In this document: positions 1 to 64,000 of the stretch, one piece after another
How the letters are laid out: every line of letters begins with the position of its first letter
Numbering within the stretch: position 1 is the first letter of the stretch
IMG/VR virus record: IMGVR_UViG_3300042511_000879
Location: 1-64,000 of that record
Strand: one strand, 5' to 3'
DNA length: 64,000 nucleotides
The notes under the pieces: model-generated
Told to the model about the DNA's origin: nothing
Seen by the model: the letters and a program-made list of their open reading frames with translations, nothing else
The model's database searches: none
Translations under genes and position numbers: made by a program

Positions 1-1027
1 TTGCTTTTAGAATTCCACCAGGTATCGTATTAAAGTGAAGTAACATTAAGTCTAGATTTTGATTGAATCGCAAACGGATTTCATCAATTGTAGATTTACC
101 AACAACATCATGAATCATATTAACTATAGTTTTAACCTGTTCCTCAGAGAAAAAATGGTCGATGTGGAAGTTACCTTCAATTTCACGATATTTTTCTAGG
201 ATTTGAATTGCCTGTTTTTCAGTTATTGAATAGTTTCGGATAGAACCAGTACTAGTTCTTTTAGTCCATGAAACGACTGATTGAATGTTATCGCTTTTAT
301 CACCTTGTAAGATTTTAGAGAAGATAAAATCATCGCAATTAATCTCTTCTATTTCTACGCCGTTTTTAGCAATCCAACTGATAAAATCACCTTTAAGTTG
401 GTTATTTAGCACATCAGCAGAACCCATGTTAAATAATAAGTCATCATTTGAAATTTCTACCTCATTAGGTTTGTTAATAAGGTTTTCGAAACCTTCGAAT
501 GCTAACAATCTACGCTTAGAATTATAGTACCATAAGGTATATGCATCTGTTGCTTCATTATAATTAACTAATTGAATAAGGTCACGGTCACCTGTCCAAA
601 CAATACAATTTTTACCTTCATTGTTTAACTGTGTCGACCAACCGAATAGAATATCATCTGCTTCTGCACCGGGAACTTTATGAATGATTACACCCTGCTT
701 TGCAAGAATATCTTGGAACTCTGTATAAACATTAAATACATTTTCCCAGTTAACTGAACTATCGGCAACTCTGGTACCTTTATATTCTGCGGTTGGGAAT
801 AGGTCTTTACGCCATGATTTTGAATCGACTGCAACTACGATTTGGTCGACAAAGGGTGTCATCTTTCTGACCTCTGACGCAAAGTCAATACACAATTTTC
901 GCATAAATTGTTCTTGGCCATCTCTGTCTCCTAATAATTGTTCTTTTTTAGGACGTGGAAGTACAAAAAGTCTGCTATGTACGAAATAGTTTCCATCGAT
1001 AATAAGTGTATGTTTTCCTAGTTTCAT
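1..1027 (-). CDS. rnh: RNase H / 5'-3' exonuclease (T4 rnh, FEN-like), runs off the window edge
   Basis: Not in the ORF track; translated by hand from ATG at 1027: MKLGKHTLIIDGNYF...VAVDSKSWRKDLFPTAEYKGTR...GAEADDIL...WTGDRDLIQL, the canonical PIN/FEN acidic motifs. Confidence 0.9.
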   Translation of the reverse strand, partial: MKLGKHTLIIDGNYFVHSRLFVLPRPKKEQLLGDRDGQEQFMRKLCIDFASEVRKMTPFVDQIVVAVDSKSWRKDLFPTAEYKGTRVADSSVNWENVFNVYTEFQDILAKQGVIIHKVPGAEADDILFGWSTQLNNEGKNCIVWTGDRDLIQLVNYNEATDAYTLWYYNSKRRLLAFEGFENLINKPNEVEISNDDLLFNMGSADVLNNQLKGDFISWIAKNGVEIEEINCDDFIFSKILQGDKSDNIQSVVSWTKRTSTGSIRNYSITEKQAIQILEKYREIEGNFHIDHFFSEEQVKTIVNMIHDVVGKSTIDEIRLRFNQNLDLMLLHFNTIPGGILKA

Positions 1028-1095
1028 AGTTCTATAATTTATTTGTAAATATAATCAAAAGTTTTGACACGGGAAAACTTTTATCAATTTATTTT

Positions 1096-2046
1096 TTAAT
1101 TTTTTACAATTTCTTGTATTTTGTACGTGCATGAAAGTAACGTAATAACCGGGTCTATTACCAGGGTTCTTTGAGCCTGGTGTTCTGCAACACAGATTGC
1201 AATTTGTGGAATGTGTCGAGCGTTTTGTGGCTTTTCTGTCTGTATGTATTCGATAAATTCTTGGCCAAGTGTTTGGAGCACATCATCAACTCTATTTGAA
1301 TATTCTCCTACAATATACTTATAATTAGTTACAGGGTCCATTTGATTAAAAATCAGGTCAAACATATCCTTGTAGACTGAGTTAAATTTCTTAACATCAT
1401 CGAGTGTAATATTCTGCGTACCTTGAGTTTTATAACCTTGTAACTTATTAAGAGTTGTTCGAAGGTCTGGAAAGTTTCTTTTAACAAATTCTACCAGGGC
1501 TGGTTTTTCAATTGCCATTCCTTCTTTTCCACAAATATCATAAACCCTTCTAATATATTTCTTAGTCAATTCATTCTCTTCAGATTTATCGAAGTCAAAA
1601 TTGATAACTTCAAACCGTGAAAGAATTGGATCTGGAATTTTATTAACATAATTACAAGTTGCAATAAAACGGGAGTTACTTGCAAACTGCTCCATGGTTG
1701 CACGAAGTGCTTTAAAGAATTGGTCAGATACACCATCAACCTCATCTAATATAACAACCTTAAATTTTCCTTGGTCATCTAGGATTGACATCGTTGAACA
1801 GAAATCAGTGATCCGGGTTCTAATCACGTCGACTGAAGTATCGGTAGATGCATTAATATAAAGGTATGGTAATCCAAATTGATTAACAATAGCCTTTGCA
1901 GTTGAAGTTTTACCAGTACCTGGGCTACCTGCCAATAACATATTCTGTGTTAATCCATTTTCAAATTTCGACATTACACGTTCTGGAAGGATTAAATCTT
2001 CTAGATTTTTAGGACGATATTTTTCTGTAAAAAGTGCTTGAATCAT
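1096..2046 (-). CDS. Clamp loader large subunit (T4 gp44 / RFC-like AAA+)
   Basis: EKYRP N-terminus, Walker A GSPGTGKT, Walker B ILDEVD, sensor ATCNY, ILSRF. Confidence 0.93.
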   Translation of the reverse strand: MIQALFTEKYRPKNLEDLILPERVMSKFENGLTQNMLLAGSPGTGKTSTAKAIVNQFGLPYLYINASTDTSVDVIRTRITDFCSTMSILDDQGKFKVVILDEVDGVSDQFFKALRATMEQFASNSRFIATCNYVNKIPDPILSRFEVINFDFDKSEENELTKKYIRRVYDICGKEGMAIEKPALVEFVKRNFPDLRTTLNKLQGYKTQGTQNITLDDVKKFNSVYKDMFDLIFNQMDPVTNYKYIVGEYSNRVDDVLQTLGQEFIEYIQTEKPQNARHIPQIAICVAEHQAQRTLVIDPVITLLSCTYKIQEIVKN

Positions 2047-2110
2047 TTTTTAGGTTTAAGTTTATAGGTATTATATAAGAAGGTCTCTATAAGTTTCAGA
2101 TAAATATTGT

Positions 2111-2611
2111 ATGGCTTTTAATAACAAATACCCAAAGATTCGTCGTACTGGAGGACCCTATCCAAGGAATAGGTATGGTGTATGTTATGAAGGACTCTCG
2201 CGACAACAGCGTCGATTACTATTAGAGAATCCATTAATGAAAGAAAGGGCTCAATCTGACCAGTTTCTACATATTATCTTTGAGATGTGTAAATATAAAA
2301 ATGATTCGAAGAGGGACAAATATTATTATGATTGGTCTACTGGGGAGCTTATGAAAAGTGAAGAGCTTTCGGATAGTTACGATACAATTGATTGGACTTG
2401 CGCTCTATCTGGAGAACCTATCAGGTCTAATATAAATAACTTTAATGCGGAGAACTTTGTTCATCCTGATTATCACGATACTCTTGGCGGTAAAATGGTG
2501 GATGGTAGAATCCTAAAATCTTCTGTTGCCTTCCAACAGCACGTAAAAAAACTCCTATTGAATCAACAAAAGGAGTTTTTAAATATTGCTAGAAAAAATT
2601 CGAAATTATAG
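2111..2611 (+). CDS. Hypothetical protein (the only convincing plus-strand gene)
   Basis: 166-aa ORF filling the gap between two minus-strand genes, preceded by GATAAATA. Confidence 0.7.
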   Translation: MAFNNKYPKIRRTGGPYPRNRYGVCYEGLSRQQRRLLLENPLMKERAQSDQFLHIIFEMCKYKNDSKRDKYYYDWSTGELMKSEELSDSYDTIDWTCALSGEPIRSNINNFNAENFVHPDYHDTLGGKMVDGRILKSSVAFQQHVKKLLLNQQKEFLNIARKNSKL

Positions 2612-3715
2612 TAATCTAGAGAATCTATCTTTAACACTTAGATTTTGGTATTTAGATTCATTTAAGGTATTTGAATATTCAGCCTTTTTAATTATTGCAT
2701 CATATTTTTGATACAGTATAGTTCCTTCATCTAATTGCCAATCAAACTTAGAACCAATTTCAGATGCTAATTCATTTAAACCAACTGAGTTTGCTCTATT
2801 AACTAAAGATTCTGAGGATTTTTGTTTTAATGTTTCTAATCTTTTCTTTTTACCTGCAATTGCACCTTTTAATAAATCAATGGCTTTAGTATCTTTTGCT
2901 TCTACTGCATCTGCTAAATTCTTTTCATCACCTGTAATTTCATCTTCTAATGCTTTTACCTTTGGATCTTTTTCAGTTTCTTCTGGAGTTTCAGTTTCTT
3001 CTGGAGTTTCAGTATTGTCTTTTTTAGCAGCTTTAGAAGCAGCTGCATCATCATCTAATTTTTTTTGTGCTGCTTTAGCATCATCAGATTTCTTTTGCTC
3101 TTCTTTCTTTTTTTCAATTTCAGCCTTTTTATCATCTTCCGAAGGTTCAAGTTCTTTAATTGCAGCCTGATCTTCTTTGTATTTATTTTGAAGTTCAGTC
3201 ATTTTTTCTTTATAAGATGCTACCTTTTCCGGGTCATCTTCTAATCCTGAAGCTCTTTTAATTGATGCGATTTGACCAGCTATTTTTGCATTATGAAGTG
3301 CCTTTGCAACTAGTTCACCTTTTGCATTAAATTTATCATCAACCATCTTTTGAAGTTCTCCTGCCTGATCTCTTGCAATTTTTGCTTTTGCATTAATTTT
3401 TGCCTTTTGTTCTGCGTCTGGAGCATCTTCGGCCGCTGATTCCATATCAGTGACATTCAATTTTATTTTATTGACTTTTGACTGTGCTTTTATTGCCTTT
3501 GGCATCCACCAAATCCATTGCCAAACTTTGCTTGGACCTTCAGCATCAGCTTCGTTTAATTCATTAAATTCCGGAGAATCAAGTTCTTCAGTTAATTCTT
3601 TAACAAGACTACCTAAAGAATCTATAATTGTATCGACATCTCTAGATAATGATTTAATAGGAGCTGTTGCAACCTCTTCAAGTATACTTGTATACCAATT
3701 TTCAAATGTTTCCAT
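2606..3715 (-). CDS. Hypothetical coiled-coil, Lys/Glu-rich protein, probable head/internal protein
   Basis: Directly downstream of gp23 with its own late-type promoter; TETPEE repeat; LNE motifs. Confidence 0.7.
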   Translation of the reverse strand: METFENWYTSILEEVATAPIKSLSRDVDTIIDSLGSLVKELTEELDSPEFNELNEADAEGPSKVWQWIWWMPKAIKAQSKVNKIKLNVTDMESAAEDAPDAEQKAKINAKAKIARDQAGELQKMVDDKFNAKGELVAKALHNAKIAGQIASIKRASGLEDDPEKVASYKEKMTELQNKYKEDQAAIKELEPSEDDKKAEIEKKKEEQKKSDDAKAAQKKLDDDAAASKAAKKDNTETPEETETPEETEKDPKVKALEDEITGDEKNLADAVEAKDTKAIDLLKGAIAGKKKRLETLKQKSSESLVNRANSVGLNELASEIGSKFDWQLDEGTILYQKYDAIIKKAEYSNTLNESKYQNLSVKDRFSRLL

Positions 3716-3752
3716 ATTTTAATTTATTTTGTTATGATAGATTATATATCAC

Positions 3753-3783
3753 AAAAAAGGGAACTGATTTCTCAGTTCCCTTT
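3753..3783 (-). terminator. Intrinsic terminator after the major capsid gene
   Basis: GGGAACTGA/TCAGTTCCC stem flanked by A/T tracts. Confidence 0.8.
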
Positions 3784-3818
3784 AAGTATAATTAGAATGT
3801 TAGTTCTAATTTAAAATA

Positions 3819-5351
3819 TTAAGCTAATGTTAACAAGTTACCAGTAGCAGTTCCATTAACAGTTACATTGAACTCAACGTATTGAGTTTCAGGGTGGAAT
3901 CCTGCATCAACTAGAGCGAATCTAGATTTAACAGCTACTTTAGGAGCCATAGTTCCTTCAGCAATTGCTTGAACTGATTCAGCCATTAAGTAAGGCATGA
4001 ATACGATACCAGGTCCGTTTCCGTCTCCTTTTCTACCAACTGCGATTGAATAATCGTACCAGTCCATTGTAGGGTCAGTATAAATGTTAATTCCAGCAAC
4101 AGATCCTAATGGGTAGATAGCTCCAGCAGCTTGTGCGAAAGTATTTGCCATTGGGTTTGCAACGAAACCAGCGATTGATTGTAAAACTGTAGCAGTTTGT
4201 GGTCCACATACTGCGAAGTTACCAGCACCTCTTCTACCTCTGTTAGCGATCAAGTTAGCAGAAGCTAAGATTTGAGAAAGGATTCTTCTGTGAACAGAAG
4301 GTAAAGTTTCTCCACCAGCTAATGCAGATGCAAGAGGTAAGTTTAAGTCAAATGCATTAGCACTGAATGCTCTAGTAACGTTAAGAGCACCTAATGTTCT
4401 GATTCTTCCTAAGATGTATTGGTTAATACCTTGAGTTAATTCATTAGTTAAAACAGCTTCAACTTGAGCAACAGCATCAACTCCGAATTGTTTTAAATCT
4501 TGAACTTGTTCTCTTGTAACGGCAGCAGCAACTTGGAAAGTTTCAGCTGTAACGCTTTTAGAGAATAAAGATAATCCCATGATTTTATCTGGAGTTTGTT
4601 CTCCAGCTTCTCTTGAGAATGGAGTACCAGATGCATTAGAAGCAGCGAATCCTTTAACGTGATCCTCTAAAGCTTTAACTAATTCTACATCAGTCGCAGT
4701 ACATGCATGTGTTAAACCAACAAATGCTAATTTAATATCGTCATTAACGTTAGCGTTAGCAGCGTCAATAGAATTTACTTTAAAAATCATTTTACCATCA
4801 ATTCTAGAAGTTCCTATTAAAGTATAAGAACCATAAGTTCCACCAACAGCTACAATAGTATCATCAGCAAGTGCTTGAATTTCAGCTAATGCAGTTGCAA
4901 ACGTACCAGTTGCAAGACCTACTTTAACATAAGTTGGAGCAGTAGTAGCAGTTACACCATTAAGACCGATTTTACCACCTTCGTAAACAAAGTCTAAGTA
5001 AGACAATAATCCCATTGGACCAGCCATAGGAACTACTGGTACTAAGTCAAGACCGATAGTTTGAGCAGCAACTTGCATTGCTAAAGGAAGTAAAGAAGGA
5101 GCTTTATCACCAGAACCTTTAGTAGTAGACATACCACCTGAGAAAGTATTACCTGGTAAAGTTGTAGCACCCATACCAAAGATGTTACCAGCAGTACCTA
5201 AAGTCATTTGAGAAGCATCTTCGTATAATTTGTGGTTGTGACAGTATTCTGACATCCAAGCTAATTTGCTTGAATCGTTGATACCTGTCGCAGATTCGAT
5301 AATCGGAGCCCACGTTGCTCTGATTTCTGCTTCATTAATTAAATTTGCCAT
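3819..5351 (-). CDS. Major capsid protein (T4 gp23 family)
   Basis: W.PIIE N-terminus, DLVPVVPMAGPMG, RGRRGAGNFAVC, PGIVFMPY, PKVAVKSRFAL; follows the portal and protease genes. Confidence 0.93.
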   Translation of the reverse strand: MANLINEAEIRATWAPIIESATGINDSSKLAWMSEYCHNHKLYEDASQMTLGTAGNIFGMGATTLPGNTFSGGMSTTKGSGDKAPSLLPLAMQVAAQTIGLDLVPVVPMAGPMGLLSYLDFVYEGGKIGLNGVTATTAPTYVKVGLATGTFATALAEIQALADDTIVAVGGTYGSYTLIGTSRIDGKMIFKVNSIDAANANVNDDIKLAFVGLTHACTATDVELVKALEDHVKGFAASNASGTPFSREAGEQTPDKIMGLSLFSKSVTAETFQVAAAVTREQVQDLKQFGVDAVAQVEAVLTNELTQGINQYILGRIRTLGALNVTRAFSANAFDLNLPLASALAGGETLPSVHRRILSQILASANLIANRGRRGAGNFAVCGPQTATVLQSIAGFVANPMANTFAQAAGAIYPLGSVAGINIYTDPTMDWYDYSIAVGRKGDGNGPGIVFMPYLMAESVQAIAEGTMAPKVAVKSRFALVDAGFHPETQYVEFNVTVNGTATGNLLTLA

Positions 5352-5461
5352 TTGTAAATTTATTTTTTTTTAATGGTTTTATATTTTCGTATATTACGAG
5401 TTTTCGATATAATTTCAGTTTTTTGCTTCTTAACTGAGCATCGAATATGTTTTAATAGTAT

Positions 5462-5469
5462 TATATATC
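5462..5469 (-). promoter_or_regulatory. Late-type promoter GATATATA (representative copy, upstream of gp23)
   Basis: Same motif at 3743, 7458, 11872, 16068, 25228, 42886, 50554, 54964; AATATATA variants at 9488, 35975, 61847, 63942. Confidence 0.7.
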
Positions 5470-5509
5470 CTTGTTTTTTTGGTTTTTTTAAAAAAACCCA
5501 AAAATAATG

Positions 5510-7432
5510 TTATCTGTTAAATCTTTTTGCAATTTCAGCACCTAATTCAGTAGCGTCATAACCTAGCGTTTGAGTTGTTTCAACCACTGATTCATTTACC
5601 ATAGCGATTTTTTCCATTACTGGAGCAACCTCTCTAAGGTCTCTAGTTTGCCAGAAGTTTGCAACTTGGTAAGCTGTTTCTAATTTATGATATTTAGATT
5701 GTGCTACTATTTGGTTTTTCTTACCTTCAGAACATTTAGCCCAAGTATCATGGTATTCAGTTGGCATTAATTTGATAACATTAGGTGTGTTGTTAGTTTC
5801 TACAACTCCTGATAATGAAGTGTTCCATAGAGCTAAAATTTGTCCTTCAGTAAGGTAACCTCTTCCTTCAACTGCGCTTACAACTTTAGATTTTTCTTCA
5901 ATAGTTAATGTATTAAATTCATTTACTTTCTCTTCAGAGATAAATTTAAAGAATGTTGGATTTTCTGATTTTTTAGAATTTACCTTTTCAACAATTGCTT
6001 CTAATTTAGAAGTAATTGAATTTTTGTAAGCTTCCATTTGGTCAACTTGTTTACCAGCAGCTTCTCCTTCACCTTCAAGGTCTAAGTCTTTTTCTACGTC
6101 TTCTGGTTTTCCAGTGATTACATTACCATCAGCATCAACTACATCAACAGTAACATCTTTAGTAGCAGTTTTAATGTCTTCGGCAGGAATTCCTGCTTCA
6201 GTTCCATCATTTGCTTCTGTAATTTCTTTACCAGCAGCATTTCCTTTACCAGCAAGTTTTATGTCTTTTGCAACATCTTCTGGTTTTCCAGTGATTACAT
6301 TACCATCAGCATCAACTACATCTGGAGAAACATCTTCAGTTTCATCTTTAAGAGCTTCAGCTGGAATTCCTGCTTCGTCTTCTAATAATAGGTTAGTATT
6401 AACTGTTTCTGCAACGTATTCTGCGTATTCAGTTACTTTCTCTAAGTTCTCTCTTAAATATTCAGTATATTTAATTAAGTTGTCATAAGAAGTAGAACCT
6501 TCATTGTAAGATTCAGCTAAATAGTTAGTGTAATTTTTGATAGCATCAACGCTTTCAGCGATATGCTCAGAATATTGAATACCTTGATCAACTTTTTCTG
6601 CAAGTGTTTCTGCATATTGAATACCTTGGTCTGCTTTTTCAGCAACGTGTTCTGAATATGCGATTGATTCTTCTAATTTCTTAGCTAAATAATCGGTATA
6701 TTCTTTTAATGATTGTACTTGAGAACTAGTAGACTCTGCTTCTGTTAAAGAATTCATACTTTCTTTAATAGATTTGATTTCTTCAGAAAGATATTTAGAG
6801 TATTTATTAAAATCCTCAGTCGTAATAAATTTAGACTCTGCCATTTTTGTTTCGTTTATATTTTCGATTGATTGTTTTTTGTTTTCTTTATTTATCTCGT
6901 AAATAAATAGGTCGTTTCCTTCATTAACAAAACCATAAGCTTCATTAACTCTTTTCAATTCAGCGTTTTCAAACCCAGGGTCTGCAACTAAATCGTAAGT
7001 AAACAATTGTTTGATTTTTACAGTTCCATTAGATTCAACTGCACCAGCTGCTCTACTTGAAATTTGTAATGGAACTCCAGCATCTACAAGAGCTTTTGCC
7101 TGTCTTCCTGCATCAGTATCTAATAGTCTGATACGTCCTTTAACTTGTTTTGTCTCTGTATCATAAGTAAGTTCTTCAATAATATGTGATACATTTTTTA
7201 AAGAAACATCAAATGTTTGTGGGTGGTCTAATTCACCTAATAGCTTAGATGATTTAATTTTGGCCTGTAGAGCTTCAATTTGCGGTAAGTATTCAGATTC
7301 AGTATAGATTCGGTTATTACGATTTTTCTTATCGATTTCTCCAAAGATACCCTCTAGAACATAAGTCCCACCTTCTTGTTTAAACTCTAATTCCGTTGAC
7401 GATCTTTCTAAGATCAGTAAGTTATTAGTCAT
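5510..7432 (-). CDS. Prohead protease (gp21) fused to a scaffold/core-like domain (gp22-like)
   Basis: N-terminal LEGIF..NRNNRIY, GELDHP, ISSRAAG, TYDLVADPG; long acidic helical repeat C-terminal region. Confidence 0.88.
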   Translation of the reverse strand: MTNNLLILERSSTELEFKQEGGTYVLEGIFGEIDKKNRNNRIYTESEYLPQIEALQAKIKSSKLLGELDHPQTFDVSLKNVSHIIEELTYDTETKQVKGRIRLLDTDAGRQAKALVDAGVPLQISSRAAGAVESNGTVKIKQLFTYDLVADPGFENAELKRVNEAYGFVNEGNDLFIYEINKENKKQSIENINETKMAESKFITTEDFNKYSKYLSEEIKSIKESMNSLTEAESTSSQVQSLKEYTDYLAKKLEESIAYSEHVAEKADQGIQYAETLAEKVDQGIQYSEHIAESVDAIKNYTNYLAESYNEGSTSYDNLIKYTEYLRENLEKVTEYAEYVAETVNTNLLLEDEAGIPAEALKDETEDVSPDVVDADGNVITGKPEDVAKDIKLAGKGNAAGKEITEANDGTEAGIPAEDIKTATKDVTVDVVDADGNVITGKPEDVEKDLDLEGEGEAAGKQVDQMEAYKNSITSKLEAIVEKVNSKKSENPTFFKFISEEKVNEFNTLTIEEKSKVVSAVEGRGYLTEGQILALWNTSLSGVVETNNTPNVIKLMPTEYHDTWAKCSEGKKNQIVAQSKYHKLETAYQVANFWQTRDLREVAPVMEKIAMVNESVVETTQTLGYDATELGAEIAKRFNR

Positions 7433-7502
7433 AATTATTATTTTATTATATTTCTATTATATATCCAGTTAATTTTTGAAGATTTTTAAAAATTTTAAAT
7501 TT

Positions 7503-7853
7503 TTATAGACCGGCTAACGGATCCTCTTCTTCTCCACCTGCATCGCCTTCTGAATCTTTTTCAGCGTCCTTTTCTTTTTGAGCCACTTCTTCTTGATAAT
7601 CGTTAAAAAATTTAACTAGAGTAAACATATCCTCTTCGGTAAACGCTGTATTTCCGTATTCTTTATAGAAATATTCTTTAAATTCTTTTTCACTTTTTGA
7701 GGACAATATAGTCCCTAAAATTTCAGTAGATTTAATTTCTTTTCCTGAGTCAAGAGTTACATCATCAACTACTACTTTTGAATCTTCTCCTGCATCAATT
7801 GCATCTTCTTGAAGAGAGCTAGTAAATTCTTCAAATGTTTTAATTATTTTCAT
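7503..7853 (-). CDS. Small acidic prohead/internal protein with CTS-like leader
   Basis: MKIIKTFEEF leader; lies between portal and protease, the T4 gp67/68 position. Confidence 0.65.
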   Translation of the reverse strand: MKIIKTFEEFTSSLQEDAIDAGEDSKVVVDDVTLDSGKEIKSTEILGTILSSKSEKEFKEYFYKEYGNTAFTEEDMFTLVKFFNDYQEEVAQKEKDAEKDSEGDAGGEEEDPLAGL

Positions 7854-7874
7854 TTTATTTATATTTTTATTTAA

Positions 7875-9464
7875 TTACATTCCCATCATTGGATTTTCCT
7901 CTTCTGGTTCGGCAGCTTTCTTTGCAGCAGTTCTGGCTTTATATGCATCATTAGCTGCTTTATCATCTGGAGAGAGTTTAAGGTATCTATCAACTAAGAA
8001 GTCCATATCAAAATATGGAGTTTCTTCCATTGTCATTGGATCTGTTTTAACCAGTGAATCTTTCATCGTACTAATAAAATCAAGTCGCTTTTGCATGATT
8101 TCCATTGTCTTTAATTCAGAGAACATATTATCCTCATTAAATCTTAGTGCAATTTGAGTTCTAAATCCTGCATCCTCTTTAAATTCTGGAAATTTAAGAC
8201 ACATTTGAATCCAAAGGGGTTTAATCAATATCTCTTGGAATGAACTACGTAAACGATTAATAAATTTACTGAATTTAATCTCATCTCTAATCATACCATC
8301 AGCAGCTAGATTGAAATCTCCACCTCCATCTTCATACATGAATCTATTGTAAGGAATTTTTGAAACTGCTTTAAGTTTATCTGAGAAGTATTTTAATGAT
8401 TCAGTGTCGCTTAATTCTGGACCTTCTCCACCCAAGGTTTCAATCTCAGGTTGTTCTCCATCCTTGCTAGGTAACCAATATTCTTTGTTAAATTGTAACA
8501 TTGGTTTACCGTTAGTTGTAAGAGATGCACTATCCCAATCAAAATCTACAACTTCTTTATAGTTATTCATTAACTGAGCAAGGGATTGCTTTGCTCTTGT
8601 TTTAGATTTACCACCAACTGGTATAATAAATTTCATTCTATAAGATGAATTTGTAACAGCCCAAATAACTCTGGTATGCTCCATAATTCTCATTAAGTTG
8701 AATGCTCTTACAAGTCGCTCAAGGTAAGAAACCCTTGATGCTGTAGTAATCGAAGAGTATGATATGTACACAATCTGTGAATCATACAATTTTCTCTGTT
8801 TAACTGGATCGTCTTTAAACTGAATCCAAACTTTTTTACCATCTTCATGGTTATATCCTGGAACCAATGTGATTGGATCAATTTCTTTAAATCCAATAAC
8901 ATCTGACATTTCAGGATTATAAATAATCTCAAATGATAGATAACCATCAATTAACCATTTTCTAAAAAAATACCATGCTGATTGGTCTAGATTGAATCCA
9001 AAATATTGATAGAGGTCTCTATATGCTTTATTAAGATATTTCTGCACATCTTCAGAAACTTCCATACCGATAATCTCTGGATTGGCCATGAAGTTTTTGC
9101 TATCATACACAATTGACTCATCGCAAAGTATATCTAAGATGTCTTCAATTTCATCATGTTGTGCAAATGCTCTAAGTTCATCTCTTTTACCACGGTATGC
9201 TTGGTCAAAAAATGGAATATTTTTACGCATTGTAGTATCAGCCATCGAAAGGGCTGCAAATGCGCCATACATGTCATCACTATCAAGACCTGTTGGGTTC
9301 ATTTGGCCATAACCAATTGCATCTTCTACCGGTCCGATTGCTTGAGATTGTCTAAGCACCAAATCGTCATAGTACATACCAAAAGAAGATAACTTCTTAA
9401 GAGTACTACTTAGGTTAAAAGGTCGCTTAGTCAATGGACCATTTCTTTGTACAAATCCTGCCAT
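7875..9464 (-). CDS. Portal protein (T4 gp20)
   Basis: FRKWLIDG, SYLERL, MEHTRVIWAV, EYWLP..DG..PEIETLGG, RDEIKFSKFINRLR. Confidence 0.93.
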   Translation of the reverse strand: MAGFVQRNGPLTKRPFNLSSTLKKLSSFGMYYDDLVLRQSQAIGPVEDAIGYGQMNPTGLDSDDMYGAFAALSMADTTMRKNIPFFDQAYRGKRDELRAFAQHDEIEDILDILCDESIVYDSKNFMANPEIIGMEVSEDVQKYLNKAYRDLYQYFGFNLDQSAWYFFRKWLIDGYLSFEIIYNPEMSDVIGFKEIDPITLVPGYNHEDGKKVWIQFKDDPVKQRKLYDSQIVYISYSSITTASRVSYLERLVRAFNLMRIMEHTRVIWAVTNSSYRMKFIIPVGGKSKTRAKQSLAQLMNNYKEVVDFDWDSASLTTNGKPMLQFNKEYWLPSKDGEQPEIETLGGEGPELSDTESLKYFSDKLKAVSKIPYNRFMYEDGGGDFNLAADGMIRDEIKFSKFINRLRSSFQEILIKPLWIQMCLKFPEFKEDAGFRTQIALRFNEDNMFSELKTMEIMQKRLDFISTMKDSLVKTDPMTMEETPYFDMDFLVDRYLKLSPDDKAANDAYKARTAAKKAAEPEEENPMMGM

Positions 9465-9486
9465 TATATTATTATATTAATTTAAG

Positions 9487-10122
9487 TTATATATTCTTTT
9501 TTAAATAGTCATTAAACATTAATCTGACCTTCATTACATTTGTTTTGTTAAAGTCCATAAAATCACATAGTGCTATTTCTGGCCATTTTGAATAACTAAC
9601 AACTGCTTGGTCCCTCTTTCTTGAAGGTATATATTGCCTTAAGGCAAACTCATATCCATCCTTTTTAAGGTATGCTTTGATTCCTTCATAAGTTATCCGG
9701 AGAGGTTTTTCTTTAAGTGCATTATTCTTACTAGGAGTTTCAATTCCTAAAATTTCTGAAATTATGTCTGTTTCTTGTTTATCTACCTTAATATTCATAC
9801 GGGTAAATAATTCATCTAGCAATTTTTCTTTGTAAAGAACCGGCAGTAGGTTTAAATTAATTCCTAAGTCATTATTATTAACTTGTTCAATTGCCAATAC
9901 TACTGGATTTGCATCAAACCATGGAAGTTCTTTCTTGTATTTTGGATCGTATTTAAAAACATAAATCTTTCCAGGTTGAAAACGTGTCCGGGTTATTTTA
10001 GCCTCATTTTGGGTTTTAGATTTAATTCCAGCTTCATACCAATCCATGCATGCCATAGAAGCCTTTACTTTACCTCCAAATTCCTTGCTTAATTCATCTA
10101 TTCTTTGTTTAATGTAACCCAT
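9487..10122 (-). CDS. DNA end protector protein (T4 gp2-like)
   Basis: PGKIYVFKYDPKYKKELPWFDANP..LGINLNLLP motif; adjacent to gp4. Confidence 0.75.
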   Translation of the reverse strand: MGYIKQRIDELSKEFGGKVKASMACMDWYEAGIKSKTQNEAKITRTRFQPGKIYVFKYDPKYKKELPWFDANPVVLAIEQVNNNDLGINLNLLPVLYKEKLLDELFTRMNIKVDKQETDIISEILGIETPSKNNALKEKPLRITYEGIKAYLKKDGYEFALRQYIPSRKRDQAVVSYSKWPEIALCDFMDFNKTNVMKVRLMFNDYLKKNI

Positions 10123-10597
10123 TTTTAATAGTATCTTCAGTTAGGACAATAAATCGCCAATAACGACTAGCCGCATATTCTTTAGCAGCATTATATTTAT
10201 CCATATTTTTTATATATTGTTCCGTAAGAAATTTATAGGATGCAAGACTTTTTTTAGTTGGATTTGCCGGAGGTTTTGGCTTTTGTATTTGATTTTTTGG
10301 TTTGATTTCAGCAAGAAACTCTTCGCTGGAGCCATCTTGCTTTAGTATTTTAAAGTAAAAGTCTGGGTGATATGTTCTTTGTTTGTTTCCCTGACGCGAC
10401 CAATATTTAATCTCAACAGGTTCGCTTGACCAGCAAAGGACTTTGTCATTAATATCACACCAAATCATAAACTTATATTCCCAAGAGCTTCTGTAAATAA
10501 TAGGCAATGGACCTACATATTTTTCAGGGTTCTTGGGATTAAAATATCCTTGGTTAAATCCGGACTTTTTAGTTGGTTTTAAATTCTTAATTGACAT
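10109..10597 (-). CDS. Head completion nuclease (T4 gp4, TnsA-like)
   Basis: QGYFNPKNPEKY, YRSSWE, WSSE, YHPDF, EIKP, F.VLTE. Confidence 0.88.
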   Translation of the reverse strand: MSIKNLKPTKKSGFNQGYFNPKNPEKYVGPLPIIYRSSWEYKFMIWCDINDKVLCWSSEPVEIKYWSRQGNKQRTYHPDFYFKILKQDGSSEEFLAEIKPKNQIQKPKPPANPTKKSLASYKFLTEQYIKNMDKYNAAKEYAASRYWRFIVLTEDTIKNGLH

Positions 10598-10968
10598 TAA
10601 ATAGAATAAATTCCGCCACTATCATCATCGCCCGATGTTCTACTCATAGAAATAGTACCTTTGTATTTTTGTGGGTGAATTTTATTCCAACCTTTGGCAT
10701 ATCCTCTTTTAGCAATTTCTGTAAAGTATGCAAAGGCATTTGGATAGACTGGGTTAAATCCTCTCCAGTATTTTAAGAGGTCTAACATTGCAAACTGAAG
10801 ACAGTCATCTCTATCATCTTTATTAACGTACGACATTCTATTGATTGCACGTTCTGCTAATAGAATTAACATTTTTTCTGCAGTTGGAGTTAATTTATCC
10901 AAATTCTTAGATTCACTCATTGCATCGTGCAAGTCCTTATTATTTAGATAGTTTTTAGTTTTAGCCAT
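10597..10968 (-). CDS. Late-transcription sigma factor (T4 gp55-like)
   Basis: NYLNNKDL N-terminus and FNP..NAFAYFTEIA motif. Confidence 0.82.
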   Translation of the reverse strand: MAKTKNYLNNKDLHDAMSESKNLDKLTPTAEKMLILLAERAINRMSYVNKDDRDDCLQFAMLDLLKYWRGFNPVYPNAFAYFTEIAKRGYAKGWNKIHPQKYKGTISMSRTSGDDDSGGIYSI

Positions 10969-11035
10969 TTTAATTTATTTAGTTTAACTTTATATAACAA
11001 AATGTTGGTACTGTTTCAATTCCAGTCTAGACACC

Positions 11036-11060
11036 AAAGGGGCTGCTTGGCAACCCCTTT
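11036..11060 (-). terminator. Probable intrinsic terminator
   Basis: AAAGGGG..TGC/GCA..CCCCTTT hairpin after the 253-aa gene. Confidence 0.55.
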
Positions 11061-11085
11061 AATATTAATTTAAAAACTATATAGA

Positions 11086-11847
11086 TTATGCATTTAGGGC
11101 AGTAATCTTGTCTTCCCATGAACGGATTTCTCCATTGATTAAAGACTCAGCCTCTTTAATAGCTTCATCATTTCTATCAGCGTTTGATAGTATTCCTTTT
11201 TGGTCTTTTAAGAAAGAAATCATAGCTTCGTATGTTGCTAGTTTTTCCTCTTTAATTGCTAAGTCAGCAGATTCTCCTTCAACCATTTCTTTTAAGAATA
11301 AAAGAGCAGATTCTCCAGTTTCTTTAGTAACATATTCAGCAGCTTCATTAGCACTGTTTGCTTTAAAGAATTTAGTAATTTTATTTGAATGGTTATTACG
11401 TGCAATGTAAATATCTTCGTTTAGTACAAAAAGATTTACAGTTGTGTTATTTCCTTCAAATGTTGCAGCAAAATCAAGAGTTACAAAATTTTCTAAAAGT
11501 GTAGGAAGTGATTCAAATAATTCAGCAATCGGTTTTTCAGCGTATCTGATATGTCCGGCTGCCATAATATGGTTTGAAAATGTGCTTCCAATAATTTCTG
11601 AATTGTTATGTTGAAAAATACCTTCAGCTAAATTGTAAATAAATTTGCTTGGTCCATGGAACCATCTAACAGAATCTTCAGTAAATTGAAAAGATTCAAA
11701 TGCATTAATTGCATTAATTAAGGTTGAATTTTGGGTTCCTTCAACTTCTTTAATTTCAGTGTCATTCATTTCGAAAAGTCTTCCACTTACATAAAATTGG
11801 AAAGATTCGTCTAATTTAACAAATGGTGCAAGAATATTAGTTGTCAT
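11086..11847 (-). CDS. Hypothetical protein (late promoter, probable virion protein)
   Basis: 253-aa ORF with GATATATA upstream. Confidence 0.7.
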   Translation of the reverse strand: MTTNILAPFVKLDESFQFYVSGRLFEMNDTEIKEVEGTQNSTLINAINAFESFQFTEDSVRWFHGPSKFIYNLAEGIFQHNNSEIIGSTFSNHIMAAGHIRYAEKPIAELFESLPTLLENFVTLDFAATFEGNNTTVNLFVLNEDIYIARNNHSNKITKFFKANSANEAAEYVTKETGESALLFLKEMVEGESADLAIKEEKLATYEAMISFLKDQKGILSNADRNDEAIKEAESLINGEIRSWEDKITALNA

Positions 11848-11882
11848 ATTGTTTTATTATTTTATTTTATTTATATATCTCT

Positions 11883-12062
11883 TTAAATAGGAGCTTCTTC
11901 TATTACATAAGGTTGTTCATCATACCAAGTCCATCCATCTACTGGATATGTATATGTGTCTTTTAATTCTTTCTCTAATGTATAATCCGGCGCACTCACA
12001 AAGTTGGGTGCGTACTGCCAATTATCATCTTCTAATTTGTAAAATCCTGCTGTTGTTTCCAT
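11883..12062 (-). CDS. Small fibre-associated hypothetical protein (59 aa)
   Basis: Hand translation METTAGFYKLEDDNWQYAPNFVSAPDYTLEKELKDTYTYPVDGWTWYDEQPYVIEEAPI; fills the gap after the LRR gene and is below the ORF-track cutoff. Confidence 0.7.
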   Translation of the reverse strand: METTAGFYKLEDDNWQYAPNFVSAPDYTLEKELKDTYTYPVDGWTWYDEQPYVIEEAPI

Positions 12063-12066
12063 GTTA

Positions 12067-14241
12067 TTATCCTGTTACGGTCCATCCTTTAGCAGTTGCT
12101 ATAGACCTTGTGCAACCTGCTGCTCCAGTGCAACCTGTTATATTTATTGTTTTTGATGTTACTGTAGTTAAATCTGTAAATAATTGGTCTAATGCTGCTA
12201 TTCCTAAATCACAGTAAGATACGTTTATTTGCGGAGAACTTCCTACCCATTGTCCTATTGATGTATTTAATAATCTTAGACTATTAAGCTTATTAAAACG
12301 TGAATTAAATGAGCCATTTACAGCTAATTGAGAGAATGGACAATTAAAACTTAGTGATGTTAGTGCATATGTTTGGGATGTAAAAAATGATCCATTAACT
12401 AAAGGAGTAGCTACTAAACTTCCTATTTTGTCTAAATTATTTACTGTTGTTAATACTCCGCATTGAGTTAACATGTTTGAAATAGTATTTATTGCAATCA
12501 TTTGCGTTGTTGGAAGTGTTATAGTTTTTAAATTAGTACATCCAAGAAATGTTTGTTGAAAACTGGAAATTGCTCCTGCTGTTGTAGGTAGCGTGATTGT
12601 TTCTATCTTAATGCAGTTGGTAAATGCTAAGGCTGCACTAGTAAGAGATGTTGTGCTTATAGGTAATGTAAGAGATGTTAAATTGAAACAGTTTAGAAAC
12701 GTATTTGCCATTGTAGTTAAAGAAGGCATTGATGCTGGAAACACTACAGAGGATATTCTTATGCAGTTAGAAAATGTATTTTGCAGTGTATTGACTGAAG
12801 TTAAGCTTGTAGGTAGTGTAATAGATTCTAATTTATAACAGTTGTTAAATGTACCTAACATTGTAGTTATACTATCCTGGGTGTTATTTGGTAAAACAAC
12901 TGTTTTTAAACTAATACAGTTGTTGAAAGCGTTATTTAATGCGCCTAGTGTCCATGCAGATGGAATTGTTATAGATTTTAATGCATAACAACTATTAAAC
13001 GTAGATTGCATGCTAACAGATGCTCCAACAGTAACTGGTAATGTTACTGACGTTAACAAATAACAAGTTTGGAAAGTCTGATCCATCATTGTTAGATTAG
13101 GCATTGGTGATTGAAATATAACGCTTATTAAACTATTACAATTACTAAAAGTATTAACTAGCGTATTGGCGTTGAAGTTTATAGGAAATACTATATTTTT
13201 TAAATTGAAACAACTATTAAAAGCAGAGCTTATATTATAAAAAGCCGTGCTCGAACATTCTGAAGGAAAGTACACATGTTGAAGAGATGAGCACTGAGAA
13301 AACATGCTTGCCGCATTAACAGCAGTCAACCCGGATGAAAACACAGGAAAAGATGTAAATCTAACCCATTGTAATGATTGACATAGTTGAAAAATAGAAC
13401 CTAGATCTATGCATATATTAATACTTGGTAAAGTTACATTTTTTAAAGAAATACAATTCGAAAACGCTGCTTGGAGGGCAGTAACACTATTTAATGTTGT
13501 AGGAAAAGATACAGTTCTTAAAGACCTACAACTAGAAAATGTAGTCTGTAAACTAGCTATTGATGTAGCATTTAATGGTAATGTTATATCTAATAAATTT
13601 ACACATCCATTAAATGTACTTACTAATGTGACTAGAGAACTAGCGGATGTAGGCATAACAACTTTATGCAAATTTACACAGTTTTGAAACATATATTGCA
13701 TTTGAGTAGTCCAAGTAACAACTGCAGGTAATTTTACATATTCTAACTCTGTAAAACTTGCAAAGGAATTAATACCTCCAATAGATGAAAATAAAGATTG
13801 AGATATTTCTTCCATTGTACCATCTCCAAAATAAGCTTCTAATACACCTACACTATAGGATGGATTTCCTCCTGTAACAGAGAAATTAGGAACATGTTTT
13901 ACATTTGTAATTACGCACGTTGCATCTCCATATATTCTAATTTTAAATGTATTATATCCACGCGAGCAAGGAGTACCTCCTGTACTATAAACATGGTTTG
14001 TTGTTTGTACTGTAGGTATAGTTATAGTGTCTATTACACCATCACCCCAATCTATATAGATATTAGCTCCACTATTTTGTGTGAATGTAGTTTCAATAGC
14101 AAATGCTTTTAATCCCGTATCGGCAACTAAAAATTGAACTTCATTTGCTACATCTGTAATTGTTATCCAATCTACAGGTCTTACCCAATCTGCAGGAGTT
14201 GGGTGAGGTGCTATTGAATTTATTGGTATATTAAATGCCAT
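12067..14241 (-). CDS. BspA/TpLRR-type leucine-rich-repeat protein with N-terminal IDWGDG (PKD-like) module, putative adhesin
   Basis: About 15 repeats of F..C..L..(V/I).(L/F)P at ~24-aa spacing; IDWGDG; C-terminal IATAKGWTV. Confidence 0.8.
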   Translation of the reverse strand: MAFNIPINSIAPHPTPADWVRPVDWITITDVANEVQFLVADTGLKAFAIETTFTQNSGANIYIDWGDGVIDTITIPTVQTTNHVYSTGGTPCSRGYNTFKIRIYGDATCVITNVKHVPNFSVTGGNPSYSVGVLEAYFGDGTMEEISQSLFSSIGGINSFASFTELEYVKLPAVVTWTTQMQYMFQNCVNLHKVVMPTSASSLVTLVSTFNGCVNLLDITLPLNATSIASLQTTFSSCRSLRTVSFPTTLNSVTALQAAFSNCISLKNVTLPSINICIDLGSIFQLCQSLQWVRFTSFPVFSSGLTAVNAASMFSQCSSLQHVYFPSECSSTAFYNISSAFNSCFNLKNIVFPINFNANTLVNTFSNCNSLISVIFQSPMPNLTMMDQTFQTCYLLTSVTLPVTVGASVSMQSTFNSCYALKSITIPSAWTLGALNNAFNNCISLKTVVLPNNTQDSITTMLGTFNNCYKLESITLPTSLTSVNTLQNTFSNCIRISSVVFPASMPSLTTMANTFLNCFNLTSLTLPISTTSLTSAALAFTNCIKIETITLPTTAGAISSFQQTFLGCTNLKTITLPTTQMIAINTISNMLTQCGVLTTVNNLDKIGSLVATPLVNGSFFTSQTYALTSLSFNCPFSQLAVNGSFNSRFNKLNSLRLLNTSIGQWVGSSPQINVSYCDLGIAALDQLFTDLTTVTSKTINITGCTGAAGCTRSIATAKGWTVTG

Positions 14242-14245
14242 TGAT

Positions 14246-16063
14246 TTATGTGGTTTGTGTTATTATTATATCTACTACAATATCTGCTTCCGGAGGAAAT
14301 TGAGAGAAAAATATTGCTACAGTATATCCGGTTGATATGTATGGAAGTATTTGTGCGTTATATGCCGTTTGATAACTTTCATTTTGTGGTGTTATTGATA
14401 AATCAGTATTAGGAGTTATATTTGTATTAGAAAATGTATAAGTATAATATAGGCCATTTAATGTCCAAGAGGCAGCATTTAATGTTTGTGAATATAATTT
14501 TATAAATGCAGATGCACCTTGGAAACCTTGAGCACCTTGAGCACCTTGGAAACCTTGAGCACCTTGAAAACCTTGAGCACCTTGAAAACCTTGGACACCT
14601 TGTGCACCTTGGAATCCTTGAAAACCTTGTGCACCTTGGAATCCTTGAAAACCTTGGAAACCTTGAGCACCTTGGAATCCTTGAACTCCTTGCGCACCTT
14701 GGAATCCTTGAGGTCCAAGATCACCAATATCTCCTGTTCTTTGAAACGTAATGTAGACTAATTGGTCAGGTGGCGCACTTCCAGCAACAGGGCTAGAAAG
14801 AAATGCAACTGGTACATCATAATGGTCATTATGTTCTGTATGATTACCAGTAATGCTAAAAAACGCGTAAAGAAGTGGATCGGCCTGTGATGTTATTTTA
14901 AACGTACCTTTGATCTGAGAAGATGAATCATCAATTGTTTGTAAAAATGATTGAATGTTTTCAGAGTTAGAATCTGAATATGAAATGTACATCATTGTAC
15001 CAAATTCATTAATCCTTACATGTCCTGCAGTCAAATTTGTAGGATCAACTGTAATATCATCATAATAGAACTCAAATGTTGCACCACCAAAAGTTCCTGG
15101 TTCACCTTTTTCTCCTTGAGCACCTTGGTATCCTTGAAGTCCTTGGTAACCTTGAGTTCCTTGGTAACCTTGGTAACCTTGGTAACCCTGAGCTCCTTGG
15201 TAACCCTGAGCTCCAAATAAAGAAATTCCAGGAGGTTGGGTTGGCGTAGGTACCTGTATAATATCTCCAATAAATTTTCCAGAGATTTGATTAACATCTT
15301 CGGCGTTTACTATATTATTAATCGTAAACATTCTGTTTCCAGCAAATTGTTCAGTAGAAAGCTTGTTGGAGCCAAACCCTTGTTCATTACCTAAATAGAA
15401 AGAAGGTATGAATGAATTGACTTCAATTGGAAATGTTATTTTAAATTGATCTTTGTCTTCGTATGTAAATCCAACTGGTCTATCTAAAGTATAATCGTCC
15501 GGGAGTGCATAATACGATGCAATTCGATAATTACCCTCTTCTAAATGTCCAACTTCAACATTAAAATAGTTGGATTTGTACATTCTTTTAATTATTGATT
15601 CTGTTATTTTAAACGAATCAAGAGTTGAAGATACTAGGATTTCGACATCAAATCCAATAGTGATTGGAATCATGTCAAATTCAGCAACATAGGATTCTAT
15701 GATACCTTCAGAATTCATTTTGGTATAATTACCCATGATTCTTTTGTTAACTAGTTTTCCAGAATCAATAGAAAGTCCTGTAAAGTTTACAATTCCTCTA
15801 GGTACAACATCGTAATTACCATCGGCGCTTGCTTTATCCGGAGTACAATTCGGTCCAGAAGGTGTTGAGAATAGAAAATTGTCTCTTAAGAACTGGTCAT
15901 CCCCTGTTATTGAGTAGTAAAATGGAACATCCACTACTACTCTTTCTTCGTTAGTTATTTGTCGATGAAAATACAATTTAGTATTCAAATCGGCTAAAAA
16001 TCCTATAATAATGTGTCTAACTACACTATCATCTGAATTAAATTTTTGATTGTAACTTGCCAT
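14246..16063 (-). CDS. Tail terminator/sheath stabilizer (gp15-like) fused to collagen-like fibre domains
   Basis: N-terminal VDVPFYY..VPRG...PITIGFDVEI resembles gp15; two G-X-Q collagen tracts follow. Confidence 0.62.
   Translation of the reverse strand: MASYNQKFNSDDSVVRHIIIGFLADLNTKLYFHRQITNEERVVVDVPFYYSITGDDQFLRDNFLFSTPSGPNCTPDKASADGNYDVVPRGIVNFTGLSIDSGKLVNKRIMGNYTKMNSEGIIESYVAEFDMIPITIGFDVEILVSSTLDSFKITESIIKRMYKSNYFNVEVGHLEEGNYRIASYYALPDDYTLDRPVGFTYEDKDQFKITFPIEVNSFIPSFYLGNEQGFGSNKLSTEQFAGNRMFTINNIVNAEDVNQISGKFIGDIIQVPTPTQPPGISLFGAQGYQGAQGYQGYQGYQGTQGYQGLQGYQGAQGEKGEPGTFGGATFEFYYDDITVDPTNLTAGHVRINEFGTMMYISYSDSNSENIQSFLQTIDDSSSQIKGTFKITSQADPLLYAFFSITGNHTEHNDHYDVPVAFLSSPVAGSAPPDQLVYITFQRTGDIGDLGPQGFQGAQGVQGFQGAQGFQGFQGFQGAQGFQGFQGAQGVQGFQGAQGFQGAQGFQGAQGAQGFQGASAFIKLYSQTLNAASWTLNGLYYTYTFSNTNITPNTDLSITPQNESYQTAYNAQILPYISTGYTVAIFFSQFPPEADIVVDIIITQTT
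14515..14715 (-). repeat. 9-bp-period tandem repeat encoding the collagen-like (GFQ/GAQ/GVQ)n tract
   Basis: ccttgagca/ccttggaaa/ccttgaaaa units. Confidence 0.9.
15095..15213 (-). repeat. Second collagen-like tandem repeat (GYQ/GAQ/GTQ)n
   Basis: ccttggtaa units. Confidence 0.85.
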
Positions 16064-16075
16064 GGATTATATATC

Positions 16076-17749
16076 CTATTCTATTAGCTCAATATTAAAT
16101 TTGGAGAATCCATTTTCTCTATAGATTTGAATTTTTTTATCAAAGATTTCATGAGGTAATGGTGTGTGATTAATCACAAAACAATTTATTTTGCTCTCCT
16201 TAATTACTCCACTTAATATTTTTAAAATATTGTGAATTCCATCTTGATCGACAGAACTTAACAACTCATCTAAGAATAACAAGTTTAGTTGTGGGAATCT
16301 TAATTTTAAGATTTTAATAATTGCAATAATAATTATAAAATCTGCCTTCTTTCGCTCTCCTGTTGAAAGGGTCATTGGATTTATTTCTTCTCCTAAGTGA
16401 TTGATAATACAATTGAATTTCTCATCAAACCTGAGGTGGAAGTGAAGGTGCATTGTCTGGGTCATAGCTGCAATATTTGCATTTAGTCCGGGCAATATAG
16501 TCTTGATTGCAAGATTTTTAACTCCATCCTCTCCAAGAACCTCTTCAACCATTTCTAAGAAATTGAAGTCGATAGTTTTAGTATCTTTAAGATTTCCTTT
16601 CTCCAACTCTTGTGTTTCAAAGTCAGAGATAATTTGTTCCATGTGAGAAAAATCAGTTGTACCTTTAATTGAGGCGGCAATTGCTAAGAGTTCAGTTTTA
16701 AAATTTGCAATGTTAATATTTAAGGAAGATACTTTGTCTCGAACAACACTATCTTTATCTCTAAGTCCACTGATTAGGGTTTTAATGTTTGACACTTCTT
16801 GTGTAACTTCTTGAAGTTGATTTGGAATATCTTTTAGTTCGGATTCAAGTTCATCTTTTCTAGAGTTATGGAATTCTCCGGTAAGTTCATGCTCACAAGT
16901 TGGACATGCATTATTTTCATACAATTCCAATTTCTTTTTAAGCTCTGCTATTTTAAACTTTAATTCAGTTTCAGTCGACTGGTTTGATTGTAGGTCCAAA
17001 TTTAAACCTTTAATACTTGCACTAATTTTACCTTGAGCCTCTTCGAGTTTCTTTTTATTCTCATCGTATTTAACAAGAGAATCTTTAAGATGCTGAATTT
17101 TCTTTTTGTCCTTTTCTTGACTTTCAACCATTAACTGGTCCAGTTTAGTCCTAACTGATTGTATATTCTCATTTATTTGGCCTAACTCTCTACCAAATGC
17201 ATCAATATCACTTTTAAGGTTTCTTCTCTCTTCTTTAAGTGCATTTTGCATTTCATTTAAGATAGAGAACCCAAACATTTTATCAATAATTTGTCTTTTG
17301 TCGCTATTACTCATTGTTAAAAAAGACTTAAAGTCATTAACGGAAAGAATAATGATATTTTTAAATACGTGGAATGGAATCCCATAGATTTCCTCTTCAA
17401 GATATTCTTGTACTGAACGTTTACCTGCCTTGTCGAATTCTATTCCATTAAGGAGAACTTTGAATATTCCAGGAGCCAAACCACGCTCAATAACAACCTC
17501 AATACTTTTACATTGTAAGGTTATTCTGACCCAAAGTTCTTTATTAATTCTATTTGGAAGGTCAGATAATTTAACTCCTTCGATTTTGCCGTAAAGCGCA
17601 AAAACTATCGCGTTAGCAATAGTTGTCTTGCCTTCACCATTTTTACCCAGTGTTAAAAATAGTTCAGATTTATCATCTTCAAATCTTATAGTTTGAACTT
17701 GATTACCGTAAGATGCAAAGTTTTTTAGTTCAATACTTTGTATTTTCAT
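16076..17749 (-). CDS. Recombination endonuclease ATPase subunit (gp46, SbcC/Rad50)
   Basis: GKNGEGKTT, CPTC zinc hook, LSTGE signature, LFLDE. Confidence 0.93.
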   Translation of the reverse strand: MKIQSIELKNFASYGNQVQTIRFEDDKSELFLTLGKNGEGKTTIANAIVFALYGKIEGVKLSDLPNRINKELWVRITLQCKSIEVVIERGLAPGIFKVLLNGIEFDKAGKRSVQEYLEEEIYGIPFHVFKNIIILSVNDFKSFLTMSNSDKRQIIDKMFGFSILNEMQNALKEERRNLKSDIDAFGRELGQINENIQSVRTKLDQLMVESQEKDKKKIQHLKDSLVKYDENKKKLEEAQGKISASIKGLNLDLQSNQSTETELKFKIAELKKKLELYENNACPTCEHELTGEFHNSRKDELESELKDIPNQLQEVTQEVSNIKTLISGLRDKDSVVRDKVSSLNINIANFKTELLAIAASIKGTTDFSHMEQIISDFETQELEKGNLKDTKTIDFNFLEMVEEVLGEDGVKNLAIKTILPGLNANIAAMTQTMHLHFHLRFDEKFNCIINHLGEEINPMTLSTGERKKADFIIIIAIIKILKLRFPQLNLLFLDELLSSVDQDGIHNILKILSGVIKESKINCFVINHTPLPHEIFDKKIQIYRENGFSKFNIELIE

Positions 17750-17751
17750 AT

Positions 17752-18864
17752 TTAATCCATTTGATTATTATATGCGTAAAAATCGTGAAGTTTCTTTAAA
17801 CGATCTTTGATTTGTGTTTTAACATCTTCAGCATGTATAGTATTATCAACATAGATATTACAAAGATGCAGAATATTATAGTTCTTGTACAGGTCTTCGA
17901 TCTGGTCCATATCGTATGAATCCTCGTCTAGGAATGTGTCCTGTTCGTAGATATTGGGGTCAATTTTTCTACTTATTGTTTGTACTTTATTTATAAGTCT
18001 TGAAAGAGCAGAGGTCGTTGCAATATTTGATGGGACATAAAGGTCTACAAAATTGTTTCTAATGGCATCTTTAAATTCTCCAAGAGGTGTATTATAAAGA
18101 TTGGTTAGATTAAATTTAACAAACTTTGGTGATATTGTATTCTCAAAGAAAGTTTCTTGCATATCTTCTAAATTAACCAAGTCAAATCCTTTAGTGTTAT
18201 CCATATCAGATCGTGTCAATTCATAAGGTGTACCAACCATTCTCAGTTGGCCTCTTCGCTGTCTATAATGAATATGTCCTGAATAAACTGCGGTAAATCG
18301 GTCATAAGTTGTTGAATCAGTTCCATGGTGATTATCAACCTTCTTATTTAATTTAATACCTCGCACTTCTGAATGGCAAAATACAATTTCAGAGTTTGGA
18401 AACAAATCTAAAGTTTCTACTTCATGTTCAACATCTCTTCTCCATGGCATTAATAAGACTTCTCTTCCACCCCAATTAAAAGTTTGAGGTTCTTTGTAGA
18501 TGCTTACATTTGGAATCCATTTAAGAGCATCAATAGAACTTACATCATTACTTTTCTTTGCCCAAATATCATGGTTTCCACAAATTATATGGGTTGGTAG
18601 AATATTTCCAAGTCTTTCAAATAGATCAATAGCATAATGAAGTACTCTAATGTTTACACTTTGTCTATTATCGAATGCATCTCCAACTTGAACCAATATA
18701 TCTCCATCTTCGTAGTTTTCTAGTAAGGTCGGGATGAATTGATTATCATAAAAATCTTTTTGCATTTCTAACCATTCCAAAGAACTCGAACGGACTCCTA
18801 GATGCATATCACCTAGAATCCAAATTCTTTTTACCGGTTTGTTTAAATTTGCTTGTTGAATCAT
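17752..18864 (-). CDS. Recombination endonuclease nuclease subunit (gp47, SbcD/Mre11)
   Basis: GDMHLG, GDAFD, GNHD, SGHIH metallophosphoesterase motifs. Confidence 0.93.
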   Translation of the reverse strand: MIQQANLNKPVKRIWILGDMHLGVRSSSLEWLEMQKDFYDNQFIPTLLENYEDGDILVQVGDAFDNRQSVNIRVLHYAIDLFERLGNILPTHIICGNHDIWAKKSNDVSSIDALKWIPNVSIYKEPQTFNWGGREVLLMPWRRDVEHEVETLDLFPNSEIVFCHSEVRGIKLNKKVDNHHGTDSTTYDRFTAVYSGHIHYRQRRGQLRMVGTPYELTRSDMDNTKGFDLVNLEDMQETFFENTISPKFVKFNLTNLYNTPLGEFKDAIRNNFVDLYVPSNIATTSALSRLINKVQTISRKIDPNIYEQDTFLDEDSYDMDQIEDLYKNYNILHLCNIYVDNTIHAEDVKTQIKDRLKKLHDFYAYNNQMD

Positions 18865-18867
18865 AAG

Positions 18868-19311
18868 TTAGAATAATCTATTTATATGCTTTTTCTTGAG
18901 TACGTTTGTCTTCTTGTCTAATACCTCGATTAGCTCCTCTTTAAATTTATTTCCTAATGACTGGTAGAATTTGGTTGGATTAACATTAAAGTAATCACAT
19001 AATTCTGAAAATACTTCAATGATTGAATGATTTGGTCGGAGCTCATCTGAAATAAATTCATAGATTTCGTTAATTTCATTCTTTTTTAATTTAACAGTTT
19101 CGTTAAACTCATTAATATTATTGAAGTGTTTGAATCTTGAGGATTCAATTAGCTCATGAATCTTTGTGATTATTATTTGCGTTTCAATTTTGTCCTCTTC
19201 ATCTCGATTGTCTAGATAGCTTGGTGCAATTTCAAAAGAAAATGAAGTGTTTAATTCAAATTCACTCTCTGCAAATGTATTGTCGAATATTTTATCTCTT
19301 TGTGTTCTCAT
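18868..19311 (-). CDS. Hypothetical protein, possibly gp33-like late co-activator
   Basis: C-terminal SIIEVFSELCDYFNVNPTKFYQSLGNKFKEEL loosely resembles the gp33 helical pattern. Confidence 0.4.
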   Translation of the reverse strand: MRTQRDKIFDNTFAESEFELNTSFSFEIAPSYLDNRDEEDKIETQIIITKIHELIESSRFKHFNNINEFNETVKLKKNEINEIYEFISDELRPNHSIIEVFSELCDYFNVNPTKFYQSLGNKFKEELIEVLDKKTNVLKKKHINRLF

Positions 19312-19313
19312 TT

Positions 19314-20627
19314 TTATAAGTTGTGTATGTTTGAATTTGTAACATCGTCAGTTTCAGTAAGTCTCATATATTGATAATTAATATCTAGGCGGCATTTAAC
19401 GCCCTTACCTTCACCATCTCTAATTTTTAGTACTTTAAGCCAGTATTCAAATGATGCTCGCATAATATCATCTTGAATAATTCCAAGCATTAAATCTGCG
19501 GTATGTGAAAGTCCTGCAGATTCTGCAACATCTCCCATTCCAATATCACTTGAATTATAATTGTTTCGATTAATCTGCGTTGCAGTAACTATCAACCAAC
19601 CATTTCTTACTCCCATTGCACGTAAATCTTCAGCGATCTGCTTGATTTTAAGGTACATATTTTCAGAGTTTGGATTTCTATAATTTGCTAAGATATTTAT
19701 GTAGTCAATAACAATAGCTCCTAGCTTTATTTTACGTTCTTCTTCGATTTGTTTTAAATAGGCTTCAATATCTGGTACGGTAGCTTGAGATGTCGGAAAT
19801 TGTTTTACAAAAAGATTTCCAGGTGGTGTTAAACCATCACCTACATTTTCAAGCTTTCTTTTAATTAAATCTTTATTTTGGGCTTTTGCATCATATTCAT
19901 TCATTGGAATTGTAAGTAGGTTTGCTCCAATTCTTTTAAGAACTTTATGAGCTGCCATCTCTGCTGAAACAAATGCAGTGTTAACTCCCATTTTAACAAA
20001 ATTTGCAGCGTCATTTGCTAAGAAAATAGACTTACCAATATTTTGTTCTCCAACATAAACTATTAATGAACCATCTTTGTCATAACCTCCAGAAAGTAAT
20101 CTGTCTAAAAAGTTATATCCAGTTGAAAATTTAGCTCGACCTTCTTGGTAGTGGTCTCCTGCATTAAAGAAATCTAATCCAATATCTGAGTTAAATACAA
20201 TTGAATTTCGGTCATTGATTAAACTTTTAACTTTTGAGATAATAGAATCTGCATTCTCTGGAGTAACTTCAGTAGTCTTAATATATTCAATAGTGTCTAT
20301 TAGGGTAGTATCGAACGTTCTCCATTTAATCCAAGCCTCAGCCGTAGAAACTAGCCATTCCTCATCATATTGAGTAAGGTCAGTTTTATAAACCAATTCA
20401 ATAATTCCTTCATCTACTTTTCCTTTAAATTTAGGACTTTGAGAAAGGATTTTCATCTGATCTGCCTTTGGCGATTCATGGAATTTCTCATAGAACTTCG
20501 TTGCTAAAAAGTGCATCGTATCTATTTCGTCTGAAGTATAAAAGCCTTTATGTATTTTTTCTAAGTACTTTGGTTTTGCCAAAGATAACTTAAAGAATAT
20601 TTTTTCAAAATCTTGTCCGAATTTCAT
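19314..20627 (-). CDS. Replicative DNA helicase (gp41, DnaB-like)
   Basis: GEQNIGKS, SAEM, VIDYINI, TATQINR, AESAGL. Confidence 0.92.
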   Translation of the reverse strand: MKFGQDFEKIFFKLSLAKPKYLEKIHKGFYTSDEIDTMHFLATKFYEKFHESPKADQMKILSQSPKFKGKVDEGIIELVYKTDLTQYDEEWLVSTAEAWIKWRTFDTTLIDTIEYIKTTEVTPENADSIISKVKSLINDRNSIVFNSDIGLDFFNAGDHYQEGRAKFSTGYNFLDRLLSGGYDKDGSLIVYVGEQNIGKSIFLANDAANFVKMGVNTAFVSAEMAAHKVLKRIGANLLTIPMNEYDAKAQNKDLIKRKLENVGDGLTPPGNLFVKQFPTSQATVPDIEAYLKQIEEERKIKLGAIVIDYINILANYRNPNSENMYLKIKQIAEDLRAMGVRNGWLIVTATQINRNNYNSSDIGMGDVAESAGLSHTADLMLGIIQDDIMRASFEYWLKVLKIRDGEGKGVKCRLDINYQYMRLTETDDVTNSNIHNL

Positions 20628-20667
20628 ATATTTTTTTAGATTATAAGCGTATTTAAAAGAAAGTTTC

Positions 20668-20979
20668 TTATTGGAACGGGTTAATTAGTATCTTATAAGC
20701 CTCTTTTCCCTCTTCAAAATTGGTTTGTTCAATTAAACCAAGTCCAATTGCTTGTTGTAAACCTTTCTCCGCATTTTCAATATTACCACATGCATGATAT
20801 GTCATCAATGAGTGTTTTGTAAAATTGTTTCGAGGACGGTCTGGTTTTTTCATAGTTTCGACAACATAAACATGTATAATATCAAAGGCATCCGGAAAAC
20901 TTTCTAGTTGTTCATGGATGCCTAAAATATATTTAATGGGTAGTTTGTCTTCATCTAGTCGATTAAGATTCACTTCCAT
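20668..20979 (-). CDS. Hypothetical protein
   Basis: 103-aa ORF tightly packed in the operon. Confidence 0.65.
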   Translation of the reverse strand: MEVNLNRLDEDKLPIKYILGIHEQLESFPDAFDIIHVYVVETMKKPDRPRNNFTKHSLMTYHACGNIENAEKGLQQAIGLGLIEQTNFEEGKEAYKILINPFQ

Positions 20980-20980
20980 A

Positions 20981-22099
20981 TTATTCAGTATCTAAGTCCT
21001 CGTTTAATAAGTCTCCAATTTCATTATTAAGAGTTTCTGCCGAAGTATTGTAATTAAAAATTGGCTTAAGGTGTGTGTTAATTTGCTCAAGTACCTCTCT
21101 TGTAAATACCTTTTCAGTAAAGAATTCTGCATTAGAAACAGTCTCGTCAAGATGTTTACAAATCCATCCTCTTGCAGTTGCTTTAGGAGTTTTAACACCT
21201 TTCTCGATAGAACCTCTTGTGATTCCACAAATATCCCATGTCGCATATTGTTCTAATCCAACATAAGGATTCATACCTTTGGTAAAATCAAGGTGGAATT
21301 TAATTGGGTGAGGTTTAGCAAAACGATTCTTGTCAGGCTTAGCGGTTACAACGATACCAACTTTTTTATCACCATCTTTCAATTGTGCCTTATTTAACAT
21401 AAGAACTATTGAAGCGGCATACTCTGGTCCTGTACCACCTCCGGCAACTTGTCGTGAGATAAAATCTTGGGTTTGGTATGTGTGATTTGTAAATAAGAAT
21501 GGAATCTTTAAGTCAGCCAATGGAGTCATAATAATTCTAAAGATTGACTTTAACATTTTAGAACGTGTCATATCTGCCTTTTCGCTTCCAGTCGCAGCAT
21601 CATCGATTTCTTTTTGTGTTGCAAGGTTACCGGCACTATCTAATATAATCATTATCTTTTGAATCTCTCCGCCTTTTCTTTTAACCTCTTGCATTCTTTG
21701 AGTAATTGAAGTTACTGAAGTTCTAAATGCTTGTACAGTATTTACAGGCTGGTAGTTTACTTTAGTTACATCAATACCAAATTTTACCATCTGGTCTTTG
21801 TCAACTGCAGCTTCTGAATCATAATAGATTACATAGTAACCCATATTAATTGCTTCTCGAACTGAATTAAGTGTCAAGAAAGTTTTACCTGTTCCTGATG
21901 GTCCAGCAATCGAGCAAGACCTATTGTTAGGCCATCCTCCAAATAAATCTCCAGATAGGCATGCGTTTAAATGATAGTTTCCAGTATGAATCCATTCAGT
22001 AACTTCGGAGAAGTCTGATTTATCCATAACAGATCCTAGTGGGTTTAAACTTGCAAGTTCTGCGTTTAAATCGTCAAATGTAAATCTATTTTTTGCCAT
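20981..22099 (-). CDS. uvsX: RecA-like recombinase UvsX
   Basis: GPSGTGKT, YYDSE, ILDSAGNL, ADMTR, NHTY, GGGTG; start moved to MAKNRF at 22099. Confidence 0.92.
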   Translation of the reverse strand: MAKNRFTFDDLNAELASLNPLGSVMDKSDFSEVTEWIHTGNYHLNACLSGDLFGGWPNNRSCSIAGPSGTGKTFLTLNSVREAINMGYYVIYYDSEAAVDKDQMVKFGIDVTKVNYQPVNTVQAFRTSVTSITQRMQEVKRKGGEIQKIMIILDSAGNLATQKEIDDAATGSEKADMTRSKMLKSIFRIIMTPLADLKIPFLFTNHTYQTQDFISRQVAGGGTGPEYAASIVLMLNKAQLKDGDKKVGIVVTAKPDKNRFAKPHPIKFHLDFTKGMNPYVGLEQYATWDICGITRGSIEKGVKTPKATARGWICKHLDETVSNAEFFTEKVFTREVLEQINTHLKPIFNYNTSAETLNNEIGDLLNEDLDTE

Positions 22100-22277
22100 T
22101 TTTGTATTGTTTTGTTTCTTTTTTTCTAAGGTCTTCAAGCTCTTCTATTAGAACTTTAGTCTCATTTTGTATTATTGACATTTGAGTCATAAGAGATTCA
22201 AGACGTGTGTTGATTCTCTTGTAATGATTGACATAGTCTTTTTGGTCTGCTGTTAGGTCATCGATGTTTATATCCAT
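22086..22277 (-). CDS. Small coiled-coil hypothetical protein
   Basis: 63-aa ORF between polymerase fragment B and uvsX. Confidence 0.6.
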   Translation of the reverse strand: MDINIDDLTADQKDYVNHYKRINTRLESLMTQMSIIQNETKVLIEELEDLRKKETKQYKNGKK

Positions 22278-22280
22278 ATT

Positions 22281-23477
22281 TTAAAATAATGATGTTGAAT
22301 AAATTAAGTTTCTATTTAGTGTATGTAAACCAACTGCGGTTAGAACCCGGTTCAATGGATCTATAACACTCTTTTCGAATTGTGTTTCATAGTCAACGGT
22401 TGGCGCAATTTCATAAGGATGAGCTCCAGGTTGGTATGCAAATATTTCGCAAGTTCCATGTTTACAGTGGTATAGTTTTAACTTTTCACCATTACCAATC
22501 ATCTTGTATTTGTTCTTATACTTTGGATTTTGATTCATTAGGAAATTATAAAATCCTGCAGCTTTAACGTTTGGTGGACATTTTAAACCATATTGAAATT
22601 CTACCGTATCGTCTATGATATATTTTTCAATATTATTAGTTCTTTTATTAAAACATATCTCATCAACACTTGCTAATTGAAATTCTTTTTTACATTGTTT
22701 CAAATAATCTACAAGTCTTTTTAATAAGGACGCTGTAGGTTTTTCTGAAAGAATCAGTTTAAGAATCTCAGTCAACTGCTTTCTTGCAAGAGCTGGAGTT
22801 GAACTTTGAATTGTATCAAATCCGATGGTTTTAACTTTCTTAAGCGAAGGGTAACGTTCTTCGATTCCAATTTTATCTTCCCAAGCAATATTTTGCAAGT
22901 ATTTTTTCTTAGCTAACCAAATTCCAGAGTATGCAATCGTTTCTAATTCAAACTGAAGGAAGTTTTCTGTATTAGTTGCTTCCGCATATTTCTCCATACA
23001 CTTAAAGATATATTCTTTAAGTCTGAAGTTATACAATTTCATAATAAATTGGTCAATCGATACCTTGTCTCCGAGCCATTCAATAGATTCATACATCTCT
23101 TCAAATTGTACGTAACAAGAATCGGTATCAATATAAACAACAGAAGGTCTCACCAACTTGTTTTTAACTTGAATATTAAAAAACTCATGAACTACTTTAT
23201 CTTTAGTCCAAAACTCTTGAAAATACTTATTTAGTATCTTCTCAGAATATAGAATCGCAGACTGTCCCTGTAAGGTAATAGATTCTGCGATGTCTATATT
23301 AAAAAAGTGAAACCATTTGTTACCGAAGGCGCCATAGATCGAGTTAAGCATTACTTTTACTGCTTGTTCATAGGCTCCAAACTTTGCTGACAACATAGAA
23401 TAATGCTCAACCAATGTTTTAATTTCATCTTGTGATAAATCACTTTCTGGTTTTAGTATTAATTCTTCGATTGTCAT
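22281..23477 (-). CDS. Family B DNA polymerase, C-terminal subunit (split gp43, part B)
   Basis: Motif B KVMLNSIYG, ITLQGQ, motif C YIDTDS, KKKY, thumb region; lacks exonuclease domain and motif A. Confidence 0.9.
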   Translation of the reverse strand: MTIEELILKPESDLSQDEIKTLVEHYSMLSAKFGAYEQAVKVMLNSIYGAFGNKWFHFFNIDIAESITLQGQSAILYSEKILNKYFQEFWTKDKVVHEFFNIQVKNKLVRPSVVYIDTDSCYVQFEEMYESIEWLGDKVSIDQFIMKLYNFRLKEYIFKCMEKYAEATNTENFLQFELETIAYSGIWLAKKKYLQNIAWEDKIGIEERYPSLKKVKTIGFDTIQSSTPALARKQLTEILKLILSEKPTASLLKRLVDYLKQCKKEFQLASVDEICFNKRTNNIEKYIIDDTVEFQYGLKCPPNVKAAGFYNFLMNQNPKYKNKYKMIGNGEKLKLYHCKHGTCEIFAYQPGAHPYEIAPTVDYETQFEKSVIDPLNRVLTAVGLHTLNRNLIYSTSLF

Positions 23478-23480
23478 AAA

Positions 23481-24236
23481 TTATTCAGCTGTTTGGCAAG
23501 TAGCGATAGTTAGTAATGTTTCTGAATCTTTTGAGCGTAATACTACCCTGTTATCCATAACATTTGCTGAATAATCTTCTTTGTCTAAAAGGTTTAAATA
23601 TTTTTTGAAAAGAGTTACATTGCCAGGATTATTTCCTTGGAATGAATCAGTTACAAGGTAGTTGTAAGTTTTACCTTTCATTCTAACACCTTCTGCATTA
23701 GTTGAGATAGTGAAAGTCTCTTCTTTGTCCAATCCGAAAAGAGAACGAACTTTTGAAGTTGCAGTATAATCCATGTCAAATACATAGTTTGCTGCGTCAA
23801 TATTAAAGATTCCTGCAATTTGAGCATCTGTAAGGTCTTTATAACCTAATGAAGGCTCAGAACATGCAAGTTTAATTTCCAATTCATTGTTGAAAATACG
23901 GAATTCAGTTGCTACGAAATCCTCGTCATTTTCTACGAATTCAATTTCAGCTTGGATGTTTCCAAATTCAAATTGTTTAAATGCGTCAGTTAAACGACCA
24001 GCATCAAAGAAAGCAATTTTTAATTCTTTTGATGTGTTAATAGCACCGTCTTCCAATTGGAATACTTGCGACACTGGAATTCTGTGATGTTTTACAGCAT
24101 CTCTTTGTGGAAGATAGGCGGATGCCTGTACCACTTCATCCTTGATTTTAAAGTAGATAAAGGTATCGATAACCTTAAGTCTATTCACAAAACCGATGAA
24201 ATTGTTTTGGTCTACTTTGTCAATTTTAATTTTCAT
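23481..24236 (-). CDS. Probable sliding clamp (gp45-like)
   Basis: ~250 aa, two-domain alpha/beta pattern, adjacent to the polymerase gene; LLDKEDYSANV resembles the gp45 C-terminus. Confidence 0.55.
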   Translation of the reverse strand: MKIKIDKVDQNNFIGFVNRLKVIDTFIYFKIKDEVVQASAYLPQRDAVKHHRIPVSQVFQLEDGAINTSKELKIAFFDAGRLTDAFKQFEFGNIQAEIEFVENDEDFVATEFRIFNNELEIKLACSEPSLGYKDLTDAQIAGIFNIDAANYVFDMDYTATSKVRSLFGLDKEETFTISTNAEGVRMKGKTYNYLVTDSFQGNNPGNVTLFKKYLNLLDKEDYSANVMDNRVVLRSKDSETLLTIATCQTAE

Positions 24237-24292
24237 ATTTAGTGTTTAAATTATTTTAATATTATAGACAAAAATTGGGTTTTGTTTCACAT

Positions 24293-24319
24293 AAAAAAAC
24301 CTGTCATTACTGACAGGTT
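24293..24319 (-). terminator. Intrinsic terminator
   Basis: AACCTGTCA/TGACAGGTT stem with T-tract on the minus strand. Confidence 0.75.
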
Positions 24320-24477
24320 AAACTCGTTTGAGTCGGTCCTCTGATTCTATCCTGAGGAGGGGTTCTTATTTAGATTTTCTTAATTCGTCAAAGACAACAA
24401 TTAAAAAAAATAGACCAATTATACCAATAAAGAAAGGTAAGCAATTCGGATCAGAGTTCACTTCATGAAATGATATT

Positions 24478-24870
24478 TTATAATGTTTTTACTAGACGAA
24501 CTGAATAGGCTTGCCCTGCTCCAGTAAAGTATTCTTGTTTTCCTGTACCAAAGTTTTGAACCCAAACTGCATTTTTACCAAATGTTTCAGAAGACATGTA
24601 AAACGCGTTCATTCTAAGGTTAGGTAGTAGGGTAACATTTTGGTACATTGTTTCCAATTCATCTTTAGTCGGTACTCTCCAACCTTTGCCCATTTTTTTG
24701 GCTAAACGATTTGCATTAACCAATTTAAGGTCTGCGCCATTAAGTTCAGTTAAGTCGCGTTCTGCAACTTCTATATTACCAATCGTAACAGGATTTCCTA
24801 TTACGTCTGATGCTGTATATAATCCAGCGATTTCATTAACGAAATCTTCAAATAATTTAATGTGTTTCAT
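24478..24870 (-). CDS. CTS-leader protein with DUF1566/Lcl-like C-type-lectin-fold domain
   Basis: MKHIKLFEDFVNE leader; GWRVPTKDEL..YMSS..VWVQNF..G..SVRLVK. Confidence 0.7.
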   Translation of the reverse strand: MKHIKLFEDFVNEIAGLYTASDVIGNPVTIGNIEVAERDLTELNGADLKLVNANRLAKKMGKGWRVPTKDELETMYQNVTLLPNLRMNAFYMSSETFGKNAVWVQNFGTGKQEYFTGAGQAYSVRLVKTL

Positions 24871-24871
24871 A

Positions 24872-25204
24872 TTATTTGTACTCATTTTCATATTTAGACT
24901 TTAACTCTTCCCATGCAGCTTTATACTTTGCTGGAATTTTATCAGGTCCATAAACTCTAGAATTAGATTTTTTAGATGAACCTACTTTATAGTTTTCACC
25001 TGTGTAGTATTCCATAAATTCATCTCCAACCTTTCTAGAACCATCGTCTTTAACGTAGATACCATAAGTAATATAAGTATCTGAATCTAAATGTCCTTCT
25101 AAAATATCACAAGATGGATTGTGATTTTTATGTGAGTTAAATTGATAATCAAGAAATTTTACGGCTTCGTTGATAAATTGTTCAAATAATTTAATGTGTT
25201 TCAT
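24872..25204 (-). CDS. CTS-leader hypothetical protein
   Basis: MKHIKLFEQFINE leader; late promoter upstream. Confidence 0.75.
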   Translation of the reverse strand: MKHIKLFEQFINEAVKFLDYQFNSHKNHNPSCDILEGHLDSDTYITYGIYVKDDGSRKVGDEFMEYYTGENYKVGSSKKSNSRVYGPDKIPAKYKAAWEELKSKYENEYK

Positions 25205-25248
25205 TATCGTTTTTTATTTTTATTAATTATATATCTGATTTTGATATA

Positions 25249-25285
25249 CAAATATAAACATTAATTTTTAAACCGGAAAACTTTT
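25249..25285 (-). promoter_or_regulatory. Bacteroidota-type (TAnnTTTG) early promoter (representative copy)
   Basis: TATATTTG at 25249-25256; TATATTTA variants at 1046, 35206 and 47371 with similar upstream T-rich/TGTC elements. Confidence 0.55.
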
Positions 25286-25303
25286 TATGTTAAATTTTAA
25301 AAT

Positions 25304-25334
25304 AAAAAAGCAGGGAGTAGCGAATTCCCTGCTT
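25304..25334 (-). terminator. Intrinsic terminator after nrdA
   Basis: AAGCAGGGA/TCCCTGCTT stem plus T-tract. Confidence 0.78.
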
Positions 25335-25394
25335 AACACCTCCGTGAACTAGTCCCGGTCCTAAAATGCAATCATGTTTCAGATTGCCGGTTCA

Positions 25395-27020
25395 TTATGC
25401 CGAACAGCTATCGCATTCAAGAATATCTCTTGCAAATGATTGCGCTGAACTTTGGCTAAATTGGTAGTATAATGTTTTAACCCCTTCCTCGTGAGCATAA
25501 AGATACAATGTATTAATATCTTTAGCGGGTACTGAAGGATGAATCATCAAATTTAGTGACTGTGATTGGTCAATAAAATGTTGTCTTTGAGCCGCTTGCA
25601 GTACAATTTCTTTTGGACTGATTTCAACGAAAGATTTAAAAACTTCTTTGGTTGGAAAGTCTAAATGTTGTACACTTCCGTCTCTCTTTAAGATTCCTTC
25701 CCAAACTTCTGGTGTATTTAAACCATATTTGTCCAGCTCTTGAATTAAGAAAGGATTTTTGTAAATTGTTTTTGACTTGGCCAAATCTTTAATAAAATAA
25801 TTAGATTTGATTGGTTCAATTCCCATACTTACTTGTCCTAAAATAAATGAACTACTTTTGGTTGGAGCAATCGCAACTAGAGTAGTGTTAGCGTATCCTG
25901 GTCGGATTGATTTGTAACCTTTCTCATCATGCAATAATCTAGAAGCCGCTTCACTCTTTTCTTTTAGTGTTGAAAAGATTTCATGATTCAATTGTTTTGC
26001 TTGAAGTGAATCAAAACTGATTAATTTAGATTGAAACAATGAATGATAACCAAGGACTCCAAGTCCTAAGGCTCTGTGGTCATTTGCAAATCTCCATGCT
26101 CTTTTCATTCCAGGCATATTATAAGATTTATTTATGAACTCATTCATAACTGCGTTTAAGAACATTGTATAAACTTCGATAGCATCAGTTTCTTTAATTT
26201 CGTCCCAGTGTAATAGGTTAATAGAACCTAAACAACAAACAAATGAATTGAATGAATCTGTTGGTAATTGAATTTCACTACAAAGGTTACTTGCAGTAAT
26301 ATCAAGTCCTAATTCTTTGTATGGCGAATTATTGTTTGAGTTATCTTTAAACATAATATATGGAAAACCAAACTCATTACGTCTTTGAATTACCTTAGCC
26401 CAAATTTTACGTTTTTCAGCATCTCCTGATTTCATATCAGCGATCCAAGCATCAGTAACAGTAACTCCATATTGTAGGTTTTGAATTGGATTCCCTTCAG
26501 TTCCAATATCTAAGAATTCTAAAATGTCATTATGTTCAACTGGTAACCAAACCGCGCATGCTCCTCTTCGGGCTTCTGATTGTTTACAAACATCAACTGT
26601 TGTATCATATAATCTGGCATAGTGTACTGGACCATCGGCAGTTCCTCCTGTCGAAATCTTAGTACCTCTTGCCCGGATGTTTCCTAAAAATGCAGAAGTT
26701 CCTCCTCCGTATTTTGACATCATTCCAACTTCTCTACTTCCATTTAAGATACTATCTAAAGTATCATCTACATTACTTCCATAACAACTAACCGGAAGTC
26801 CTTTGTCTTTTCCATAATTAATCCAAACTGGAGTTGATAAACTATAGAATCCTCTAGTCATATAGTCCTCAAACTTTTTTGCAAATCCTTCAATTTTTAA
26901 GTCTTTTTCTGCGGTATTTGCTACATCTTTAATTCGCTGCTCTGGAGATTCAGTAATATAACCTCTAGATAAAAATGTTCTACTGTCTTCGTTAAGCCAG
27001 TAATTCTTCTCGTAATCCAT
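25395..27020 (-). CDS. nrdA: Ribonucleotide reductase class Ia alpha subunit (short, no ATP cone)
   Basis: PVSC, GGGTS, SNLCSEI, LGLGVLG, IAPTKSSS, DQSQSLN, KTLYY, C-terminal CDSC. Confidence 0.93.
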   Translation of the reverse strand: MDYEKNYWLNEDSRTFLSRGYITESPEQRIKDVANTAEKDLKIEGFAKKFEDYMTRGFYSLSTPVWINYGKDKGLPVSCYGSNVDDTLDSILNGSREVGMMSKYGGGTSAFLGNIRARGTKISTGGTADGPVHYARLYDTTVDVCKQSEARRGACAVWLPVEHNDILEFLDIGTEGNPIQNLQYGVTVTDAWIADMKSGDAEKRKIWAKVIQRRNEFGFPYIMFKDNSNNNSPYKELGLDITASNLCSEIQLPTDSFNSFVCCLGSINLLHWDEIKETDAIEVYTMFLNAVMNEFINKSYNMPGMKRAWRFANDHRALGLGVLGYHSLFQSKLISFDSLQAKQLNHEIFSTLKEKSEAASRLLHDEKGYKSIRPGYANTTLVAIAPTKSSSFILGQVSMGIEPIKSNYFIKDLAKSKTIYKNPFLIQELDKYGLNTPEVWEGILKRDGSVQHLDFPTKEVFKSFVEISPKEIVLQAAQRQHFIDQSQSLNLMIHPSVPAKDINTLYLYAHEEGVKTLYYQFSQSSAQSFARDILECDSCSA

Positions 27021-27042
27021 TTAGTTTAATTTGTTTTTAATT

Positions 27043-28020
27043 TTAAAATAAGTCGTCTTCGGTAATTGCCTTAGACTTTTTGTTGTAGTCAATTGATTTT
27101 TTGTAGAAGAAATCACCTTCTTTTGTTGAAAGAATCTCAACATCAAACCATAGAGATTTTTCAATTTCTGTAAAATCAACTTCAAATACTGGTTTCATTC
27201 CAATTCGTTGTAGGGAATTATTAAAACGATTTTGAATAAATTGTTTGATAGTTTCTTTTGGTAAGAAATCAAGTTCACCATTTTCAAAGATCCAATCAAG
27301 AATTTTAACCTCTGCTAGGTATGCTTTCTTACATGCAGAATCTATAAGTTGTTCAAATTCCTCATCAAACCATTCTGGATTTTCTCTTCTAATAATGTTA
27401 ATTAATTCAGATCCGAAGTTTCCGTGGATTTCCTCCTCTTTACTTGTCGCTTCAACTACATTTGAAATACCTTTAAATAGATTTTTTTCTTTGTTAAAGG
27501 ACATCATAATAAAGAATTGGCTAAATAGACTAACATGTTCTATAAACAATGAAAATAGCAATACGGATTTCGTATACATTTTATTGTCCTTACTTCTTGT
27601 ACCATCCAAATACTTTGTCAAGTATGCAATTCTATCTTTAATTGCTGGAATCTCTACTACATGTTGGAATTCATCTTCTAATCCTAGGATTCTTAATAAT
27701 TGTGCGTAAGCATCTTTGTGTCGCACTTCACTTTCGGCAAATGTCATACCAACATCTCCAATTTCAGTGATTGGCATTCTTTTGTAAAGATCTGCCCAAA
27801 AAGTTTTAACATTAACTTCAATTTGTGCAATTGCTAGCATCGATCTTTTAATTACTTCACGCTCTGGATCAGTGACTTTAGTCATAAAATCATCGATATC
27901 TGTTGTAAAATTAAATTCGGTGTGAATCCAATATGAGTGACGGATTGCGTCTTTGTATGCTAATAGTGAAGGGTATTCGTAAGGTAAAATATTTACGCGT
28001 TTTTGAAAGATATTGCTCAT
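27043..28020 (-). CDS. nrdB: Ribonucleotide reductase class Ia beta subunit
   Basis: W..TE, ESEVRH..AY, IEHVSLFSQF, EEEIH, DFF. Confidence 0.93.
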   Translation of the reverse strand: MSNIFQKRVNILPYEYPSLLAYKDAIRHSYWIHTEFNFTTDIDDFMTKVTDPEREVIKRSMLAIAQIEVNVKTFWADLYKRMPITEIGDVGMTFAESEVRHKDAYAQLLRILGLEDEFQHVVEIPAIKDRIAYLTKYLDGTRSKDNKMYTKSVLLFSLFIEHVSLFSQFFIMMSFNKEKNLFKGISNVVEATSKEEEIHGNFGSELINIIRRENPEWFDEEFEQLIDSACKKAYLAEVKILDWIFENGELDFLPKETIKQFIQNRFNNSLQRIGMKPVFEVDFTEIEKSLWFDVEILSTKEGDFFYKKSIDYNKKSKAITEDDLF

Positions 28021-28056
28021 TGGTGATAATTTATTTTAGAAGTTTATATATAAGTT

Positions 28057-29454
28057 TTATTGGAGCAGTTTTTTCAACCGGTCAGCTTTTGTGTAATATT
28101 CATAAGAAGTTTTTTTATAATCTTTACGTTGTGCATATAGGTCACTTAATATCTTTCTGAGAATAGAATCTTCGGTCTTATAAACTACGCCATTATCACA
28201 AACGATAACCTCTTTATTTTTTCTGCGCTCTTCAATTTCACTTTTATAAATCTTTTCAATATATGCATCGGGAGATATATTAAATTGTCTCATTATCGAA
28301 GGATATAGTGAAGCAAAATCGAATGCACTTACACCTTCATAGAATCCTAAGATTGGTTCTTTTACAAATGCTCCAGCATATTGGCCATCTTTTTGGCTAT
28401 CAGATTTCTCTTCACTTCCAATTCGCATTCCTTGCTCAGCAAGTTTTCTTGCCATAATTGCTTCAGTAACTGCCACTGGAGAACTTGCTTTGTATAACGG
28501 CATATTTGTAATATTTGCCAGTGTTAGTAGTACCTCCATCGACTTCAACTTCTGGTCAATGTAATATACAAGCACTGAATCGACAACATTGTAATATATG
28601 TACTTGACAAAGTTATCCCGGTATAAGTCCTGTAGTGATCCAGTGAACTTGATTTTGTTAACGTTCAAGACTTGACTTGAAACATAATCTAATGAATTGG
28701 ATTCTTTAACTTTTACAGTTCGGTCATATTTGTCATACAATTGCATATAGTCAAGAATTCCGATATGAAGAGGACGACCATCTGTATGATCGATTGAATG
28801 GGTCATACCAACTTCTTTAATATCGATTTGAAGTCTTTTACATCGATTAACGATATACTGCCAGTCATAGTTGATAAAATTCCACCCAGTCATCATAGGA
28901 AACTTTGGTAAGAATTTCATTAAGAATGTGTAAACCATATCGTACTCAGACTTGAACTTATGGTACTTAAATTCCCAGTCCTGGTCAAAATCTTTGAAGT
29001 ACTCATTAGTATCGTCTTGAATCTTTTGGATTTTATCTGAAGCCATATCTTCCAGTCCAAGCACGATTGCTTTACGGTCTGGAGTAATTATTGAGAATGA
29101 AAGAATTCTACTTTTGGCCTCTTCGGCTTTTGGAAAGCCATCAACAATTTCAGTTTCAATATCGACAAAATAAGTCTTTGGCATATTATATGCTGTTAGG
29201 TCTTTTTTGTCCTTCTCTGAAAGATTATCTAAAAAATAAAGAATTGAAAACTTATTAAATTGTTTTCCATATCCTAATTTAACAGGACGGCCATCCCAGT
29301 TTTTATAGTCTGGACTGGCCGCTCTGTCTTTTTCATCACAAACATACCAATTTTGGAATTTATCCACTGGGTATTGTTTAAATGCTACTTCTCCCTTGTC
29401 ATTATAGTATGAAATGATAACATCTTTTTCACGCTGCTCGATGTCAAGTATCAT
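28057..29454 (-). CDS. Family B DNA polymerase, N-terminal subunit (3'-5' exonuclease + motif A; split gp43, part A)
   Basis: VDIETE, GWNFINYD, YNVVD, YAGAFV, motif A FDFASLYPSI; ends within the fingers at QRKDYKK. Confidence 0.9.
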   Translation of the reverse strand: MILDIEQREKDVIISYYNDKGEVAFKQYPVDKFQNWYVCDEKDRAASPDYKNWDGRPVKLGYGKQFNKFSILYFLDNLSEKDKKDLTAYNMPKTYFVDIETEIVDGFPKAEEAKSRILSFSIITPDRKAIVLGLEDMASDKIQKIQDDTNEYFKDFDQDWEFKYHKFKSEYDMVYTFLMKFLPKFPMMTGWNFINYDWQYIVNRCKRLQIDIKEVGMTHSIDHTDGRPLHIGILDYMQLYDKYDRTVKVKESNSLDYVSSQVLNVNKIKFTGSLQDLYRDNFVKYIYYNVVDSVLVYYIDQKLKSMEVLLTLANITNMPLYKASSPVAVTEAIMARKLAEQGMRIGSEEKSDSQKDGQYAGAFVKEPILGFYEGVSAFDFASLYPSIMRQFNISPDAYIEKIYKSEIEERRKNKEVIVCDNGVVYKTEDSILRKILSDLYAQRKDYKKTSYEYYTKADRLKKLLQ

Positions 29455-29921
29455 TAATAGTTATTTTTCTGACGTTGAACGTTTGCTTCTGCTTTTGCGA
29501 AGTAGTAATTATAGGCTGTTTTGGCATCCAATCCAATCGATGCTGCATAGTTAAATACAAAGTGGATTATGTCGACCCATTCCATATACAATTCTTTTTT
29601 ATCATCTTCCGATAGGTCACTGATTTTCAGGGTTTCATACTTTGAAAAGTCTTTTTTCCAGTATTTCCAAACTGCATTTCCACTACCATCTTTAATACCA
29701 CCAAGAGCATCGGTCATTTCATGAATTTCATCAATAACAGCGTGTGTGTTAACATGCCAAAAGTTCATAATCTCTCTAAGTGTCATATCTTCGAAATTAA
29801 AACCATAGGTTTGCTCTTGCATTTTCTTTTGATTTTCCATGATGTCAGCTAAATGTGTAGTTGATTCATTGTAGAAGTCATTAACTTCCAGGTCTTTACA
29901 TTGATTGTCTATATTTGCCAT
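29454..29921 (-). CDS. Dimeric all-alpha dCTPase/dUTPase (T4 gp56-like)
   Basis: DEIHEM..ALGG, WKYWKK, EWVDIIHF, NVQRQKNNY. Confidence 0.8.
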   Translation of the reverse strand: MANIDNQCKDLEVNDFYNESTTHLADIMENQKKMQEQTYGFNFEDMTLREIMNFWHVNTHAVIDEIHEMTDALGGIKDGSGNAVWKYWKKDFSKYETLKISDLSEDDKKELYMEWVDIIHFVFNYAASIGLDAKTAYNYYFAKAEANVQRQKNNY

Positions 29922-29963
29922 AAGTTTTTTATATAATAGTTTTATAGGTAATTTTGAACTTGT

Positions 29964-31154
29964 TTAAAATAAACATGAACTTTTAAATGATGGAGCTTCA
30001 ATCTCACAAGATTCACCAATTTGTTCTTTTGAAATTGGAGCATTTGCACGGTTTAAGGCCATCTTTTTACTATCTCTCAATCGTAAAAATACACCAAACT
30101 GACAACAACTAATTTCAGTACCAAATGTAGTAAACCTTCCAGTCTCTGTGATTGTTTGTAAGTAGTCAAAATTCTCTCCTGTAAAATCAAAGAATTCATG
30201 TTGAGTGTCCCGGATTTGTCTGATGACTTTAGCTCCAACGTCAGATGAAATTGAAAAACCTAAGTCTTCATAGAACCAGTTGATTGTAATCATCGCACCA
30301 ACTCCGGGTGCAACAAAATCATCATCTTCGTTAAGATTTCCAGATAAACTATTTGGTCGCAATAGATCAGGAGTACCGATTTCAGGCATTCTGGCAAGGT
30401 TGGTACTAAAATGGTAACCATAATAGTTTCCAATTCCTCGATGAGAAGTTAAAAATTCAAAAGACTCTTCCATCGTCGGTTTCTTAGCATAGAATTCTGC
30501 AAAACGTGGACCTAGTAGAGTAAACCAAAAAAACATATCGCTTGTTCGACTCTGTCTGATTGGATCTGGTTCGGCATTTATTAATACATCATAAGGAGTT
30601 TTAAGTACTCGGGCATAGTTTCTTGATTCAGTCTGAAGACTTGTTCGTAATTCAGTAGTGCCATAAATCTTTTCTCCACGTCTTTTTGCATTTTCCATGT
30701 TAACCATACACTGTAGAACATACTTCTCATCATTAACTAATCGGTCATATTTGACAAATGGAAATCCAGTGTCGTGCGTTAATAGACTAATTGTATTTGA
30801 CGGTCCATAGAATTTTACAATCGCTGCATTAATAAGACGGTCTTCAAATGTACAGTCTGGATTGTAGAACACATTTTCATTTAACCAAATAATCTCATCG
30901 TGAAAAGAACGATTTGGATGGAAGTATGGAACTGAACGTCCATCTACTATAAATCCATGTCCAAACGTGTTTTCTTTTCCAGTTCCTTCACGGTGCCGAA
31001 AGGTATCAAAAGTACATGTTTTTGCAAAACGAACCTCATATTCTCTTCGATTCATTTCATGAACAAAATCTCGAATAAGTTGTCTTTTTTCTACAGGAAT
31101 TAAATCCAATAGGGCTTGAGAATCCATCTCAAGCAGTTTTTTGTTTGAAGTCAT
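29964..31154 (-). CDS. Putative amino acid:DNA transferase / aGPT-pyrophosphorylase-like DNA hypermodification enzyme
   Basis: HhH-like LTSHRGIGNYYGYH, FVAPGVGA and TEISCCQF match the aGPT-Pplase pattern (GIG.F..Y, FVV.GPGA, EH.LCEF). Confidence 0.65.
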   Translation of the reverse strand: MTSNKKLLEMDSQALLDLIPVEKRQLIRDFVHEMNRREYEVRFAKTCTFDTFRHREGTGKENTFGHGFIVDGRSVPYFHPNRSFHDEIIWLNENVFYNPDCTFEDRLINAAIVKFYGPSNTISLLTHDTGFPFVKYDRLVNDEKYVLQCMVNMENAKRRGEKIYGTTELRTSLQTESRNYARVLKTPYDVLINAEPDPIRQSRTSDMFFWFTLLGPRFAEFYAKKPTMEESFEFLTSHRGIGNYYGYHFSTNLARMPEIGTPDLLRPNSLSGNLNEDDDFVAPGVGAMITINWFYEDLGFSISSDVGAKVIRQIRDTQHEFFDFTGENFDYLQTITETGRFTTFGTEISCCQFGVFLRLRDSKKMALNRANAPISKEQIGESCEIEAPSFKSSCLF

Positions 31155-31161
31155 TTTAAGT

Positions 31162-31863
31162 TTATTTTTTAAAGAAGCAATCGTGCGCTATTAAATTATC
31201 GGTAAATATAATCAATGGAACTATTCTAGAATGTGAATAAATTGACTGTAGCCTTTCCATTACTTGGTACATTTCAGCTCTGTGTTTTCCAGCGTGTAAT
31301 TCAATAAATAAATATTTAGGTTGATAATCTATTAAGGTATCGATTAGCGTATATTCAGCAGATTCAATATCCATTTTAATTATATCCGGATTGTATTTCT
31401 TTAGTAATTTTTTTAGATGGATATTTTCAACTGAATCATATTCATTAAACTTTACCTTGTTCTCAATTGAAGTTGAGCAATGCGCATTTTGACTTGACGA
31501 TTTGAATATCTTTAGTGTTTTATCAGGAAGTCCAGAAACTGCAGCATATATTAAATCCACATAATCATCATTTTTAAATGTTGATTGTAATTTTTCAAAG
31601 TTTCGGGCATCACATTCTACAGTACAAACTTTGCTTGCTCCGGAATCTATTGCAATTTGAGTAAAAGCACCAATATTGGCTCCAAGGTCTAAACAAACTG
31701 TTCCATTATAATCAATTTCAGGAACTAAGTAATTAGAAATGCTTTCACCAATCATAGTATCGTCAACACCTTCTGATGCACCTAGTATTTTAACATACTT
31801 CTTTTTAAGTCGAGTCCTTTCTAATTTTGAAATTGGAAACTCTGGAAGTTTAACCCTACTCAT
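31162..31863 (-). CDS. FkbM-family SAM-dependent methyltransferase
   Basis: CLDLGANIGAF, VECD..N, IKMDIESAE, IELH. Confidence 0.85.
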   Translation of the reverse strand: MSRVKLPEFPISKLERTRLKKKYVKILGASEGVDDTMIGESISNYLVPEIDYNGTVCLDLGANIGAFTQIAIDSGASKVCTVECDARNFEKLQSTFKNDDYVDLIYAAVSGLPDKTLKIFKSSSQNAHCSTSIENKVKFNEYDSVENIHLKKLLKKYNPDIIKMDIESAEYTLIDTLIDYQPKYLFIELHAGKHRAEMYQVMERLQSIYSHSRIVPLIIFTDNLIAHDCFFKK

Positions 31864-31864
31864 C

Positions 31865-32263
31865 TTATTTTTGTACTAATTTTGATACAATATTAACCAA
31901 TTCTACATCAGGACAATTTTCCTGAAGGATTTGATATTGTATTGGGTCATCTTCAAAAAAACGTGAAACAATAACACCTTCACCCTTTAAACGGTTAATA
32001 GTATGGGCTTTGTGATGCCCAGAATGTCTTCTTGCCGCAACTGTATGATTTCCACGTTCCTCTAGAGTCATTGGATTAAAATACACTTTGCATTTAATTC
32101 CTCTCTCTTTAAGGATTGCGAGAACCTCGTCCTGTTCATCGACACATCTTCCGGTAATAACAAAATCTGTGGTTGCTCTTGGAGTTATTCCAATTGAGAT
32201 TACTCCATCAAAATCGTATCCGTAGATATCGACTGATTTTTTAGTTTTAAATATATTTAACAT
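31865..32263 (-). CDS. Capless HAD-family phosphatase
   Basis: Motif I YDFDGV, motif II ITGR, motif III K (HHK), motif IV FEDD. Confidence 0.8.
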   Translation of the reverse strand: MLNIFKTKKSVDIYGYDFDGVISIGITPRATTDFVITGRCVDEQDEVLAILKERGIKCKVYFNPMTLEERGNHTVAARRHSGHHKAHTINRLKGEGVIVSRFFEDDPIQYQILQENCPDVELVNIVSKLVQK

Positions 32264-32278
32264 GCTAAAAGTTTTGAT

Positions 32279-32308
32279 AAAAAAAGGGAGAGTTATTCTC
32301 TCCCTTTT
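32279..32308 (-). terminator. Intrinsic terminator after ino1
   Basis: AAAAGGGAGAG/CTCTCCCTTTT stem. Confidence 0.72.
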
Positions 32309-32323
32309 GGATTAATTGGATTG

Positions 32324-33514
32324 TTAGTTTTTTGTTTTAGCAACTAACTGGTTTCTTGTAGAATCTGTTAGGCGTCTTGCAGCCAATTCAGTACACTCAT
32401 AAACAGCGTCAGAGAACATCATCTGGTCTGGTGGAGTTTTTTGTGTAAACGCTGAAGGACCTCTTAAGGCTCCTACAACTCCTAATTCTCTTGCAACTCT
32501 TAAGTAACGAACTGCGTCGATTACAACTCCTGCAGAGTTTGGAGAGTCTTGTACACTTAATTGAGCATCAAAAAGAACTGGTGCTCCACCGAATCCTGTA
32601 AGTTCTAAACGGAAGTTAGCAACTTTATTATCACCATAGAATGCGATATATTCAGAAGGACCTGCATGTAAGAATGAATCTTCAGTTGAGATTCCTCTAA
32701 TTTCGTTTTGAGCACGAATAACGTTTTCTTTAGAAATCTTTTTAGATGCTAGACGAGATTTGTCTTCCATGTTTAAGAAATCTGTGTTACCTCCAACGTT
32801 TCTTTGGATGTGCGCTTTTACATGATGTCCTCTTTCAAAGGCAAGTTCTTGTAACATTTGAGAAAGAATACTTGCTCCAAATTGAGAACGCATATCATCT
32901 CCGATAATTGGAATACCTGCATCGATAAATCTTTGCTCCCAAGCTGGGTCAGATGCGATAAAAACTGGAATACAGTTTACTAAAGAGATTCCTGTTTCAA
33001 GACAAATTTCAGCCCAGAATTCAGTTGTTTTTTGTGAACCTACTGGTAAGTAGTTAATAAGTACTTCAACACCGTGGTCTTTTAATTTAGCAATAATTGA
33101 ATCTTTCCACTCACGTGATTTTTTTGGAGTCCAATCAGTACGGTTCATGTCTGTAGAATTTCTTAGTTTTTCGTCAACTAAGAAACGATTTTGCTCTGGA
33201 TAGTTGTCCATAAGAGCTGCGTAACCATCAATAACAGGTGATTCATAAACTGGTGCTGTAGAAGTAATAACATCAACGATGTCATACGCACAGTTTGGTC
33301 TTTGTTTAAGGGCATATCCTAATGTTTGATTAACTTTACGTTCATCAATTTCAAAGGCACATTCAAATTCAATATTTTCTGCCTTGTAACCTCCAATATC
33401 GGACTTCATCATTCCGGTAATATCATTTGGATTTTCTGTGTAATATTGTACACCTTCAACTAATGATTTAGCGCAATTTCCGGCTCCAATAATTCCTACT
33501 TTAATTTTCTTCAT
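32324..33514 (-). CDS. ino1: myo-inositol-1(3)-phosphate synthase
   Basis: GIIGAGNCAKSLVEG, NYLPVGS, NCIPVFIAS, GDDMRSQ, NVGGNTDFLNM, SKKISK, GPSEYI, DSPNSAG. Confidence 0.92.
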   Translation of the reverse strand: MKKIKVGIIGAGNCAKSLVEGVQYYTENPNDITGMMKSDIGGYKAENIEFECAFEIDERKVNQTLGYALKQRPNCAYDIVDVITSTAPVYESPVIDGYAALMDNYPEQNRFLVDEKLRNSTDMNRTDWTPKKSREWKDSIIAKLKDHGVEVLINYLPVGSQKTTEFWAEICLETGISLVNCIPVFIASDPAWEQRFIDAGIPIIGDDMRSQFGASILSQMLQELAFERGHHVKAHIQRNVGGNTDFLNMEDKSRLASKKISKENVIRAQNEIRGISTEDSFLHAGPSEYIAFYGDNKVANFRLELTGFGGAPVLFDAQLSVQDSPNSAGVVIDAVRYLRVARELGVVGALRGPSAFTQKTPPDQMMFSDAVYECTELAARRLTDSTRNQLVAKTKN

Positions 33515-33540
33515 TGTTCTTAAAATTTAATTTATAATTT

Positions 33541-33568
33541 TTATACTTGTTTTATTTAAAAAGTTTCA
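33541..33568 (-). promoter_or_regulatory. TGAAAC-N17-TATAA promoter (representative copy, upstream of ino1)
   Basis: Identical spacing at 2071, 24262, 37433, 37721, 54921; near matches at 20641 and 10990. Confidence 0.7.
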
Positions 33569-34615
33569 AAAAAGAGTATTGATAGTCTTCTTTAGGACAA
33601 CATTTTTTTCGGACGTCTCGAAATCATATTGGTAAAACTCTCTAGATAGGTGAACAGAACCTGGCTTTTCCATGTAAGTATCGGCAAAATATTGAGGTTC
33701 TGCTGAATACCAGTGAATTGGCCATTCGATTACGTTCATATTATATATAGCCGAGAGTTTGTCAACCTCTTCGTTAAATATCTCCATCAATTGAGTCCGT
33801 TCTCGTTGAGTTCCGATAAATGGAGTATTTTTGTAGTACCCAGTTTTTGGGATTCTACGACCTTCGAATTCGATTGGCAATAATTTTACAATGGTATTCT
33901 TTTGGATTCCTAAAGATTTAAGGTGTTCAAAGTAATTTGTTACTAGACTTTTAACTGCATCAATAGGTTTTTCTTGTCGACATAGGTGATGTCGAACATC
34001 AATGTTTCCAAAGTATGTAATTAGGTGCTCGGTTCCTTCAGGAATATATGAGGCCATTCCTTCTTTCAAGACTCCAAATAGTGTTTTACCATCATTTCGA
34101 CTAATATTTGCACCAGGATGGTACACTGAAACTGAATGAGAATCTCCCAATACAAATGTTTTTGAATCTAATTTTAATTCAATTGTTTGGGTTTCTAAAC
34201 TTCTTTTGGTAAGCTCTGCTGTATTAAGAGATGCCCATAAAGGAGAACATGATTTCATTCGACTTTCGGCAAATTGGCCAACATTTGGCATTTCTCGATT
34301 CAAACAATATATAGTTCCACTAAAATCTAAGAATCTTTTAATTCTCTCTGCTGGTTCATCAGTAGCTCCACCAAATAGATTATAAGAACCTTGGAATTCC
34401 ATTGGAAGCGCTACTAGCCAGATATCATATTGGTGAATATCTTCTGACTTTGTAAGTACTTCAACTTCTAATCCTAGAGACCTCAATTGATTAGCTAATA
34501 AGAAGGCCCATGCACTTTTATGAGAGGCCTTCTTTGAGCTATAAGTTGTTACAACATCATCAATTGCAATCTTCTTTCCCTTTAATGATTCTAAAACTTC
34601 GTAAATATTAACCAT
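33566..34615 (-). CDS. Two-domain protein: beta-glucosyltransferase-like N-terminus plus SGNH-like C-terminus
   Basis: KIAI...LGLEVEVL..DIHQYDIWLV..NLFGG resembles the T4 BGT N-domain; LGDSHS, GNID, SVHLS are SGNH blocks. Confidence 0.5.
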   Translation of the reverse strand: MVNIYEVLESLKGKKIAIDDVVTTYSSKKASHKSAWAFLLANQLRSLGLEVEVLTKSEDIHQYDIWLVALPMEFQGSYNLFGGATDEPAERIKRFLDFSGTIYCLNREMPNVGQFAESRMKSCSPLWASLNTAELTKRSLETQTIELKLDSKTFVLGDSHSVSVYHPGANISRNDGKTLFGVLKEGMASYIPEGTEHLITYFGNIDVRHHLCRQEKPIDAVKSLVTNYFEHLKSLGIQKNTIVKLLPIEFEGRRIPKTGYYKNTPFIGTQRERTQLMEIFNEEVDKLSAIYNMNVIEWPIHWYSAEPQYFADTYMEKPGSVHLSREFYQYDFETSEKNVVLKKTINTLF

Positions 34616-34901
34616 TGAAAGCGTCATCTATATCGTTTCTATTTTCTTCAATGTAATTGTCTAATCCTTGGATATATGCAACTGCATCTAATAAATTATC
34701 ACGCTTGTGATTGTATGATTCTCTCGAGAATTTAAGTGCAACTAGCGCTTTAAACATGTGTTCACCAGTAACTTCAAGTCCGGTCATACCTTTAAAAATC
34801 ATTGCAGCTCGATCCATACCTTCTGAGAAAGGACCATAATTTCTGTCTGCTTCTTCTGAGCGGTTGTTTACAATTCCGCTTGCTTCATCTAAAATATTCA
34901 T
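34608..34901 (-). CDS. DUF6378-like small helical protein (nucleotide-modification associated)
   Basis: ILDEA..IVN.R...YG..., LVALKFSRE..HKRDNLLDAVAY. Confidence 0.7.
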   Translation of the reverse strand: MNILDEASGIVNNRSEEADRNYGPFSEGMDRAAMIFKGMTGLEVTGEHMFKALVALKFSRESYNHKRDNLLDAVAYIQGLDNYIEENRNDIDDAFNG

Positions 34902-34955
34902 AAATTGTGTTTAGTTATTATATGTTATATATTGGTTTTGTTTTTTATGCACTTA

Positions 34956-35180
34956 TTAACGACCAGTTTCCATTTCAAACTGACGTTTTTCATGGTCATG
35001 CTCACTATAAACATTACAGTTTAAGTAAGCTCCATATTTTGAATAATCTCCAATATATGAAGTCGATGTGCGAACTTCTGATGGGTTAATATTAAAACAA
35101 AAATCATACTCTTCTTGGGTCAAGTATGTTTGGTTATTCATAATTTGATTGTAACGTTCTTGCGTTGAAATTGAAGTCAT
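34956..35180 (-). CDS. Small hypothetical early protein
   Basis: Likely start MTSIST at 35180, just downstream of an early-type promoter. Confidence 0.55.
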   Translation of the reverse strand: MTSISTQERYNQIMNNQTYLTQEEYDFCFNINPSEVRTSTSYIGDYSKYGAYLNCNVYSEHDHEKRQFEMETGR

Positions 35181-35230
35181 AATATGTTTGTTTAAATTAG
35201 ATATGTAAATATAATACAAAAAATCGACAT

Positions 35231-35276
35231 AAAAAAATCCTGACTAAAAAAGTTATTAACAATTTTGTCAGGATTA
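35231..35276 (-). terminator. Probable terminator closing the non-coding RNA region
   Basis: AATCCTGAC/GTCAGGATT stem with T-tract on the minus strand. Confidence 0.55.
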
Positions 35277-35286
35277 AATTATTACG

Positions 35287-35582
35287 GGATCGTTTTTCGT
35301 GATTTTCTTCCCGGCGGAATAACCCATTTTATAGTCTTCGGCATTTACTTTCGCGAGCGTCTACTAAACTTCGACCCATCCTACCGGTTACCTATTGGGG
35401 TGGTGTGACTTGCGATCCATTTTTTATCCTGGTTAAACTTCCATTTGCCTGTTATACTTGATACTATCTCTGTAATACATCTGGCTATCATAGCTGTGTT
35501 TGTACTTTTTGCTGTACCGATCCACCTGGTTCCAATGTTTGCGTAGTTTATAATTGCTTGTATCGTTTGCTGTAAGGAACCA
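35287..35582 (-). ncRNA. Two candidate structured ncRNAs (35527-35582 and 35287-35523), Y-RNA-like candidates
   Basis: GC-richer ORF-free region; each unit is a terminal 6-7 bp stem + 1 nt + TACAGCAAA; lies downstream of the Ro60/TROVE-like gene. Confidence 0.5.
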
Positions 35583-35589
35583 ATTATTT

Positions 35590-35955
35590 TTATTTAATTA
35601 TTACGAATAAACCTCCTCTAGATGACGCAGATTCAGTGTTACCATTAGCTAAAGTAACTTTAGATAGTACTTCACCACCTAATTCTTTAGCAACTTCTTC
35701 TGCTACTGAATTTACTTCAAAGAAAACAACACTACCTCCATTATCTGCTAGTATGTTATATCCATCGCCTTCTACTACATTTGGCTTTTTAATCATTTTA
35801 TTGATAGGACCATTTACTGATTTACTATCAATGTTAATAATGTAAGTACCACTGCGACTTTTATAAGCTTTTGGACTTTGAGCATTTTCTATAGGCTCAT
35901 ATACATTATGGTCCGATTCATTTACAAAATCTTCGAATAGTTTAATGTGTTTCAT
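35590..35955 (-). CDS. CTS-leader hypothetical protein
   Basis: MKHIKLFEDFVNE leader. Confidence 0.75.
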   Translation of the reverse strand: MKHIKLFEDFVNESDHNVYEPIENAQSPKAYKSRSGTYIINIDSKSVNGPINKMIKKPNVVEGDGYNILADNGGSVVFFEVNSVAEEVAKELGGEVLSKVTLANGNTESASSRGGLFVIIK

Positions 35956-35983
35956 CTTTGAGATATATTTCTTTTATATATTC

Positions 35984-37408
35984 TTATACAATTGGAGCGT
36001 ATCTCTCACTCAAAATTGTTTTATCCATTATTTGTTGTGGAGATTCGATATCTCCACCAAGTAAACTTGTCATAATTGCTGGAGAGAATCCAGAAACTAA
36101 TGCAGTTCCTTTAGCATCAAATGCAACTGGTACTCCTCCGTTTCGGGATTGAATATTCCAGTAAACAATTTGAGGTACCCTGTAACCTGCATCGGCATAA
36201 AGGGTTTCAATCATCTTCTGAGCAGTTGGATTCCAGTGGCTTTCTCTACCGTAACCTTTTCCTGTTGCCGAATTAAATTCCATATCCGATAGGATTAAGA
36301 TTTTGTTTGGCATTTTGTCTTGAGACAATTTGTGCTTAGTGGCCTGATCTAGGATCAGTTTGAATGTAGCCTCAAGATCTGTTGACATTCCCCAATCAGA
36401 GTCTGACATCTGTGTGTAGCGATCATTCAGTGAGCCACTTAATACTTGTAACTGTGGTTTACTTGAGAATGTGATAAATGCATCTTTGAAAAGACCTTCA
36501 TTTCTTTCAGAAATATAAAGACCTAAAGAGATTGCAACATTCATACAAGTTACAGTTTTACTTCCACCAGCTGGAGTTGACATAGAACCTGAAACATCTA
36601 CTACTGGTAAAATCATATCGTTTGCACCTTCCAAATAGTTTGGTAAGGCTTTCCATTGTTCGTTTGCTACGGTTGCATTTCCACGTTCTAATGATGTAAT
36701 AACGTCATAAGGATAAACTGCACCTGCATTAATTTTAGCCTCACCTTTTACAAGAGAAGCAATGTACGCTGAATAACTTTCGTATGCATTTTTACCAAAG
36801 GCTTTTTGGTATCTAGCCGAAGCAACTGAAGGTAATTTACCAAAATCAATAGAATTCCAGTCTTTAGCACACATTTTAGTTTCAACTACATTAGTTAAAC
36901 CTACAAGAGATTTTCTGTATTGTTTTGGGGACATTCCAGTAAATTTACGTAACTTTTCAGCTATTGGACCTTTACGTGGCATCCATTTAGCACATAAACC
37001 GTTTTCGTTGATTAATGCATCAGAGATTAGGGTGAATGCATCTTTTTCAAGATATGTTCCTGATAGGGCTAATAAGTCATCCCAACGACCATACTCTGAG
37101 ATTAAGTGTAAGTTTGGTTTAAGTACTAAGTCGTGGTTTTCTGCTAAATAAACTAAAATGTCCTTGAAAACTTGACGTTCTCCAGCTCCACCTCGAACAT
37201 CTCTGGCCCAGAAAAGTAGTTTCATAGCACGCTTCGGATCTTCATTAAATGCTTTAGAGAAAGTTGCAATCAAACGTTGCTTGTCTTGTCCTCTCATAGC
37301 TCCAATGTTAAAGAAAAGGTCAACGCAAGCATTCAATGAACTCGAGTTTGTCGCCATTCCATTTTCAGTTACTATATCTTCTTGTCTTAATGCGTCTAAG
37401 AATTCCAT
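35984..37408 (-). CDS. Ro60/TROVE-like protein with C-terminal vWA domain (DUF2828 family)
   Basis: TENG, RDVRGGAGER, YGRWDDL, AKWMPR, MIDAS VVDVSGSM, ILSDMEFN, IVYWN, VSGFS. Confidence 0.85.
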   Translation of the reverse strand: MEFLDALRQEDIVTENGMATNSSSLNACVDLFFNIGAMRGQDKQRLIATFSKAFNEDPKRAMKLLFWARDVRGGAGERQVFKDILVYLAENHDLVLKPNLHLISEYGRWDDLLALSGTYLEKDAFTLISDALINENGLCAKWMPRKGPIAEKLRKFTGMSPKQYRKSLVGLTNVVETKMCAKDWNSIDFGKLPSVASARYQKAFGKNAYESYSAYIASLVKGEAKINAGAVYPYDVITSLERGNATVANEQWKALPNYLEGANDMILPVVDVSGSMSTPAGGSKTVTCMNVAISLGLYISERNEGLFKDAFITFSSKPQLQVLSGSLNDRYTQMSDSDWGMSTDLEATFKLILDQATKHKLSQDKMPNKILILSDMEFNSATGKGYGRESHWNPTAQKMIETLYADAGYRVPQIVYWNIQSRNGGVPVAFDAKGTALVSGFSPAIMTSLLGGDIESPQQIMDKTILSERYAPIV

Positions 37409-37419
37409 TTTGTTTATTT

Positions 37420-37695
37420 TTAAGTTCTTAATTTATACTTAGGATTTTTAATTTGTTTCAAAATAATTTGTTTTTTTAAAATTATTCTTAGCCAATAGAG
37501 ATTTACAATCCATTCTAGCTCCTCTGTTTGAATATTGTCTTCGAGAGCAGTAATCATTATGAATGTGTCGATCATCTGTTTGGCTGATTCTAGTTGCCTC
37601 AGAGTATCACATGATTCGATAGTCACATTTATCTTTTCAGTGGCCAGTTCTGACCATCTAACATAATTGTCTGGTTTAAAAAAATATTGCATCAT
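37420..37695 (-). CDS. Hypothetical protein
   Basis: 91-aa ORF downstream of a TGAAAC-N17-TATAA promoter. Confidence 0.55.
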   Translation of the reverse strand: MMQYFFKPDNYVRWSELATEKINVTIESCDTLRQLESAKQMIDTFIMITALEDNIQTEELEWIVNLYWLRIILKKQIILKQIKNPKYKLRT

Positions 37696-37704
37696 TGTTA
37701 AATT

Positions 37705-37735
37705 AAAAAAACCTCAGTAGTTATACTGAGGTTTT
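37705..37735 (-). terminator. Intrinsic terminator ending the internal-protein block
   Basis: AAAACCTCAGTA/TACTGAGGTTTT stem. Confidence 0.75.
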
Positions 37736-37761
37736 AAATATTGTTTCAATTTTATTATTTG

Positions 37762-38538
37762 TTACTTTAAATAACCATAATCATCTAATTTTCCATTATG
37801 ACGAAGTTCTTGGTATCTACTACCTAAATCAAAAAGAGTACCAAAATGATTTCCATTTTTATCAAAGAAATAAATGGTATCTCCATCTTCTTTATATTCG
37901 TATCTTTCTTTCATATTTCGCAAAAGATCAGTTTTTAAACCAACTAAAATTTTACTTTTAGAATTACTATAATCTACGATTTTTTGCACAGATTCATTAA
38001 TAAATTGTTCAAAGGATTTAAACTTCTTTAAGAACTCTTTACGTCTCTTTTTTTCCTCTTCCTCATCCTCTTTGTCATCTTTCCCAAAATTTGGAATGTC
38101 TCCAGAACCGACTTCAGTTTGTGAAGGTAGAGCAGTTGCTCCCATTCCTCCAATACTTTCAGGAGAAACCATCTCATCTAATTCATGATAACCGTCGTTT
38201 GCCTGTTTAATATAATTATAAGACTGTGAAATATGGTCTTGCAACCATCCTGGTAAGTCCTTTTCTTCTCTTCCAATTTTCTGAAGTAATTCACCAACTG
38301 CTTTTGAAATTGCATTAAGTTGACTCATTGCCATTCCAACTTCATGGTCTTCAGCTTCTTTAACATATTCAGGAAGTCCTTCGTGTTTTGTACTTGCAAA
38401 ATCTTTCAATTGTTGAAGTGTCATAGAATCTGCAAGGTCTTTAACCTCTTGGCTTGCATCTTTAGGGTCCATATCTCCTTTTTTAAGAGCGTATGCCATT
38501 CCCATTAATTGTTGTTGTGCTTTACTCGTACTTGGCAT
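37762..38538 (-). CDS. Multi-module protein with DUF3008-like N-terminus and an internal CTS-like motif
   Basis: MPSTSKAQQQLMGMA...LKDFASTKHEGLP; internal KSFEQFINES. Confidence 0.65.
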   Translation of the reverse strand: MPSTSKAQQQLMGMAYALKKGDMDPKDASQEVKDLADSMTLQQLKDFASTKHEGLPEYVKEAEDHEVGMAMSQLNAISKAVGELLQKIGREEKDLPGWLQDHISQSYNYIKQANDGYHELDEMVSPESIGGMGATALPSQTEVGSGDIPNFGKDDKEDEEEEKKRRKEFLKKFKSFEQFINESVQKIVDYSNSKSKILVGLKTDLLRNMKERYEYKEDGDTIYFFDKNGNHFGTLFDLGSRYQELRHNGKLDDYGYLK

Positions 38539-38539
38539 A

Positions 38540-39076
38540 TTACTTTTGGTCTATTTGTATGATTTCAGAACCTCTGATTTCAACGTTATTTTCTCCAATT
38601 TCGGCATCATATCCACCGTAAATGTCTTCTCCACCTGCAATTGCAGTATTTAACATACCTCCTAATTTGTTCTTAAATTTAGAACCATCAACATCATCCA
38701 TAAAACCAATATTAATTACAAAGTCTCCGGGAATTCTAATATGTAAAGGAGCACCATCTCTATTCAATCTATTAATAGTATCTGGTTCCCATGAAAGATT
38801 TAGTCCTTTGACGTGTACATATACAACTTGGTCCATATCTTTTACAACCTTTTTAATTTCATCTAGGATGATTTTTTCGGCAGTTTTGGTAAAATCCCAC
38901 CATGCACCATTAACCTCTTCTAAAGTATCTGCTGCATCTCCTTCAAAAGTGGCAGTTTCAATTTCTTTTTTAAAAGCCTGCATAACTTTACCAATAATAC
39001 CTTTAGAGGTATAAGGTCCAGTCATTCTGTATGCTTTTTCATTTAAGAAATCTTCAAATAATTTTATGTGTTTCAT
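38540..39076 (-). CDS. CTS-leader hypothetical protein
   Basis: MKHIKLFEDFLNE. Confidence 0.75.
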   Translation of the reverse strand: MKHIKLFEDFLNEKAYRMTGPYTSKGIIGKVMQAFKKEIETATFEGDAADTLEEVNGAWWDFTKTAEKIILDEIKKVVKDMDQVVYVHVKGLNLSWEPDTINRLNRDGAPLHIRIPGDFVINIGFMDDVDGSKFKNKLGGMLNTAIAGGEDIYGGYDAEIGENNVEIRGSEIIQIDQK

Positions 39077-39522
39077 TATTTTATAGGATTTTTATTCATT
39101 GCAGCGTCTTGGTTTTTCTCTTGCCAATTGTAAGATACTTTGTCTTCAGTAATAGGTCCACCTTTTGCCCATGTGTAACATGTTCGAGCTGAATGGCATT
39201 TAAAATGATGCATCCAACAGTATCCTAATTTACCATCGTCGTCACTAATCTCGCCAGGCATACAGTCTAACATTCTTGGTGATATGTCGAAAGCAACACA
39301 ATTTCCACATGTTGATTTTTTAGCAGCTTCAACACTAGTATTCCAATGATCAGCTATATGCTCCCAAAAACCTGCAGGTTCATCAACATTAAGAGGTCCA
39401 TATTCAATAAAGTCTGCTTTAATTGCGCGGTCTCTATTATTAGTGTTAACCTTTAAGTCCTTTGTCGGTACAGGGCAACTAGTTGCTTCTTTAAATTCTT
39501 CGAAAAGTTTTATAGTTTTCAT
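39076..39522 (-). CDS. CTS-leader Cys-rich protein, HiPIP-like metal-binding motif
   Basis: MKTIKLFEEFKE; CGNC..F...GYC..H.FKC...TC..W. Confidence 0.65.
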   Translation of the reverse strand: MKTIKLFEEFKEATSCPVPTKDLKVNTNNRDRAIKADFIEYGPLNVDEPAGFWEHIADHWNTSVEAAKKSTCGNCVAFDISPRMLDCMPGEISDDDGKLGYCWMHHFKCHSARTCYTWAKGGPITEDKVSYNWQEKNQDAAMNKNPIK

Positions 39523-39523
39523 A

Positions 39524-40117
39524 TTATTTTACCTTAGGGTATTTAGTCTTAATTTCTTTATAGAATTTCTTGTAATTAGTAGCATTCATGTGGTCTTCAG
39601 CTGCTCTAAGCAAATCATCTAAAGAAGTCCATTGAACATCCGCTAATTGATCTTGTGTTGTTGAAACTTGAGCCATACGATCTAAAATTCCAAAAATAAT
39701 ATCATCTGTTAATTTTGTTTCGGTACTTGGTTTTTCTTTACCTGCTGCTCTTTTAAGTGTCCACCAATCAACTTTCTTTGGAATTTGATATGATACAATT
39801 CCTCTTTGTTGGTCATTGGGACTAGTTTCTCCAGGTTTACCAATATTACTTTTAATATTATCCAGGTCTAAGTTATCATCAAATCCTTTTAATGCCTTTT
39901 GAATATCTTTAGTTGAATCTATATCTGCCATATCTGGTTCACTCCTAAGAAACATTCTATCAGTTGAACTCATATTAAAATAAATTCCTTTAACAGGTGA
40001 AATAGCTTTGATAAATTGTTTTTGATACTCATCAGAATCTAGACCATTGTTATATCCTGGAAAGGTTTGCATCCTAGCTTCACCTACAAATTGTTCAAAT
40101 AATTTGATATGTTTCAT
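39524..40117 (-). CDS. CTS-leader hypothetical protein
   Basis: MKHIKLFEQFVGE. Confidence 0.75.
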   Translation of the reverse strand: MKHIKLFEQFVGEARMQTFPGYNNGLDSDEYQKQFIKAISPVKGIYFNMSSTDRMFLRSEPDMADIDSTKDIQKALKGFDDNLDLDNIKSNIGKPGETSPNDQQRGIVSYQIPKKVDWWTLKRAAGKEKPSTETKLTDDIIFGILDRMAQVSTTQDQLADVQWTSLDDLLRAAEDHMNATNYKKFYKEIKTKYPKVK

Positions 40118-40118
40118 C

Positions 40119-42860
40119 TTACCAAGCGTAATTTTTAGCGTCTACTTTCTTAACGTAGTCAACGATTGTTTTAGAACTTTCTTTCATTCTACCTTCATAG
40201 AATTTTCCGCTATAACCAGATGCAGCCTCTTTTTCAATATCTACAGCGTATGCAACATATCTGTTATATTCATCTAGGATGTTTTTCATTAAGTTAGAAG
40301 CATCGCTCATTTTGATTTCTCTACCTCTAGGGTCTAGTCCAATAATAAGTTCTCCATATTTTCCTTTTTCAGCTTTAGTTAGGGCATCTTTGATTTGTGT
40401 AGCAAGAGTATCAATAGCTCCTAATACAATTGAATCCATCGGCATTTCTGAAGCTTTTTGGGCTAATATTTGGTTATAACGGGCTTTGTTTTCTGCTTTA
40501 AAGTCTTTATCACTTTTAAAAGCAGTAGCTCCACGTTTATCATCGGCTCTTTTTGATACTAATGACGTTGTAGAATATCTTGCTTTAAGGACATCTAAGT
40601 CAATAACATAAACAGTATCGGCTAATTCAGCTACTTTAGTAAGTGAAGTGATTCCAGAACCATCGTATCTTTTACTGTCTCTTTTGTCAAATCCTGCTGC
40701 ATCTTCTCTAGAACTTGCTTTTGATATAGTTTCAGTTTTTGAGTATCTATTATATCCGGTAGAGTACCATTCATTTTGTCCATTAGTCATTGCTAATAGG
40801 GTGTTTGATTGGATAATTCCATTATTGTATCTACTTGGAATTCTACCAGCTTCAATATATGGATTCTCTTTTTGGTTAGTTACTATATAGAAGTAAATTG
40901 CGTTAGCTCTTTTTTCTTTACGAGCAGTTTGAGGGTCCATTTCAATAATGTCATAATCTTCGATTTGGTCAATTGCCAATTTTGAGAAGTTATAGAATGC
41001 TCCTGCAAGGTCTTTAGTACCTGCACTTCCTACAGAGAAAAGGTTAGATAATTTAGCACTTTTAAATGCCTCGTTTAATGTACCTTCATTTAATTTGTTT
41101 TCAACAAATTCTGCGAAAGATTCGTAAATAAATTTTGTTTTCATATCGTTGTTATTTTTGTTTTCGTCTAAGTCAATAACCCAAGCATATTCAACGTACT
41201 TGATAGCGTCTTCAGGATTTACATCCCATTTAAGTGCCGCATCTAATACGATTTTTCTTGTAATTTTGCTATTTGGGTATTTTGCAATTTCTTTTTCAAA
41301 TCCTCCAGGAACCCAAATCTTAGGTGCCTTAGTAGTAGCTTCAAATATTTGCTTTAATCTTCCTTTTAATAGTTTTTTAACCTCTATTGACATATTGGTT
41401 TTATTATTATCGAATTCTTTAGAATTTCCTAATTCTTCTCTATTAAAAGCATTTAATTTATCATCAAAATACTCATCAGCATCAAGGTCTTCTATATTAT
41501 CGTCAACATCTAACCATTCATCATCTACAAATTGTTTAGCTAATTTTTTATAGTTTAATCCTTCATTCATAGTAGCTTCAGAAACCATAACATTTTTAAG
41601 GATTCTTGAACCTGTTTTTGATAGGGTAATTCCATCTTCAGATACATTAAAACACTGAGCGTTTCTTCTCAACCATCTTTTAGAATCTGTAGTCATTTCT
41701 TTAAGAATATTATTAAAATCTTCTTGAGAAAGTTTACCATCTTTAATAGCTTCTAGCATTTTGTTACGAACTTTAGCAGCTTTACCTACAGTAACTGCAG
41801 GATTTTTATCAGTATAATGCCTTTTGATTGTGATGTTTCTTTCATTAACTACTGATTCTTTAATAGCATTTTTAACATCGCCTAATGTAGATATTTCCAT
41901 GTTGGTTGCAACTGTTAAAAAATCAAATGCATCTTCATATTCTCCACGATCCCAGAGTTTGTCAAATTCTTCAATATCATCTTCATCACCGATTAGAGCA
42001 TATCCTGGATCAATTCCAATTTCTTTATTAATAAAGTCGATAGTTTTTTTAATGTCAGATTTTTTAAATCCAGTTTCATTAACTACTGATTCATTTAAAC
42101 CAAACTCTCTGATATCGTTTTGTCCATTGTCAAATGATTTTTGAATAGCCGCTAATGCTTCTTTTCTATCGCTTGCAGATTCAAACCCAATTTCGTCATC
42201 GCTAAATGCTTTTGAATATTTTTTCCATGAGTCTTTTGATAAATCAGCAACTTTTCTTAAGTTGATTACTGTAGATTCTATACGGTATTTTGAAGCAGTT
42301 CCGGATGGGTAATTGTTAGTTGATAAACCTAAAACTAAATTAGCCTCATCTAAAGAAGATTCTTTAATAATTTTATCATCTTTATGGAAAATGTATTCCA
42401 TTTTCTTACCAGTTTTCTTAAATTCACCGCTATAAGAAACTTCTCCATCTTTATTTTTAAAAACTTTATCAACTACAAATTCTCCATCAGATGAAGCGTA
42501 AGGAATTACAATACTTCCTTTTTTAACAGTAGCTTCATTTGTAACTGATTCTGATAATTTATTAAGATTTTTAACAATAGTATCTACTGAATCATTCCAT
42601 TTACCATAAACAGGACTTCCAGGTACGGCATTGTTTACAACATCACCATTTGCATGTATAGTATAAGAACCTCCATCGAACTCTTCTCCATTACAATCGA
42701 TGTCGAATGAATCCTCTTCTAATGTTCTAGTGTTAACGGTGCATTTGCTACCATCTGCCTTTGAAAGGGCTTTAGCATAAAGTTCTGCAACTTTTTTAGT
42801 TTTTTCTACAGATAACCCCATCGGTTTAGAGCTTTCGTTTAAGAATTGATCAAAATTCAT
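40119..42860 (-). CDS. Modular internal-head polyprotein (913 aa)
   Basis: MNFDQFLNE leader; repeated ESVTNE/ESVVNE linkers; late promoter. Confidence 0.65.
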   Translation of the reverse strand: MNFDQFLNESSKPMGLSVEKTKKVAELYAKALSKADGSKCTVNTRTLEEDSFDIDCNGEEFDGGSYTIHANGDVVNNAVPGSPVYGKWNDSVDTIVKNLNKLSESVTNEATVKKGSIVIPYASSDGEFVVDKVFKNKDGEVSYSGEFKKTGKKMEYIFHKDDKIIKESSLDEANLVLGLSTNNYPSGTASKYRIESTVINLRKVADLSKDSWKKYSKAFSDDEIGFESASDRKEALAAIQKSFDNGQNDIREFGLNESVVNETGFKKSDIKKTIDFINKEIGIDPGYALIGDEDDIEEFDKLWDRGEYEDAFDFLTVATNMEISTLGDVKNAIKESVVNERNITIKRHYTDKNPAVTVGKAAKVRNKMLEAIKDGKLSQEDFNNILKEMTTDSKRWLRRNAQCFNVSEDGITLSKTGSRILKNVMVSEATMNEGLNYKKLAKQFVDDEWLDVDDNIEDLDADEYFDDKLNAFNREELGNSKEFDNNKTNMSIEVKKLLKGRLKQIFEATTKAPKIWVPGGFEKEIAKYPNSKITRKIVLDAALKWDVNPEDAIKYVEYAWVIDLDENKNNNDMKTKFIYESFAEFVENKLNEGTLNEAFKSAKLSNLFSVGSAGTKDLAGAFYNFSKLAIDQIEDYDIIEMDPQTARKEKRANAIYFYIVTNQKENPYIEAGRIPSRYNNGIIQSNTLLAMTNGQNEWYSTGYNRYSKTETISKASSREDAAGFDKRDSKRYDGSGITSLTKVAELADTVYVIDLDVLKARYSTTSLVSKRADDKRGATAFKSDKDFKAENKARYNQILAQKASEMPMDSIVLGAIDTLATQIKDALTKAEKGKYGELIIGLDPRGREIKMSDASNLMKNILDEYNRYVAYAVDIEKEAASGYSGKFYEGRMKESSKTIVDYVKKVDAKNYAW

Positions 42861-42884
42861 ATGATTTTTATATTTATTTATGTT

Positions 42885-44756
42885 TTATATATCTTTGTTA
42901 ATAAATTGTTCGAATGTCATGATTTCATTAGTAACTGATTCTGTAACAACTCCCATTGCATCTTCAATTTTAGATTTAAGTTCATTATACATCGAATGAA
43001 CTGCCTTTGGTGTTAGATTGTTAAATTGTTTTTCATTACCATCTAATAGAGCATTTCTAACTGCAGTAGCCGAAATATCATCGTCAGTTCTTGGAATTTC
43101 AAAAAGTCCAAAATCAGCTCTACAATTTAATTGGTCTCTATAAGAATCATTATTAACTTGATAACCATAGCTTGTCATTCTATCACTTCCCGTTCCCCAA
43201 AGTACTGGCTCATATTTAGGTCTCATTTCATTAAACATGATATCGATACCTCCAGTTGGAACTACAAATATTTCTTTTAAGAATGGATATTGTTTTTTAA
43301 CATGATTGAACATATCGATTTGGGTCTTTTCATCGTATGGTCTGCTAAATTCATCACCTTTCTTTTTGGTTTTTGATTTAACTAGGAATACAACTACTGG
43401 AAATCCATTCTCTTTATGTATAGTTTCTAAAACTTTTGCATGGCCTAATGTAAACGGCTGGAATCTTCCAACAAACATATTTACTGGTTGTTTTCCTTGT
43501 TCAACATGAGTAAGTTTAAGTGCCTCGTTTAAATTAACTGAAGATTTGATTTTATCACGCAACATAAAATTTTGGTAGTCATAGATTGCATTTTCATCAG
43601 TGTTTTCAACAAATATTTTATCGTTGATTTTTTCAATAATTTCGTTTAAACGTTCCATAGTATCTTGGTCTATTAAATCTGAAGTTTTAGTTCTTTTCTT
43701 TCTAAAAGAACCTAAAATCATTTTAAAAAGTTCTGCTAGAATATCGTTAGAAACATATTTTAAGGTTTTTTCATCGGTAATATACTTTGAGTTTAATTTA
43801 AAAGATTCTGCTGATGAAAATTCAGCGCTTTCAAAATTAACTCCAATATATTTTGAAGAGTTCTTGTCAACATATTCATTAAATATAATTGACATTATTT
43901 CAAGATATCGATAATCTGCTCGGTCATCTTCAAGCTGTACTTCATCGATCTTAAATTGAGTTATAAATTCTAAAAAGTCGGTGACTGCAATTTGATACAT
44001 GTGACTTGAAGAGTTATCAATTGGATTTTTTCTTGTAAAATCTTCTAATTTAAAAGATTTTATAGATTTTTCATCGATAAAATTAACAACCAATCCATCG
44101 AATTCCTCATCAATATCAGAATTTAGGGCAGTTTCAAAAGCACTAGGATTAAAAAGTTTAACTATTTTACTGGTAAAACTTAATTTGTCCTTTGTTTCTG
44201 GTAAATAGTCGAATGATTCACTAAATTCTCTATCACTCATTCCAAGCAATTCTAGTAACTCATCTCTTTGTAATTGAGATAAATAGCCATCAAATAATAT
44301 GCTTGGCTGTTGAACATCAAGAATTTTTGCCCATTTATTTAAGATTACCGGGTCATTAATAGTTTTCTTAACTTTATTACCTTCTCCAAGTTGTTGGATA
44401 TGCGTTAAGATTAAATTATTTTTTGGAGTTTTTATGTATTTAATTTTAGATACATTAACTTCTGGTAGGTATTCAAAACCAAATCTCCAATCAATTGGCA
44501 TTTGATTTTTAGTAGCACTTGGTAAACTTTGCATGTAGTTGATTGCAATCTCATATAGAGATATAATTGTTCTATCAACTAAATTTAGTTTGTCTGAATT
44601 TGAAGATTTAAAATATTCAAATCCATCAAGATTTCTTTTAACAAGAAATGTAGGCGCAGAAACTTTCTCAGTTACTAACACCCTATTTTTTAACATCTCA
44701 ATAAAGGTTTCTCTATTGGTTTCGTTAAAATACTCTCTTAATTTTTGTAATGCCAT
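42885..44756 (-). CDS. Cytidyltransferase-like (HIGH nucleotidyltransferase) protein with degenerate ligase-like N-terminal domain
   Basis: FVGRFQPFTLGH, GSDR, ISATAVR; N-terminal VTEKVSA...FDGLVV. Confidence 0.75.
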   Translation of the reverse strand: MALQKLREYFNETNRETFIEMLKNRVLVTEKVSAPTFLVKRNLDGFEYFKSSNSDKLNLVDRTIISLYEIAINYMQSLPSATKNQMPIDWRFGFEYLPEVNVSKIKYIKTPKNNLILTHIQQLGEGNKVKKTINDPVILNKWAKILDVQQPSILFDGYLSQLQRDELLELLGMSDREFSESFDYLPETKDKLSFTSKIVKLFNPSAFETALNSDIDEEFDGLVVNFIDEKSIKSFKLEDFTRKNPIDNSSSHMYQIAVTDFLEFITQFKIDEVQLEDDRADYRYLEIMSIIFNEYVDKNSSKYIGVNFESAEFSSAESFKLNSKYITDEKTLKYVSNDILAELFKMILGSFRKKRTKTSDLIDQDTMERLNEIIEKINDKIFVENTDENAIYDYQNFMLRDKIKSSVNLNEALKLTHVEQGKQPVNMFVGRFQPFTLGHAKVLETIHKENGFPVVVFLVKSKTKKKGDEFSRPYDEKTQIDMFNHVKKQYPFLKEIFVVPTGGIDIMFNEMRPKYEPVLWGTGSDRMTSYGYQVNNDSYRDQLNCRADFGLFEIPRTDDDISATAVRNALLDGNEKQFNNLTPKAVHSMYNELKSKIEDAMGVVTESVTNEIMTFEQFINKDI

Positions 44757-44777
44757 CTCTTTGTTTTTATTAATTAA

Positions 44778-45245
44778 TTATGATGAACTTTTTGATACTT
44801 CAAATACTCTTCGTTGTTCGTCTAAATAAACTTTAGTATCTACCCAAATAGAACCTAACTTTGTTTCTTTCTTAGGGTCAGTTATATCAGTAAATGTCAA
44901 TAGGGTTACATTAACCTCTTCTCCTCTTTTAGACTGTAGTGCTAATTGATAATCATTCAACCAATACTGTGAATTGTGAATTCTGTATTTTGGAGTATCG
45001 ATGATATTTCCATGTGGTTTTACTTCAAAATATTGATAGTGAACAAACATAGTTTCTCCTTCAAAATCCCAAATCCATTCCATTGCCGTATCTGTTGTTT
45101 TTGCAGTAAGTGGCATTAATTTCTTAAAGAATGTTTCGTCTAATGAATTAGATTTCTTTAATACTTCAGGTTTAAAGTTATTAATTGTTGATTCATATAG
45201 TTGTCTAGTTTCAACAAATTTTTCGAATAGTTTTACGTGTTTCAT
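44778..45245 (-). CDS. CTS-leader hypothetical protein
   Basis: MKHVKLFEKFVE at 45245. Confidence 0.7.
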   Translation of the reverse strand: MKHVKLFEKFVETRQLYESTINNFKPEVLKKSNSLDETFFKKLMPLTAKTTDTAMEWIWDFEGETMFVHYQYFEVKPHGNIIDTPKYRIHNSQYWLNDYQLALQSKRGEEVNVTLLTFTDITDPKKETKLGSIWVDTKVYLDEQRRVFEVSKSSS

Positions 45246-45246
45246 T

Positions 45247-46536
45247 TTATCTTCCATATTTTATAATTCCCATCAACTGATTAATCGCAGCGAATGTTCC
45301 TGTTAATTTGTACATGTGTCCTTTGTATGAAAATACAATACCTTCAGTCGGTATAATAGATTGGATTCCTCCAATTCTTTCAAGTCTATCAAGTTCTTTT
45401 GCAACTTTCTCGATTTGAGTAAGGTCTCCATTTAGTTTAATTTTATCGGCTTCAGTTCTGATTTCATTATGTAGCCTTTGCATTTCTTTTTCAGGAGAAG
45501 CAGCAACAAAGTTACTTGCATTCTTTAAGATAACACTTCCAAGTTCTAAGAAAAGGTCTTCAAATGGTCTAATGTTTTCTTTGAATTTTACTTTAAAGTC
45601 TTCTTTGTCAAATTTCTTAACAGCATCTGATTGTTGTTTTGTTAATTCTTTGTCTAAAGAGCGCATGTTTAATGTTTTCTTATCATCATATGCCCATCTA
45701 AGTAATAATCCTTCTTTAATATTTTGTGGATATTCTCCGAATAAATTTTCAATTTGCTCTCTCCACCACATTTCATGGTATCTTGCAACTGCATCAGCAT
45801 CTGTTAATTTATAACGATTTTTAAGAGCATCAAGTTTTCCTAGGAATTTAGACTGATTCTCTTCAAAATTCATATCTTTTTGTAGTTTAATAACCTGCGG
45901 AGGGATTATTGTAAATGTTTTTCCAATATCAGCGTTTAGGGATTTAAGTACTCCAGTAACACTTTTTGCCGCACTATTGTCATCTCCAACTATATTTCCT
46001 GCACCATCAGTTTTCTTGATACCATGGAATTGAATTACATCAACATCGTAGTGAATTACATTAGGATTTGCAGAATATATCAACTCCATGTTCATGAAGT
46101 TTAGGCCATTCTGGAACACTTCCTCTTGTGTTTTTGCCGGCAACTTTATAAGCAGGGTTGCTAAATCAGCGGCTGCAAATTGGAAAGTATCTTGTACTAA
46201 TTTGCTAGCATGTCCCTCAAATTTATTTTGGAAATCCTTAAGGCTCATAGGATTTTGCAACTCAGTTTTATTTCTGGCAAATTTAACTTCACCATTTTGA
46301 ATAGTTGCAAATACGTTTTGACCGTCTGTTTTTTCAGTAGGTTCCTCTTCAAAGTTCAATTCACCTTGAAGTCCACCAATAATCATATTCTTGAAGTCTC
46401 CGAATGTTAGGTCATTATTATCGAATGGATGGGACATGTGTCCAGCAGCTCCACCTTCTAATAGTAACTGTTCATTCAATTTAACTTCATACTTTTCAGT
46501 TATGAATCGATTAAAATTAAGGATTCTTGTTTTCAT
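45247..46536 (-). CDS. Polynucleotide-ligase-fold nucleotidyltransferase (DUF6267-like)
   Basis: EGGAAGHMSHPFD, motif I TEKTDG, motif IV PTEGIVF, YKLTG.F..INQ. Confidence 0.65.
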   Translation of the reverse strand: MKTRILNFNRFITEKYEVKLNEQLLLEGGAAGHMSHPFDNNDLTFGDFKNMIIGGLQGELNFEEEPTEKTDGQNVFATIQNGEVKFARNKTELQNPMSLKDFQNKFEGHASKLVQDTFQFAAADLATLLIKLPAKTQEEVFQNGLNFMNMELIYSANPNVIHYDVDVIQFHGIKKTDGAGNIVGDDNSAAKSVTGVLKSLNADIGKTFTIIPPQVIKLQKDMNFEENQSKFLGKLDALKNRYKLTDADAVARYHEMWWREQIENLFGEYPQNIKEGLLLRWAYDDKKTLNMRSLDKELTKQQSDAVKKFDKEDFKVKFKENIRPFEDLFLELGSVILKNASNFVAASPEKEMQRLHNEIRTEADKIKLNGDLTQIEKVAKELDRLERIGGIQSIIPTEGIVFSYKGHMYKLTGTFAAINQLMGIIKYGR

Positions 46537-46543
46537 ATTTTAA

Positions 46544-47092
46544 TTACTTTGCAACTCTGTTGCTTTTAATGTTTTCCATTGCGATATCATCAATCAATCT
46601 TGTAAAAGAACTTAGGGTTGCAGCGGTATAAAATCCATCTTCACCAGGACCTGCATTGTTTGCTCCTACTTTATAAGCTTGAATGTGTCCAGCAAGTTCT
46701 AATGCTGCATCTCCCCATCCGGTGTCATTTCCTCCATTAGATTTAGCACGTTTAATTGCATCATTAGTAAGTGCTACTAAATCGTTTGCACCTCTAAATG
46801 CTTCGGGTTTTTTACTACTTTTCTTACCAGAAACGTTATTGTGTTCAATATCATCAAGGCCCATATTATTAACCAGTTCTTGGAATAATGATGGTGTTTG
46901 TGGACCATACCATTTGTCTGCCTTTGGGTCAATAGTACTATCAATATATTTTCCAAGGTCTGTTAGGTAATCAAGTACATTTTGACCATTACCGCCACGT
47001 GCAAATATTTTTTTAGAGGCGTCTTTTACGTATTTTACGTAGTCATTTTTTCCTTCGTTAATAAATTGTTCGAATAATTGTATGTGTTTCAT
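46544..47092 (-). CDS. CTS-leader hypothetical protein
   Basis: MKHIQLFEQFINE. Confidence 0.75.
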   Translation of the reverse strand: MKHIQLFEQFINEGKNDYVKYVKDASKKIFARGGNGQNVLDYLTDLGKYIDSTIDPKADKWYGPQTPSLFQELVNNMGLDDIEHNNVSGKKSSKKPEAFRGANDLVALTNDAIKRAKSNGGNDTGWGDAALELAGHIQAYKVGANNAGPGEDGFYTAATLSSFTRLIDDIAMENIKSNRVAK

Positions 47093-47093
47093 A

Positions 47094-47366
47094 TTATAAA
47101 TTGCTTAGTTTATTGTTTAAATCAAGTATTGCAGAATTAATTTTTATTTTCTGATTATCAAGTTCAAGAAGTGACATTTTAAGAGTTGCTATTTGCGCTT
47201 GAATTGCAGATTTTGGGTCATCTACCTTTTGATTCAAATCATTTACTTTATTTCTAAGTTCTTTTCTTTTTAGGAATATGTCGTGTGATTTAGCCGACAA
47301 ATCAGATCTTGCATCTGTATAGTCAGATTCATTTAAGAACTCTTCAAATAAGTTAATGTGTTTCAT
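47094..47366 (-). CDS. CTS-leader coiled-coil protein
   Basis: MKHINLFEEFLNE at 47366. Confidence 0.72.
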   Translation of the reverse strand: MKHINLFEEFLNESDYTDARSDLSAKSHDIFLKRKELRNKVNDLNQKVDDPKSAIQAQIATLKMSLLELDNQKIKINSAILDLNNKLSNL

Positions 47367-47430
47367 AGTGTAAATATAATAAAAATACCTGACATGGTAA
47401 AACATCAGGTATTATTTATTTGAATTATTT

Positions 47431-50400
47431 TTAAGATTCTTGAGCTATCATTGCATCGATAACATCAGATGAAATCCATCCTTTTGCTTTAACAAATTCT
47501 TTTGCAAGTTTTAAAACTTTCTTTTCTCCAGCAGATGTTACCTCATTTTCTTTACCGTTTTCATTATTATCATTCCAATCTTCAACGCAACCTTCTACTT
47601 CTTGCTGTAGTTGAAAATTACCTGGATTTTTACTTTTTGTAGAATCTTCATGATAATCTTCCCAGTAGTTTGCATCAAATGCTTCAGTAACAACTGATTC
47701 TCCAAGAGAACTTGTTAGCATTCCAACCGCAGCTCCATAATCTCCATCACATTTTTTAAGAATTCCATCAACTACTTCTCCAGCTTTAGCTTCATCAAAG
47801 TCTTCTCCGAATGCTTTTTTCAAAACAGCCATCGCATATTCTTTAAATTCGTCATCAGATTTAACTTCAGCTTCATTAACCGTAGATTCAAATACTAACG
47901 TAACATCCTTAACGTTAAGAGTTTTAACTAAATCTCCTAATTTATCATATAAATCATTTAATTCATCTTCAGTGTGGTGTTTATATCCTTTCTTTAAGTT
48001 TATATTTGCACTACCAAATTTAGCCATATAATCATCTTTTCCTTCAGTAACTACTGATTCTTTAGCAGATCCAGCGGCTTTAGCTCTTTTTAATTGGGCT
48101 TTTTTGATTCTGTCCGTTTCTTCTCTATGGTCTCTTAATTTCTTTAATTTCTTTAATTGCTCAGCTTTACGAGTTGCTTCAGCACTTGGACCAGAACGTT
48201 GATAACCACTTTCAGTTACTGTAGATTCAGCAACATTGTTTTCCCACCATGTTTTAAGTTCATTAAAATCAGATTTACCCATGTTAGAAATCATGTATTC
48301 GATAATATCATTGTCGTAATCTTCAGCCTCATCTCTGTAACCTCCTGGAGTATCGATATAATCTTTACCCATGATTCTTTTGATTCTTTGTTCTGGCATA
48401 CCATCGATTTCCTCACAGAATTCTTCAAAGTCTTTAGTTGATTTGAATTTTTCAGCTTCATTAACTACTGATTCATTTGCGTAAGCTCCTAATTCGCTGA
48501 ATTTAACTTTTTTACCTGCTTTTTCTTCATCATTTTCATCAGAATGCGCTAATAAACCTGCATCAAATAATCTTTTAAGAACTTCTCCTTTAACCAGACT
48601 ATAGTCGATAGCATTACTTGAATTTTCCCAAGTATCACCTACATATTCTGGATCGATCCAACCATAACCTGATTTAATATCTTTAATTAAGGTCTGTACA
48701 TCTTTGTCAAATTGCTTAGTACCTTCATTAACTACTGACTCGATCAATTCCATATTATATGCATTTGAAATGTCAGTTTTAATTTCTCCAGTTTCTTTTG
48801 AATGCAACTTCATAGTTTTACCATCAGGATTTAATTTAATGAATGTAACTTCACCGTAGTCTGATGTGTATTTGTGGTTTGGCTTTAAGTCTTTTGCTTT
48901 ACCTTCGTAAACAGTTCCAGCAACCTCATCATAATTGTTAAATTTCTTAGCAGATTTTTTAACAGTGTTTAATTGTTTAATGATAGAATCAATTACTCCA
49001 GGGTCAATATCATTTCCAGCATTTGCACTATTAAATAAGTTGGTTAAATTTTTAGATGCTAAGTATAATTCGTTACCAATAACATCTTTTGGTAATCGGT
49101 TGAATGCTTCAGAAACGGTAGATTCATTACATAATGAATAAAGTTCTTGCGCAATCTTTTTTGCTTTTGAACCAGAATGTCCGTAAGTTTCTACAGTATC
49201 TAATGCATCTTCCATCGACATACCATGTAGTTCTTCCATATCACCATCTCTTTCATCTAAAAGATCGTCTAGTATATTTGAAGCCTCATCAGCCTCTTTT
49301 GATTCAGAAACTACCAATTCTAGGTCTTTATCTTTATCAGCAATTGTTGCATCAAGTTCAGCTTCTAGGGCTTTCTTTTGAGCAGTCATTTCTTTTAATT
49401 TTCCAAGTAATGATTCTTTAGCAGAACCTTCAGCAACTTTCCAATTTTGTGCGGTAGCTTGCATTGAAGTTGTTAACTTAGACCAGTCATATTGAATTTT
49501 AGCAATTGAACGAGCTTCATCAATAGATTCTACTGATTCATTTTTCTTTTGAGATGCTTTTAAATCTTCAAGTTCTTTTTTCAATTTAGGGTCTAATTGT
49601 CTTTCAATTCCCCAGTTAAAACTTGCATTTATTAACATATTCAATGGTAAGTTTTCATTTTTCTTACCGAATACGGATGTTTTAATCCAGTTTAAATAAT
49701 GTTCAGCTAAATCTTTTGATAATTTAATACCTTCTGCTCTTGAAGAATCTCCATCAACAATAGATTGAAGTATCTTTTTAGCCATTCCGTGTGAACCTTC
49801 ATTAACTACAGATTCTTGTATAAAACTAATATCTTTAAGATATAATTCATAGTCAGAACCATCTTGTGTATATCCAGTAAAAGAATCTCCTTTGTCATCT
49901 TTTAATTCTTTAGGGTCAACTGAATACCAGTCATTTCCAACAAAAACTTCTACAGGTTTTCCACTAGTTTGAGTATATAAGTCATGTGCAGTTTTACCTG
50001 TGAATTTGGTTCTTTTAGCCTCTTCGACTTTGTAAGTTTCACCATCAACTTCGAATTCATCTTCGTCATCTTCTTTTGCTTTTTTAACAGCAGCTCCGAA
50101 CGCATTACCTTCGTTTTTTTCGCTTTCGCTAAGACCAGTGTCTTTCTTAATGGTTACTTTATATTTTTTACCATTAAATTCAAACTCAGATTTTCCATCT
50201 TGTTTAGCTTTACTGGCTGCAAAAATAAATGCATTTCCCTCTTCTAGTTTTTTAGGTTCTCCTAATTTATTAAGCTCATCTTCAATATCTTCTGCCTCAT
50301 CTTCTGAAACTGTTCCAAACATTTTGTTAATTAGGGCTTGTTTTTTCTCTTCATCTAACTCAGATAGAGAAGTTAAACCCATTTCATCAAGGATTGCTCC

Positions 50401-50520
50401 AATTTTACCAACAGTTTCCTGTCTTTTTGCATTGTTTGTTTCTCTTAGTTTCATTGTATTTTCCTGATTCTTAACTTCAGTAAAACTCTTAAATGAAGAG
50501 ATTTTGTTAACTTGTGCCAT
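47431..50520 (-). CDS. Modular internal-head polyprotein (1029 aa)
   Basis: KISSFKSFTE leader; about 9 ES[V/T]V[N/T/S]E linkers separating 60-100-aa modules; late promoter. Confidence 0.65.
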   Translation of the reverse strand: MAQVNKISSFKSFTEVKNQENTMKLRETNNAKRQETVGKIGAILDEMGLTSLSELDEEKKQALINKMFGTVSEDEAEDIEDELNKLGEPKKLEEGNAFIFAASKAKQDGKSEFEFNGKKYKVTIKKDTGLSESEKNEGNAFGAAVKKAKEDDEDEFEVDGETYKVEEAKRTKFTGKTAHDLYTQTSGKPVEVFVGNDWYSVDPKELKDDKGDSFTGYTQDGSDYELYLKDISFIQESVVNEGSHGMAKKILQSIVDGDSSRAEGIKLSKDLAEHYLNWIKTSVFGKKNENLPLNMLINASFNWGIERQLDPKLKKELEDLKASQKKNESVESIDEARSIAKIQYDWSKLTTSMQATAQNWKVAEGSAKESLLGKLKEMTAQKKALEAELDATIADKDKDLELVVSESKEADEASNILDDLLDERDGDMEELHGMSMEDALDTVETYGHSGSKAKKIAQELYSLCNESTVSEAFNRLPKDVIGNELYLASKNLTNLFNSANAGNDIDPGVIDSIIKQLNTVKKSAKKFNNYDEVAGTVYEGKAKDLKPNHKYTSDYGEVTFIKLNPDGKTMKLHSKETGEIKTDISNAYNMELIESVVNEGTKQFDKDVQTLIKDIKSGYGWIDPEYVGDTWENSSNAIDYSLVKGEVLKRLFDAGLLAHSDENDEEKAGKKVKFSELGAYANESVVNEAEKFKSTKDFEEFCEEIDGMPEQRIKRIMGKDYIDTPGGYRDEAEDYDNDIIEYMISNMGKSDFNELKTWWENNVAESTVTESGYQRSGPSAEATRKAEQLKKLKKLRDHREETDRIKKAQLKRAKAAGSAKESVVTEGKDDYMAKFGSANINLKKGYKHHTEDELNDLYDKLGDLVKTLNVKDVTLVFESTVNEAEVKSDDEFKEYAMAVLKKAFGEDFDEAKAGEVVDGILKKCDGDYGAAVGMLTSSLGESVVTEAFDANYWEDYHEDSTKSKNPGNFQLQQEVEGCVEDWNDNNENGKENEVTSAGEKKVLKLAKEFVKAKGWISSDVIDAMIAQES

Positions 50521-50552
50521 ATTTGATATGTTTTTTTATTACGTTATTATGT

Positions 50553-52061
50553 TTATATATCTCCATCAAAATCCACTTTCTTTACAGTGTATTCAAATTT
50601 CTCTTGTTTATATATAGATTGTCGCACCTTTCCGTGCTTGTATAGATAATTATCCCATTCAACTGTTCTAATATCATCGACGAAATCAACAATTAATACT
50701 TTGTCTTTTGAGTGATGTTGTCGAAGTCCACGTCCAATTGATTGTCTAATAATTACCTCTGATTTGAATGATTCGGTAAAAAATATGTTGTGAATTTTCT
50801 TAATTGAAATACCTGTAGAAAATGTTCCAAAACTTGCAACAATTACAATTTCATCACCAGCCTCCATTTTCTTTTTGTATTCCTCTCTAATTTCTGAAGC
50901 AGTTCCACCATCAACATAAAATACTCGTTTGTTACTCTCTTGTCGCAGCTTTTCATAAAGTCGCTGTCCATGTTCTATTCGATGAAAAAGTACTAATGAG
51001 TTTCTAGGTACTCTTGCAATTACATTTGAAATAAAATTAAGTCTGGCTTCGCTTGTGATTACAAAGTTTTGCTCCAATGAGAACACATCTTTATTTTCAT
51101 ATCGGTTTTGGGCCAATTCCATAAAGGCAGTTCGCTGTTTTGGAGTTGCATAGTTCATTTCAATAACTTTAACTACGCATTGAGCAATATGCCCCTGCTC
51201 TTGTAAGAAACTTGCCTTAACTTCACTAATAACAGGTCCAGTTTGGCTCATTAGGGTTAATTTGTCAAGTGTACCATCTTTAGGTATTGTACCTGAAAGT
51301 CCAAATCTATATTTTGCATTAACACATTTACTCAGGATTTCTTTGATACTGGCTCCTTTTGCTTTGTGAGTTTCATCAACAATAACTGCGTCGAATTCTG
51401 CAAAATAGGCAGCATCTTTTTTAATTAGTGATTGATAGGTCCCAATAATTATATTTTTATTCTTTTTAACCTCTTGTCCTGCAAATATTTGTTGGATTCG
51501 TAGATCAATTCTATTTTTACAATTATATTCATGGAAATCTTCATGGGCTTGGACTACTAATGAAACGTTTGGAACAATGAAAAGAATCTTTTGAGCATGT
51601 CCCTTTTCAAGCATATATGCAACGGTCATGAAGCTAATCAATGTCTTACCTGCTGAAGTTGCAAGTTCTGCTAGACACTTTCTAAATTTTAAAATGTTAT
51701 ATGCAGTTTCTATTTGATAATCACGTGGAGTAAATTGTGAACCTTTAAAGAATTCTAGTGCCCATTCCTCAAACTGTTCTGCATTAATGTTGGAGTCAAT
51801 AAGTCTCTTAATACCCTCGATTTTAAGTTCGTATCGGTATTCTTTACATATTGTCATAACATGACGCCAAAGTCCGGCTGGAATCCATTTATCATCTTTA
51901 ATATATGATACGTATCCATCCCAAACTCCGCGTTTTACTAGAGGGTGAAACCTCCAACTTTCTATTCTTTTGGTCAGAGAGATTCGAATCTGCTCTAACT
52001 CAATTTCGGTAGCTTCATCAATTCTTAAAAATTGATTATCATCCGTTAATGTTAAAATCAA
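50553..52061 (-). CDS. uvsW: SF2 DNA helicase UvsW
   Basis: PRDYQ, ATSAGKT, VDETH, GLSGT, STGISI, QSIGRGLR. Confidence 0.92.
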   Translation of the reverse strand: MILTLTDDNQFLRIDEATEIELEQIRISLTKRIESWRFHPLVKRGVWDGYVSYIKDDKWIPAGLWRHVMTICKEYRYELKIEGIKRLIDSNINAEQFEEWALEFFKGSQFTPRDYQIETAYNILKFRKCLAELATSAGKTLISFMTVAYMLEKGHAQKILFIVPNVSLVVQAHEDFHEYNCKNRIDLRIQQIFAGQEVKKNKNIIIGTYQSLIKKDAAYFAEFDAVIVDETHKAKGASIKEILSKCVNAKYRFGLSGTIPKDGTLDKLTLMSQTGPVISEVKASFLQEQGHIAQCVVKVIEMNYATPKQRTAFMELAQNRYENKDVFSLEQNFVITSEARLNFISNVIARVPRNSLVLFHRIEHGQRLYEKLRQESNKRVFYVDGGTASEIREEYKKKMEAGDEIVIVASFGTFSTGISIKKIHNIFFTESFKSEVIIRQSIGRGLRQHHSKDKVLIVDFVDDIRTVEWDNYLYKHGKVRQSIYKQEKFEYTVKKVDFDGDI

Positions 52062-52077
52062 ATCTCATTTGATATTT

Positions 52078-52506
52078 TTATAAACGACTAATGTCCAACC
52101 TATTTTTGATTGCAAAGCCCATGTTGTCGAGTGTTTTAATTGATCCCTCAAAAAAACCTTTTTGAGTCACTAATAACTCAAGGATGTTTGTATCGTCTGC
52201 GATGTCCGCATCAACGAATTTTTCGCGCATTTTATCGGTGAGCTTATAGTCATAACTATAATACTCAATCCATTTATCTTTATACTTTTTATCTACTACT
52301 GATTTTTGGGTTTTGATTCTATTACCCATGGTTGCTAAGTGCTCAACCAATATTTGTCGATAACTTAAAGTGTACGCGCTTACGTCTTCTAGATTATTAC
52401 CTAACTTAAGTTCCTCAGTTAGACCCTTTATTTTTTGGGTCCAATCTTCTCGCTGTTTAATTAAGTATTCGTCAAGTTGTGTTATCTTGTCTTTGACTTC
52501 TGACAT
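52078..52506 (-). CDS. uvsY: Recombination mediator UvsY-like
   Basis: Helical ~140 aa next to uvsW; FVDAD and IKTLDNMGFAIKN pattern. Confidence 0.65.
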   Translation of the reverse strand: MSEVKDKITQLDEYLIKQREDWTQKIKGLTEELKLGNNLEDVSAYTLSYRQILVEHLATMGNRIKTQKSVVDKKYKDKWIEYYSYDYKLTDKMREKFVDADIADDTNILELLVTQKGFFEGSIKTLDNMGFAIKNRLDISRL

Positions 52507-52518
52507 ATATGATGCTTT

Positions 52519-52737
52519 TTAAAAAAGTGAATTTCCTTTATTGTTTTCCTTAATGAAAACTGAACTTTTTAACCGGGCCTTTAATCTTGGCTTAGTCATT
52601 TTAAATTCTTTTTCAGTGTGTGAATATGCTGATGCGCTAAAATCTAGCATCATCTTAATATTCTTTCTTTTGTTTTTTTCGTTTTCAAAATCTTCGAATT
52701 CTTGGGCAACCATTTCTAAAAAATCTATTTTTATCAT
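52519..52737 (-). CDS. Hypothetical protein
   Basis: 72-aa ORF translationally coupled to the primase gene. Confidence 0.55.
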   Translation of the reverse strand: MIKIDFLEMVAQEFEDFENEKNKRKNIKMMLDFSASAYSHTEKEFKMTKPRLKARLKSSVFIKENNKGNSLF

Positions 52738-53858
52738 AGGTAATATGCATCTAGTCGAGAGTTAGTAAAATACTTTTGAATCTGTGCAAGGCATTTATTT
52801 TTTGTTAGCCAAGACGCGATCACCAAATCGTTTAAATCACCTATTTGTTTAGGATATTTATCTCTTTCATCTTTGTTCAATTTTAGCAAGTACTCTTCCC
52901 ATTCCTGGTCAATTTTAGTATCTTTGAAAAACTTTTCCCATGTAAATATTTGTTTGCCTCTTCTAATCTTTTCCATCATCTTCTTTTTACCAGTAGTATC
53001 ATTATCAAACATATATCTAATTGTAGGTATTTCATCAAATTCTAAGGTTGAACGGCCTGCTGTTGCTAATCCAATCGAATTCTGCATAAACATTGCATCA
53101 ATAGGTCCTTCAAACATCGTAACATCACGTTCAAAGTCAACCATCATTACTCCAAATAAGGTTGAAAGTTTCTTAACACCAATCAATTCTTCATCAGTCA
53201 GCACAATCTCCCGTTGAATCTCTTGATACATCTTCTCAATGTCATAAGTTAAATAACGAGAATTAGAACGCTTGTCGATTGAACGAGTTTGAAATCCGAT
53301 AACTTTATCATTTGGAGCTAAATTGAGAACTGCAATTCTTTTATCTCTAGGCGAATACATAAAACGATGCATTTGAGAAGACAATAATCTGTTTTTAAGA
53401 TAGAAAAATGCAGGGTCTCCTGGTTCTACTTCTTTAAATTTAAACCATTCCATTAACTCTTTTCGAGTTGGAGCCATATCATATGTGAGTTTAAAAACAT
53501 CATGCTCTAGGACTTCAATCTCATTAGTTTCCATCTTATGTTCTTGAATATAATCAATAACTTGAATGGAATCATCAGTACTTTGAAATTTTATATGATG
53601 GTCTTTTAATAATTGGTATGCGTTTGAATGGACACTGCAGTTAAAACAATGGTATTGTAAAGTGTCCCAGTAGAGATTTCCTCTCTTCTTTTTATGGTCA
53701 GTTGTTGAGTCACCACAATAAGGACATGCCATCGTAATTCTACCCGGCATCTCTTTAATCATATGCTTGCTAGGCTCATTGTGGGCTTTTACAATTGCTT
53801 GTTTAACCAAGCTCCTGATTTTTATCTTTAAATCTTCTGTGATTTTTTGACTTTGCAT
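52734..53858 (-). CDS. DNA primase (T4 gp61)
   Basis: CPYCGDS..KKRG..YHCFNC zinc finger, TOPRIM FEGPIDAMF, FDND, DLND. Confidence 0.92.
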   Translation of the reverse strand: MQSQKITEDLKIKIRSLVKQAIVKAHNEPSKHMIKEMPGRITMACPYCGDSTTDHKKKRGNLYWDTLQYHCFNCSVHSNAYQLLKDHHIKFQSTDDSIQVIDYIQEHKMETNEIEVLEHDVFKLTYDMAPTRKELMEWFKFKEVEPGDPAFFYLKNRLLSSQMHRFMYSPRDKRIAVLNLAPNDKVIGFQTRSIDKRSNSRYLTYDIEKMYQEIQREIVLTDEELIGVKKLSTLFGVMMVDFERDVTMFEGPIDAMFMQNSIGLATAGRSTLEFDEIPTIRYMFDNDTTGKKKMMEKIRRGKQIFTWEKFFKDTKIDQEWEEYLLKLNKDERDKYPKQIGDLNDLVIASWLTKNKCLAQIQKYFTNSRLDAYYL

Positions 53859-53870
53859 ACTATTATATAG

Positions 53871-53900
53871 AAAAAAAGGGCTAAGTTTAATTAGCCCTTT
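53871..53900 (-). terminator. Intrinsic terminator after the SSB gene
   Basis: AAAGGGCTAA/TTAGCCCTTT stem. Confidence 0.75.
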
Positions 53901-53921
53901 AGTTTATAAAATAACTTTAGA

Positions 53922-54848
53922 TTAAATATCTAAGTCGTTCAAGAATGAATCTAAGTCATCAGATGAATCTACATTAGTAGAACCTCCTGGAGTTCCTACC
54001 ATTTCCGATGGGAATTCAAAATCAGTAGATTCTGAAGTTGGTTCAGATTTTGCTGGAGCTTTTTTAGCTGCAGGTTTATTAACAACTGAATCTATTGAAC
54101 TTCCTGGATTTAAGTAATTTCTAAGAATAGAATTAACAAAATCAAGAGTTTCTCCGTCCCATGCTTTGTATTCGTAAGGCTCTAAACTTGGAGCTGCTTC
54201 CAATTCTGCTTTAATAGCACCCATTGATTCAGGAGTACGTGTTGCACCTTTACCATCAATTTCAACTGGTGAAGTTTTTGAAGAGAACTTTGATTTATCG
54301 TAGTTGTTAAATTCTCCTTGTCTTGTAATAATCAATTCGAAGTTTTTACCTGCAAATAGGTCAAATACTTGAGTTGGTTCTCCAAATGCTGGTTTTAATT
54401 CCTCATCGATTTTCTCTTTGATTTTGTAACCAAATTTAAAAACCTTGTATTGTCCTTCTAATTCAGGGTTTTGTGGGTCTTTAATGATTTTAATAAGTGC
54501 AAAGTATTGTTCACGTCTTTTAAGTTTATCACTCATTTTACGGTCAACTGCTGAGTCACTTTTACGTAACTTAAAGAATACGTCAGCGATAGGACATGGA
54601 GCTCCAACTGTCGATGGAGAATCTACCATTTTACCGTCACCATTAGCATTTGTTAGCCAATGTACGTATTTTTTCACTAAAGAGTTTCTAGGGTTTGTTG
54701 GGTTTGGAACAAAGCGAATCATTGCTTTATAAGTTCCATCTTTACCATCGTCTGCTGTAGGTTTGTAAAGATCGCTTCCAGATGAAGCTTGAGTTTCGTG
54801 TGTGTCGACGTCATTTACGCCAAGATTAAAAATGTCAAATTCTGCCAT
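53922..54848 (-). CDS. Single-stranded DNA-binding protein (T4 gp32)
   Basis: AMIRFVP, CPI, IIKDP.NPELEG, FKFG.KI, NYDKSKF, acidic tail DDLDSFLNDLDI. Confidence 0.9.
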   Translation of the reverse strand: MAEFDIFNLGVNDVDTHETQASSGSDLYKPTADDGKDGTYKAMIRFVPNPTNPRNSLVKKYVHWLTNANGDGKMVDSPSTVGAPCPIADVFFKLRKSDSAVDRKMSDKLKRREQYFALIKIIKDPQNPELEGQYKVFKFGYKIKEKIDEELKPAFGEPTQVFDLFAGKNFELIITRQGEFNNYDKSKFSSKTSPVEIDGKGATRTPESMGAIKAELEAAPSLEPYEYKAWDGETLDFVNSILRNYLNPGSSIDSVVNKPAAKKAPAKSEPTSESTDFEFPSEMVGTPGGSTNVDSSDDLDSFLNDLDI

Positions 54849-55074
54849 GTCTTTAATTGCTTTAATTTTGTTAAACTTTAATTTAATAAGTCTTAAGGGC
54901 CCTTTAATTACTTATGATATTTATATAGAAACTTTCTTTTTTGTTTCAAGAATCTATATTAATTATATATCTTTTTATTAGGAAACATGTCCCTGAAAGC
55001 ATAAAGTTACCTTCTTAAAATATTTTTTAAGATTCTTGAAACAAAAACTCATACGTTGAATATAACTAAAGTCT

Positions 55075-55731
55075 TTAAGCCTCCGGGTAAAATAAACTCC
55101 GAGCTAAGTGGTTTAAAAAATAGGCATCCACCAAATCATCTAAAGGTTTTGGAACTTTTTTAGTCTCTCCGATGTGGGTTTTACAGTATTTAAGCAGTGA
55201 CGAGGTTTCAAGCACTGAATCGTTTAAAACGTTATCCAGGAATTTAACCCAAAGTTCATCCTTCTTCATGTTACCCTTTCCAGCATGCTTCTTAATGGTT
55301 GAAGGCGCGATGGTCATCATATCTAAGACTTTAAGCCTTGACATTAATTCCATCTTTAAGATTGCAGCTCCAGCCGCCATATCAATAATATTATTAGTTC
55401 CGCTAGAAGAACCATAAGAGGAGCCTTCGAAAGCAATCACAAAAGAGGAATCATCGCCTGCAATTTCAATAATCATATTAATAATGTCATTTGCAGTTTG
55501 AGTGTGTCTCTGGATTTTAATCATTTCGCTTTTCGAATAGGCTTCGTTATTCGTCCAATCCGGCTGATGAGAGATCTGGGTATCTTCAAGTAGATGTAAT
55601 TCCTCTTGGAGTTTTTGTTCTGATTTGGTACCTGTGTTTGGTTTTAAATACCCAATAAAATAGTACTTGTTACCTGAGAAGATACAAATACCTGGAGAAT
55701 TTAAGGAAAAGTCAATCGTTACAAAATTCAT
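55075..55731 (-). CDS. RuvC-like Holliday junction resolvase
   Basis: IDFSLNSPG, FEGSSYG, PSTIKKHAGKGN, DDLVDAY. Confidence 0.8.
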   Translation of the reverse strand: MNFVTIDFSLNSPGICIFSGNKYYFIGYLKPNTGTKSEQKLQEELHLLEDTQISHQPDWTNNEAYSKSEMIKIQRHTQTANDIINMIIEIAGDDSSFVIAFEGSSYGSSSGTNNIIDMAAGAAILKMELMSRLKVLDMMTIAPSTIKKHAGKGNMKKDELWVKFLDNVLNDSVLETSSLLKYCKTHIGETKKVPKPLDDLVDAYFLNHLARSLFYPEA

Positions 55732-55733
55732 AT

Positions 55734-56102
55734 TTAGATTTTACTACCAAGAGAAGAACCAAGAGCGGCTCCTACTAGCCTTGAGGTTAACATGTCATAC
55801 ATAATACCACTTTGGATTCCTAAGATATTAGCAATCGTTTTCCCAATAGTTTTACCAAGTGCAAAACCTGCAAGTCCACCAAAGATACTACCTAAAATAC
55901 CTTCATTAGTAATCTCTTCGTTAAAAGCCTGGATGTTATATGTTCCATCCACGTTTTTATAAGTATTTGAAAATTGCTCTAGGGCAGCATCAACTTTTGC
56001 TTCAAGTTCTTCAGTCCATTCGGTTTGAAGAGACTCATTTAATACTTGAAGTTCAGTCTCTGTTATATTTTGTTCTGCTATGTAATCTAAAAATGTTTTC
56101 AT
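55734..56102 (-). CDS. Hypothetical protein with T4-type CTS and glycine-zipper C-terminus
   Basis: MKTFLDYIAE; ITNE followed by GILGSIFGGLAGFALG...GAALGSSLG. Confidence 0.65.
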   Translation of the reverse strand: MKTFLDYIAEQNITETELQVLNESLQTEWTEELEAKVDAALEQFSNTYKNVDGTYNIQAFNEEITNEGILGSIFGGLAGFALGKTIGKTIANILGIQSGIMYDMLTSRLVGAALGSSLGSKI

Positions 56103-56103
56103 G

Positions 56104-56658
56104 TTAGTTATCTATTTCTAATATTATATTGAATTTGTTATAGTAAAAATTAAGGTCAAATGTTGTAAATTCCGCGATGTTCGAACTCATATTTAACTCC
56201 AAATCTGAAATTGAATTAAGTATTGGTTTTTCAAAAACAGCGCTCATTAAGTGAATTCCTTCCGCATCCATTATTTGAAGTTTAATATCATTAATAAAAG
56301 GCTCTTTAACTGTCTTTGAATAATAATATAGTAAAGTATCTTGCATAATCCAATAATTTATATAACCATCTAGGAGCTGCATCGTTACTTTAAACTGTCT
56401 ATCGATAGTATTTTGTATTGGAATTGAACCTCTGTGATATGTTACAGTACCATCATTTGGTGAAACTTCAACAGGGTCAAAACTAATTCCTGGAAGCCCA
56501 ACGCCTTGGATCGAATAGTTTATAAAATCTATAGGTTCTGTAACTAAATTACCTGGCATTCTATTCAAATACTTTCGATACTTGTCAGCTACCTCTTTAG
56601 GAATAAAAGTCCTAGGAAACTTAAAATTGAATAAATTATTTCTGCTATTTAATATCAT
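56104..56658 (-). CDS. Tail-tube-fold protein (gp3/gp19/gp54-like)
   Basis: QGVGLPGISF, F.VTM....INYW, FTTFDLNFYY pattern. Confidence 0.5.
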   Translation of the reverse strand: MILNSRNNLFNFKFPRTFIPKEVADKYRKYLNRMPGNLVTEPIDFINYSIQGVGLPGISFDPVEVSPNDGTVTYHRGSIPIQNTIDRQFKVTMQLLDGYINYWIMQDTLLYYYSKTVKEPFINDIKLQIMDAEGIHLMSAVFEKPILNSISDLELNMSSNIAEFTTFDLNFYYNKFNIILEIDN

Positions 56659-58730
56659 TATATGATGTTTACATTTCCGTAGTACAACAGTGATTCAGTA
56701 CTTCCGTTTTTTATGTTAATATAAAATTTGTCTGCATTCTGATTTGTATCACTTTGGTCAAATCTAACCGCTACGCTTTTTGGTACTTTAAAGAAAACTT
56801 CTCCAACTCCTAAGTCGACTCCTGGAAAACTAGGATCGTGAGATATTTGTTGTTCAATAGTTCCACTTTTAATAATAAGTATCAAATCTTCCGCATTAAC
56901 TAGACTTATACTTTTCATCGAATCTCCATCAGGTTGAGCAATTTTAAATTTAACATAATTATCAGAAACTTTTGAAAGATTAATAATTCCATCCCCTTCT
57001 TTTTTATAATCCATCGATGTTGTATCATTTACTGCTGCTCCATCGACTGTTACTGAAGTACTTCCTGCCATAATTCTATAAGTATCTAAGGCTACAGGAA
57101 CATATTTAGTTTCTCCAACACTAGGTCTGATAGAATTTACAAATTGATTAAGTTCTCTATTAGTACTTGTATTTGGCAGAGTATTATAAACTACGCTTGG
57201 CGCAAAATTAGAATTAAGAGCCAGTTTCAGTAATTTCTTACCATATTTTTTAGGTTGAGCATATATTAAAGAAGCAGTCTTTACGATTTGAGTATTATCT
57301 GTTTCATTGTAAATTCTTAAATTAACCGATAATAAAAAGTTACTTGATACTGAAGAGTTTAAAATAACCGGGCGAAATACAATGGCTTCATCATAATTTG
57401 AAGTTTGTGTAAACGTATTATTAAAGGTGTTAATATAATTAAGACCTAATTGTTCTGCAACTTGAACCTCATAAAATAAGGTAATGTCATCTCCAGAAGT
57501 TGCGATTCTTCCTGTTATATAATTTTCAAATGCAGGTTGATTTCCATTATAAGTACCATAGATTTTAAAATAATCTCCATCAGTTGCATGTTCAACATGA
57601 ACTGCAATATCAGTGTACTCATCCTCTTGAGCCAGCGTTAATGATTTTCCTTCAGCAACATTAATATAATCATAACCTCCGAGAGTAATTACACTATCGA
57701 TTAATTTAAAATCAAATTCATAATTAGCAGTTGTTGGAATAGAATCAGCCCCAGATACACCAAAGAAAGTATTTTTAAATTTCTCGTTTGGAATATCTAT
57801 AGTTGAAAACATTTCCACTAAAGAAGGAACTTTAATTTCAATATACTTAGAATATGAAGATTCTCCTAATATAAATGGGTTTGGATTTTGAATTTCAAAA
57901 CTTGAAGAGTTTAAATAAACCGTTGAATTAAAATAATTATAGATTCCAGAGTTTCTTTTAATCTTTGTTTGGAATAAGAAACCATCATAACCTCTACCAC
58001 TAAAAGAATATCCTGTTCTTAAATGTAACTTAATTGTATCATAACATACTGCTTCTACATCAATTGTTGGAACTGGCTGTAAACCAGTAGAATCAGTTCC
58101 TAGCCATTCAGTAGAATCTAAATAACTTAAACTATTCTCAAGAAGAGCCATTGTACCTGCAGTATCAGTAGGAACTGCGTAATATCTTCCAGACTGTCCA
58201 GCTCCGGTTCTAATATCATTTCCAGTGTCTGCTAATGGAACTGAAAATAGGGAACTTGCACGGTCTGAAACTTGGATTTCTCCTCCAGTAAATTCGGTAC
58301 TTGCTAAATTAGTATATTCATAAGCATATTTTCCATTAGTTGTCGGTGTATAAATATAAGTAGTTCCAGCTCCTGATAAATAACCATTTCCGCCTGGAAT
58401 ATTAAATCCAGCAGGATTATTAATAGAAACATCGCTCAAGTCAAATTTATAAGTACTTCCATTTTTTAACAATAGCATTCTTGAAGCGAAATTATTAATA
58501 ACTACAAACCCATTAGAAGTTGTAACTACAAACTCTACAACATCTGCTCCTAATTCGTGTATTAAAAATCTTGATGCACTATTATCGGCATCAACTGTGT
58601 TTAAATACTTAATTTGACTTCCATTATTGTCATTTTCGATTTTGACCAAATCAGCGTTTGATTGGTCATGATACATGAATTCTAATAATACGTCGTCGTC
58701 TAATTTAACGAATCTTGATGATTTTGCCAT
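56658..58730 (-). CDS. Hypothetical virion structural protein
   Basis: 690 aa, beta-rich, within the tail gene block. Confidence 0.6.
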   Translation of the reverse strand: MAKSSRFVKLDDDVLLEFMYHDQSNADLVKIENDNNGSQIKYLNTVDADNSASRFLIHELGADVVEFVVTTSNGFVVINNFASRMLLLKNGSTYKFDLSDVSINNPAGFNIPGGNGYLSGAGTTYIYTPTTNGKYAYEYTNLASTEFTGGEIQVSDRASSLFSVPLADTGNDIRTGAGQSGRYYAVPTDTAGTMALLENSLSYLDSTEWLGTDSTGLQPVPTIDVEAVCYDTIKLHLRTGYSFSGRGYDGFLFQTKIKRNSGIYNYFNSTVYLNSSSFEIQNPNPFILGESSYSKYIEIKVPSLVEMFSTIDIPNEKFKNTFFGVSGADSIPTTANYEFDFKLIDSVITLGGYDYINVAEGKSLTLAQEDEYTDIAVHVEHATDGDYFKIYGTYNGNQPAFENYITGRIATSGDDITLFYEVQVAEQLGLNYINTFNNTFTQTSNYDEAIVFRPVILNSSVSSNFLLSVNLRIYNETDNTQIVKTASLIYAQPKKYGKKLLKLALNSNFAPSVVYNTLPNTSTNRELNQFVNSIRPSVGETKYVPVALDTYRIMAGSTSVTVDGAAVNDTTSMDYKKEGDGIINLSKVSDNYVKFKIAQPDGDSMKSISLVNAEDLILIIKSGTIEQQISHDPSFPGVDLGVGEVFFKVPKSVAVRFDQSDTNQNADKFYINIKNGSTESLLYYGNVNII

Positions 58731-58744
58731 TACTCTATAATTTT

Positions 58745-59560
58745 TTAAAACCTAAGCCATTTTGGAGACCATATAAGTCCTACATTTAATGAAGGTCCGA
58801 TACTAACAACTTTATTATTATTTAGGTTAATTCCATAACCAACTCCAACTCCAAGTGACCAACCTGATTTTTTTTCAAGTTTTTGGTTTAATTTGTCGTT
58901 AACTAAATTAATATTTTCAATATTAGTAAATAATACTCCAGGAGAAGGTGATGTAATTTTTAGTTTGTTAACACCTTCTTCGTTTATAATTGCAGCCTTA
59001 AGTTCAATTCCTTGCTCAAAGTTAAATTTATTTGAAAGAACTTTGATATTGTTTGTCTTTTTATTTCTTAAAATGTCAACAGTTCCATTGAACTTCCTCC
59101 AATTATATTTATCCCAATTTTTTTCATCATTAATAGATATTGTCGCAGTTGAATCACTTGTTTGAACAACTAGACTTTGGGCATTAATAATAGAATCTTT
59201 TATTTTAATTTCAGCTCTTAACAATGAATTTACTCCTTTAAGGTCTTTATTAAGACCCAGAGATTTTTGATAATCGCCGATAACTTTTTTATTTTCAGCG
59301 GTTAAGGTATTAATATCAAACTCATACGCCAATTTAATTGCAACTAATTCTCCATTTTTATTTCTTTCGAATTTAATAGTATCTTGAGATGCTTTGAGAT
59401 TGTTATAATTTCTGTTTGAAACCTTTTGCGCAATTTCAGCATCATGTTTGAGCGTTGAATTTCTATCACATTGATGCAATAATAATAAAACAATAATCAC
59501 TAAAACTATGAATTGGATAGTGTTCTTGTTTGTCGGAATGTATTTTTTAAAGTCTATCAT
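58745..59560 (-). CDS. Membrane-anchored coiled-coil protein (spanin-like candidate)
   Basis: N-terminal TM FIVLVIIVLLLLHQC, coiled coil, C-terminal beta-hairpin WSLGVGVGYG...KWLRF. Confidence 0.5.
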   Translation of the reverse strand: MIDFKKYIPTNKNTIQFIVLVIIVLLLLHQCDRNSTLKHDAEIAQKVSNRNYNNLKASQDTIKFERNKNGELVAIKLAYEFDINTLTAENKKVIGDYQKSLGLNKDLKGVNSLLRAEIKIKDSIINAQSLVVQTSDSTATISINDEKNWDKYNWRKFNGTVDILRNKKTNNIKVLSNKFNFEQGIELKAAIINEEGVNKLKITSPSPGVLFTNIENINLVNDKLNQKLEKKSGWSLGVGVGYGINLNNNKVVSIGPSLNVGLIWSPKWLRF

Positions 59561-59584
59561 AATTAATCGTATTTATACTTGGTT

Positions 59585-61828
59585 TTAGTATGGTGCGCAA
59601 TTATTTGTAATTGTGCTTTCTTGATAGATAATAGTGCCTACAAATGTAGTCACTATATATTGATATCCGGTACCAAATTCAGGTTGATTATATTGATCAA
59701 AATAATACCAGTTTATATTTTCCGCAGATTCATATGAGTTACTATTGGGATTAAACCACCAATAATATGCCACAGGACTAGAACTATTTGTATATATTAC
59801 GTATGGGTAACCGCATGCTCCTCCTAAACCAGCTTCCATACCTTTTATATATATTTCCGGTAAAGATTCATACGTTCCAGTATCTGGTATAATTATTGCA
59901 GTACCACTCCACATTATAGTAGTAGATCCTCCACTTGGAAAATTAGTATCACTTAACGTTACTTCAATTGTAGTTGAATCAACTAAAGTTTTACTAATTA
60001 TTTGAATTCTACTCGGTGAGCCAGGTTGAAGAGTTAAGTTATCAACTTGAGTTTGTGTAAAATAATATCCACCATTAGCAGTTATTGTAACTGGAAAGGA
60101 ATATGTCGATCCTTGAATTTGAGATGCTTGTTTAATGGAATCCAATGTTCCATCAGTTCCATCATCTACTGCAGTTGCATACGCAGGGCGGTACTCAGGG
60201 GTCGATAATAAATAAGAATGTTGTACTGTTAAAGGACTAATATATGCTGCCGTATTAATATTTAAAGTTGCGGTTTCTGAAGTGGCAGGATGTGAACTTA
60301 TATTAATAACTATAGAAATTGTAGTTGGATCGCCCGGAGCTACAGTTATACCTCCTTCTAGAATCGTAGCATATGCTGGTAATCCGGTAATACTTTCCGG
60401 AGTAACAACTGCCGACCAATAATATCCAGCCGGAAGAGTAACGGTCGACGTGAATGAATATGAATCACCAACTACATGATCAGTTATTGTATTTAACGGA
60501 TGTGGATTTGGTACAAGATTTTCCATCGCATCATCCAATAAAAATGTTAGTATAATTGGTGGATTTTGGCTTCCACCTCCATCGAACCAATATAAATCAG
60601 TTTTCCCTAAATAAATAATTTGAGGTAGTTGTTTGATTTTAAAAGTTGTTCCAGTACCAGTACCTACATTACCTGAAGATGTATCCACTGTAGAAGTAAT
60701 ATTATAAACTAATGTGGAAACTGAAGTTGCAGTCATATTTATGTTTGAACCTCCGGTGATATGTCTTCTAAAATTTGATGTAATTGCACTACCCTGTCCT
60801 GCTGGATTTTCAGAAAACGGGTTGTCATCTATAATGTAATTAAATTGACCTATCGAAGGAACTTGATGAGTATCAACTCCATTTGTCCATTGTTTCCCAT
60901 GACAAAGATACCATCCTTTGTAGTTTCCTACTCCTTTACCTGCCGATATACGTATCGGACTTGTATCACCTTGTGATGTTATACTTTCAGTATTTATAAA
61001 CTTAGTGTTATCCGCAAATATAGAAGGTAAAATTGAAACTATAGTACCAAAAGGAACGGTTCCTCCAAGTTCTTGTACACTTTTAAATGTAACCCTTCCA
61101 GTATTATCTGCTGAAATGGCAATTTCATTAATATCTGCACCTTGATTTCCAATAATTAAACCATTTATAATTGAAGCAGGAGAATCAAATGTTGTTTTAG
61201 TTTTAAAGAATGTTCCACTTAAATTAATTAATAAACTATCTGGAGATGAAATTGAACTACGAAAACTAGTGCTTGCAGATCTATATGTACTTATTGAATT
61301 CTCAATTTCGAGAAATCCCATTGTCATTTGATCTTTTCCACCGAATTTTTCTAATCTAAAATCATAAGCGTTGCCAGGGATATCCCCATTTAAAAATCTT
61401 AAATTAGAAATAGAATACGGTTGTCTATAGATATTCCATTGATACTGTGTTTTTCCTCCAACTAATTCAGATTTTGTCCCGGATTCCGGATCGCTTTCAA
61501 CATAACCAATACTTACAACTGGAGCGGGATAGGAGTTGTTTCCAGAATGAATAGGTATTAAAGTATCTGCATCAATATTTCCAGGAGCGATCTTTTTCCA
61601 ATAGTTACTAGAAATTGGACTTTGAGGTCCTTGGAATCCAGCATCTCCTATAGGTCCTTGGAATCCCGGCTGCCCAGTAGTACCTTGAGTTCCGGTCTGT
61701 CCAATAGGACCTTGAGGACCTCGAGGTCCTCCTCCATTTGCAACAAGTTGATCAAAATTATAATTGACATTGTCAAGTTTAATATTGTCAGAATCTGAAG
61801 TGTTTATATGTTTAAGACTAATTGGCAT
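59585..61828 (-). CDS. Tail fibre / baseplate fibre protein with short collagen and tail-collar-like domain
   Basis: GPRGPQGPIGQ collagen, VPFGTIV...GWYLCHG, KIKQLPQIIYLG; paralog of 62546-63934. Confidence 0.7.
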   Translation of the reverse strand: MPISLKHINTSDSDNIKLDNVNYNFDQLVANGGGPRGPQGPIGQTGTQGTTGQPGFQGPIGDAGFQGPQSPISSNYWKKIAPGNIDADTLIPIHSGNNSYPAPVVSIGYVESDPESGTKSELVGGKTQYQWNIYRQPYSISNLRFLNGDIPGNAYDFRLEKFGGKDQMTMGFLEIENSISTYRSASTSFRSSISSPDSLLINLSGTFFKTKTTFDSPASIINGLIIGNQGADINEIAISADNTGRVTFKSVQELGGTVPFGTIVSILPSIFADNTKFINTESITSQGDTSPIRISAGKGVGNYKGWYLCHGKQWTNGVDTHQVPSIGQFNYIIDDNPFSENPAGQGSAITSNFRRHITGGSNINMTATSVSTLVYNITSTVDTSSGNVGTGTGTTFKIKQLPQIIYLGKTDLYWFDGGGSQNPPIILTFLLDDAMENLVPNPHPLNTITDHVVGDSYSFTSTVTLPAGYYWSAVVTPESITGLPAYATILEGGITVAPGDPTTISIVINISSHPATSETATLNINTAAYISPLTVQHSYLLSTPEYRPAYATAVDDGTDGTLDSIKQASQIQGSTYSFPVTITANGGYYFTQTQVDNLTLQPGSPSRIQIISKTLVDSTTIEVTLSDTNFPSGGSTTIMWSGTAIIIPDTGTYESLPEIYIKGMEAGLGGACGYPYVIYTNSSSPVAYYWWFNPNSNSYESAENINWYYFDQYNQPEFGTGYQYIVTTFVGTIIYQESTITNNCAPY

Positions 61829-61876
61829 ACCTATCTATATTTAGATTATATATTCTAATTTTTAGAGAGTATACTA

Positions 61877-62527
61877 TTATAGTTTTTGAATAAACAAGGT
61901 AACTATAGATGGTTGAGCATTATTATGTGCTGATCCACCGCCTATCGGTCTTGTAGAAAACTCCTTATTAGGCTTTGAAGTACTTCCGGGCCTATCAGTA
62001 AGTTGAACATTTAAAGCAGCAGGAGGTCCGTCTGTATATAGAGGTGGTACATTACTAGAATGCGAATATATATTTCCAGCCCATCCTCCACCGTCATTAC
62101 CGTGTGTTGGATATTTATGTCCATGCTCCGGCATTTCACCAGTAGTTAAAATATGTGTTTTTTCACCAAAAGTAACTGGTACGCCATTAGCATACATATT
62201 CGGTTGAGCAATACTAGTACCATTATCGTCGGTAGCTGTAGTTCCCCAACCAACAGAAACTCTACCTGTTCGGTTTTTTGTTAAACCATTATATCCGTTA
62301 CAAATCGCCCATCCTAATCTTTCATTAGTTCCTATTCCATTTGCATCGAAGTTATTCGAAATATATGCATCAGTGCAGTCAATTTCTTTTATGTCTCCGG
62401 TTAGCCATTGGCTGTTTGCAAAAGCTAAAATAGCTTCTTCAGCATCTATATGCCTCTCTGCTGTTATATTACTTCCAGGAGCTAGCTTTTCGGAAATAAT
62501 TTGTAATACTTCATTATATGTCGCCAT
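61877..62527 (-). CDS. Tail-collar / short-fibre-like protein
   Basis: GDIKE, GWAICNG.NG, GRVSVG, GEKTHILTTGEMPEHGH, GGSAHNNAQPSIVTLFIQKL. Confidence 0.78.
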   Translation of the reverse strand: MATYNEVLQIISEKLAPGSNITAERHIDAEEAILAFANSQWLTGDIKEIDCTDAYISNNFDANGIGTNERLGWAICNGYNGLTKNRTGRVSVGWGTTATDDNGTSIAQPNMYANGVPVTFGEKTHILTTGEMPEHGHKYPTHGNDGGGWAGNIYSHSSNVPPLYTDGPPAALNVQLTDRPGSTSKPNKEFSTRPIGGGSAHNNAQPSIVTLFIQKL

Positions 62528-62545
62528 AATTTATTTTTATTTTTA

Positions 62546-63934
62546 TTAACCTGCATTATAATCTGATAATGCATAGTCAGTTTGATTATAGTCTGTTGTT
62601 ATAAGTTGTCCTTCGCCTAATTGTGACCAATATAAATTACTTACTCCTAAATAAACAATTTGAGGTAGTTTTTTAATTTTAAATTGTATACCTGAATTAT
62701 TTGATGAGATTTGTGGATCATTTGAATCATTTGAAAGATCAATATCATACAAAGCGCTACTCTCTCCGGATTCATCTGCATCCACAAAAATAAGAGCTCC
62801 TCCAATTAATTGAATTTCATCATTAGTTACACTTTTATATCCTTGACTATTAGGATCCGCAGACTGTGGATTATTAATAATTTGATATGAATATGAATTA
62901 AGATCAGGAACTTGCCATTTGTAAAAATCAGGATTATTAGGATCAGTAATAACACCATCTGTCCACCTTTGTCCATTACAAACATACCAACCTAGATAAT
63001 CTCCAATTCCAGCTCCCATTTTTATTTTTATAGGATTATTTAGATCTGAATTTGTATCGATGATTTGACTATAAACAAATCTAGACGGGTCACTAAATAT
63101 TGAAGGTAATATAGAAATAATAGTACCTATTTTAACACTACCTCCTAATTCTTCTGTCGTTTTAAAAGTTACATTACCAGCACTGTTAATTGCAGTTACT
63201 ATTTTATTTACATCTGCGCCTTGATTCCCAATACGTAATGCTGCATTAAAAGTAACCTGTTTTTCAAAAAAAGTATTTCCTAGAGTTGATCCACCAGATG
63301 TTGAAATATTAAATAAATCAACTGCAGTATTTCCAGTACTTTTAATAATATGAGATTTTGCTTTTAAATTTAACTGTGAATTTTGATTATCAATAAAACC
63401 TAGATATAATTTAGATAATCCATCAGAATTATCCATGGTAATATCAAACGCATTACCAAAAACACCTGAACTTTTAAATCTTAAATTAGAAGCAACATTG
63501 CTACTACGTCTATTAACAACCCATTGATATTTTGGTAAACCATTGGGTTGCTGCTGTGCTTCATATCCAGTATCTTCATCTGTGTAGCCGGCAGCAATAA
63601 CAGAAGCATATAATGGAGCAGGATCGATATTGTCAATAGGATGCTTTGAAAACATAGTTGCCATTACATTTCCACCATCTATTAAATTCTGAGAAACGAC
63701 TACCCAATATGAATCAGAACCTCCTACGTCCGGTCCTTTGGTTCCTTGACTTCCTCTACCACCCTGAACTCCTAATGCTCCTTTAAATCCTTGAGCACCA
63801 TCATTTCCATTTGATCCTATATAACCTTTAGGACCTCCACCATTTGCAATAAGCTGATCAAAATTATAGTTAATTTTGTCCAGCTTAATATTATCAGTAT
63901 CGAGTACTCTTATCTGTTTAAGGTTAATTGTCAT
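62546..63934 (-). CDS. Tail fibre / baseplate fibre protein, paralog of 59585-61828
   Basis: Shared DNIKLD..NYNFDQL.ANGGGP, collagen tract, GWYVCNG, FKIKKLPQIVYLG. Confidence 0.7.
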   Translation of the reverse strand: MTINLKQIRVLDTDNIKLDKINYNFDQLIANGGGPKGYIGSNGNDGAQGFKGALGVQGGRGSQGTKGPDVGGSDSYWVVVSQNLIDGGNVMATMFSKHPIDNIDPAPLYASVIAAGYTDEDTGYEAQQQPNGLPKYQWVVNRRSSNVASNLRFKSSGVFGNAFDITMDNSDGLSKLYLGFIDNQNSQLNLKAKSHIIKSTGNTAVDLFNISTSGGSTLGNTFFEKQVTFNAALRIGNQGADVNKIVTAINSAGNVTFKTTEELGGSVKIGTIISILPSIFSDPSRFVYSQIIDTNSDLNNPIKIKMGAGIGDYLGWYVCNGQRWTDGVITDPNNPDFYKWQVPDLNSYSYQIINNPQSADPNSQGYKSVTNDEIQLIGGALIFVDADESGESSALYDIDLSNDSNDPQISSNNSGIQFKIKKLPQIVYLGVSNLYWSQLGEGQLITTDYNQTDYALSDYNAG

Positions 63935-64000
63935 TTAGATTTATATATTATTTTAATTATAACTAACATTCCAATACGTCTATTATTTGACCAGTTGCCG

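Follow-up and report, generated by a model that had tools for sequence, protein, structure and literature searches.

At the N-terminus of 13 genes in a 64,000-nt window of IMGVR_UViG_3300042511_000879, an uncultured jumbo phage whose whole 234,467-bp genome we also analysed, lies a 13-residue leader with the consensus M-K-H-I-K-L-F-E-Q-F-I-N-E. These genes, and the polyprotein and head genes described below, are all on the minus strand. The gene at 24478..24870, with the leader MKHIKLFEDFVNE at 24832-24870, encodes a mature part with an Lcl_C-like domain, and the first ATG of its ORF, at 24891, is probably not the start; that at 24872..25204 encodes 110 aa with an orphan cargo and has a candidate late-promoter motif B upstream. 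The gene for the 121-aa leader protein at 35590..35955 is wholly missing at this place in three relatives and occupies a different slot in a fourth. Further along, 38540..39076 encodes a leader protein of 178 aa, 39076..39522 a Cys-rich orphan of 148 aa (MKTIKLFEEFKE) whose gene has another genome location in relatives G001 and G037, and 39524..40117 a protein of 197 aa (MKHIKLFEQFVGE) whose cargo also forms the C-terminal part in a longer protein of locus L014. The leader of 44778..45245, MKHVKLFEKFVE, has the canonical form MKHIKLFEQFINE in the G036 orthologue. The 429-aa DUF6267/RNA-ligase-like protein of 45247..46536 has a diverged leader, MKTRILNFNRFITE; an LR756500.1 protein that shares its N-terminal motif, and judged by eye is likely its orthologue, has the canonical leader MKFLKSYEEFLNE. 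Beyond it lie 46544..47092 (MKHIQLFEQFINE, an orphan of 182 aa) and 47094..47366 (MKHINLFEEFLNE, 90 aa counted from the leader Met). A weak version opens the 122-aa protein of 55734..56102, whose start, MKTFLDYIAE, is a 10-residue leader of the same length as the T4 capsid targeting sequence (CTS) MKTYQEFIAE. An AF2 model of the 38540..39076 protein (pTM 0.79) has flexible residues 1-23 with a helix at 3-11 and is globular from residue 24; no known fold matching it was found.

Across the genome, 21 genes have [FY]E[EDQ][FY][VIL]xE within their first 30 residues, where 300 residue shuffles gave 0.02 on average and 2 at most; counting looser versions of the motif brings the family to about 31 leader genes and one polyprotein in 234 kb. 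A preliminary description of this DNA had listed nine strong minus-strand starts (24870, 25204, 35955, 39076, 39522, 40117, 45245, 47092 and 47366) and five weaker ones (7853, 42860, 46536, 50520 and 56102), together with an internal copy in the 37762-38538 gene and a C-terminal copy in the 42885-44756 gene, and all of these are present. Its figure of 15 or more proteins described a real family but was too low, with about twice as many genes in this genome and upwards of 100 cargo families across the clade. Among 234 leaders, position 7 is F in 212 and Y in 22, and position 10 is F in 226 and Y in 8; at the predicted cut site P3 is I, V or L in 225, and P1 is E in 228 and D in 6. F7, F10, I/V/L11 and E13 rank among the most conserved positions. 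An upstream motif, GATATATAA, is common to nine leader genes or polyproteins and to the portal, protease and tail-fibre genes, and an early-type upstream motif A precedes three leader genes.

The cargo was described earlier as otherwise unrelated, and this holds: all-against-all BLASTP of 31 mature parts gave a single weak match (E 0.005). Mature cargo is mostly orphan, and acidic or neutral (median pI 5.8; pI above 7 in 9 of 31). Tandem arrays of leader genes, such as 14 in a row in genome G006, are what duplication would predict if the tagged genes were one paralogous family whose C-terminal parts had diverged past recognition. We find this very improbable, as the mature parts run from 53 to 900 aa with no detectable similarity beyond that one match and include distinct known domains (Lcl_C, DUF3008, DUF6267/RNA-ligase-like and cytidylyltransferase), the cargo of a small fetched sample forms 104 BLASTP clusters, and the tag also occurs internally and C-terminally.

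Internal leaders, C-terminal tags and polyproteins

The loose core motif is not enriched over background at C-termini or internally, so only copies conserved in orthologues are counted there. One such copy, KSFEQFINE (nt 37993-38019), lies within the DUF3008 protein of 37762..38538, ahead of a 76-aa cargo domain, and orthologues have at least four different domains, or none, behind the same internal leader. Another closes the 623-aa enzyme-like protein of 42885..44756, which has a C-terminal cytidylyltransferase-like domain and, to judge by Atlas models, an N-half that may be RNA-ligase-like. It ends in ESVTNE followed by IMTFEQFINKDI, and seven orthologues conserve this leader-like tag behind a cleavage-type site.

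Two genes encode acidic polyproteins and are conserved backbone genes in all relatives. The 913-aa product of 40119..42860 has a short leader (MNFDQFLNE), three linkers of the form ES-V-[VT]-NE (residues 109, 262 and 340), TLNE597 and, at 582, FAEFVEN as the relic of an internal leader. Its last domain occurs elsewhere as a leader protein that stands alone, and its relatives range from 411 to 913 aa. The 1029-aa product of 47431..50520 has a conserved N-terminus (ISSFKSFTE), eight ES-x-V-x-E linkers (241, 471, 599, 688, 770, 826, 883 and 946) and VVSE407. Two of its modules are stand-alone leader proteins elsewhere, and in its orthologues modules are gained or lost exactly at the linkers. The 4-9 cleavage-type sites of the polyproteins delimit pieces of 56-90 aa. 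Stand-alone proteins and polyprotein modules align in register at the predicted cut (marked here by a slash): FINE/SVNVKYW with VVTE946/AFDANYW, FVNE/SSEE with VVSE407/SKEA, and SLNE/AFAS with TLNE597/AFKS.

Selection on peptide and DNA

Leader DNA forms repeat families of 70-86% identity, and the DNA motif noted earlier in the leaders is highly non-random, with eight matches in the window and none in 100 shuffles. The CTS DNA of T4 ipII and ipIII, moreover, is identical. Such observations would suit an element that acts as nucleic acid, whether a translation-initiation or regulatory RNA or a recombination site, with the peptide as a by-product. Unlike the two T4 copies, however, the leader copies here have diverged in DNA, and the statement that the leader is also conserved as DNA needs correcting: its conservation is no higher than the peptide demands, with TTT and TTC at 11:11 and CTA and TTA at 8:12. 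Codon identity at same-residue leader positions was 0.66 against 0.58 expected from codon usage, and further values, close to prediction as well, were 0.71 against 0.64 and 0.72 against 0.65. No conservation was seen in the sequence upstream of the leaders, the peptide is retained with different codons in genomes of 24-34% GC, and copies lying in frame inside proteins or at C-termini are conserved at the peptide level. Synonymous sites vary freely, and selection therefore acts on the peptide rather than the DNA; a nucleic-acid element is scarcely credible.

The related suggestion that leader DNA serves as a recombination anchor has to be divided. For the N-terminal leaders it is weak, because peptide and codon bias account for the DNA identity, exact runs have a median length of 8-11 nt, and a whole-gene indel was seen to end in AT-rich spacers. 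At the internal ESVVNE linkers and the DUF3008 internal leader, junction reuse is real, because module gain and loss fall exactly there. T4-type PeSL shuffling is alike in the gain, loss and slot change of accessory genes and in its short conserved junction sequences (PMC2839356); PeSLs, however, are cassettes of about 100 bp that lie between genes and carry a promoter and stem-loop, whereas the reused junctions here are coding.

The head module and comparison with T4

The head module encodes a major capsid protein of the gp23 family (3819..5351; Gp23, E 6e-41), a gp21-family prohead protease (Peptidase_S77) fused to a scaffold-like tail (5510..7432; PF03420, phrog_207) and a gp20-family portal protein (7875..9464; Portal_T4, E 5e-70). 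Between portal and protease, an acidic 116-aa protein (7503..7853) begins with the leader-like MKIIKTFEEFT, and its counterpart bears the leader in nearly all of 61 head modules fetched. We take this slot to be the position of T4 core genes 67 and 68. The N-termini of T4 gp67 and gp68 have no CTS-like sequence, so the link between leader and T4 core genes is one of position only.

The protease matches PF03420 at 44.7-46.1 bits (cut-off 27) and phrog_207, head maturation protease, at E 1.5e-40. Its His70 (GELDHP) and Ser125 (ISSRAAG) are invariant in 48 orthologues and align with two Ala positions of T4 gp21 structure 5jbl, the first of which is His in native T4; these positions would be the catalytic residues, and the enzyme appears to be active. 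Cleavage-type sites recur along the protease-scaffold fusion in its orthologues, at RVNE164 (48/48), VTE335 (41/48), LTE529 (48/48) and VNE614 (37/48). The invariant RVNE164 directly follows the catalytic domain, which fits the known processing of their own C-terminus by gp21-type proteases (PMC9026906, PMC5694885). The genome also encodes a second, diverged protease paralogue, as does that of SPN3US (PMC5694885).

Both the T4 CTS and the leader are short N-terminal peptides on otherwise unrelated proteins, ending in [aliphatic]-x-Glu, with aromatics three residues apart and then an aliphatic (YQEFIAE in T4, FEQFINE here). The T4 internal proteins IPI, IPII, IPIII and Alt carry a CTS that the gp21 prohead protease removes, and mature IPI-III are typically small and highly basic, a trait that does not strictly define such a system. 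T4 gp21 cleaves after L/I-X-E, and T4 CTSs have 10-19 residues (PMC9026906). Mutagenesis of MKTYQEFIAE (PMC8442874), a sequence that occurs twice in T4, assigned positions 4 and 7 to targeting and 8 and 10 to processing; in an ungapped alignment from the terminal Glu these correspond to leader F7, F10, I11 and E13, which is suggestive but not proof of homology. The two phages also have in common the gp21-family protease, gp20 portal and gp23 capsid protein, variable cargo genes in plastic loci, and C-terminal propeptides (of Alt and gp21 in T4, of the 42885 gene here). T4 differs in that its CTS has 10 residues rather than 13, about four of its genes are tagged rather than about 31, and its cargo is basic where that of the present phage is mostly acidic or neutral. 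It has no counterpart to polyproteins with repeated ESVVNE linkers, and the protease-scaffold fusion is a feature of the present phage. Some 31 kinds of cargo per head, many more than in T4, count against a T4-type reading, as do the non-basic cargo and the presence of motif A on three leader genes.

Because the tag resembles the T4 CTS it probably marks head-loaded proteins, and we consider it likely that the 13-residue leader is a T4-style capsid targeting propeptide, cut after its Glu by the gp21-family protease. This much of the preliminary description is supported by several independent lines of sequence evidence: the head module, the motif, the leader of the core-slot gene and the in-register linkers; its recombination anchor at the N-terminal leaders is weak. 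The amphipathic N-terminal helix of the leader would bind the assembling prohead core, where its partner is probably the scaffold-like tail of the protease fusion, and anything fused to the leader would be carried into the prohead. The gp21-family serine protease would then cut after the final Glu of [IVL]-x-E and free the mature protein inside the head. ES-V-V-N-E would be the same cleavage motif, and because it also joins the modules of the two polyproteins, one leader could bring in several modules that are then cut apart; in a few proteins the tag would stand at the C-terminus, behind a cleavage site. We strongly infer that leader proteins are packaged and cleaved, and we infer core binding, cleavage, virion retention and injection for the tagged proteins.

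Might another machine read the tag? The genome encodes Clp-like and DnaJ-like chaperones (a DnaJ-like gene at genome 5188-6021 and a ClpA/ClpB-like AAA+ gene at 13848-15821, by N-terminal sequence), and AAA+ unfoldases use N-terminal amphipathic tags, so the leader could be a tag for the phage ClpA/ClpB-like protein, a degron or a localisation signal. This seems quite improbable, since it leaves unexplained the strict terminal Glu, the gp21-type [IVL]-x-E, the in-register linkers, the leader beside the protease and the conserved protease sites.

The preliminary description also took the tagged proteins to be injected anti-defence or host-takeover effectors, which is not supported in that form: the cargo is orphan and, unlike the T4 internal proteins, not basic. 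It may be that part of the cargo is scaffold, degraded and expelled. An extension of this idea has the tag enter the prohead and be cut, while most of what it tags is expendable material of the core or scaffold and not cargo for injection; the two acidic polyproteins would then be broken down and leave the head before DNA is packaged, as T4 gp22, gp67 and gp68 do. The polyproteins are multiply cleavable and belong to the backbone in all relatives, cargo is mostly acidic, the core gene beside the protease bears the same leader, and T4 core proteins are themselves cut to fragments that exit the head (PMC9026906). Most tagged proteins, however, have one site and a folded domain (as in the pTM 0.79 model), some being enzyme-like; their turnover is far above that of structural genes and typical of accessory or conflict-related genes rather than scaffold; and modules of the polyproteins interchange with tagged proteins that stand alone. 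We therefore regard a mainly expendable cargo as unlikely.

The T4-type targeting propeptide can also be set beside other systems. Giant phages of the phiKZ-like group (with the proteases phiKZ gp175, that of 201phi2-1, and SPN3US gp245) are likewise jumbo phages, whose gp21-like protease has diverged and cleaves numerous head proteins after Glu; they package internal proteins by the dozen, their propeptides have redundant sites, and the protease processes its own C-terminus. Their motif, however, is S/A-X-E or A-X-E, their propeptides mostly exceed 100 residues, and they are without a short leader common to unrelated proteins (PMC5694885, PMC9026906), whereas the present phage combines an [IVL]-[NT]-E motif and a short, stereotyped leader with head genes that are plainly T4-like by Pfam. 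An inner-body/ejection system of the phiKZ-like kind was considered and rejected, P3 being I/V/L and the leader 13 residues long. Encapsulin cargo-loading peptides are short, terminal, common to unrelated cargo and lead into an HK97-fold shell; they are usually C-terminal and uncleaved and bind the shell protein, and no encapsulin gene is involved in the present system.

Distribution and turnover of the cargo

The leader DNA pattern was found on more than 117 viral contigs in IMG/VR against one contig in 185,579 prokaryote genomes, and a 462-kb huge phage carries the version MKYIKEYEEF. Cargo turns over far faster than structural genes: in genomes of 26-34% GC that keep the leader, 0 of 28 cargos had a BLASTP match, whereas 62 of 283 other genes had one. 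Among close relatives, accessory genes come and go and shift between slots, and cargo content compared between related genomes varies in the mature parts and through whole genes that are missing or in other slots. None of the cultured relatives with virion proteomics carries the leader, and no N-terminal motif family was found in PTm1, the nearest isolate. The types of head gene are the same in Lak-A2, PAU and PTm1, yet these phages have no such leader; this head type therefore does not require it, and these absences also count against the T4-type reading.

Proteins injected with phage DNA act before phage gene expression, T4 IPI and Alt (anti-restriction, host-takeover) being known cases, and detecting them normally takes virion proteomics on a cultured phage. 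It is possible, and we propose it tentatively, that the T4 capsid-targeting code is ancient and readable from sequence, and that an entire clade of uncultured jumbo and huge phages of Bacteroidota type (230-460 kb) loads 20-30 proteins per genome with the 13-residue version, from hundreds of fast-turning families, RNA-ligase-like enzymes and cleavable polyproteins among them. In that case the proteins that uncultured phages inject could be listed straight from metagenomes, and the tag with the ESVVNE linker would be a portable packaging-and-release module. Tag and matching protease would together give a candidate pool for screening against Bacteroidota defence systems, and tag and linker might serve engineering, for protein loading into such capsids. 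Our analysis suggests that the CTS mechanism long predates the T-even phages and extends well beyond them; the format of the polyproteins and the C-terminal tags would be new twists, informative on how cargo is recruited and evolves.

Moraphages, a proposed aquatic jumbo-phage lineage, combine a jumbo genome, a T4-like structural core, a prohead core protease and a predicted Bacteroidota host, and ClpA-like and DnaJ-like genes are named among their contents (PMC12619734). Compared by gene content alone, the present phage is compatible with this lineage. Its host is probably a member of the Bacteroidota, and SD-like motifs lie upstream of just 4% of its genes.

A shared leader on unrelated proteins

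The leader family in this genome is real and clade-wide. The window comprises bases 134,133-198,132 of a 234,467-bp IMG/VR record (34% GC, CheckV completeness 77%) with nearly all genes on the minus strand; genes were called as simple ORF picks, with no trained gene finder behind them. All of the leader starts that a preliminary description had listed were found in the window, and the DNA motif it proposed matched 8 times, against 0 in shuffled sequence. At the protein level, [FY]E[EDQ][FY][VIL]xE occurs in the first 30 residues of 21 genes genome-wide, against a mean of 0.02 after residue shuffling, and these counts rule out chance. With looser versions included, the family reaches about 31 genes and one large polyprotein, jointly 8.5% of coding capacity. 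The logo of 234 distinct leaders reads M-K-H-I-K-L-F-E-Q-F-I-N-E, with Ile, Val or Leu at P3 in 225 and Glu at P1 in 228. In the AF2 model computed for one of the leader proteins (pTM 0.79), residues 1-23 are a flexible arm that contains a short helix (3-11), and the fold begins at residue 24.

What follows the leader differs from gene to gene, as the preliminary description had held. All-against-all BLASTP of 31 mature parts gave one weak match only, and the domains recognised through Pfam and PHROGs are scattered and differing (Lcl_C, DUF3008, cytidylyltransferase, DUF6267/RNA-ligase-like), which rules out a single paralogous family. The Pfam and PHROGs searches returned almost nothing on cargo function, no structure in PDB or BFVD matched the confidently predicted AF2 fold of the 38540 protein at E <= 0.001, and the cargo is without basic character.

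Across 22 aligned leaders, synonymous sites are free (TTT/TTC 11:11, CTA/TTA 8:12, also CAT/CAC and AAT/AAC), and the 30 nt upstream are A/T-rich and nothing more. This variation and the unconserved upstream sequence rule out a DNA or RNA element. The rate at which two leaders use the same codon at shared residues is slightly above the codon-usage expectation (0.66 observed against 0.58 expected in the source record; 0.71 against 0.64 and 0.72 against 0.65 in the relatives' genomes G006 and G011), and the longest exact run between leader pairs has a median of 8-11 nt. The synonymous variation, the codon rates near expectation and the short exact runs together argue that selection acts on the peptide. 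The suggestion that leader DNA is a recombination anchor is weak for the N-terminal leaders, where the DNA signal is no more than the peptide requires; internal junctions are reused exactly.

The head module and the T4 capsid targeting sequence

A T4-type head module lies inside the window, and its genes, read from portal to capsid protein, follow the order that we checked in T4. By ascending coordinate they encode a gp23-family capsid protein (3819-5351), a Peptidase_S77 protease of the gp21 family with a long, heptad-rich and scaffold-like tail fused to it (5510-7432), an acidic protein of small size (7503-7853) and a gp20-family portal (7875-9464). Aligned to the T4 gp21 structure 5jbl, the protease places His70 and Ser125 on two Ala positions of the deposited chain, the first of which is His in native T4 gp21; both residues are invariant in 48 distinct protease orthologues. 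In nearly all of the 61 IMG/VR head modules fetched, the small gene that separates portal from protease has a leader-like N-terminus, canonical in several lineages (e.g. MKYLRLFEQFIKE). Within the protease, RVNE164, a [LIVFM][NT]E site just past the catalytic domain, is invariant in the 48 orthologues, as is LTE529; 41 of them have VTE335 and 37 have VNE614. Proteases of the gp21 type are known to process their own C-termini (PMC9026906, PMC5694885).

The segment MANLINE at the capsid protein N-terminus was set aside as a cleavage-site candidate: its Glu is Ser in some orthologues, and it looks like the beginning of the gp23 propeptide of T4. A second Peptidase_S77-like ORF of 132 aa lies outside the window (G000:C1:57227-57625 in the source record; 31 bits, above the cut-off) and is shared with two near-identical relatives; a diverged protease paralogue has been reported in SPN3US-like giant phages (PMC5694885).

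The T4 capsid targeting sequence (CTS), MKTYQEFIAE (PMC8442874), is present in two copies in the T4 genome. T4 gp21 cleaves after L/I-X-E, and CTS lengths run from 10 to 19 residues; in IPIII, targeting needs residues 4 and 7, processing needs 8 and 10, and Asp at 10 blocks processing (PMC9026906). Aligned from the Glu, T4 YQEFIAE overlies FEQFINE, and the four T4 positions of defined function coincide with F7, F10, I11 and E13, among the best-conserved positions of the leader. T4-like targeting to the capsid followed by cleavage is the probable role of the leader. Independent support for the cut and for an association with the head comes from the leader-like gene beside the protease, the conserved sites in the protease, and the linkers, module alignments, module gain and loss and in-frame fusion described below. 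C-terminal propeptides also occur in T4, on Alt and gp21 (PMC9026906). Compared with T4, the leader family here is much expanded, with the addition of polyprotein linkers and occasional C-terminal tags.

Polyproteins, internal junctions and cargo turnover

The motif ES-[VT]-[VT]-[NT]-E is confined almost wholly to leader-bearing proteins and serves as a linker between modules of two polyproteins, with 7 copies in the 1029-aa protein (47431-50520; 8 allowing Ser at the fifth position) and 3 in the 913-aa protein (40119-42860). Three polyprotein modules occur as stand-alone leader proteins in other contigs, and the alignments are in register at the predicted cut (slash): FINE/SVNVKYW with VVTE946/AFDANYW, FVNE/SSEE with VVSE407/SKEA, and a leader plus SLNE/AFAS with the relic FAEFVEN plus TLNE597/AFKS. 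Orthologues of the 1029-aa protein gain and lose modules exactly at linkers, and one relative has an in-frame fusion of a tandem leader gene whose Met and leader survive as the junction. In the DUF3008 protein a leader sits internally behind a charged linker; what comes after this leader in the orthologues is a stop codon or one of at least four different domains. At the C-terminus of the enzyme-like 623-aa protein (42885-44756), ESVTNE precedes IMTFEQFINKDI, and this tail is kept in seven orthologues, at identities as low as 54%. A loose pattern showed no excess of the motif at C-termini in general, and we therefore limit claims of C-terminal and internal tags to the cases conserved in orthologues.

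The DNA of internal linkers is 86-90% alike, and junctions are reused exactly there and at the internal leader of the DUF3008 protein. This reuse may reflect short-homology recombination, or the survival of only those joins that are in frame and cleavable. In T4-type phages, conserved sequences of short length are a known route of shuffling (PMC2839356).

The 42885-44756 protein and its neighbour at 45247-46536 possibly have a common RNA-ligase-like (DUF6267) fold, tested via Atlas for the neighbour and inferred for the N-terminal half of the former. The neighbour has a KxDG-like motif (EKTDG), and the 42885-44756 protein a fused cytidylyltransferase-like domain. One of these candidates bears its leader-type tag at the N-terminus and the other at the C-terminus; RNA-repair-type enzymes, if packaged, would be unusual.

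BLASTP sorts the 234 distinct leader proteins of the fetched loci into 104 clusters, including 66 singletons; their median mature length is 138 aa. Between the source record and G011, BLASTP matches were found for 0 of 28 leader cargo proteins against 62 of 283 other genes; the corresponding figures with G006 are about 10 of 28 and 174 of 283. Six close relatives, when mapped, have a conserved backbone and, between the 913-aa and DUF3008 proteins, a slot that holds 0-6 different leader-type genes. The 35590-35955 gene is absent from its place in three relatives, with ends in AT-rich spacers, and occupies a different slot in a fourth. That the cargo consists of injected effectors, as had been proposed from the sequence, is a tentative reading that we consider somewhat less likely than not; part of the cargo, the polyproteins above all, may instead be scaffold that is degraded and expelled.

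The cargo island also contains a conserved backbone gene (35984-37408), which encodes a 474-aa protein with a phrog_850 'RNA-binding protein' match (E 6e-153). The two contig ends, G000:C1:1-1246 and 233192-234467, share about 1.25 kb of sequence at only 90-96% identity, which suggests an imperfect terminal repeat or assembly across population variants; one leader gene lies inside this repeat.

Distribution among phages, upstream elements and host

The leader DNA pattern matched more than 117 IMG/VR stretches, and by CheckV the matched contigs look like pieces of genomes of about 250-300 kb. Of 35 long contigs, 21 have an S77 protease in a frame of 467-747 aa, among them the two whose completeness is 90% or more. 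The whole relatives G006 (256 kb, terminal repeats, 32% GC) and G011 (246 kb, 26% GC) hold 22 and 29 leader genes. A 462-kb huge phage, LR756500.1 (24% GC), has a capsid protein that is 52% identical and a variant family, MKYI[KL]EYEEF[ILV]xE, on at least 20 genes (L247-L266). This family came out of N-terminus clustering and a wider pattern; its Tyr leader (YEEF) escapes the narrower leader DNA pattern. Its leader genes form several tandem arrays on both strands, e.g. 11706-17016 and 313382-317720. One of its proteins, with MKFLKSYEEFLNE then LILEGGSYGH, is similar by eye to the N-terminus of the 45247 gene and is probably its orthologue; if so, the weak leader version in the window is genuine.

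The 13-residue version was found in none of Lak-A2, PAU, PTm1 and T4, and Tenacibaculum phage PTm1, taken as a proxy for virion proteomics, has no N-terminal motif family. Among 185,579 prokaryote genomes the leader DNA pattern matched a single contig, which rules out a general bacterial or Bacteroidota N-terminal motif. That contig, SKFV01000236.1 (3.9 kb, from a Pseudomonas sp. MAG), probably represents phage DNA that was binned with the MAG, and says nothing on the host. Within the literature library searched, the motif string was not found, nor was a paper linking a CTS with these phage groups.

The portal, protease and three tail-fibre genes are preceded, at a distance of 25-35 nt, by the motif GATATATAA, or (G)ATATATAA; upstream regions with (G)ATATATAA include those at window 5510, 7875, 2606, 14246, 59585 and 62546, among others. 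Nine leader genes or polyproteins also have GATATATAA upstream, as does the RNR small subunit gene (27043), and many other leader genes stand in tandem behind a gene so preceded. The T4 late promoter is TATAAATA. The likeness of GATATATAA to it makes this motif a candidate late promoter and late co-expression of leader and head genes plausible.

A second recurrent element, TTG(A/T)TTATATTTACAT..TAATTAAAACA, occurs at window 35204-35237 and 47369-47402 and at about 33 sites genome-wide, some 26-35 nt ahead of the ATG of mostly small genes of no known function, often with a GC-rich hairpin and T-run in front. Short BLAST matches place many copies in relatives' genomes. Its likeness to the Bacteroidota -7 box TAnnTTTG makes the element a possible early promoter preceded by a terminator.

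Shine-Dalgarno-like motifs precede only 4% of genes and the nearest named relatives have Tenacibaculum and Prevotella as hosts, so a Bacteroidota host is likely. Outside the window, DnaJ-like (G000:C1:5188-6021) and ClpA/ClpB-like (13848-15821) genes were recognised from their N-terminal sequences. Chaperones of the DnaJ/Clp kind are named features of the proposed 'moraphage' lineage, with which the gene content is compatible; the term 'N-terminal' appears nowhere in the text of that description (PMC12619734).

Three consecutive tail-fibre-like genes (59585-61828, 62546-63934 and 63963 onward) have near-identical N-termini, M.I.LK.I...D.DNIKLD.[VI]NYNFDQL[VI]ANGGG. These constitute a second family, unrelated to the leader, and presumably represent a common attachment domain.

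Follow-up and report, generated by a model that had tools for sequence, protein, structure and literature searches.

The hypermodification of thymidine in phage DNA, as described for phages M6, ViI, PaMx11 and PhiW-14, relies on a ThyA-family hydroxymethylase that supplies 5-hydroxymethyluracil, on removal of the canonical dNTP, on a 5-hmdU DNA kinase that adds one phosphate to the base in DNA, and on an amino-acid:DNA transferase (AADT, aGPT-Pplase2, PF18724) that displaces this phosphate by a nucleophile such as an amino acid or polyamine (PMC8989533). In the T4 pathway, cytosine is replaced by 5-hydroxymethylcytosine (5hmC) through the dCMP hydroxymethylase gp42 and the dCTPase gp56, and the base is then decorated by alpha- and beta-glucosyltransferases, while RB69 and DLP3 contain arabinosylated 5-hydroxycytosine (PMC13326640). 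Other phages modify guanine to 7-deazaguanine derivatives with FolE, QueC, QueD, QueE and DpdA. We found no published inositol-modified base. Here, we analyzed a gene cluster of a lake-water T4-like phage in which enzymes predicted to make free inositol are encoded next to proteins of a DNA-base-modifying kind, and the genomic distribution of this inositol cassette points to an undescribed inositol-decorated DNA base.

The analyzed stretch of DNA, termed the window, comprises the 64,000 nucleotides from position 1 to 64,000 of the IMG/VR record IMGVR_UViG_3300042511_000879. The window belongs to a 234-kb IMG/VR contig (3300042318_001127), which it matches exactly over window positions 19967-41154. 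A preliminary description of the sequence had pointed to seven contiguous, co-oriented genes at 29454-34901, and this observation was confirmed, as all seven open reading frames exist on the minus strand, are tightly packed with overlaps or gaps of 60 nt or less, and end at the start of the N-terminal part of a split family-B DNA polymerase at 28057-29454. Six of the seven identities proposed there hold. The features, with the names P1 to P7 used below, are:

34608-34901, minus strand: P1, DUF6378 small protein (97 aa), an accessory part of unknown function
33566-34627, minus strand: P2, two-domain protein (353 aa) with an N-terminal Rossmann-like alpha/beta domain (about 1-150) and a C-terminal SGNH esterase/acyltransferase domain (about 153-330), a core part
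32324-33514, minus strand: P3, myo-inositol-3-phosphate synthase (Ino1, 396 aa), a core part
32288-32304, minus strand: terminator-like hairpin with a T-run in the 60-nt gap between the Ino1 and HAD genes, a possible attenuator or processing site
31865-32263, minus strand: P4, minimal capless HAD-type phosphatase (132 aa), predicted to dephosphorylate inositol phosphate, a core part that travels with Ino1 as a cassette
31162-31863, minus strand: P5, FkbM-family SAM methyltransferase (233 aa), an accessory part
29964-31154, minus strand: P6, helix-hairpin-helix (HhH) protein with DNA-glycosylase fold of family PF18723 (HMUDK_hel, 396 aa), predicted to bind and act on the modified base in DNA, a core part
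29454-29921, minus strand: P7, T4 gp56-type dCTPase/dUTPase (155 aa), predicted to deplete dCTP

P1 matched PF19905 (1.4e-8), was present in 31 of 44 loci holding P6 homologues, and was usually located directly upstream of P2. In atlas clusters it is sometimes fused to DUF4406, a nucleoside deoxyribosyltransferase-like domain. P2 had been described as a BGT-like/SGNH protein. The SGNH assignment of its C-terminal half is supported by the AlphaFold2 model (pLDDT 90), which matched SGNH folds in Foldseek (1e-4) and in VIA-align searches (Z 10-12.8 to many SGNH esterases and to the O-acetyltransferases PatB and OatA), and by the invariant residues G161-D162-S163-H164, N208, D210, and H326. The Asp that usually precedes the His by three residues is absent, and E320 is invariant instead. 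In contrast, the BGT-like assignment was not confirmed, as no GT-B structure appeared among the top Foldseek hits in the PDB and AFDB or among the VIA-align hits of the P2 model, and its N-terminal domain remained unassigned. In Aeromonas phage 44RR2.8t, P2 and P6 are fused in the 795-aa ORF233c.

The Ino1 identity of P3 is based on PF01658 (1.5e-22), for which only the C-terminal Pfam domain was matched, on phrog_33138 (3e-146), and on the similarity to M. tuberculosis Ino1 (1GR0, 9e-77, 262 bits), which is far stronger than that to the second PDB hit, a five-membered cyclitol-phosphate synthase (4e-40). The N-terminal G11-x-G13 motif is invariant in eight phage homologues; conversion of glucose-6-phosphate was not assayed. 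P4 gave no significant Pfam HAD hit at E up to 10 and only a weak PHROG match to the polynucleotide kinase phosphatase (1.6e-4), but all four HAD motifs, namely DxDGV with D17 and D19, TGR with T37, K85, and E104-D105-D106, are conserved in at least 80% of 109 distinct homologues, and the same family lies beside Ino1 in Cr30, Moby, and RP13. The hairpin between the two genes was found in a consensus scan, but as the number of such sites in the region is not above chance, this evidence is weak. P5 matched PF05050 (8.8e-13) and was found in 32 of 44 P6 loci. It is present or absent among close relatives, being missing in the loci L014, L018, and L020, whose P6 is 95-96% identical, and a contig of an RNA library joins position 31157 to 31865 and thereby skips exactly this gene. 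P7 matched phrog_173 (1e-11), and tblastn gave hits in 1427 phage records, including genes annotated as gp56 dCTPase in JSE, T2, T4, and many Straboviridae (30-37% identity, 1e-12 to 1e-16).

P6 had been proposed to be an aGPT-Pplase/AADT-like protein, and failure of this similarity had been named beforehand as a finding that would speak against the whole pathway. The similarity holds at the level of fold: with the P6 model (pLDDT 90), the wide VIA-align search ranked the PaMx11 AADT gp46, a 5-PmdU glycinyltransferase, first (8z2m_A, Z 9.3, 232 residues), followed by QNG1/DUF2419 queuine-salvage enzymes and a run of HhH-GPD glycosylases, although this Z-score is modest for a helical protein. 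At the level of sequence, P6 is not a member of the AADT family. It scored above the cutoff for PF18723 (33.0 bits against 25, 5.4e-8, residues 90-358), a related family that is fused to 5-hmdU DNA kinases, and a Pfam scan at E up to 10 returned only this family, whereas Cr30 gp123 scored 1.3e-52 on PF18724. In agreement with this, hhalign of the P6 alignment against 27 AADT sequences gave a probability of only 0.9%. Structural hits in AFDB and BFVD were PF18723 proteins, and those in BFVD included the SP10 5-hmdU DNA kinase, Pplase1, and AADT. The P6 alignment has 73 invariant columns across sequences of 43-90% identity, including a G240-I241-G242 hairpin and E347/C351/Q352. AADT enzymes have a catalytic cysteine with a neighboring glutamate (PMC8989533), and whether E347 and C351 correspond to these residues was left undecided, as no alignment to AADT could be obtained that would show equivalent positions. 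Longer P6 homologues carry a winged-helix-like C-terminal domain. P6 was absent from 185,579 bacterial and archaeal genomes.

As the preliminary description had correctly stated, no hydroxymethylase or kinase is encoded in the window, and the presence of such genes elsewhere in the genome had been named as a further criterion. The same contig indeed encodes a ThyA homologue (positions 5992-6846 of L124, a locus from the contig that contains the window) whose best solved relatives are T4 dCMP hydroxymethylase (6e-15) and MilA (2e-14), ahead of thymidylate synthases at 4e-10 or weaker. It carries the DFVCT and MRSND...FD motifs and the signature L143D, retained D169, and N177D, in agreement with the diagnostic residues of dCMP hydroxymethylases (L143D/E and N177D with D169 retained; PMC13326640). 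In contrast, no 5-hm base kinase was found, and no P-loop kinase lies in the cluster, in the 64-kb window, or in the flanks of related clusters of this type.

The third point that had been set out in advance was whether Ino1 co-occurs with the AADT-like protein in relatives. In 44 loci that hold a P6 homologue (25-100% identity) with enough flank, Ino1 is present in 43, P2 in 43, and HAD in 40. The one exception, the Aeromonas 44RR2.8t type, has the P2-P6 fusion directly next to a sodium:solute symporter in place of Ino1, which fits import of the small molecule instead of synthesis. Starting from Ino1 with Cr30 as reference, 47 of 48 well-flanked viral loci fall in three classes of DNA-modification cluster, which are the 5hmC-linked P2-P6 pair (class A), bona fide AADT with kinase and hmU genes (class B), and 7-deazaguanine clusters, and the HAD family of P4 occurs in all three. 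The single exception is a giant-virus contig. The sampled loci are not independent, and only 80 of at least 438 Ino1 loci were examined; bona fide AADT was present in 32 of these 80. Class B represents a complete thymidine hypermodification cluster: locus L173 holds HMUDK_hel (9e-43), a P-loop kinase, AADT, FkbM, Ino1, HAD, a dUMP-type ThyA homologue, and MazG, and locus L232 holds AADT, Ino1, HAD, Ploopntkinase3, and Tet_JBP. In Cr30, Ino1 lies next to gp122, a weak TAGT-like match, which is followed by the bona fide AADT gp123. In the Ino1 tree, the three classes are intermixed, and well-supported branches force at least 11, 6, and 5 label changes, showing that the cassette moved among the classes many times and that the association arose repeatedly. 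The ThyA homologues inside class A clusters are dCMP hydroxymethylases, as exemplified by that of locus L007, which matches T4 gp42 at 5.6e-83, and all carry L143D, keep D169, and carry N177D.

All three computational criteria thus came out in favor, and the interpretation that a phage-made inositol is attached to a hydroxymethylated pyrimidine in DNA is supported, albeit with corrections: the base is predicted to be 5hmC and not 5hmU, P6 is not a sequence member of the AADT family, no 5-hm base kinase was found, the BGT-like assignment is unsupported, and the leaving group displaced by AADT is phosphate and not pyrophosphate, as had been assumed (PMC8989533). With moderate confidence, we therefore regard the cluster as a biosynthetic module for a cyclitol hypermodification of phage DNA. 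In this view, the dCMP hydroxymethylase and P7 would replace cytosine by 5hmC before replication, as in T4, Ino1 would cyclize host glucose-6-phosphate to inositol-3-phosphate, and P4 would release free myo-inositol. After replication, P6 would bind DNA, present the 5hmC base, and, working with P2, replace or derivatize the hydroxyl of the 5-hydroxymethyl group with inositol, giving a 5-(inosityl-O-methyl)cytosine ether in parallel to the O-serinyl transfer by AADT on thymidine. P5 would then O-methylate the cyclitol in those phages that carry it. Our computations establish the gene identities, the fusion of P2 and P6, the co-occurrence statistics, and the hydroxymethylase signature, whereas it is inferred from gene context that inositol is the transferred group, that DNA rather than nucleotides is the acceptor, which hydroxyl is linked, how 5hmC is activated, and which roles P2 and P6 have. 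As no 5-hm base kinase lies in the cluster or the window, the leaving-group chemistry is unknown, and one possibility is that the SGNH domain O-acylates the hydroxymethyl group so that a carboxylate takes the place of phosphate, although an SGNH domain has no precedent in DNA modification. No chemistry was measured, there is no mass-spectrometric evidence of any kind, and the complex prediction for P2 and P6 gave no answer. PF18723 domains may be DNA-binding accessories of kinases rather than transferases. P6 has the fold of DNA-base-flipping enzymes and is nearest to AADT.

It is in principle possible, but in our view unlikely, that P6 and P2 modify 5hmC DNA with something other than inositol, and that the Ino1-HAD cassette supplies inositol for a lipid, a virion or host envelope glycoconjugate, an osmolyte, or a redirection of host glucose-6-phosphate, and merely rides in the early-gene region where accessory nucleotide-metabolism genes collect. 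No enzyme of the cluster has a demonstrated inositol-binding site, T4-like genomes do pack accessory genes around the replication genes, and P2 with DUF6378 also occurs next to a hydroxymethylase without Ino1 or P6 within 10 kb (loci L009, L154, and L157). Moreover, the hydroxymethylase gene of this genome lies about 150 kb from the cluster, beside a GT2 glycosyltransferase that could be the real 5hmC modifier. However, Ino1 and HAD abut three unrelated DNA-modification systems in phages with different replication modules (split PolB, Pol III alpha, and PolA), and the Ino1 tree needs many switches between these systems. In class B, Ino1 is usually the gene immediately after AADT, no CDP-alcohol transferase or other inositol-using enzyme was seen in any flank, and the Aeromonas phages swap Ino1 for the solute importer.

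Somewhat less likely still, the pathway could act on free nucleotides before replication, with P6 and P2 converting 5hmdCMP or 5hmdCTP into an inositol derivative that the polymerase then incorporates. The second and third best folds for P6 are the QNG1/DUF2419 enzymes, which act on a nucleotide, the cluster sits between a dCTPase and the polymerase, and the occasional DUF6378-DUF4406 fusion would also fit. On the other hand, all characterized relatives in the PF18723/aGPT-Pplase/AADT group act on polymeric DNA (PMC8989533), P6 keeps the GIG helix-hairpin-helix hairpin, long homologues carry the winged-helix-like domain, and a bulky cyclitol dNTP would have to be accepted by the polymerase. 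Least likely is that the Ino1 homologue makes a different cyclitol or sugar phosphate, so that another carbocycle is appended or the phosphate ester itself is transferred to give a phosphodiester-linked base, because, although the MIPS superfamily includes enzymes with other products, such as that of the second PDB hit, and only the C-terminal Pfam domain was matched, the match to authentic M. tuberculosis Ino1 is by far the stronger one and the co-inherited HAD phosphatase argues that the free polyol is the substrate.

In comparison to the thymidine hypermodification systems, the proposed pathway likewise is a post-replicative group transfer onto a 5-hydroxymethylpyrimidine supplied by a ThyA-family hydroxymethylase, with removal of the canonical dNTP and an HhH glycosylase-like fold shared with PaMx11 gp46, and the ViI AADT already uses a hydroxyl nucleophile (serine O). 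It differs in the predicted base, in the lack of a P-loop kinase, which class B loci do have, in the family of the HhH protein and its SGNH-domain partner, and in the donor, which would be a phage-made cyclitol instead of an amino acid or polyamine. The PF18723 domain of Bacillus phage SP10 gp186 belongs to a 5-hmdU DNA kinase, and the P6 model matches AlphaFold and BFVD models of such proteins, but P6 stands alone, adjacent to FkbM and the dCTPase, or is fused to the SGNH protein in Aeromonas phages, rather than being fused or adjacent to a P-loop kinase. It is also longer (396 aa against a 281-position profile), and its very high conservation suggests catalysis rather than binding alone.

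With T4, the phage shares gp23, gp20, gp32, gp41, gp44, UvsX, and UvsW, a gp56 homologue in the cluster, a dCMP-hydroxymethylase-type gene in the genome, and the position of the modifying genes next to the polymerase. However, no GT-B glucosyltransferase was found, and the appended group would be ether-linked inositol made from glucose-6-phosphate and not glucose from UDP-glucose. The RB69 and DLP3 systems also combine a ThyA homologue, a dCTPase, a small HAD-like phosphatase, and sugar-forming enzymes in a Straboviridae-type cluster to decorate cytosine through an ether bond, but their ThyA homologues carry D169N and make 5-hydroxy-dCMP, whereas all homologues linked to the present cluster keep D169, and those systems use NDP-arabinose and GT-B transferases (PMC13326640). 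The 7-deazaguanine clusters of Stenotrophomonas Menderavirus and of metagenomic phages contain the same Ino1-HAD cassette, but this class, for which no inositol derivative is described, concerns a different base and a different transferase and is not present in the window.

The seven genes of the region 29454-34901 were first examined one by one. They are minus-strand ORFs that overlap or are separated by 60 nt or less, and the last one ends where the N-terminal part of a split family-B DNA polymerase begins (28057-29454). In order of transcription, they are as follows.

34608-34901, minus strand: DUF6378 protein
33566-34627, minus strand: P2, a protein with a predicted Rossmann-like N-terminal domain and a predicted SGNH C-terminal domain
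32324-33514, minus strand: Ino1
31865-32263, minus strand: 132-aa protein with HAD phosphatase motifs
31162-31863, minus strand: FkbM methyltransferase
29964-31154, minus strand: P6, a protein assigned to PF18723 (HMUDK_hel)
29454-29921, minus strand: 155-aa gp56 dCTPase homologue

Pfam and PHROG scans confirmed DUF6378, Ino1 and FkbM, and the 155-aa protein matched genes annotated as gp56 dCTPase in T4, T2, JSE and more than 1400 phage records. The 132-aa protein had no Pfam hit, but an alignment of 109 homologues keeps all four HAD motifs (D17, D19, T37, K85, E104-D105-D106). DUF6378 showed no similarity to Cr30 gp125, the dATP/dGTP diphosphohydrolase. The observation made in the preliminary description is therefore confirmed, with two corrections that concern P2 and P6.

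P2, which had been described as a BGT-like/SGNH protein, was modelled with a pLDDT of 90 as an N-terminal Rossmann-like domain and a C-terminal SGNH domain. The SGNH part matches esterases and the O-acetyltransferases PatB and OatA (Foldseek 1e-4; VIA-align Z up to 12.8) and keeps the GDSH serine, N208 and H326. As only SGNH hits were found and no GT-B or BGT similarity appeared, the assignment as BGT-like was rejected. For the N-terminal domain, the leads from Atlas clusters (WcbI and FkbH_N, with scores of 0.5-0.58) were too weak to use.

P6 had been described as an aGPT-Pplase/AADT-like protein, and its likeness to AADT had been singled out beforehand as a point on which the proposal could fail. 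Pfam assigns P6 to PF18723, the helical domain of 5-hmdU DNA kinases (5.4e-8, above the cutoff), and not to the AADT family PF18724. A Foldseek search of the PDB with the P6 model (pLDDT 90) gave no hit below E 0.9, whereas VIA-align ranked the PaMx11 5-PmdU glycinyltransferase (8z2m) first at Z 9.3, followed by QNG1 and a run of HhH-GPD DNA glycosylases. Viral and AlphaFold models of PF18723 proteins, SP10 gp186, Pplase1 and AADT also matched. At the sequence level, a profile search of PDB sequences with the P6 alignment found nothing at E up to 10, Cr30 AADT found no PDB sequence, and hhalign of P6 against 27 AADT sequences and against the HMUDK_hel protein of the viral locus L173 gave probabilities below 1%. 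The link to AADT therefore rests on fold only, and P6 is AADT-like in fold but is not a member of that family.

P6 is extremely conserved, with 73 invariant columns that include a GIG hairpin and E347/C351. The P6 model was not superposed on 8z2m to see whether C351 and E347 occupy the AADT catalytic site. In Aeromonas phages 44RR2.8t, 31 and relatives, P2 and P6 are fused in one 795-aa protein. A complex prediction for P2 and P6 gave no answer and is thus no evidence either way. Homologues of P6 with 481-608 aa from jumbo-phage contigs (P0014-P0048) carry, after about residue 380, a Lys/Glu-rich linker and a conserved C-terminal domain of about 65 aa. This domain is winged-helix-like, but as its nearest Atlas clusters (DpnI_C, BlaI, ArsR) scored below 0.9, this is only a lead. 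In several relatives (L005 5794-6237, L009 9268-9687, L154, L157), a short HhH-GPD protein (139-147 aa; PF00730, 1e-9) that is absent from the window precedes DUF6378 and P2.

The window is T4-like, with gp23, gp20, the prohead protease, gp32, gp41, gp44, gp46/47, UvsX, UvsW and RNR. Window positions 19967-41154 are identical to a locus of the 234,467-bp IMG/VR contig 3300042318_001127. The window is present in lake-water metagenomes, but the raw Nanopore signal of lake-water runs was not inspected for systematic deviation at C in this phage. No P6 relative was found in 185,579 bacterial and archaeal genomes, so that there is no host clue. Scans for sigma-70 promoters and terminators as well as the T4 late-promoter motif were not above chance in the region. 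Among contigs of RNA libraries, only relatives at 90-95% identity cover the cluster, and as DNA carry-over cannot be excluded, expression is not shown by these data. The family-B DNA polymerase is split into an exonuclease/N-terminal gene and a C-terminal polymerase gene about 4.6 kb apart (28057-29454 and 22281-23477, with 25395-28020 between), and the RNR small and large subunit genes and other ORFs lie between them. The same layout occurs in the relatives L005 and L008, and 44RR2.8t also has a split gene (43 / 43B), but there the two parts are adjacent.

Other genes of the window were noted as well. About 1.1 kb upstream of the cluster, with two small unassigned ORFs in between, lies a gene for a DUF2828/DUF7788 protein (35984-37408; 474 aa; phrog_850, annotated 'RNA-binding protein', 6e-153), which resembles TROVE/vWA Ro-like proteins. 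A BspA-type leucine-rich-repeat protein (12067-14241; 724 aa), a gp15-like protein with collagen repeats (14246-16063; 605 aa) and a TnsA-like endonuclease N-terminal domain protein (10109-10597; 162 aa) are encoded in or beside the block between the structural genes and the gp46/47 recombination genes. A 623-aa protein with a C-terminal cytidylyltransferase-like domain (42885-44756; PF01467, 2.8e-7) was considered as a possible CDP-inositol route. However, it lies 8 kb away, and nothing beyond conserved synteny in close relatives (the same relative position in L005, L006 and L008) links it to the cluster, so a link to the inositol pathway is not supported.

We then examined which genes accompany P6 and Ino1 in other viruses, as a lack of co-occurrence of Ino1 with AADT in relatives had been specified in advance as an argument against the proposal. 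Among 44 viral loci with a P6 homologue (25-100% identity) and sufficient flanks, Ino1 is present in 43, P2 in 43, the HAD gene in 40 and FkbM in 32. The single exception is the Aeromonas fusion, which lies directly beside a sodium:solute symporter (PF00474, 6e-53) instead of Ino1. We also started from Ino1 itself, which has at least 438 viral loci in IMG/VR, and took the 80 loci nearest to Cr30 Ino1. Of these, 34 are class A (with P6/P2), 32 are class B (with bona fide AADT) and 9 are class C (inside FolE/QueC/QueE/DpdA clusters). Of the 48 loci with at least 2.5 kb on both sides, 47 fall in one of these classes, and the exception encodes an Rpb1-type RNA polymerase and is a giant virus.

Class B loci are complete thymidine hypermodification clusters. 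L173 has PolA, HMUDK_hel (9e-43), a P-loop kinase, AADT, FkbM, Ino1, HAD, a dUMP-type ThyA homologue and MazG, and L232 has AADT, Ino1, HAD, Ploopntkinase3 and a Tet/JBP dioxygenase. In cultured phages, Cr30 has Ino1 followed by gp122, a weak TAGT-like match, and then by the AADT gp123 (1.3e-52), and RP13 has an AADT homologue 4 kb from Ino1. In Stenotrophomonas phage Moby (L003 6207-11621), Ino1 and HAD lie between FolE and QueC/DpdA/QueE. The cassette also sits inside such 7-deazaguanine DNA-modification clusters in L168, L170, L184, L197, L205, L235 and L239, often with QueC directly after the HAD gene. This hints at an inositol derivative of a 7-deazaguanine base, although no mechanism is evident.

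A maximum-likelihood tree of 63 Ino1 sequences mixes the three classes, and well-supported branches force at least 11, 6 and 5 label changes. The association with DNA-modification genes has therefore been made many times and is not inherited synteny. Ino1 genes on giant-virus contigs (L216, 7995-9134, and L227; Rpb1 RNA polymerase, GVMAG label) nest within phage Ino1 clades in this tree, but lack the HAD gene and the DNA-modification neighbors.

To address which base is involved, the ThyA homologues were compared. Those inside class A clusters are cytosine hydroxymethylases: the homologue of L007 matches T4 gp42 at 5.6e-83, against 1e-10 for thymidylate synthases, and that of L041 is nearest to MilA and T4 CH. 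The diagnostic positions are N177D for dCMP, L143D/E for a hydroxymethyl product and D169N for 5-hydroxy-dCMP synthases (PMC13326640). Every class A homologue has D-x-x-C, RSND and a final D, whereas class B homologues keep N177 and are dUMP enzymes. A search seeded with these proteins recovered a 284-aa homologue on the window's own contig (L124:5992-6846), which has the same signature and whose best PDB hits are T4 CH (6e-15) and MilA (2e-14). A missing hydroxymethylase and kinase in the rest of the genome would, as stated beforehand, have counted against the proposal. The hydroxymethylase is present, so that the proposal held for this enzyme, but no base kinase was found, and the full 234-kb contig was not annotated for kinases, C5-methyltransferases and glycosyltransferases. 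44RR2.8t has gene 42 with the same signature and gene 56, and no alpha- or beta-gt was annotated in the 31-kb stretch examined, which covers the gene 42-43-alpha-gt neighborhood.

In the genome of the window, the hydroxymethylase gene is flanked by genes for a ClpB-like double-AAA+ ATPase (657 aa), a ClpP protease (228 aa), a DUF6445 protein and a 616-aa GT2 glycosyltransferase (L124 3055-5028, 7145-7831 and 9151-11001). In L140-L149 and L162, and also in L007, L041 and many class A loci, one or two C5-cytosine DNA methyltransferase-like genes (about 400 aa, PF00145) lie next to the dCMP hydroxymethylase or to P2. As these phages are predicted to replace C by 5hmC, the role of these genes is unexplained.

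Taken together, the computational analyses show the genes for a 5hmC-type precursor pathway, a two-step route to free myo-inositol, a DNA-glycosylase-fold protein that is physically coupled in some phages to an SGNH enzyme, and an optional methyltransferase. From these we infer that inositol is joined to the 5-hydroxymethyl carbon of cytosine in DNA as an ether, which would parallel the O-serinyl transfer by ViI AADT (PMC8989533). The earlier interpretation, that phage-made inositol is attached to a hydroxymethyl-pyrimidine in DNA, is thus supported, with the attachment itself being an inference. As no kinase was found in the cluster or the window, we tentatively propose that the SGNH domain esterifies the hydroxymethyl group to create the leaving group, or else decorates the cyclitol. 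FkbM is accessory and is cleanly absent in relatives whose P6 is 95-96% identical, and a contig of an RNA library joins 31157 to 31865.

It is in principle possible that inositol serves another acceptor and that the adjacency is incidental. The three unrelated systems and the many switches in the Ino1 tree argue against this view, but the GT2 gene beside the hydroxymethylase and the P2/DUF6378 loci without Ino1 keep it alive. Alternatively, the chemistry could take place on nucleotides, as suggested by the QNG1-like fold of P6. Least likely, the product is another cyclitol or a phosphodiester.

A more far-reaching reading, which we regard as unlikely although it is not ruled out, is that a portable two-gene cassette of Ino1 and a minimal HAD phosphatase has been recruited repeatedly by three unrelated phage DNA-modification systems, namely the 5hmC system with the new SGNH and HhH enzyme pair, the 5hmU system with kinase and AADT, and the 7-deazaguanine system with DpdA and QueC. 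If so, inositol-conjugated derivatives of C, T and G all exist in nature. In the 5hmC version, activation of the hydroxymethyl group would then run through an SGNH-catalysed O-acyl intermediate rather than a phosphate, which would be a new enzymology for DNA bases.

Phage DNA hypermodifications decide whether restriction enzymes and CRISPR nucleases can cut a genome, and they have supplied tools for epigenetic sequencing. All described pyrimidine hypermodifications carry sugars, amino acids or polyamines, and a carbocyclic polyol attached to a base would be a new chemical class. It would also be the first case in which a phage makes the appended group from central metabolism with its own two-enzyme cassette, and it would add a new enzyme pair, an SGNH domain and a PF18723 HhH domain, that acts on 5hmC in DNA and could be useful for selective 5hmC labelling. 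The cassette is common, and the finding is directly testable, as cultured phages carry each version: Aeromonas phages 44RR2.8t and 31 have the fusion plus an importer, Caulobacter Cr30 and Ralstonia RP13 have the AADT version, and Stenotrophomonas Moby and IME-SM1 have the 7-deazaguanine version. Literature searches found no paper that describes inositol on a nucleobase or the function of phage Ino1. In this view, the system works like known hydroxymethylpyrimidine hypermodification, from which it differs in the donor, a phage-made cyclitol, in the base, 5hmC, and in the enzymes, which are SGNH plus PF18723 with no kinase and no GT-B.

What the first reader, a model, noticed from the sequence alone, without database searches (positions are those of the whole stretch)
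33566..34615. Hybrid BGT-like / SGNH protein inside the modification cluster
The first ~110 aa (KIAI..., LGLEVEVLT..DIHQYDIWLV...NLFGG...IYCL...P) follow my recollection of the T4 beta-glucosyltransferase N-terminal, DNA-acceptor-side domain. The second half has SGNH-hydrolase blocks (LGDSHS, GNID, SVH) in place of the UDP-sugar domain. It may be a DNA-binding module reused to deliver an acyl-transferase/esterase to a modified base.
Basis: inference. Interest (0 to 1): 0.62.

Follow-up and report, generated by a model that had tools for sequence, protein, structure and literature searches.

The report
Phage BGT-like/SGNH hybrid DNA-modification enzyme
A T4-like phage gene encodes the DNA-acceptor half of the T4 hydroxymethylcytosine glucosyltransferase joined to an esterase/acyltransferase (SGNH) domain, which makes it a strong, still-unannotated candidate for a new way phages decorate their DNA.

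Summary
Window 33566..34627 (minus strand) is a real 349–353-aa gene. It belongs to a large family (over 1,200 proteins) found only in phages, every member labelled "hypothetical".

**Architecture**
- **N-domain:** it is homologous to the acceptor-side N-domain of T4 beta-glucosyltransferase (BGT). Profile–profile probability is 96% (E 5e-9). BGT is the top structural hit among 48,161 chains. Both families keep the same invariant N-x-F-G-G loop. BGT's catalytic Asp100 and its UDP-glucose domain are not retained.
- **C-domain:** it has an SGNH fold (Z about 12). Block I Ser, block II Gly, block III Asn and block V His are invariant.

**Genomic context**
- The gene lies between a gp56-type dCTPase plus DNA polymerase and a translationally coupled DUF6378 gene.
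- Its cluster also holds an inositol-phosphate synthase, a HAD phosphatase, an FkbM methyltransferase and a helical protein like the 5-hmdU-DNA-kinase helical domain.
- That helical protein is fused to the target in Aeromonas phages 44RR and 31.
- Phages 44RR, 31 and 25 make hydroxymethyl-dCMP but have no glucosyltransferase.
- All six target-bearing genomes I checked encode a gp42-like enzyme.

**Most likely function:** a post-replicative enzyme directed at 5-hmC DNA that uses Ser/His ester chemistry. The exact reaction is inferred, not shown.

The parts
33566..34627 (-). Target gene: two-domain BGT-N-like / SGNH protein (353 aa from ATG 34627; probable true start ATG 34615, 349 aa)
   Evidence: ORF. 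More than 1,200 homologs, all unnamed. AF2 model pLDDT 88.8, pTM 0.88. Homologs start at M5.
34172..34627 (-). N-domain (aa 1-152), homologous to the acceptor-side N-domain of T4 beta-glucosyltransferase
   Evidence: VIA top hit 1c3j_A, Z 6.5. Foldseek TMq 0.54 to 1qkj. hhalign 95.9%, E 5e-9 against the BGT family. BLASTP E 0.011 against T4 BGT.
34364..34381 (-). N-L-F-G-G-A loop (aa 83-88); N83, F85, G87 and A88 are invariant and G86 is at least 90% conserved. It aligns with the BGT family's N70, F72, G73, G74
33569..34171 (-). C-domain (aa 153-353), SGNH/GDSL fold
   Evidence: VIA Z 10-12 to many SGNH esterases and to the PatB/OatA acyltransferases. Foldseek probability 1.0. 14 of 40 family members hit Pfam Lipase_GDSL, best E 8e-5.
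34133..34147 (-). SGNH block I, G-D-S-H-S (aa 161-165); S163 is the predicted nucleophile
   Evidence: Invariant. Aligns to the TesA GDSLS block.
33998..34009 (-). SGNH block III, G-N-I-D (aa 207-210); N208 is the predicted oxyanion-hole residue. It is followed by the invariant residues R212, H213, H214
   Evidence: Invariant. Aligns to the TesA GGND block.
33650..33658 (-). SGNH block V-like S-V-H (aa 324-326); H326 is the predicted general base. There is no Asp at the -3 position
   Evidence: S324 and H326 are invariant. The assignment to block V rests on position within the fold and is an inference.
34608..34901 (-). DUF6378 gene, translationally coupled to the target; function unknown
   Evidence: Pfam PF19905, E 1.4e-8. 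Immediately upstream in 73 of 80 related loci. 8-nt overlap with the target's start. Not gp56-like.
32324..33514 (-). myo-inositol-1-phosphate synthase family enzyme
   Evidence: Pfam PF01658, E 1.5e-22. NCBIfam TIGR03450, E 1e-85, but below the curated cut-off. Adjacent to the target in 55 of 80 loci.
31865..32263 (-). Small HAD / polynucleotide-kinase-phosphatase-like protein (D-x-D-G-V motif)
   Evidence: phrog_415, E 1.6e-4. Motif seen in the translation. Present in 50 of 80 loci.
31162..31863 (-). FkbM-family methyltransferase
   Evidence: Pfam PF05050, E 8.8e-13. Present in 43 of 80 loci.
29964..31154 (-). HMUDK_hel-like helical protein, the Rosetta-stone partner of the target
   Evidence: Pfam PF18723, E 5.4e-8. 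It matches the second half of phrog_17781, whose first half is the target. Fused to the target in Aeromonas phage 44RR ORF233c, 795 aa.
29454..29921 (-). T4 gp56-type dCTPase/dUTPase homolog
   Evidence: BLASTP against T4 gp56, E 9e-20. Syntenic in 43 of 80 loci.

Best explanation
The gene encodes a phage enzyme that acts on replicated phage DNA containing 5-hydroxymethylcytosine (5-hmC).

**Proposed mechanism**
- The N-domain descends from the acceptor-binding half of a BGT-type GT-B glucosyltransferase. It keeps the N-x-F-G-G loop that is invariant in BGT, and I infer that it still positions the hydroxymethyl-pyrimidine of DNA.
- The UDP-glucose-binding half has been replaced by an SGNH domain with an intact Ser163 / Gly180 / Asn208 / His326 set. 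The chemistry at, or next to, the 5-CH2OH group is therefore predicted to be acyl (ester) transfer or ester cleavage through an acyl-serine intermediate, not glycosyl transfer.
- The enzyme works with a second, interchangeable module that is fused to it in some phages. In this phage that module is a protein resembling the helical domain of 5-hmdU DNA kinases.
- The neighbouring genes vary between clades and supply the group that ends up on the base. Here they are an inositol-phosphate synthase, a phosphatase and a methyltransferase.

**What is shown and what is inferred**
- Shown: the two-domain architecture, homology to the BGT N-domain, the SGNH fold with invariant catalytic-type residues, the fusions, the synteny, and co-occurrence with gp42-like and gp56-like genes.
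- Inferred: that DNA 5-hmC is the substrate, that the reaction is ester chemistry, and what role the partner plays.
For: **Architecture.** AF2 model pLDDT 88.8, pTM 0.88. C-domain Z about 12 to SGNH enzymes, including the polymer O-acyltransferases PatB (Z 10.8) and OatA (Z 10.1). For the N-domain alone, T4 BGT is the top hit of 48,161 chains. hhalign gives 95.9%, E 5e-9, with coinciding invariant N/F/G/G residues. In GT-B enzymes the N-domain binds the acceptor, and BGT is the founding member of the fold class (PMC5713226).

**Catalytic residues.** S163, G180, N208 and H326 are invariant across 40 sequences down to 38% identity. Blocks I and III align to the TesA blocks in register.

**Link to DNA and hmC.**
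- The gene sits between a gp56-type dCTPase plus DNA polymerase and DUF6378, a synteny conserved across 80 viral loci.
- In one clade a gp42-like gene lies directly adjacent to it.
- All six target-bearing genomes tested encode a gp42-like enzyme with the catalytic Cys and the cytosine-specifying Asp. Five of them, including this one, also keep the Asp that separates hydroxymethylases from 5-hydroxy-dCMP synthases. The PTm1 copy does not (signature from PMC13326640).
- The cultured carriers 44RR, 31 and 25 are the T4 relatives reported to have genes 42 and 56 but no glucosyltransferase (PMC2993671).

**Partner.** Rosetta-stone fusions exist with an HMUDK_hel-like module and with a second, unrelated module.
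Against: - No activity, substrate or DNA adduct has been measured for any member of the family.
- The structural Z for the N-domain (6.5) is modest, and Foldseek's E-value for BGT is not significant.
- BGT's catalytic Asp100 and Glu22 positions are not conserved, so the acceptor geometry may have changed.
- The canonical Asp of the SGNH block V D-x-x-H motif is absent. The Ser-His geometry, and whether the active site faces the N-domain loop, could not be inspected.
- No acyl donor or acyl-carrier gene is evident in this window's cluster.
- SGNH enzymes usually act on carbohydrates. This genome also encodes GT2 glycosyltransferases, so the enzyme might act on a sugar already attached to the base, or on a soluble precursor.
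- The PTm1 homolog co-occurs with a TS-like gene carrying the 5-hydroxy-dCMP-synthase signature, so hmC may not be the family's universal substrate.
Confidence: 0.5

Rival explanations
1. Late tailoring enzyme. The protein O-acetylates or O-acylates (or de-acylates) a sugar or cyclitol that another enzyme has already attached to the base. That would be ordinary carbohydrate-type SGNH chemistry; the BGT-like domain would only hold the modified DNA.
For: SGNH enzymes typically modify carbohydrates (PMC9487903, listed). The structural neighbours include PatB, OatA, sialate esterases and xylan esterases. The target is clustered with sugar or cyclitol supply genes in several clades: inositol-phosphate synthase here, UDP-galactopyranose mutase in phage 25 and L085, a sugar-nucleotide epimerase in L066, and GT2 genes in this genome.
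Against: The target and its active-site residues stay constant while the sugar, cyclitol and amino-acid genes around it change from clade to clade. That pattern fits a common step on the common base better than a step specific to one appended group. In one clade the only modification-type neighbours are a gp42-like gene and a DUF707 protein.
Confidence: 0.25
2. Soluble-metabolite enzyme. The protein acts on a nucleotide, sugar phosphate or inositol derivative rather than on DNA. It might, for example, de-acylate or trans-esterify a precursor, with the half-GT-B domain binding a sugar phosphate.
For: GT-B N-domains bind many small acceptors. The adjacent genes make inositol phosphate and probably dephosphorylate it. 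The 44RR fusion sits next to a Na+/solute symporter.
Against: The specific homology is to the DNA-modifying BGT family, with that family's invariant loop retained. The Rosetta-stone partner is a domain otherwise known from DNA-base kinases. The placement among replication and hm-dCTP-pathway genes matches that of b-gt and gene 42 in T4.
Confidence: 0.13
3. Non-enzymatic nucleic-acid-binding or anti-defence protein. The SGNH-like domain would be a binding scaffold, as in the Oskar OSK domain, shielding modified DNA or blocking a host nuclease.
For: The OSK domain (5a4a) is among the structural hits at Z 10.6. The domain carries many invariant basic residues: R177, R212, H213, H214, R257, R277.
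Against: All four SGNH catalytic-type residues are invariant across the family, which a purely binding scaffold would not be expected to preserve. The tight linkage to metabolic enzymes points to catalysis.
Confidence: 0.05

Closest known systems
T4 DNA beta-glucosyltransferase (BGT; Pfam PF09198, GT-B fold)
   Same: The N-terminal Rossmann-like acceptor domain is homologous (hhalign 95.9%, E 5e-9; best structural hit). The N-x-F-G-G loop is invariant in both families. Both are about 350 aa with two domains. Both occur in T4-like phages that encode a gp42-like dCMP hydroxymethylase and a gp56-like dCTPase, close to the DNA polymerase gene.
   Different: The UDP-glucose-binding C-domain is absent and an SGNH domain takes its place. 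The positions of BGT's invariant T99-D100 and near-invariant E22 are not conserved. Glucosyl transfer is therefore not expected.
SGNH/GDSL hydrolases and SGNH polymer O-acyltransferases (TesA, PatB, OatA C-domain, carbohydrate esterases)
   Same: Same fold (Z 10-12). Block I G-D-S with Ser at the start of a helix, block II Gly, block III Asn and a C-terminal His are all invariant.
   Different: Sequence similarity is below Pfam thresholds. Block III reads G-N-x-D rather than G-x-N-D. Block V lacks the Asp (S-V-H). There is an unusual cluster of invariant Arg and His residues. The domain is fused to a GT-B half-domain. No SGNH enzyme is known to me, or was found in the literature searches, that acts on DNA.
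5-hmdU DNA kinase (5-HMUDK) / thymidine hypermodification pathways (Lee et al., PMC8989533)
   Same: A helical domain of the HMUDK_hel type is paired with, or fused to, a catalytic module. The clusters combine a step on the base with variable genes that supply the appended group. Free, non-activated nucleophiles are used in those pathways.
   Different: There is no P-loop kinase domain and no aGPT-Pplase in the cluster. The predicted base is 5-hmC, not 5-hmU. The catalytic module here is BGT-N plus SGNH.
Arabinosyl-5-hydroxycytosine systems of RB69/DLP3 (PMC13326640)
   Same: These are also T4 relatives that lack glucosyltransferases and modify cytosine differently, starting from a TS-homolog product. 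Their clusters likewise contain sugar-supply enzymes and a PNK-phosphatase-like protein.
   Different: Those phages use GT-B arabinosyltransferases and a D169N-type TS homolog. The TS homologs here keep that Asp, except in PTm1. No homolog of the target turned up in RB69-type phages in the tblastn search of the phage collection.

Membership tests
T4 beta-glucosyltransferase family (PF09198 / GT-B) | N-terminal Rossmann-like acceptor domain homologous to BGT residues ~1-140 | tested here: met
   hhalign of A2 against A3 gives 95.9%, E 5e-9, query 19-112 on BGT 2-100. VIA top hit 1c3j_A: Z 6.5, 106 aa, 21% identity. Foldseek TMq 0.54.
T4 beta-glucosyltransferase family (PF09198 / GT-B) | Invariant N70-x-F72-G73-G74 loop | tested here: met
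   BGT invariants N70, G73, G74 and near-invariant F72 align with the query's invariant N83, F85, G87 and near-invariant G86.
T4 beta-glucosyltransferase family (PF09198 / GT-B) | Catalytic T99-D100, invariant in the family; that D100 is the general base is from my own knowledge | tested here: not met
   These positions align to R111-E112. Position 112 varies across the query family: E, Q, D, P, S, R, K, V.
T4 beta-glucosyltransferase family (PF09198 / GT-B) | C-terminal UDP-glucose-binding Rossmann domain (family invariants R191, R269, E272; R195 at least 90% conserved) | tested here: not met
   The full-length profile aligns to BGT only over residues 19-112. The C-domain is an SGNH fold. Pfam PF09198 was not detected.
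SGNH/GDSL hydrolase superfamily | Three-layer alpha/beta/alpha SGNH fold | tested here: met
   VIA Z 10-12, rmsd about 3 Å, 145-180 aligned residues against more than 40 SGNH structures. Foldseek probability 1.0.
SGNH/GDSL hydrolase superfamily | Block I G-D-S with the nucleophilic Ser | tested here: met
   G161, D162 and S163 are invariant. They align to the TesA G-D-S block and lie at a strand-to-helix junction in the model.
SGNH/GDSL hydrolase superfamily | Block II Gly and block III Asn (oxyanion hole) | tested here: met
   G180 and N208 are invariant. The block containing N208 aligns to TesA G-G-N-D. Motif spacing is G-N-x-D instead of G-x-N-D.
SGNH/GDSL hydrolase superfamily | Block V D-x-x-H (catalytic His with Asp) | tested here: inconclusive
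   H326 is invariant near the C-terminus, but the -3 residue is Gly. Invariant E320 or D210 could act as the acid. The geometry cannot be checked because coordinates are not returned.
SGNH/GDSL hydrolase superfamily | Pfam Lipase_GDSL score above the curated cut-off | tested here: not met
   13.7-15 bits against a cut-off of 23.6 for the window protein. 14 of 40 relatives give sub-threshold or weak hits, best E 8e-5.
5-hmdU DNA kinase (5-HMUDK) | P-loop kinase catalytic domain | tested here: not met
   No P-loop kinase Pfam hit in the target or in its helical partner. Only the HMUDK_hel domain is present, and it is in the partner.
SGNH polymer O-acyltransferases (PatB/OatA type) | Transfer to a hydroxyl acceptor rather than hydrolysis | not testable with these tools
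   The fold similarity to PatB 7tjb (Z 10.8) and OatA 6vjp (Z 10.1) is no higher than to esterases. Distinguishing the two needs a biochemical assay.

The most novel reading that the evidence does not exclude
The protein is the first SGNH-type enzyme that works directly on a DNA base. It O-acylates the 5-hydroxymethyl group of hmC in DNA, turning it into a leaving group. In function it would replace the 5-hmdU DNA kinase and use the same kind of helical partner domain. A non-activated nucleophile made by the neighbouring genes could then be joined to the base as an ether: here myo-inositol or a methyl-inositol, in other clades amino-acid- or sugar-derived groups. The product would be a previously unknown cyclitol-type DNA hypermodification, widespread in aquatic T4-like phages.
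Probability: 0.18. Interest if true: 0.9.

Novelty: new variant of a known kind. Interest (0 to 1): 0.7.

Why it matters
Phage DNA hypermodifications defeat restriction enzymes and CRISPR, and they have supplied enzymes now used in epigenetic sequencing; T4 BGT is one of those. This family would be a new branch of the BGT lineage, keeping the acceptor half and swapping the catalytic half for ester chemistry.

The family is abundant: more than 1,200 clusters in environmental phages. It is also present in cultured phages that are easy to work with. Aeromonas phages 44RR, 31 and 25 are known to make hm-dCMP but lack any glucosyltransferase, and whether their hmC is further modified has been an open question since at least 2010 (PMC2993671). 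This gene gives that question a specific candidate to test.

Tried and rejected
**Searches that found nothing useful**
- Sequence searches of the whole protein and of each domain profile against PDB sequences gave only chance-level hits.
- Megablast of the cluster against cultured phages found no match.
- A Pfam PF09198 search of the phage's own genome found nothing, but its control set also stayed silent, so the result is uninformative. The BGT family profile did recover T4 b-gt and found nothing in 44RR.
- Literature searches for SGNH together with hypermodification, for inositol synthase together with phage DNA modification, and for DUF6378 turned up nothing on this family.

**Tests that gave no verdict**
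- Complex prediction on the target plus its HMUDK_hel-like neighbour returned "no answer" (score 0.00). This counts neither for nor against binding.
- The TesA-family profile for mapping SGNH blocks was too shallow (hits at least 78% identical). Only short local alignments of blocks I and III came out, at low probability.

**Ideas rejected**
- DUF6378 as a gp56-like dCTPase: hhalign shows no similarity. The real gp56 homolog is the 155-aa ORF at 29454-29921.
- Homology between the two fusion partners (HMUDK_hel-like and the '405 family'), and homology of the phage 25 358-aa neighbour to either: hhalign found nothing.
- My recollection that 44RR lacks gene 42 was wrong. It has a strong homolog (PMC2993671).

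**Not used:** the large representative-protein search, the look-up of sequencing runs and read laying. No alternative genetic code was needed.
Full report

The window is AT-rich (about 33% GC) and almost every gene lies on the minus strand. An ORF of 353 aa runs from 34627 down to 33566 on the minus strand. That ATG overlaps the stop codon of the upstream gene by 8 nt, which suggests translational coupling.

A word search found 1,256 relatives within the length window it can see. None carries a name or a precomputed Pfam domain. PHROGs places the protein in phrog_13881 and in the first half of phrog_17781, both of unknown function.
- N83, F85, G87, A88 (G86 is at least 90% conserved)
- G161, D162, S163, H164
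- G180
- N208, D210
- S324, H326

**2. The C-terminal half is an SGNH fold.**

An AlphaFold2 model built on the alignment is confident (pLDDT 88.8, pTM 0.88).
- An exhaustive structural comparison against 48,161 PDB representatives aligns residues 154-342 to more than forty SGNH/GDSL enzymes at Z 10-12, rmsd about 3 Å and 145-180 aligned residues. The hits include esterases, TesA-like thioesterases and the polymer O-acyltransferases PatB and OatA.
- Foldseek agrees, with probability 1.0.
- Sequence similarity is weak. Lipase_GDSL is below threshold for the window protein, but 14 of 40 relatives hit it, best E 8e-5.
- Short hhalign alignments place G-D-S-H-S on the G-D-S-L-S block of E. coli TesA and F-G-N-I-D on TesA's G-G-N-D.

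The Ser, Gly and Asn positions of the SGNH signature are therefore present and invariant. The His is present and invariant too, but the usual Asp three residues before it is missing. I could not check the geometry, because the tools do not return coordinates.

**3. The N-terminal half is homologous to the BGT acceptor domain.**

I folded residues 1-152 alone (pLDDT 91.5) and ran several independent tests.
- **Unbiased structure search.** The top hit of 48,161 chains is T4 beta-glucosyltransferase 1c3j_A (Z 6.5, rmsd 3.2 Å, 106 residues, 21% identity, model 18-152 on chain 1-138). T4 alpha-glucosyltransferase ranks tenth. The other hits are generic flavodoxin-like, receiver, TIR or transcarbamoylase domains at Z 5.8 or below. 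A Z of 6.5 is not decisive taken alone.
- **Foldseek.** No hit is significant, but T4 BGT (1qkj) has the highest TM-score in the list (0.54 over 150 columns).
- **Sequence.** BLASTP of the window protein against T4 BGT gives E 0.011 over 122 residues. The family N-domain profile against the single BGT sequence gives 73% probability. Against a profile of 26 BGT homologs it gives 95.9% probability and E 5e-9 over 85 columns, query 19-112 on BGT 2-100.
- **Shared invariant residues.** In the same register, the BGT family's N70, F72, G73, G74 fall on the query family's N83, F85, G86, G87.
- **Negative control.** The full-length query profile aligns to BGT only over this N-terminal stretch. The C-domain has no similarity to BGT.

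BGT's invariant T99-D100 aligns to non-conserved positions. Its near-invariant E22 aligns to a conserved Trp. So the glucosyl-transfer machinery is gone while the loop shared with BGT is kept.

In GT-B enzymes the N-domain binds the acceptor and the C-domain binds the nucleotide-sugar, and BGT was the first GT-B structure (PMC5713226). The specific role of the N70-G74 loop in BGT is something I could not verify in the held literature.

**4. Genomic context.**

The window belongs to a 234-kb viral record of a T4-like phage. It has gp41-like helicase, UvsX, gp46/47-like proteins, ribonucleotide reductase and a split family-B polymerase. Read in the direction of transcription, the genes around the target are:

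| Gene | Evidence |
|---|---|
| DUF6378 | Pfam PF19905 |
| Target | this report |
| myo-inositol-1-phosphate-synthase family enzyme | Pfam E 1.5e-22; NCBIfam E 1e-85 but below cut-off |
| Small HAD / PNK-phosphatase-like protein | |
| FkbM methyltransferase | |
| Protein matching the helical domain of 5-hmdU DNA kinases (HMUDK_hel) | E 5e-8 |
| Homolog of T4 gp56 dCTPase | E 9e-20 |
| DNA polymerase | |

A weak terminator-like hairpin lies between the synthase and the phosphatase genes. Promoter-like matches do not exceed chance.

**5. Comparative evidence.**

I fetched 80 related viral loci and annotated their ORFs with the window's proteins.
- DUF6378 is immediately upstream of the target in 73 of 80 loci.
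- In the clade at 60% identity or more, the whole order from DUF6378 to polymerase and RNR is conserved.
- In a clade at about 50% identity, the gene directly downstream is a thymidylate-synthase homolog (Pfam E 3e-22). T4 has the same b-gt / gene 42 adjacency.
- In a clade at about 40% identity, the inositol genes are replaced. A 405-aa protein of unknown family and a PLP threonine-dehydratase-like enzyme are always there. CitG-like, LOG-like, GT2, UDP-galactopyranose-mutase or sugar-nucleotide epimerase genes appear in some loci.

The island thus has a constant core and a variable periphery, as known hypermodification clusters do (PMC8989533).

The target takes part in two different Rosetta-stone fusions.
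- With the HMUDK_hel-like module, in Aeromonas phages of the 44RR/31 type: ORF233c, 795 aa; hhalign 100% between its C-half and the window neighbour's family.
- With the 405-aa family, in a complete 225-kb metagenomic phage (L070, 786 aa).

hhalign detects no similarity between the two partners.

In phage 44RR the fusion sits next to a Na+/solute symporter. In phage 25 the standalone homolog sits next to a UDP-galactopyranose mutase and an unidentified 358-aa protein.

**6. Which base?**

The phage's own genome has a normal ThyA and a second, divergent TS homolog. Aligned with T4 gp42, the divergent copy has four diagnostic features:
- the catalytic Cys context;
- an acidic residue three positions before that Cys;
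- Asp at the position of gp42 Asp179, the cytosine-specifying change;
- Asp retained at the position of E. coli ThyA Asp169.

According to PMC13326640, Asn at that last position marks the newly discovered 5-hydroxy-dCMP synthases of RB69-type phages. The window phage therefore fits the 5-hydroxymethyl-dCMP synthase signature.

The same holds for 44RR (E 1e-83 to gp42) and for three metagenomic genomes that carry the target. The very divergent Tenacibaculum phage PTm1 copy has Asn there, plus an in-frame stop. All six target-bearing genomes examined thus encode a gp42-like enzyme.

Petrov et al. (PMC2993671) reported that 44RR, 31 and 25 have genes 42 and 56 but no glucosyltransferase, and that it was unknown whether such phages modify hm-dCMP further. 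The BGT family profile finds T4 b-gt but nothing in 44RR. In the cultured-phage collection the target family occurs in 43 records: 38 Aeromonas phages (the 44RR/31 and 25 types among them), 2 Stenotrophomonas and 3 Tenacibaculum.

**7. How it most likely works.**

*Shown:* the hybrid architecture, the retained BGT loop, the intact SGNH-type residues, the fusions, and the linkage to hm-dCTP-pathway and replication genes.

*Inferred:*
- The N-domain still presents a hydroxymethyl-pyrimidine of DNA to the active site.
- The SGNH domain performs acyl transfer or ester cleavage through Ser163 and His326 at, or next to, the 5-CH2OH group.
- The helical partner contributes base or DNA recognition, or a second catalytic step.
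- The variable neighbours supply the group that is finally attached.

One argument favours chemistry on the base itself. The inositol-phosphate synthase plus a phosphatase, or a solute symporter in 44RR, would deliver a non-activated polyol. In the known thymidine pathways such free nucleophiles are coupled only after the base's hydroxymethyl group has been activated by 5-HMUDK. Here the kinase's helical domain is paired with the target instead of with a P-loop kinase. This is the basis of the 'novel case'. I rate it at about 0.18, because no acyl donor is evident and nothing has been measured.

*Rivals:* late tailoring of an attached sugar or cyclitol (0.25), a soluble-metabolite enzyme (0.13), or a non-catalytic binder (0.05).

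**8. Comparison with what is known, and novelty.**

The protein is not a functional member of the BGT glycosyltransferase family, because two defining features were tested and not met. It is a homolog of BGT's acceptor domain. It is a divergent member of the SGNH superfamily by fold and catalytic blocks, although it scores below Pfam thresholds.

Structure searches of viral models and the ESM Atlas find the complete two-domain architecture only in Uroviricota, and every such protein is labelled hypothetical. I found no paper connecting SGNH enzymes with DNA base modification.

I therefore class it as a new variant of a known kind: phage post-replicative hm-pyrimidine DNA-modifying enzymes of the BGT lineage.

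**9. Caveats.**
- The genome record is about 77% complete.
- The genome has two GT2 genes, one of them 3.5 kb from the gp42-like gene. The target need not be the only DNA-decorating enzyme.
- Complex prediction gave no verdict.
- No reads tool, alternative genetic code or large representative search was used.

Noticed in passing
window 34608-34901 (-): A DUF6378 gene overlaps the target's start by 8 nt and lies immediately upstream in 73 of 80 related loci. Its function is unknown. It is not related to the gp56 dCTPase. The family is widespread in phages generally.
   Followed up: partly
window 22281-23477 (-) and 28057-29454 (-): The family-B DNA polymerase is split into two ORFs about 4.6 kb apart: the exonuclease/N part and the palm/C part. 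The ribonucleotide reductase genes and three small ORFs lie between them.
   Followed up: no
window 35984-37408 (-): A TROVE/Ro-like protein (DUF2828 plus DUF7788; phrog_850 'RNA-binding protein') lies just upstream of the cluster.
   Followed up: no
window 32288-32304 (-): A terminator-like hairpin followed by a T-run lies in the 60-nt gap between the inositol-phosphate synthase and the HAD-like gene. It may split the cluster into two transcription units or act as an attenuator.
   Followed up: no
L092 (Tenacibaculum phage PTm1, NC_049340 123231-123866): PTm1's divergent TS homolog has Asn at the ThyA-D169 position, the signature of 5-hydroxy-dCMP synthases in PMC13326640. It also carries an in-frame TAA. 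PTm1 has the most divergent target homolog (gp050), so the family may not be restricted to hmC phages.
   Followed up: partly
L101 (Aeromonas phage 25, NC_008208) 1671-4942; L085 15220-17464: In phage 25 a UDP-galactopyranose mutase and a 358-aa unknown protein lie directly upstream of the standalone target homolog. Metagenomic locus L085 has GT2 plus UDP-galactopyranose mutase in the same island. This hints at a galactofuranose-containing DNA modification.
   Followed up: partly
L001 (Aeromonas phage 44RR2.8t) 4303-5826: A phage-encoded Na+/solute symporter (SSF, E 6e-53) lies immediately upstream of the target-HMUDK_hel fusion ORF233c. It occupies the place that inositol-synthesis genes hold in the window's clade.
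   Followed up: partly
own genome G000:C1:8379-8765 and 81273-81533 (outside the window): Two GT2-family glycosyltransferase homologs. The first is a 616-aa ORF about 3.5 kb from the gp42-like gene, which itself sits among ClpP, ClpX-like and DUF6445 genes.
   Followed up: partly
L070 2379-4736; L074 11020-12231: A 405-aa protein family with no Pfam or PHROG match is the alternative partner of the target. It is fused to the target in L070 (786 aa) and adjacent to it in about 20 loci, always together with a PLP threonine-dehydratase-like gene.
   Followed up: partly
window 12067-16063 (-): A BspA-type leucine-rich-repeat protein (724 aa) and a collagen-repeat protein with a gp15-like tail-sheath-stabiliser domain (605 aa).
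   Followed up: no
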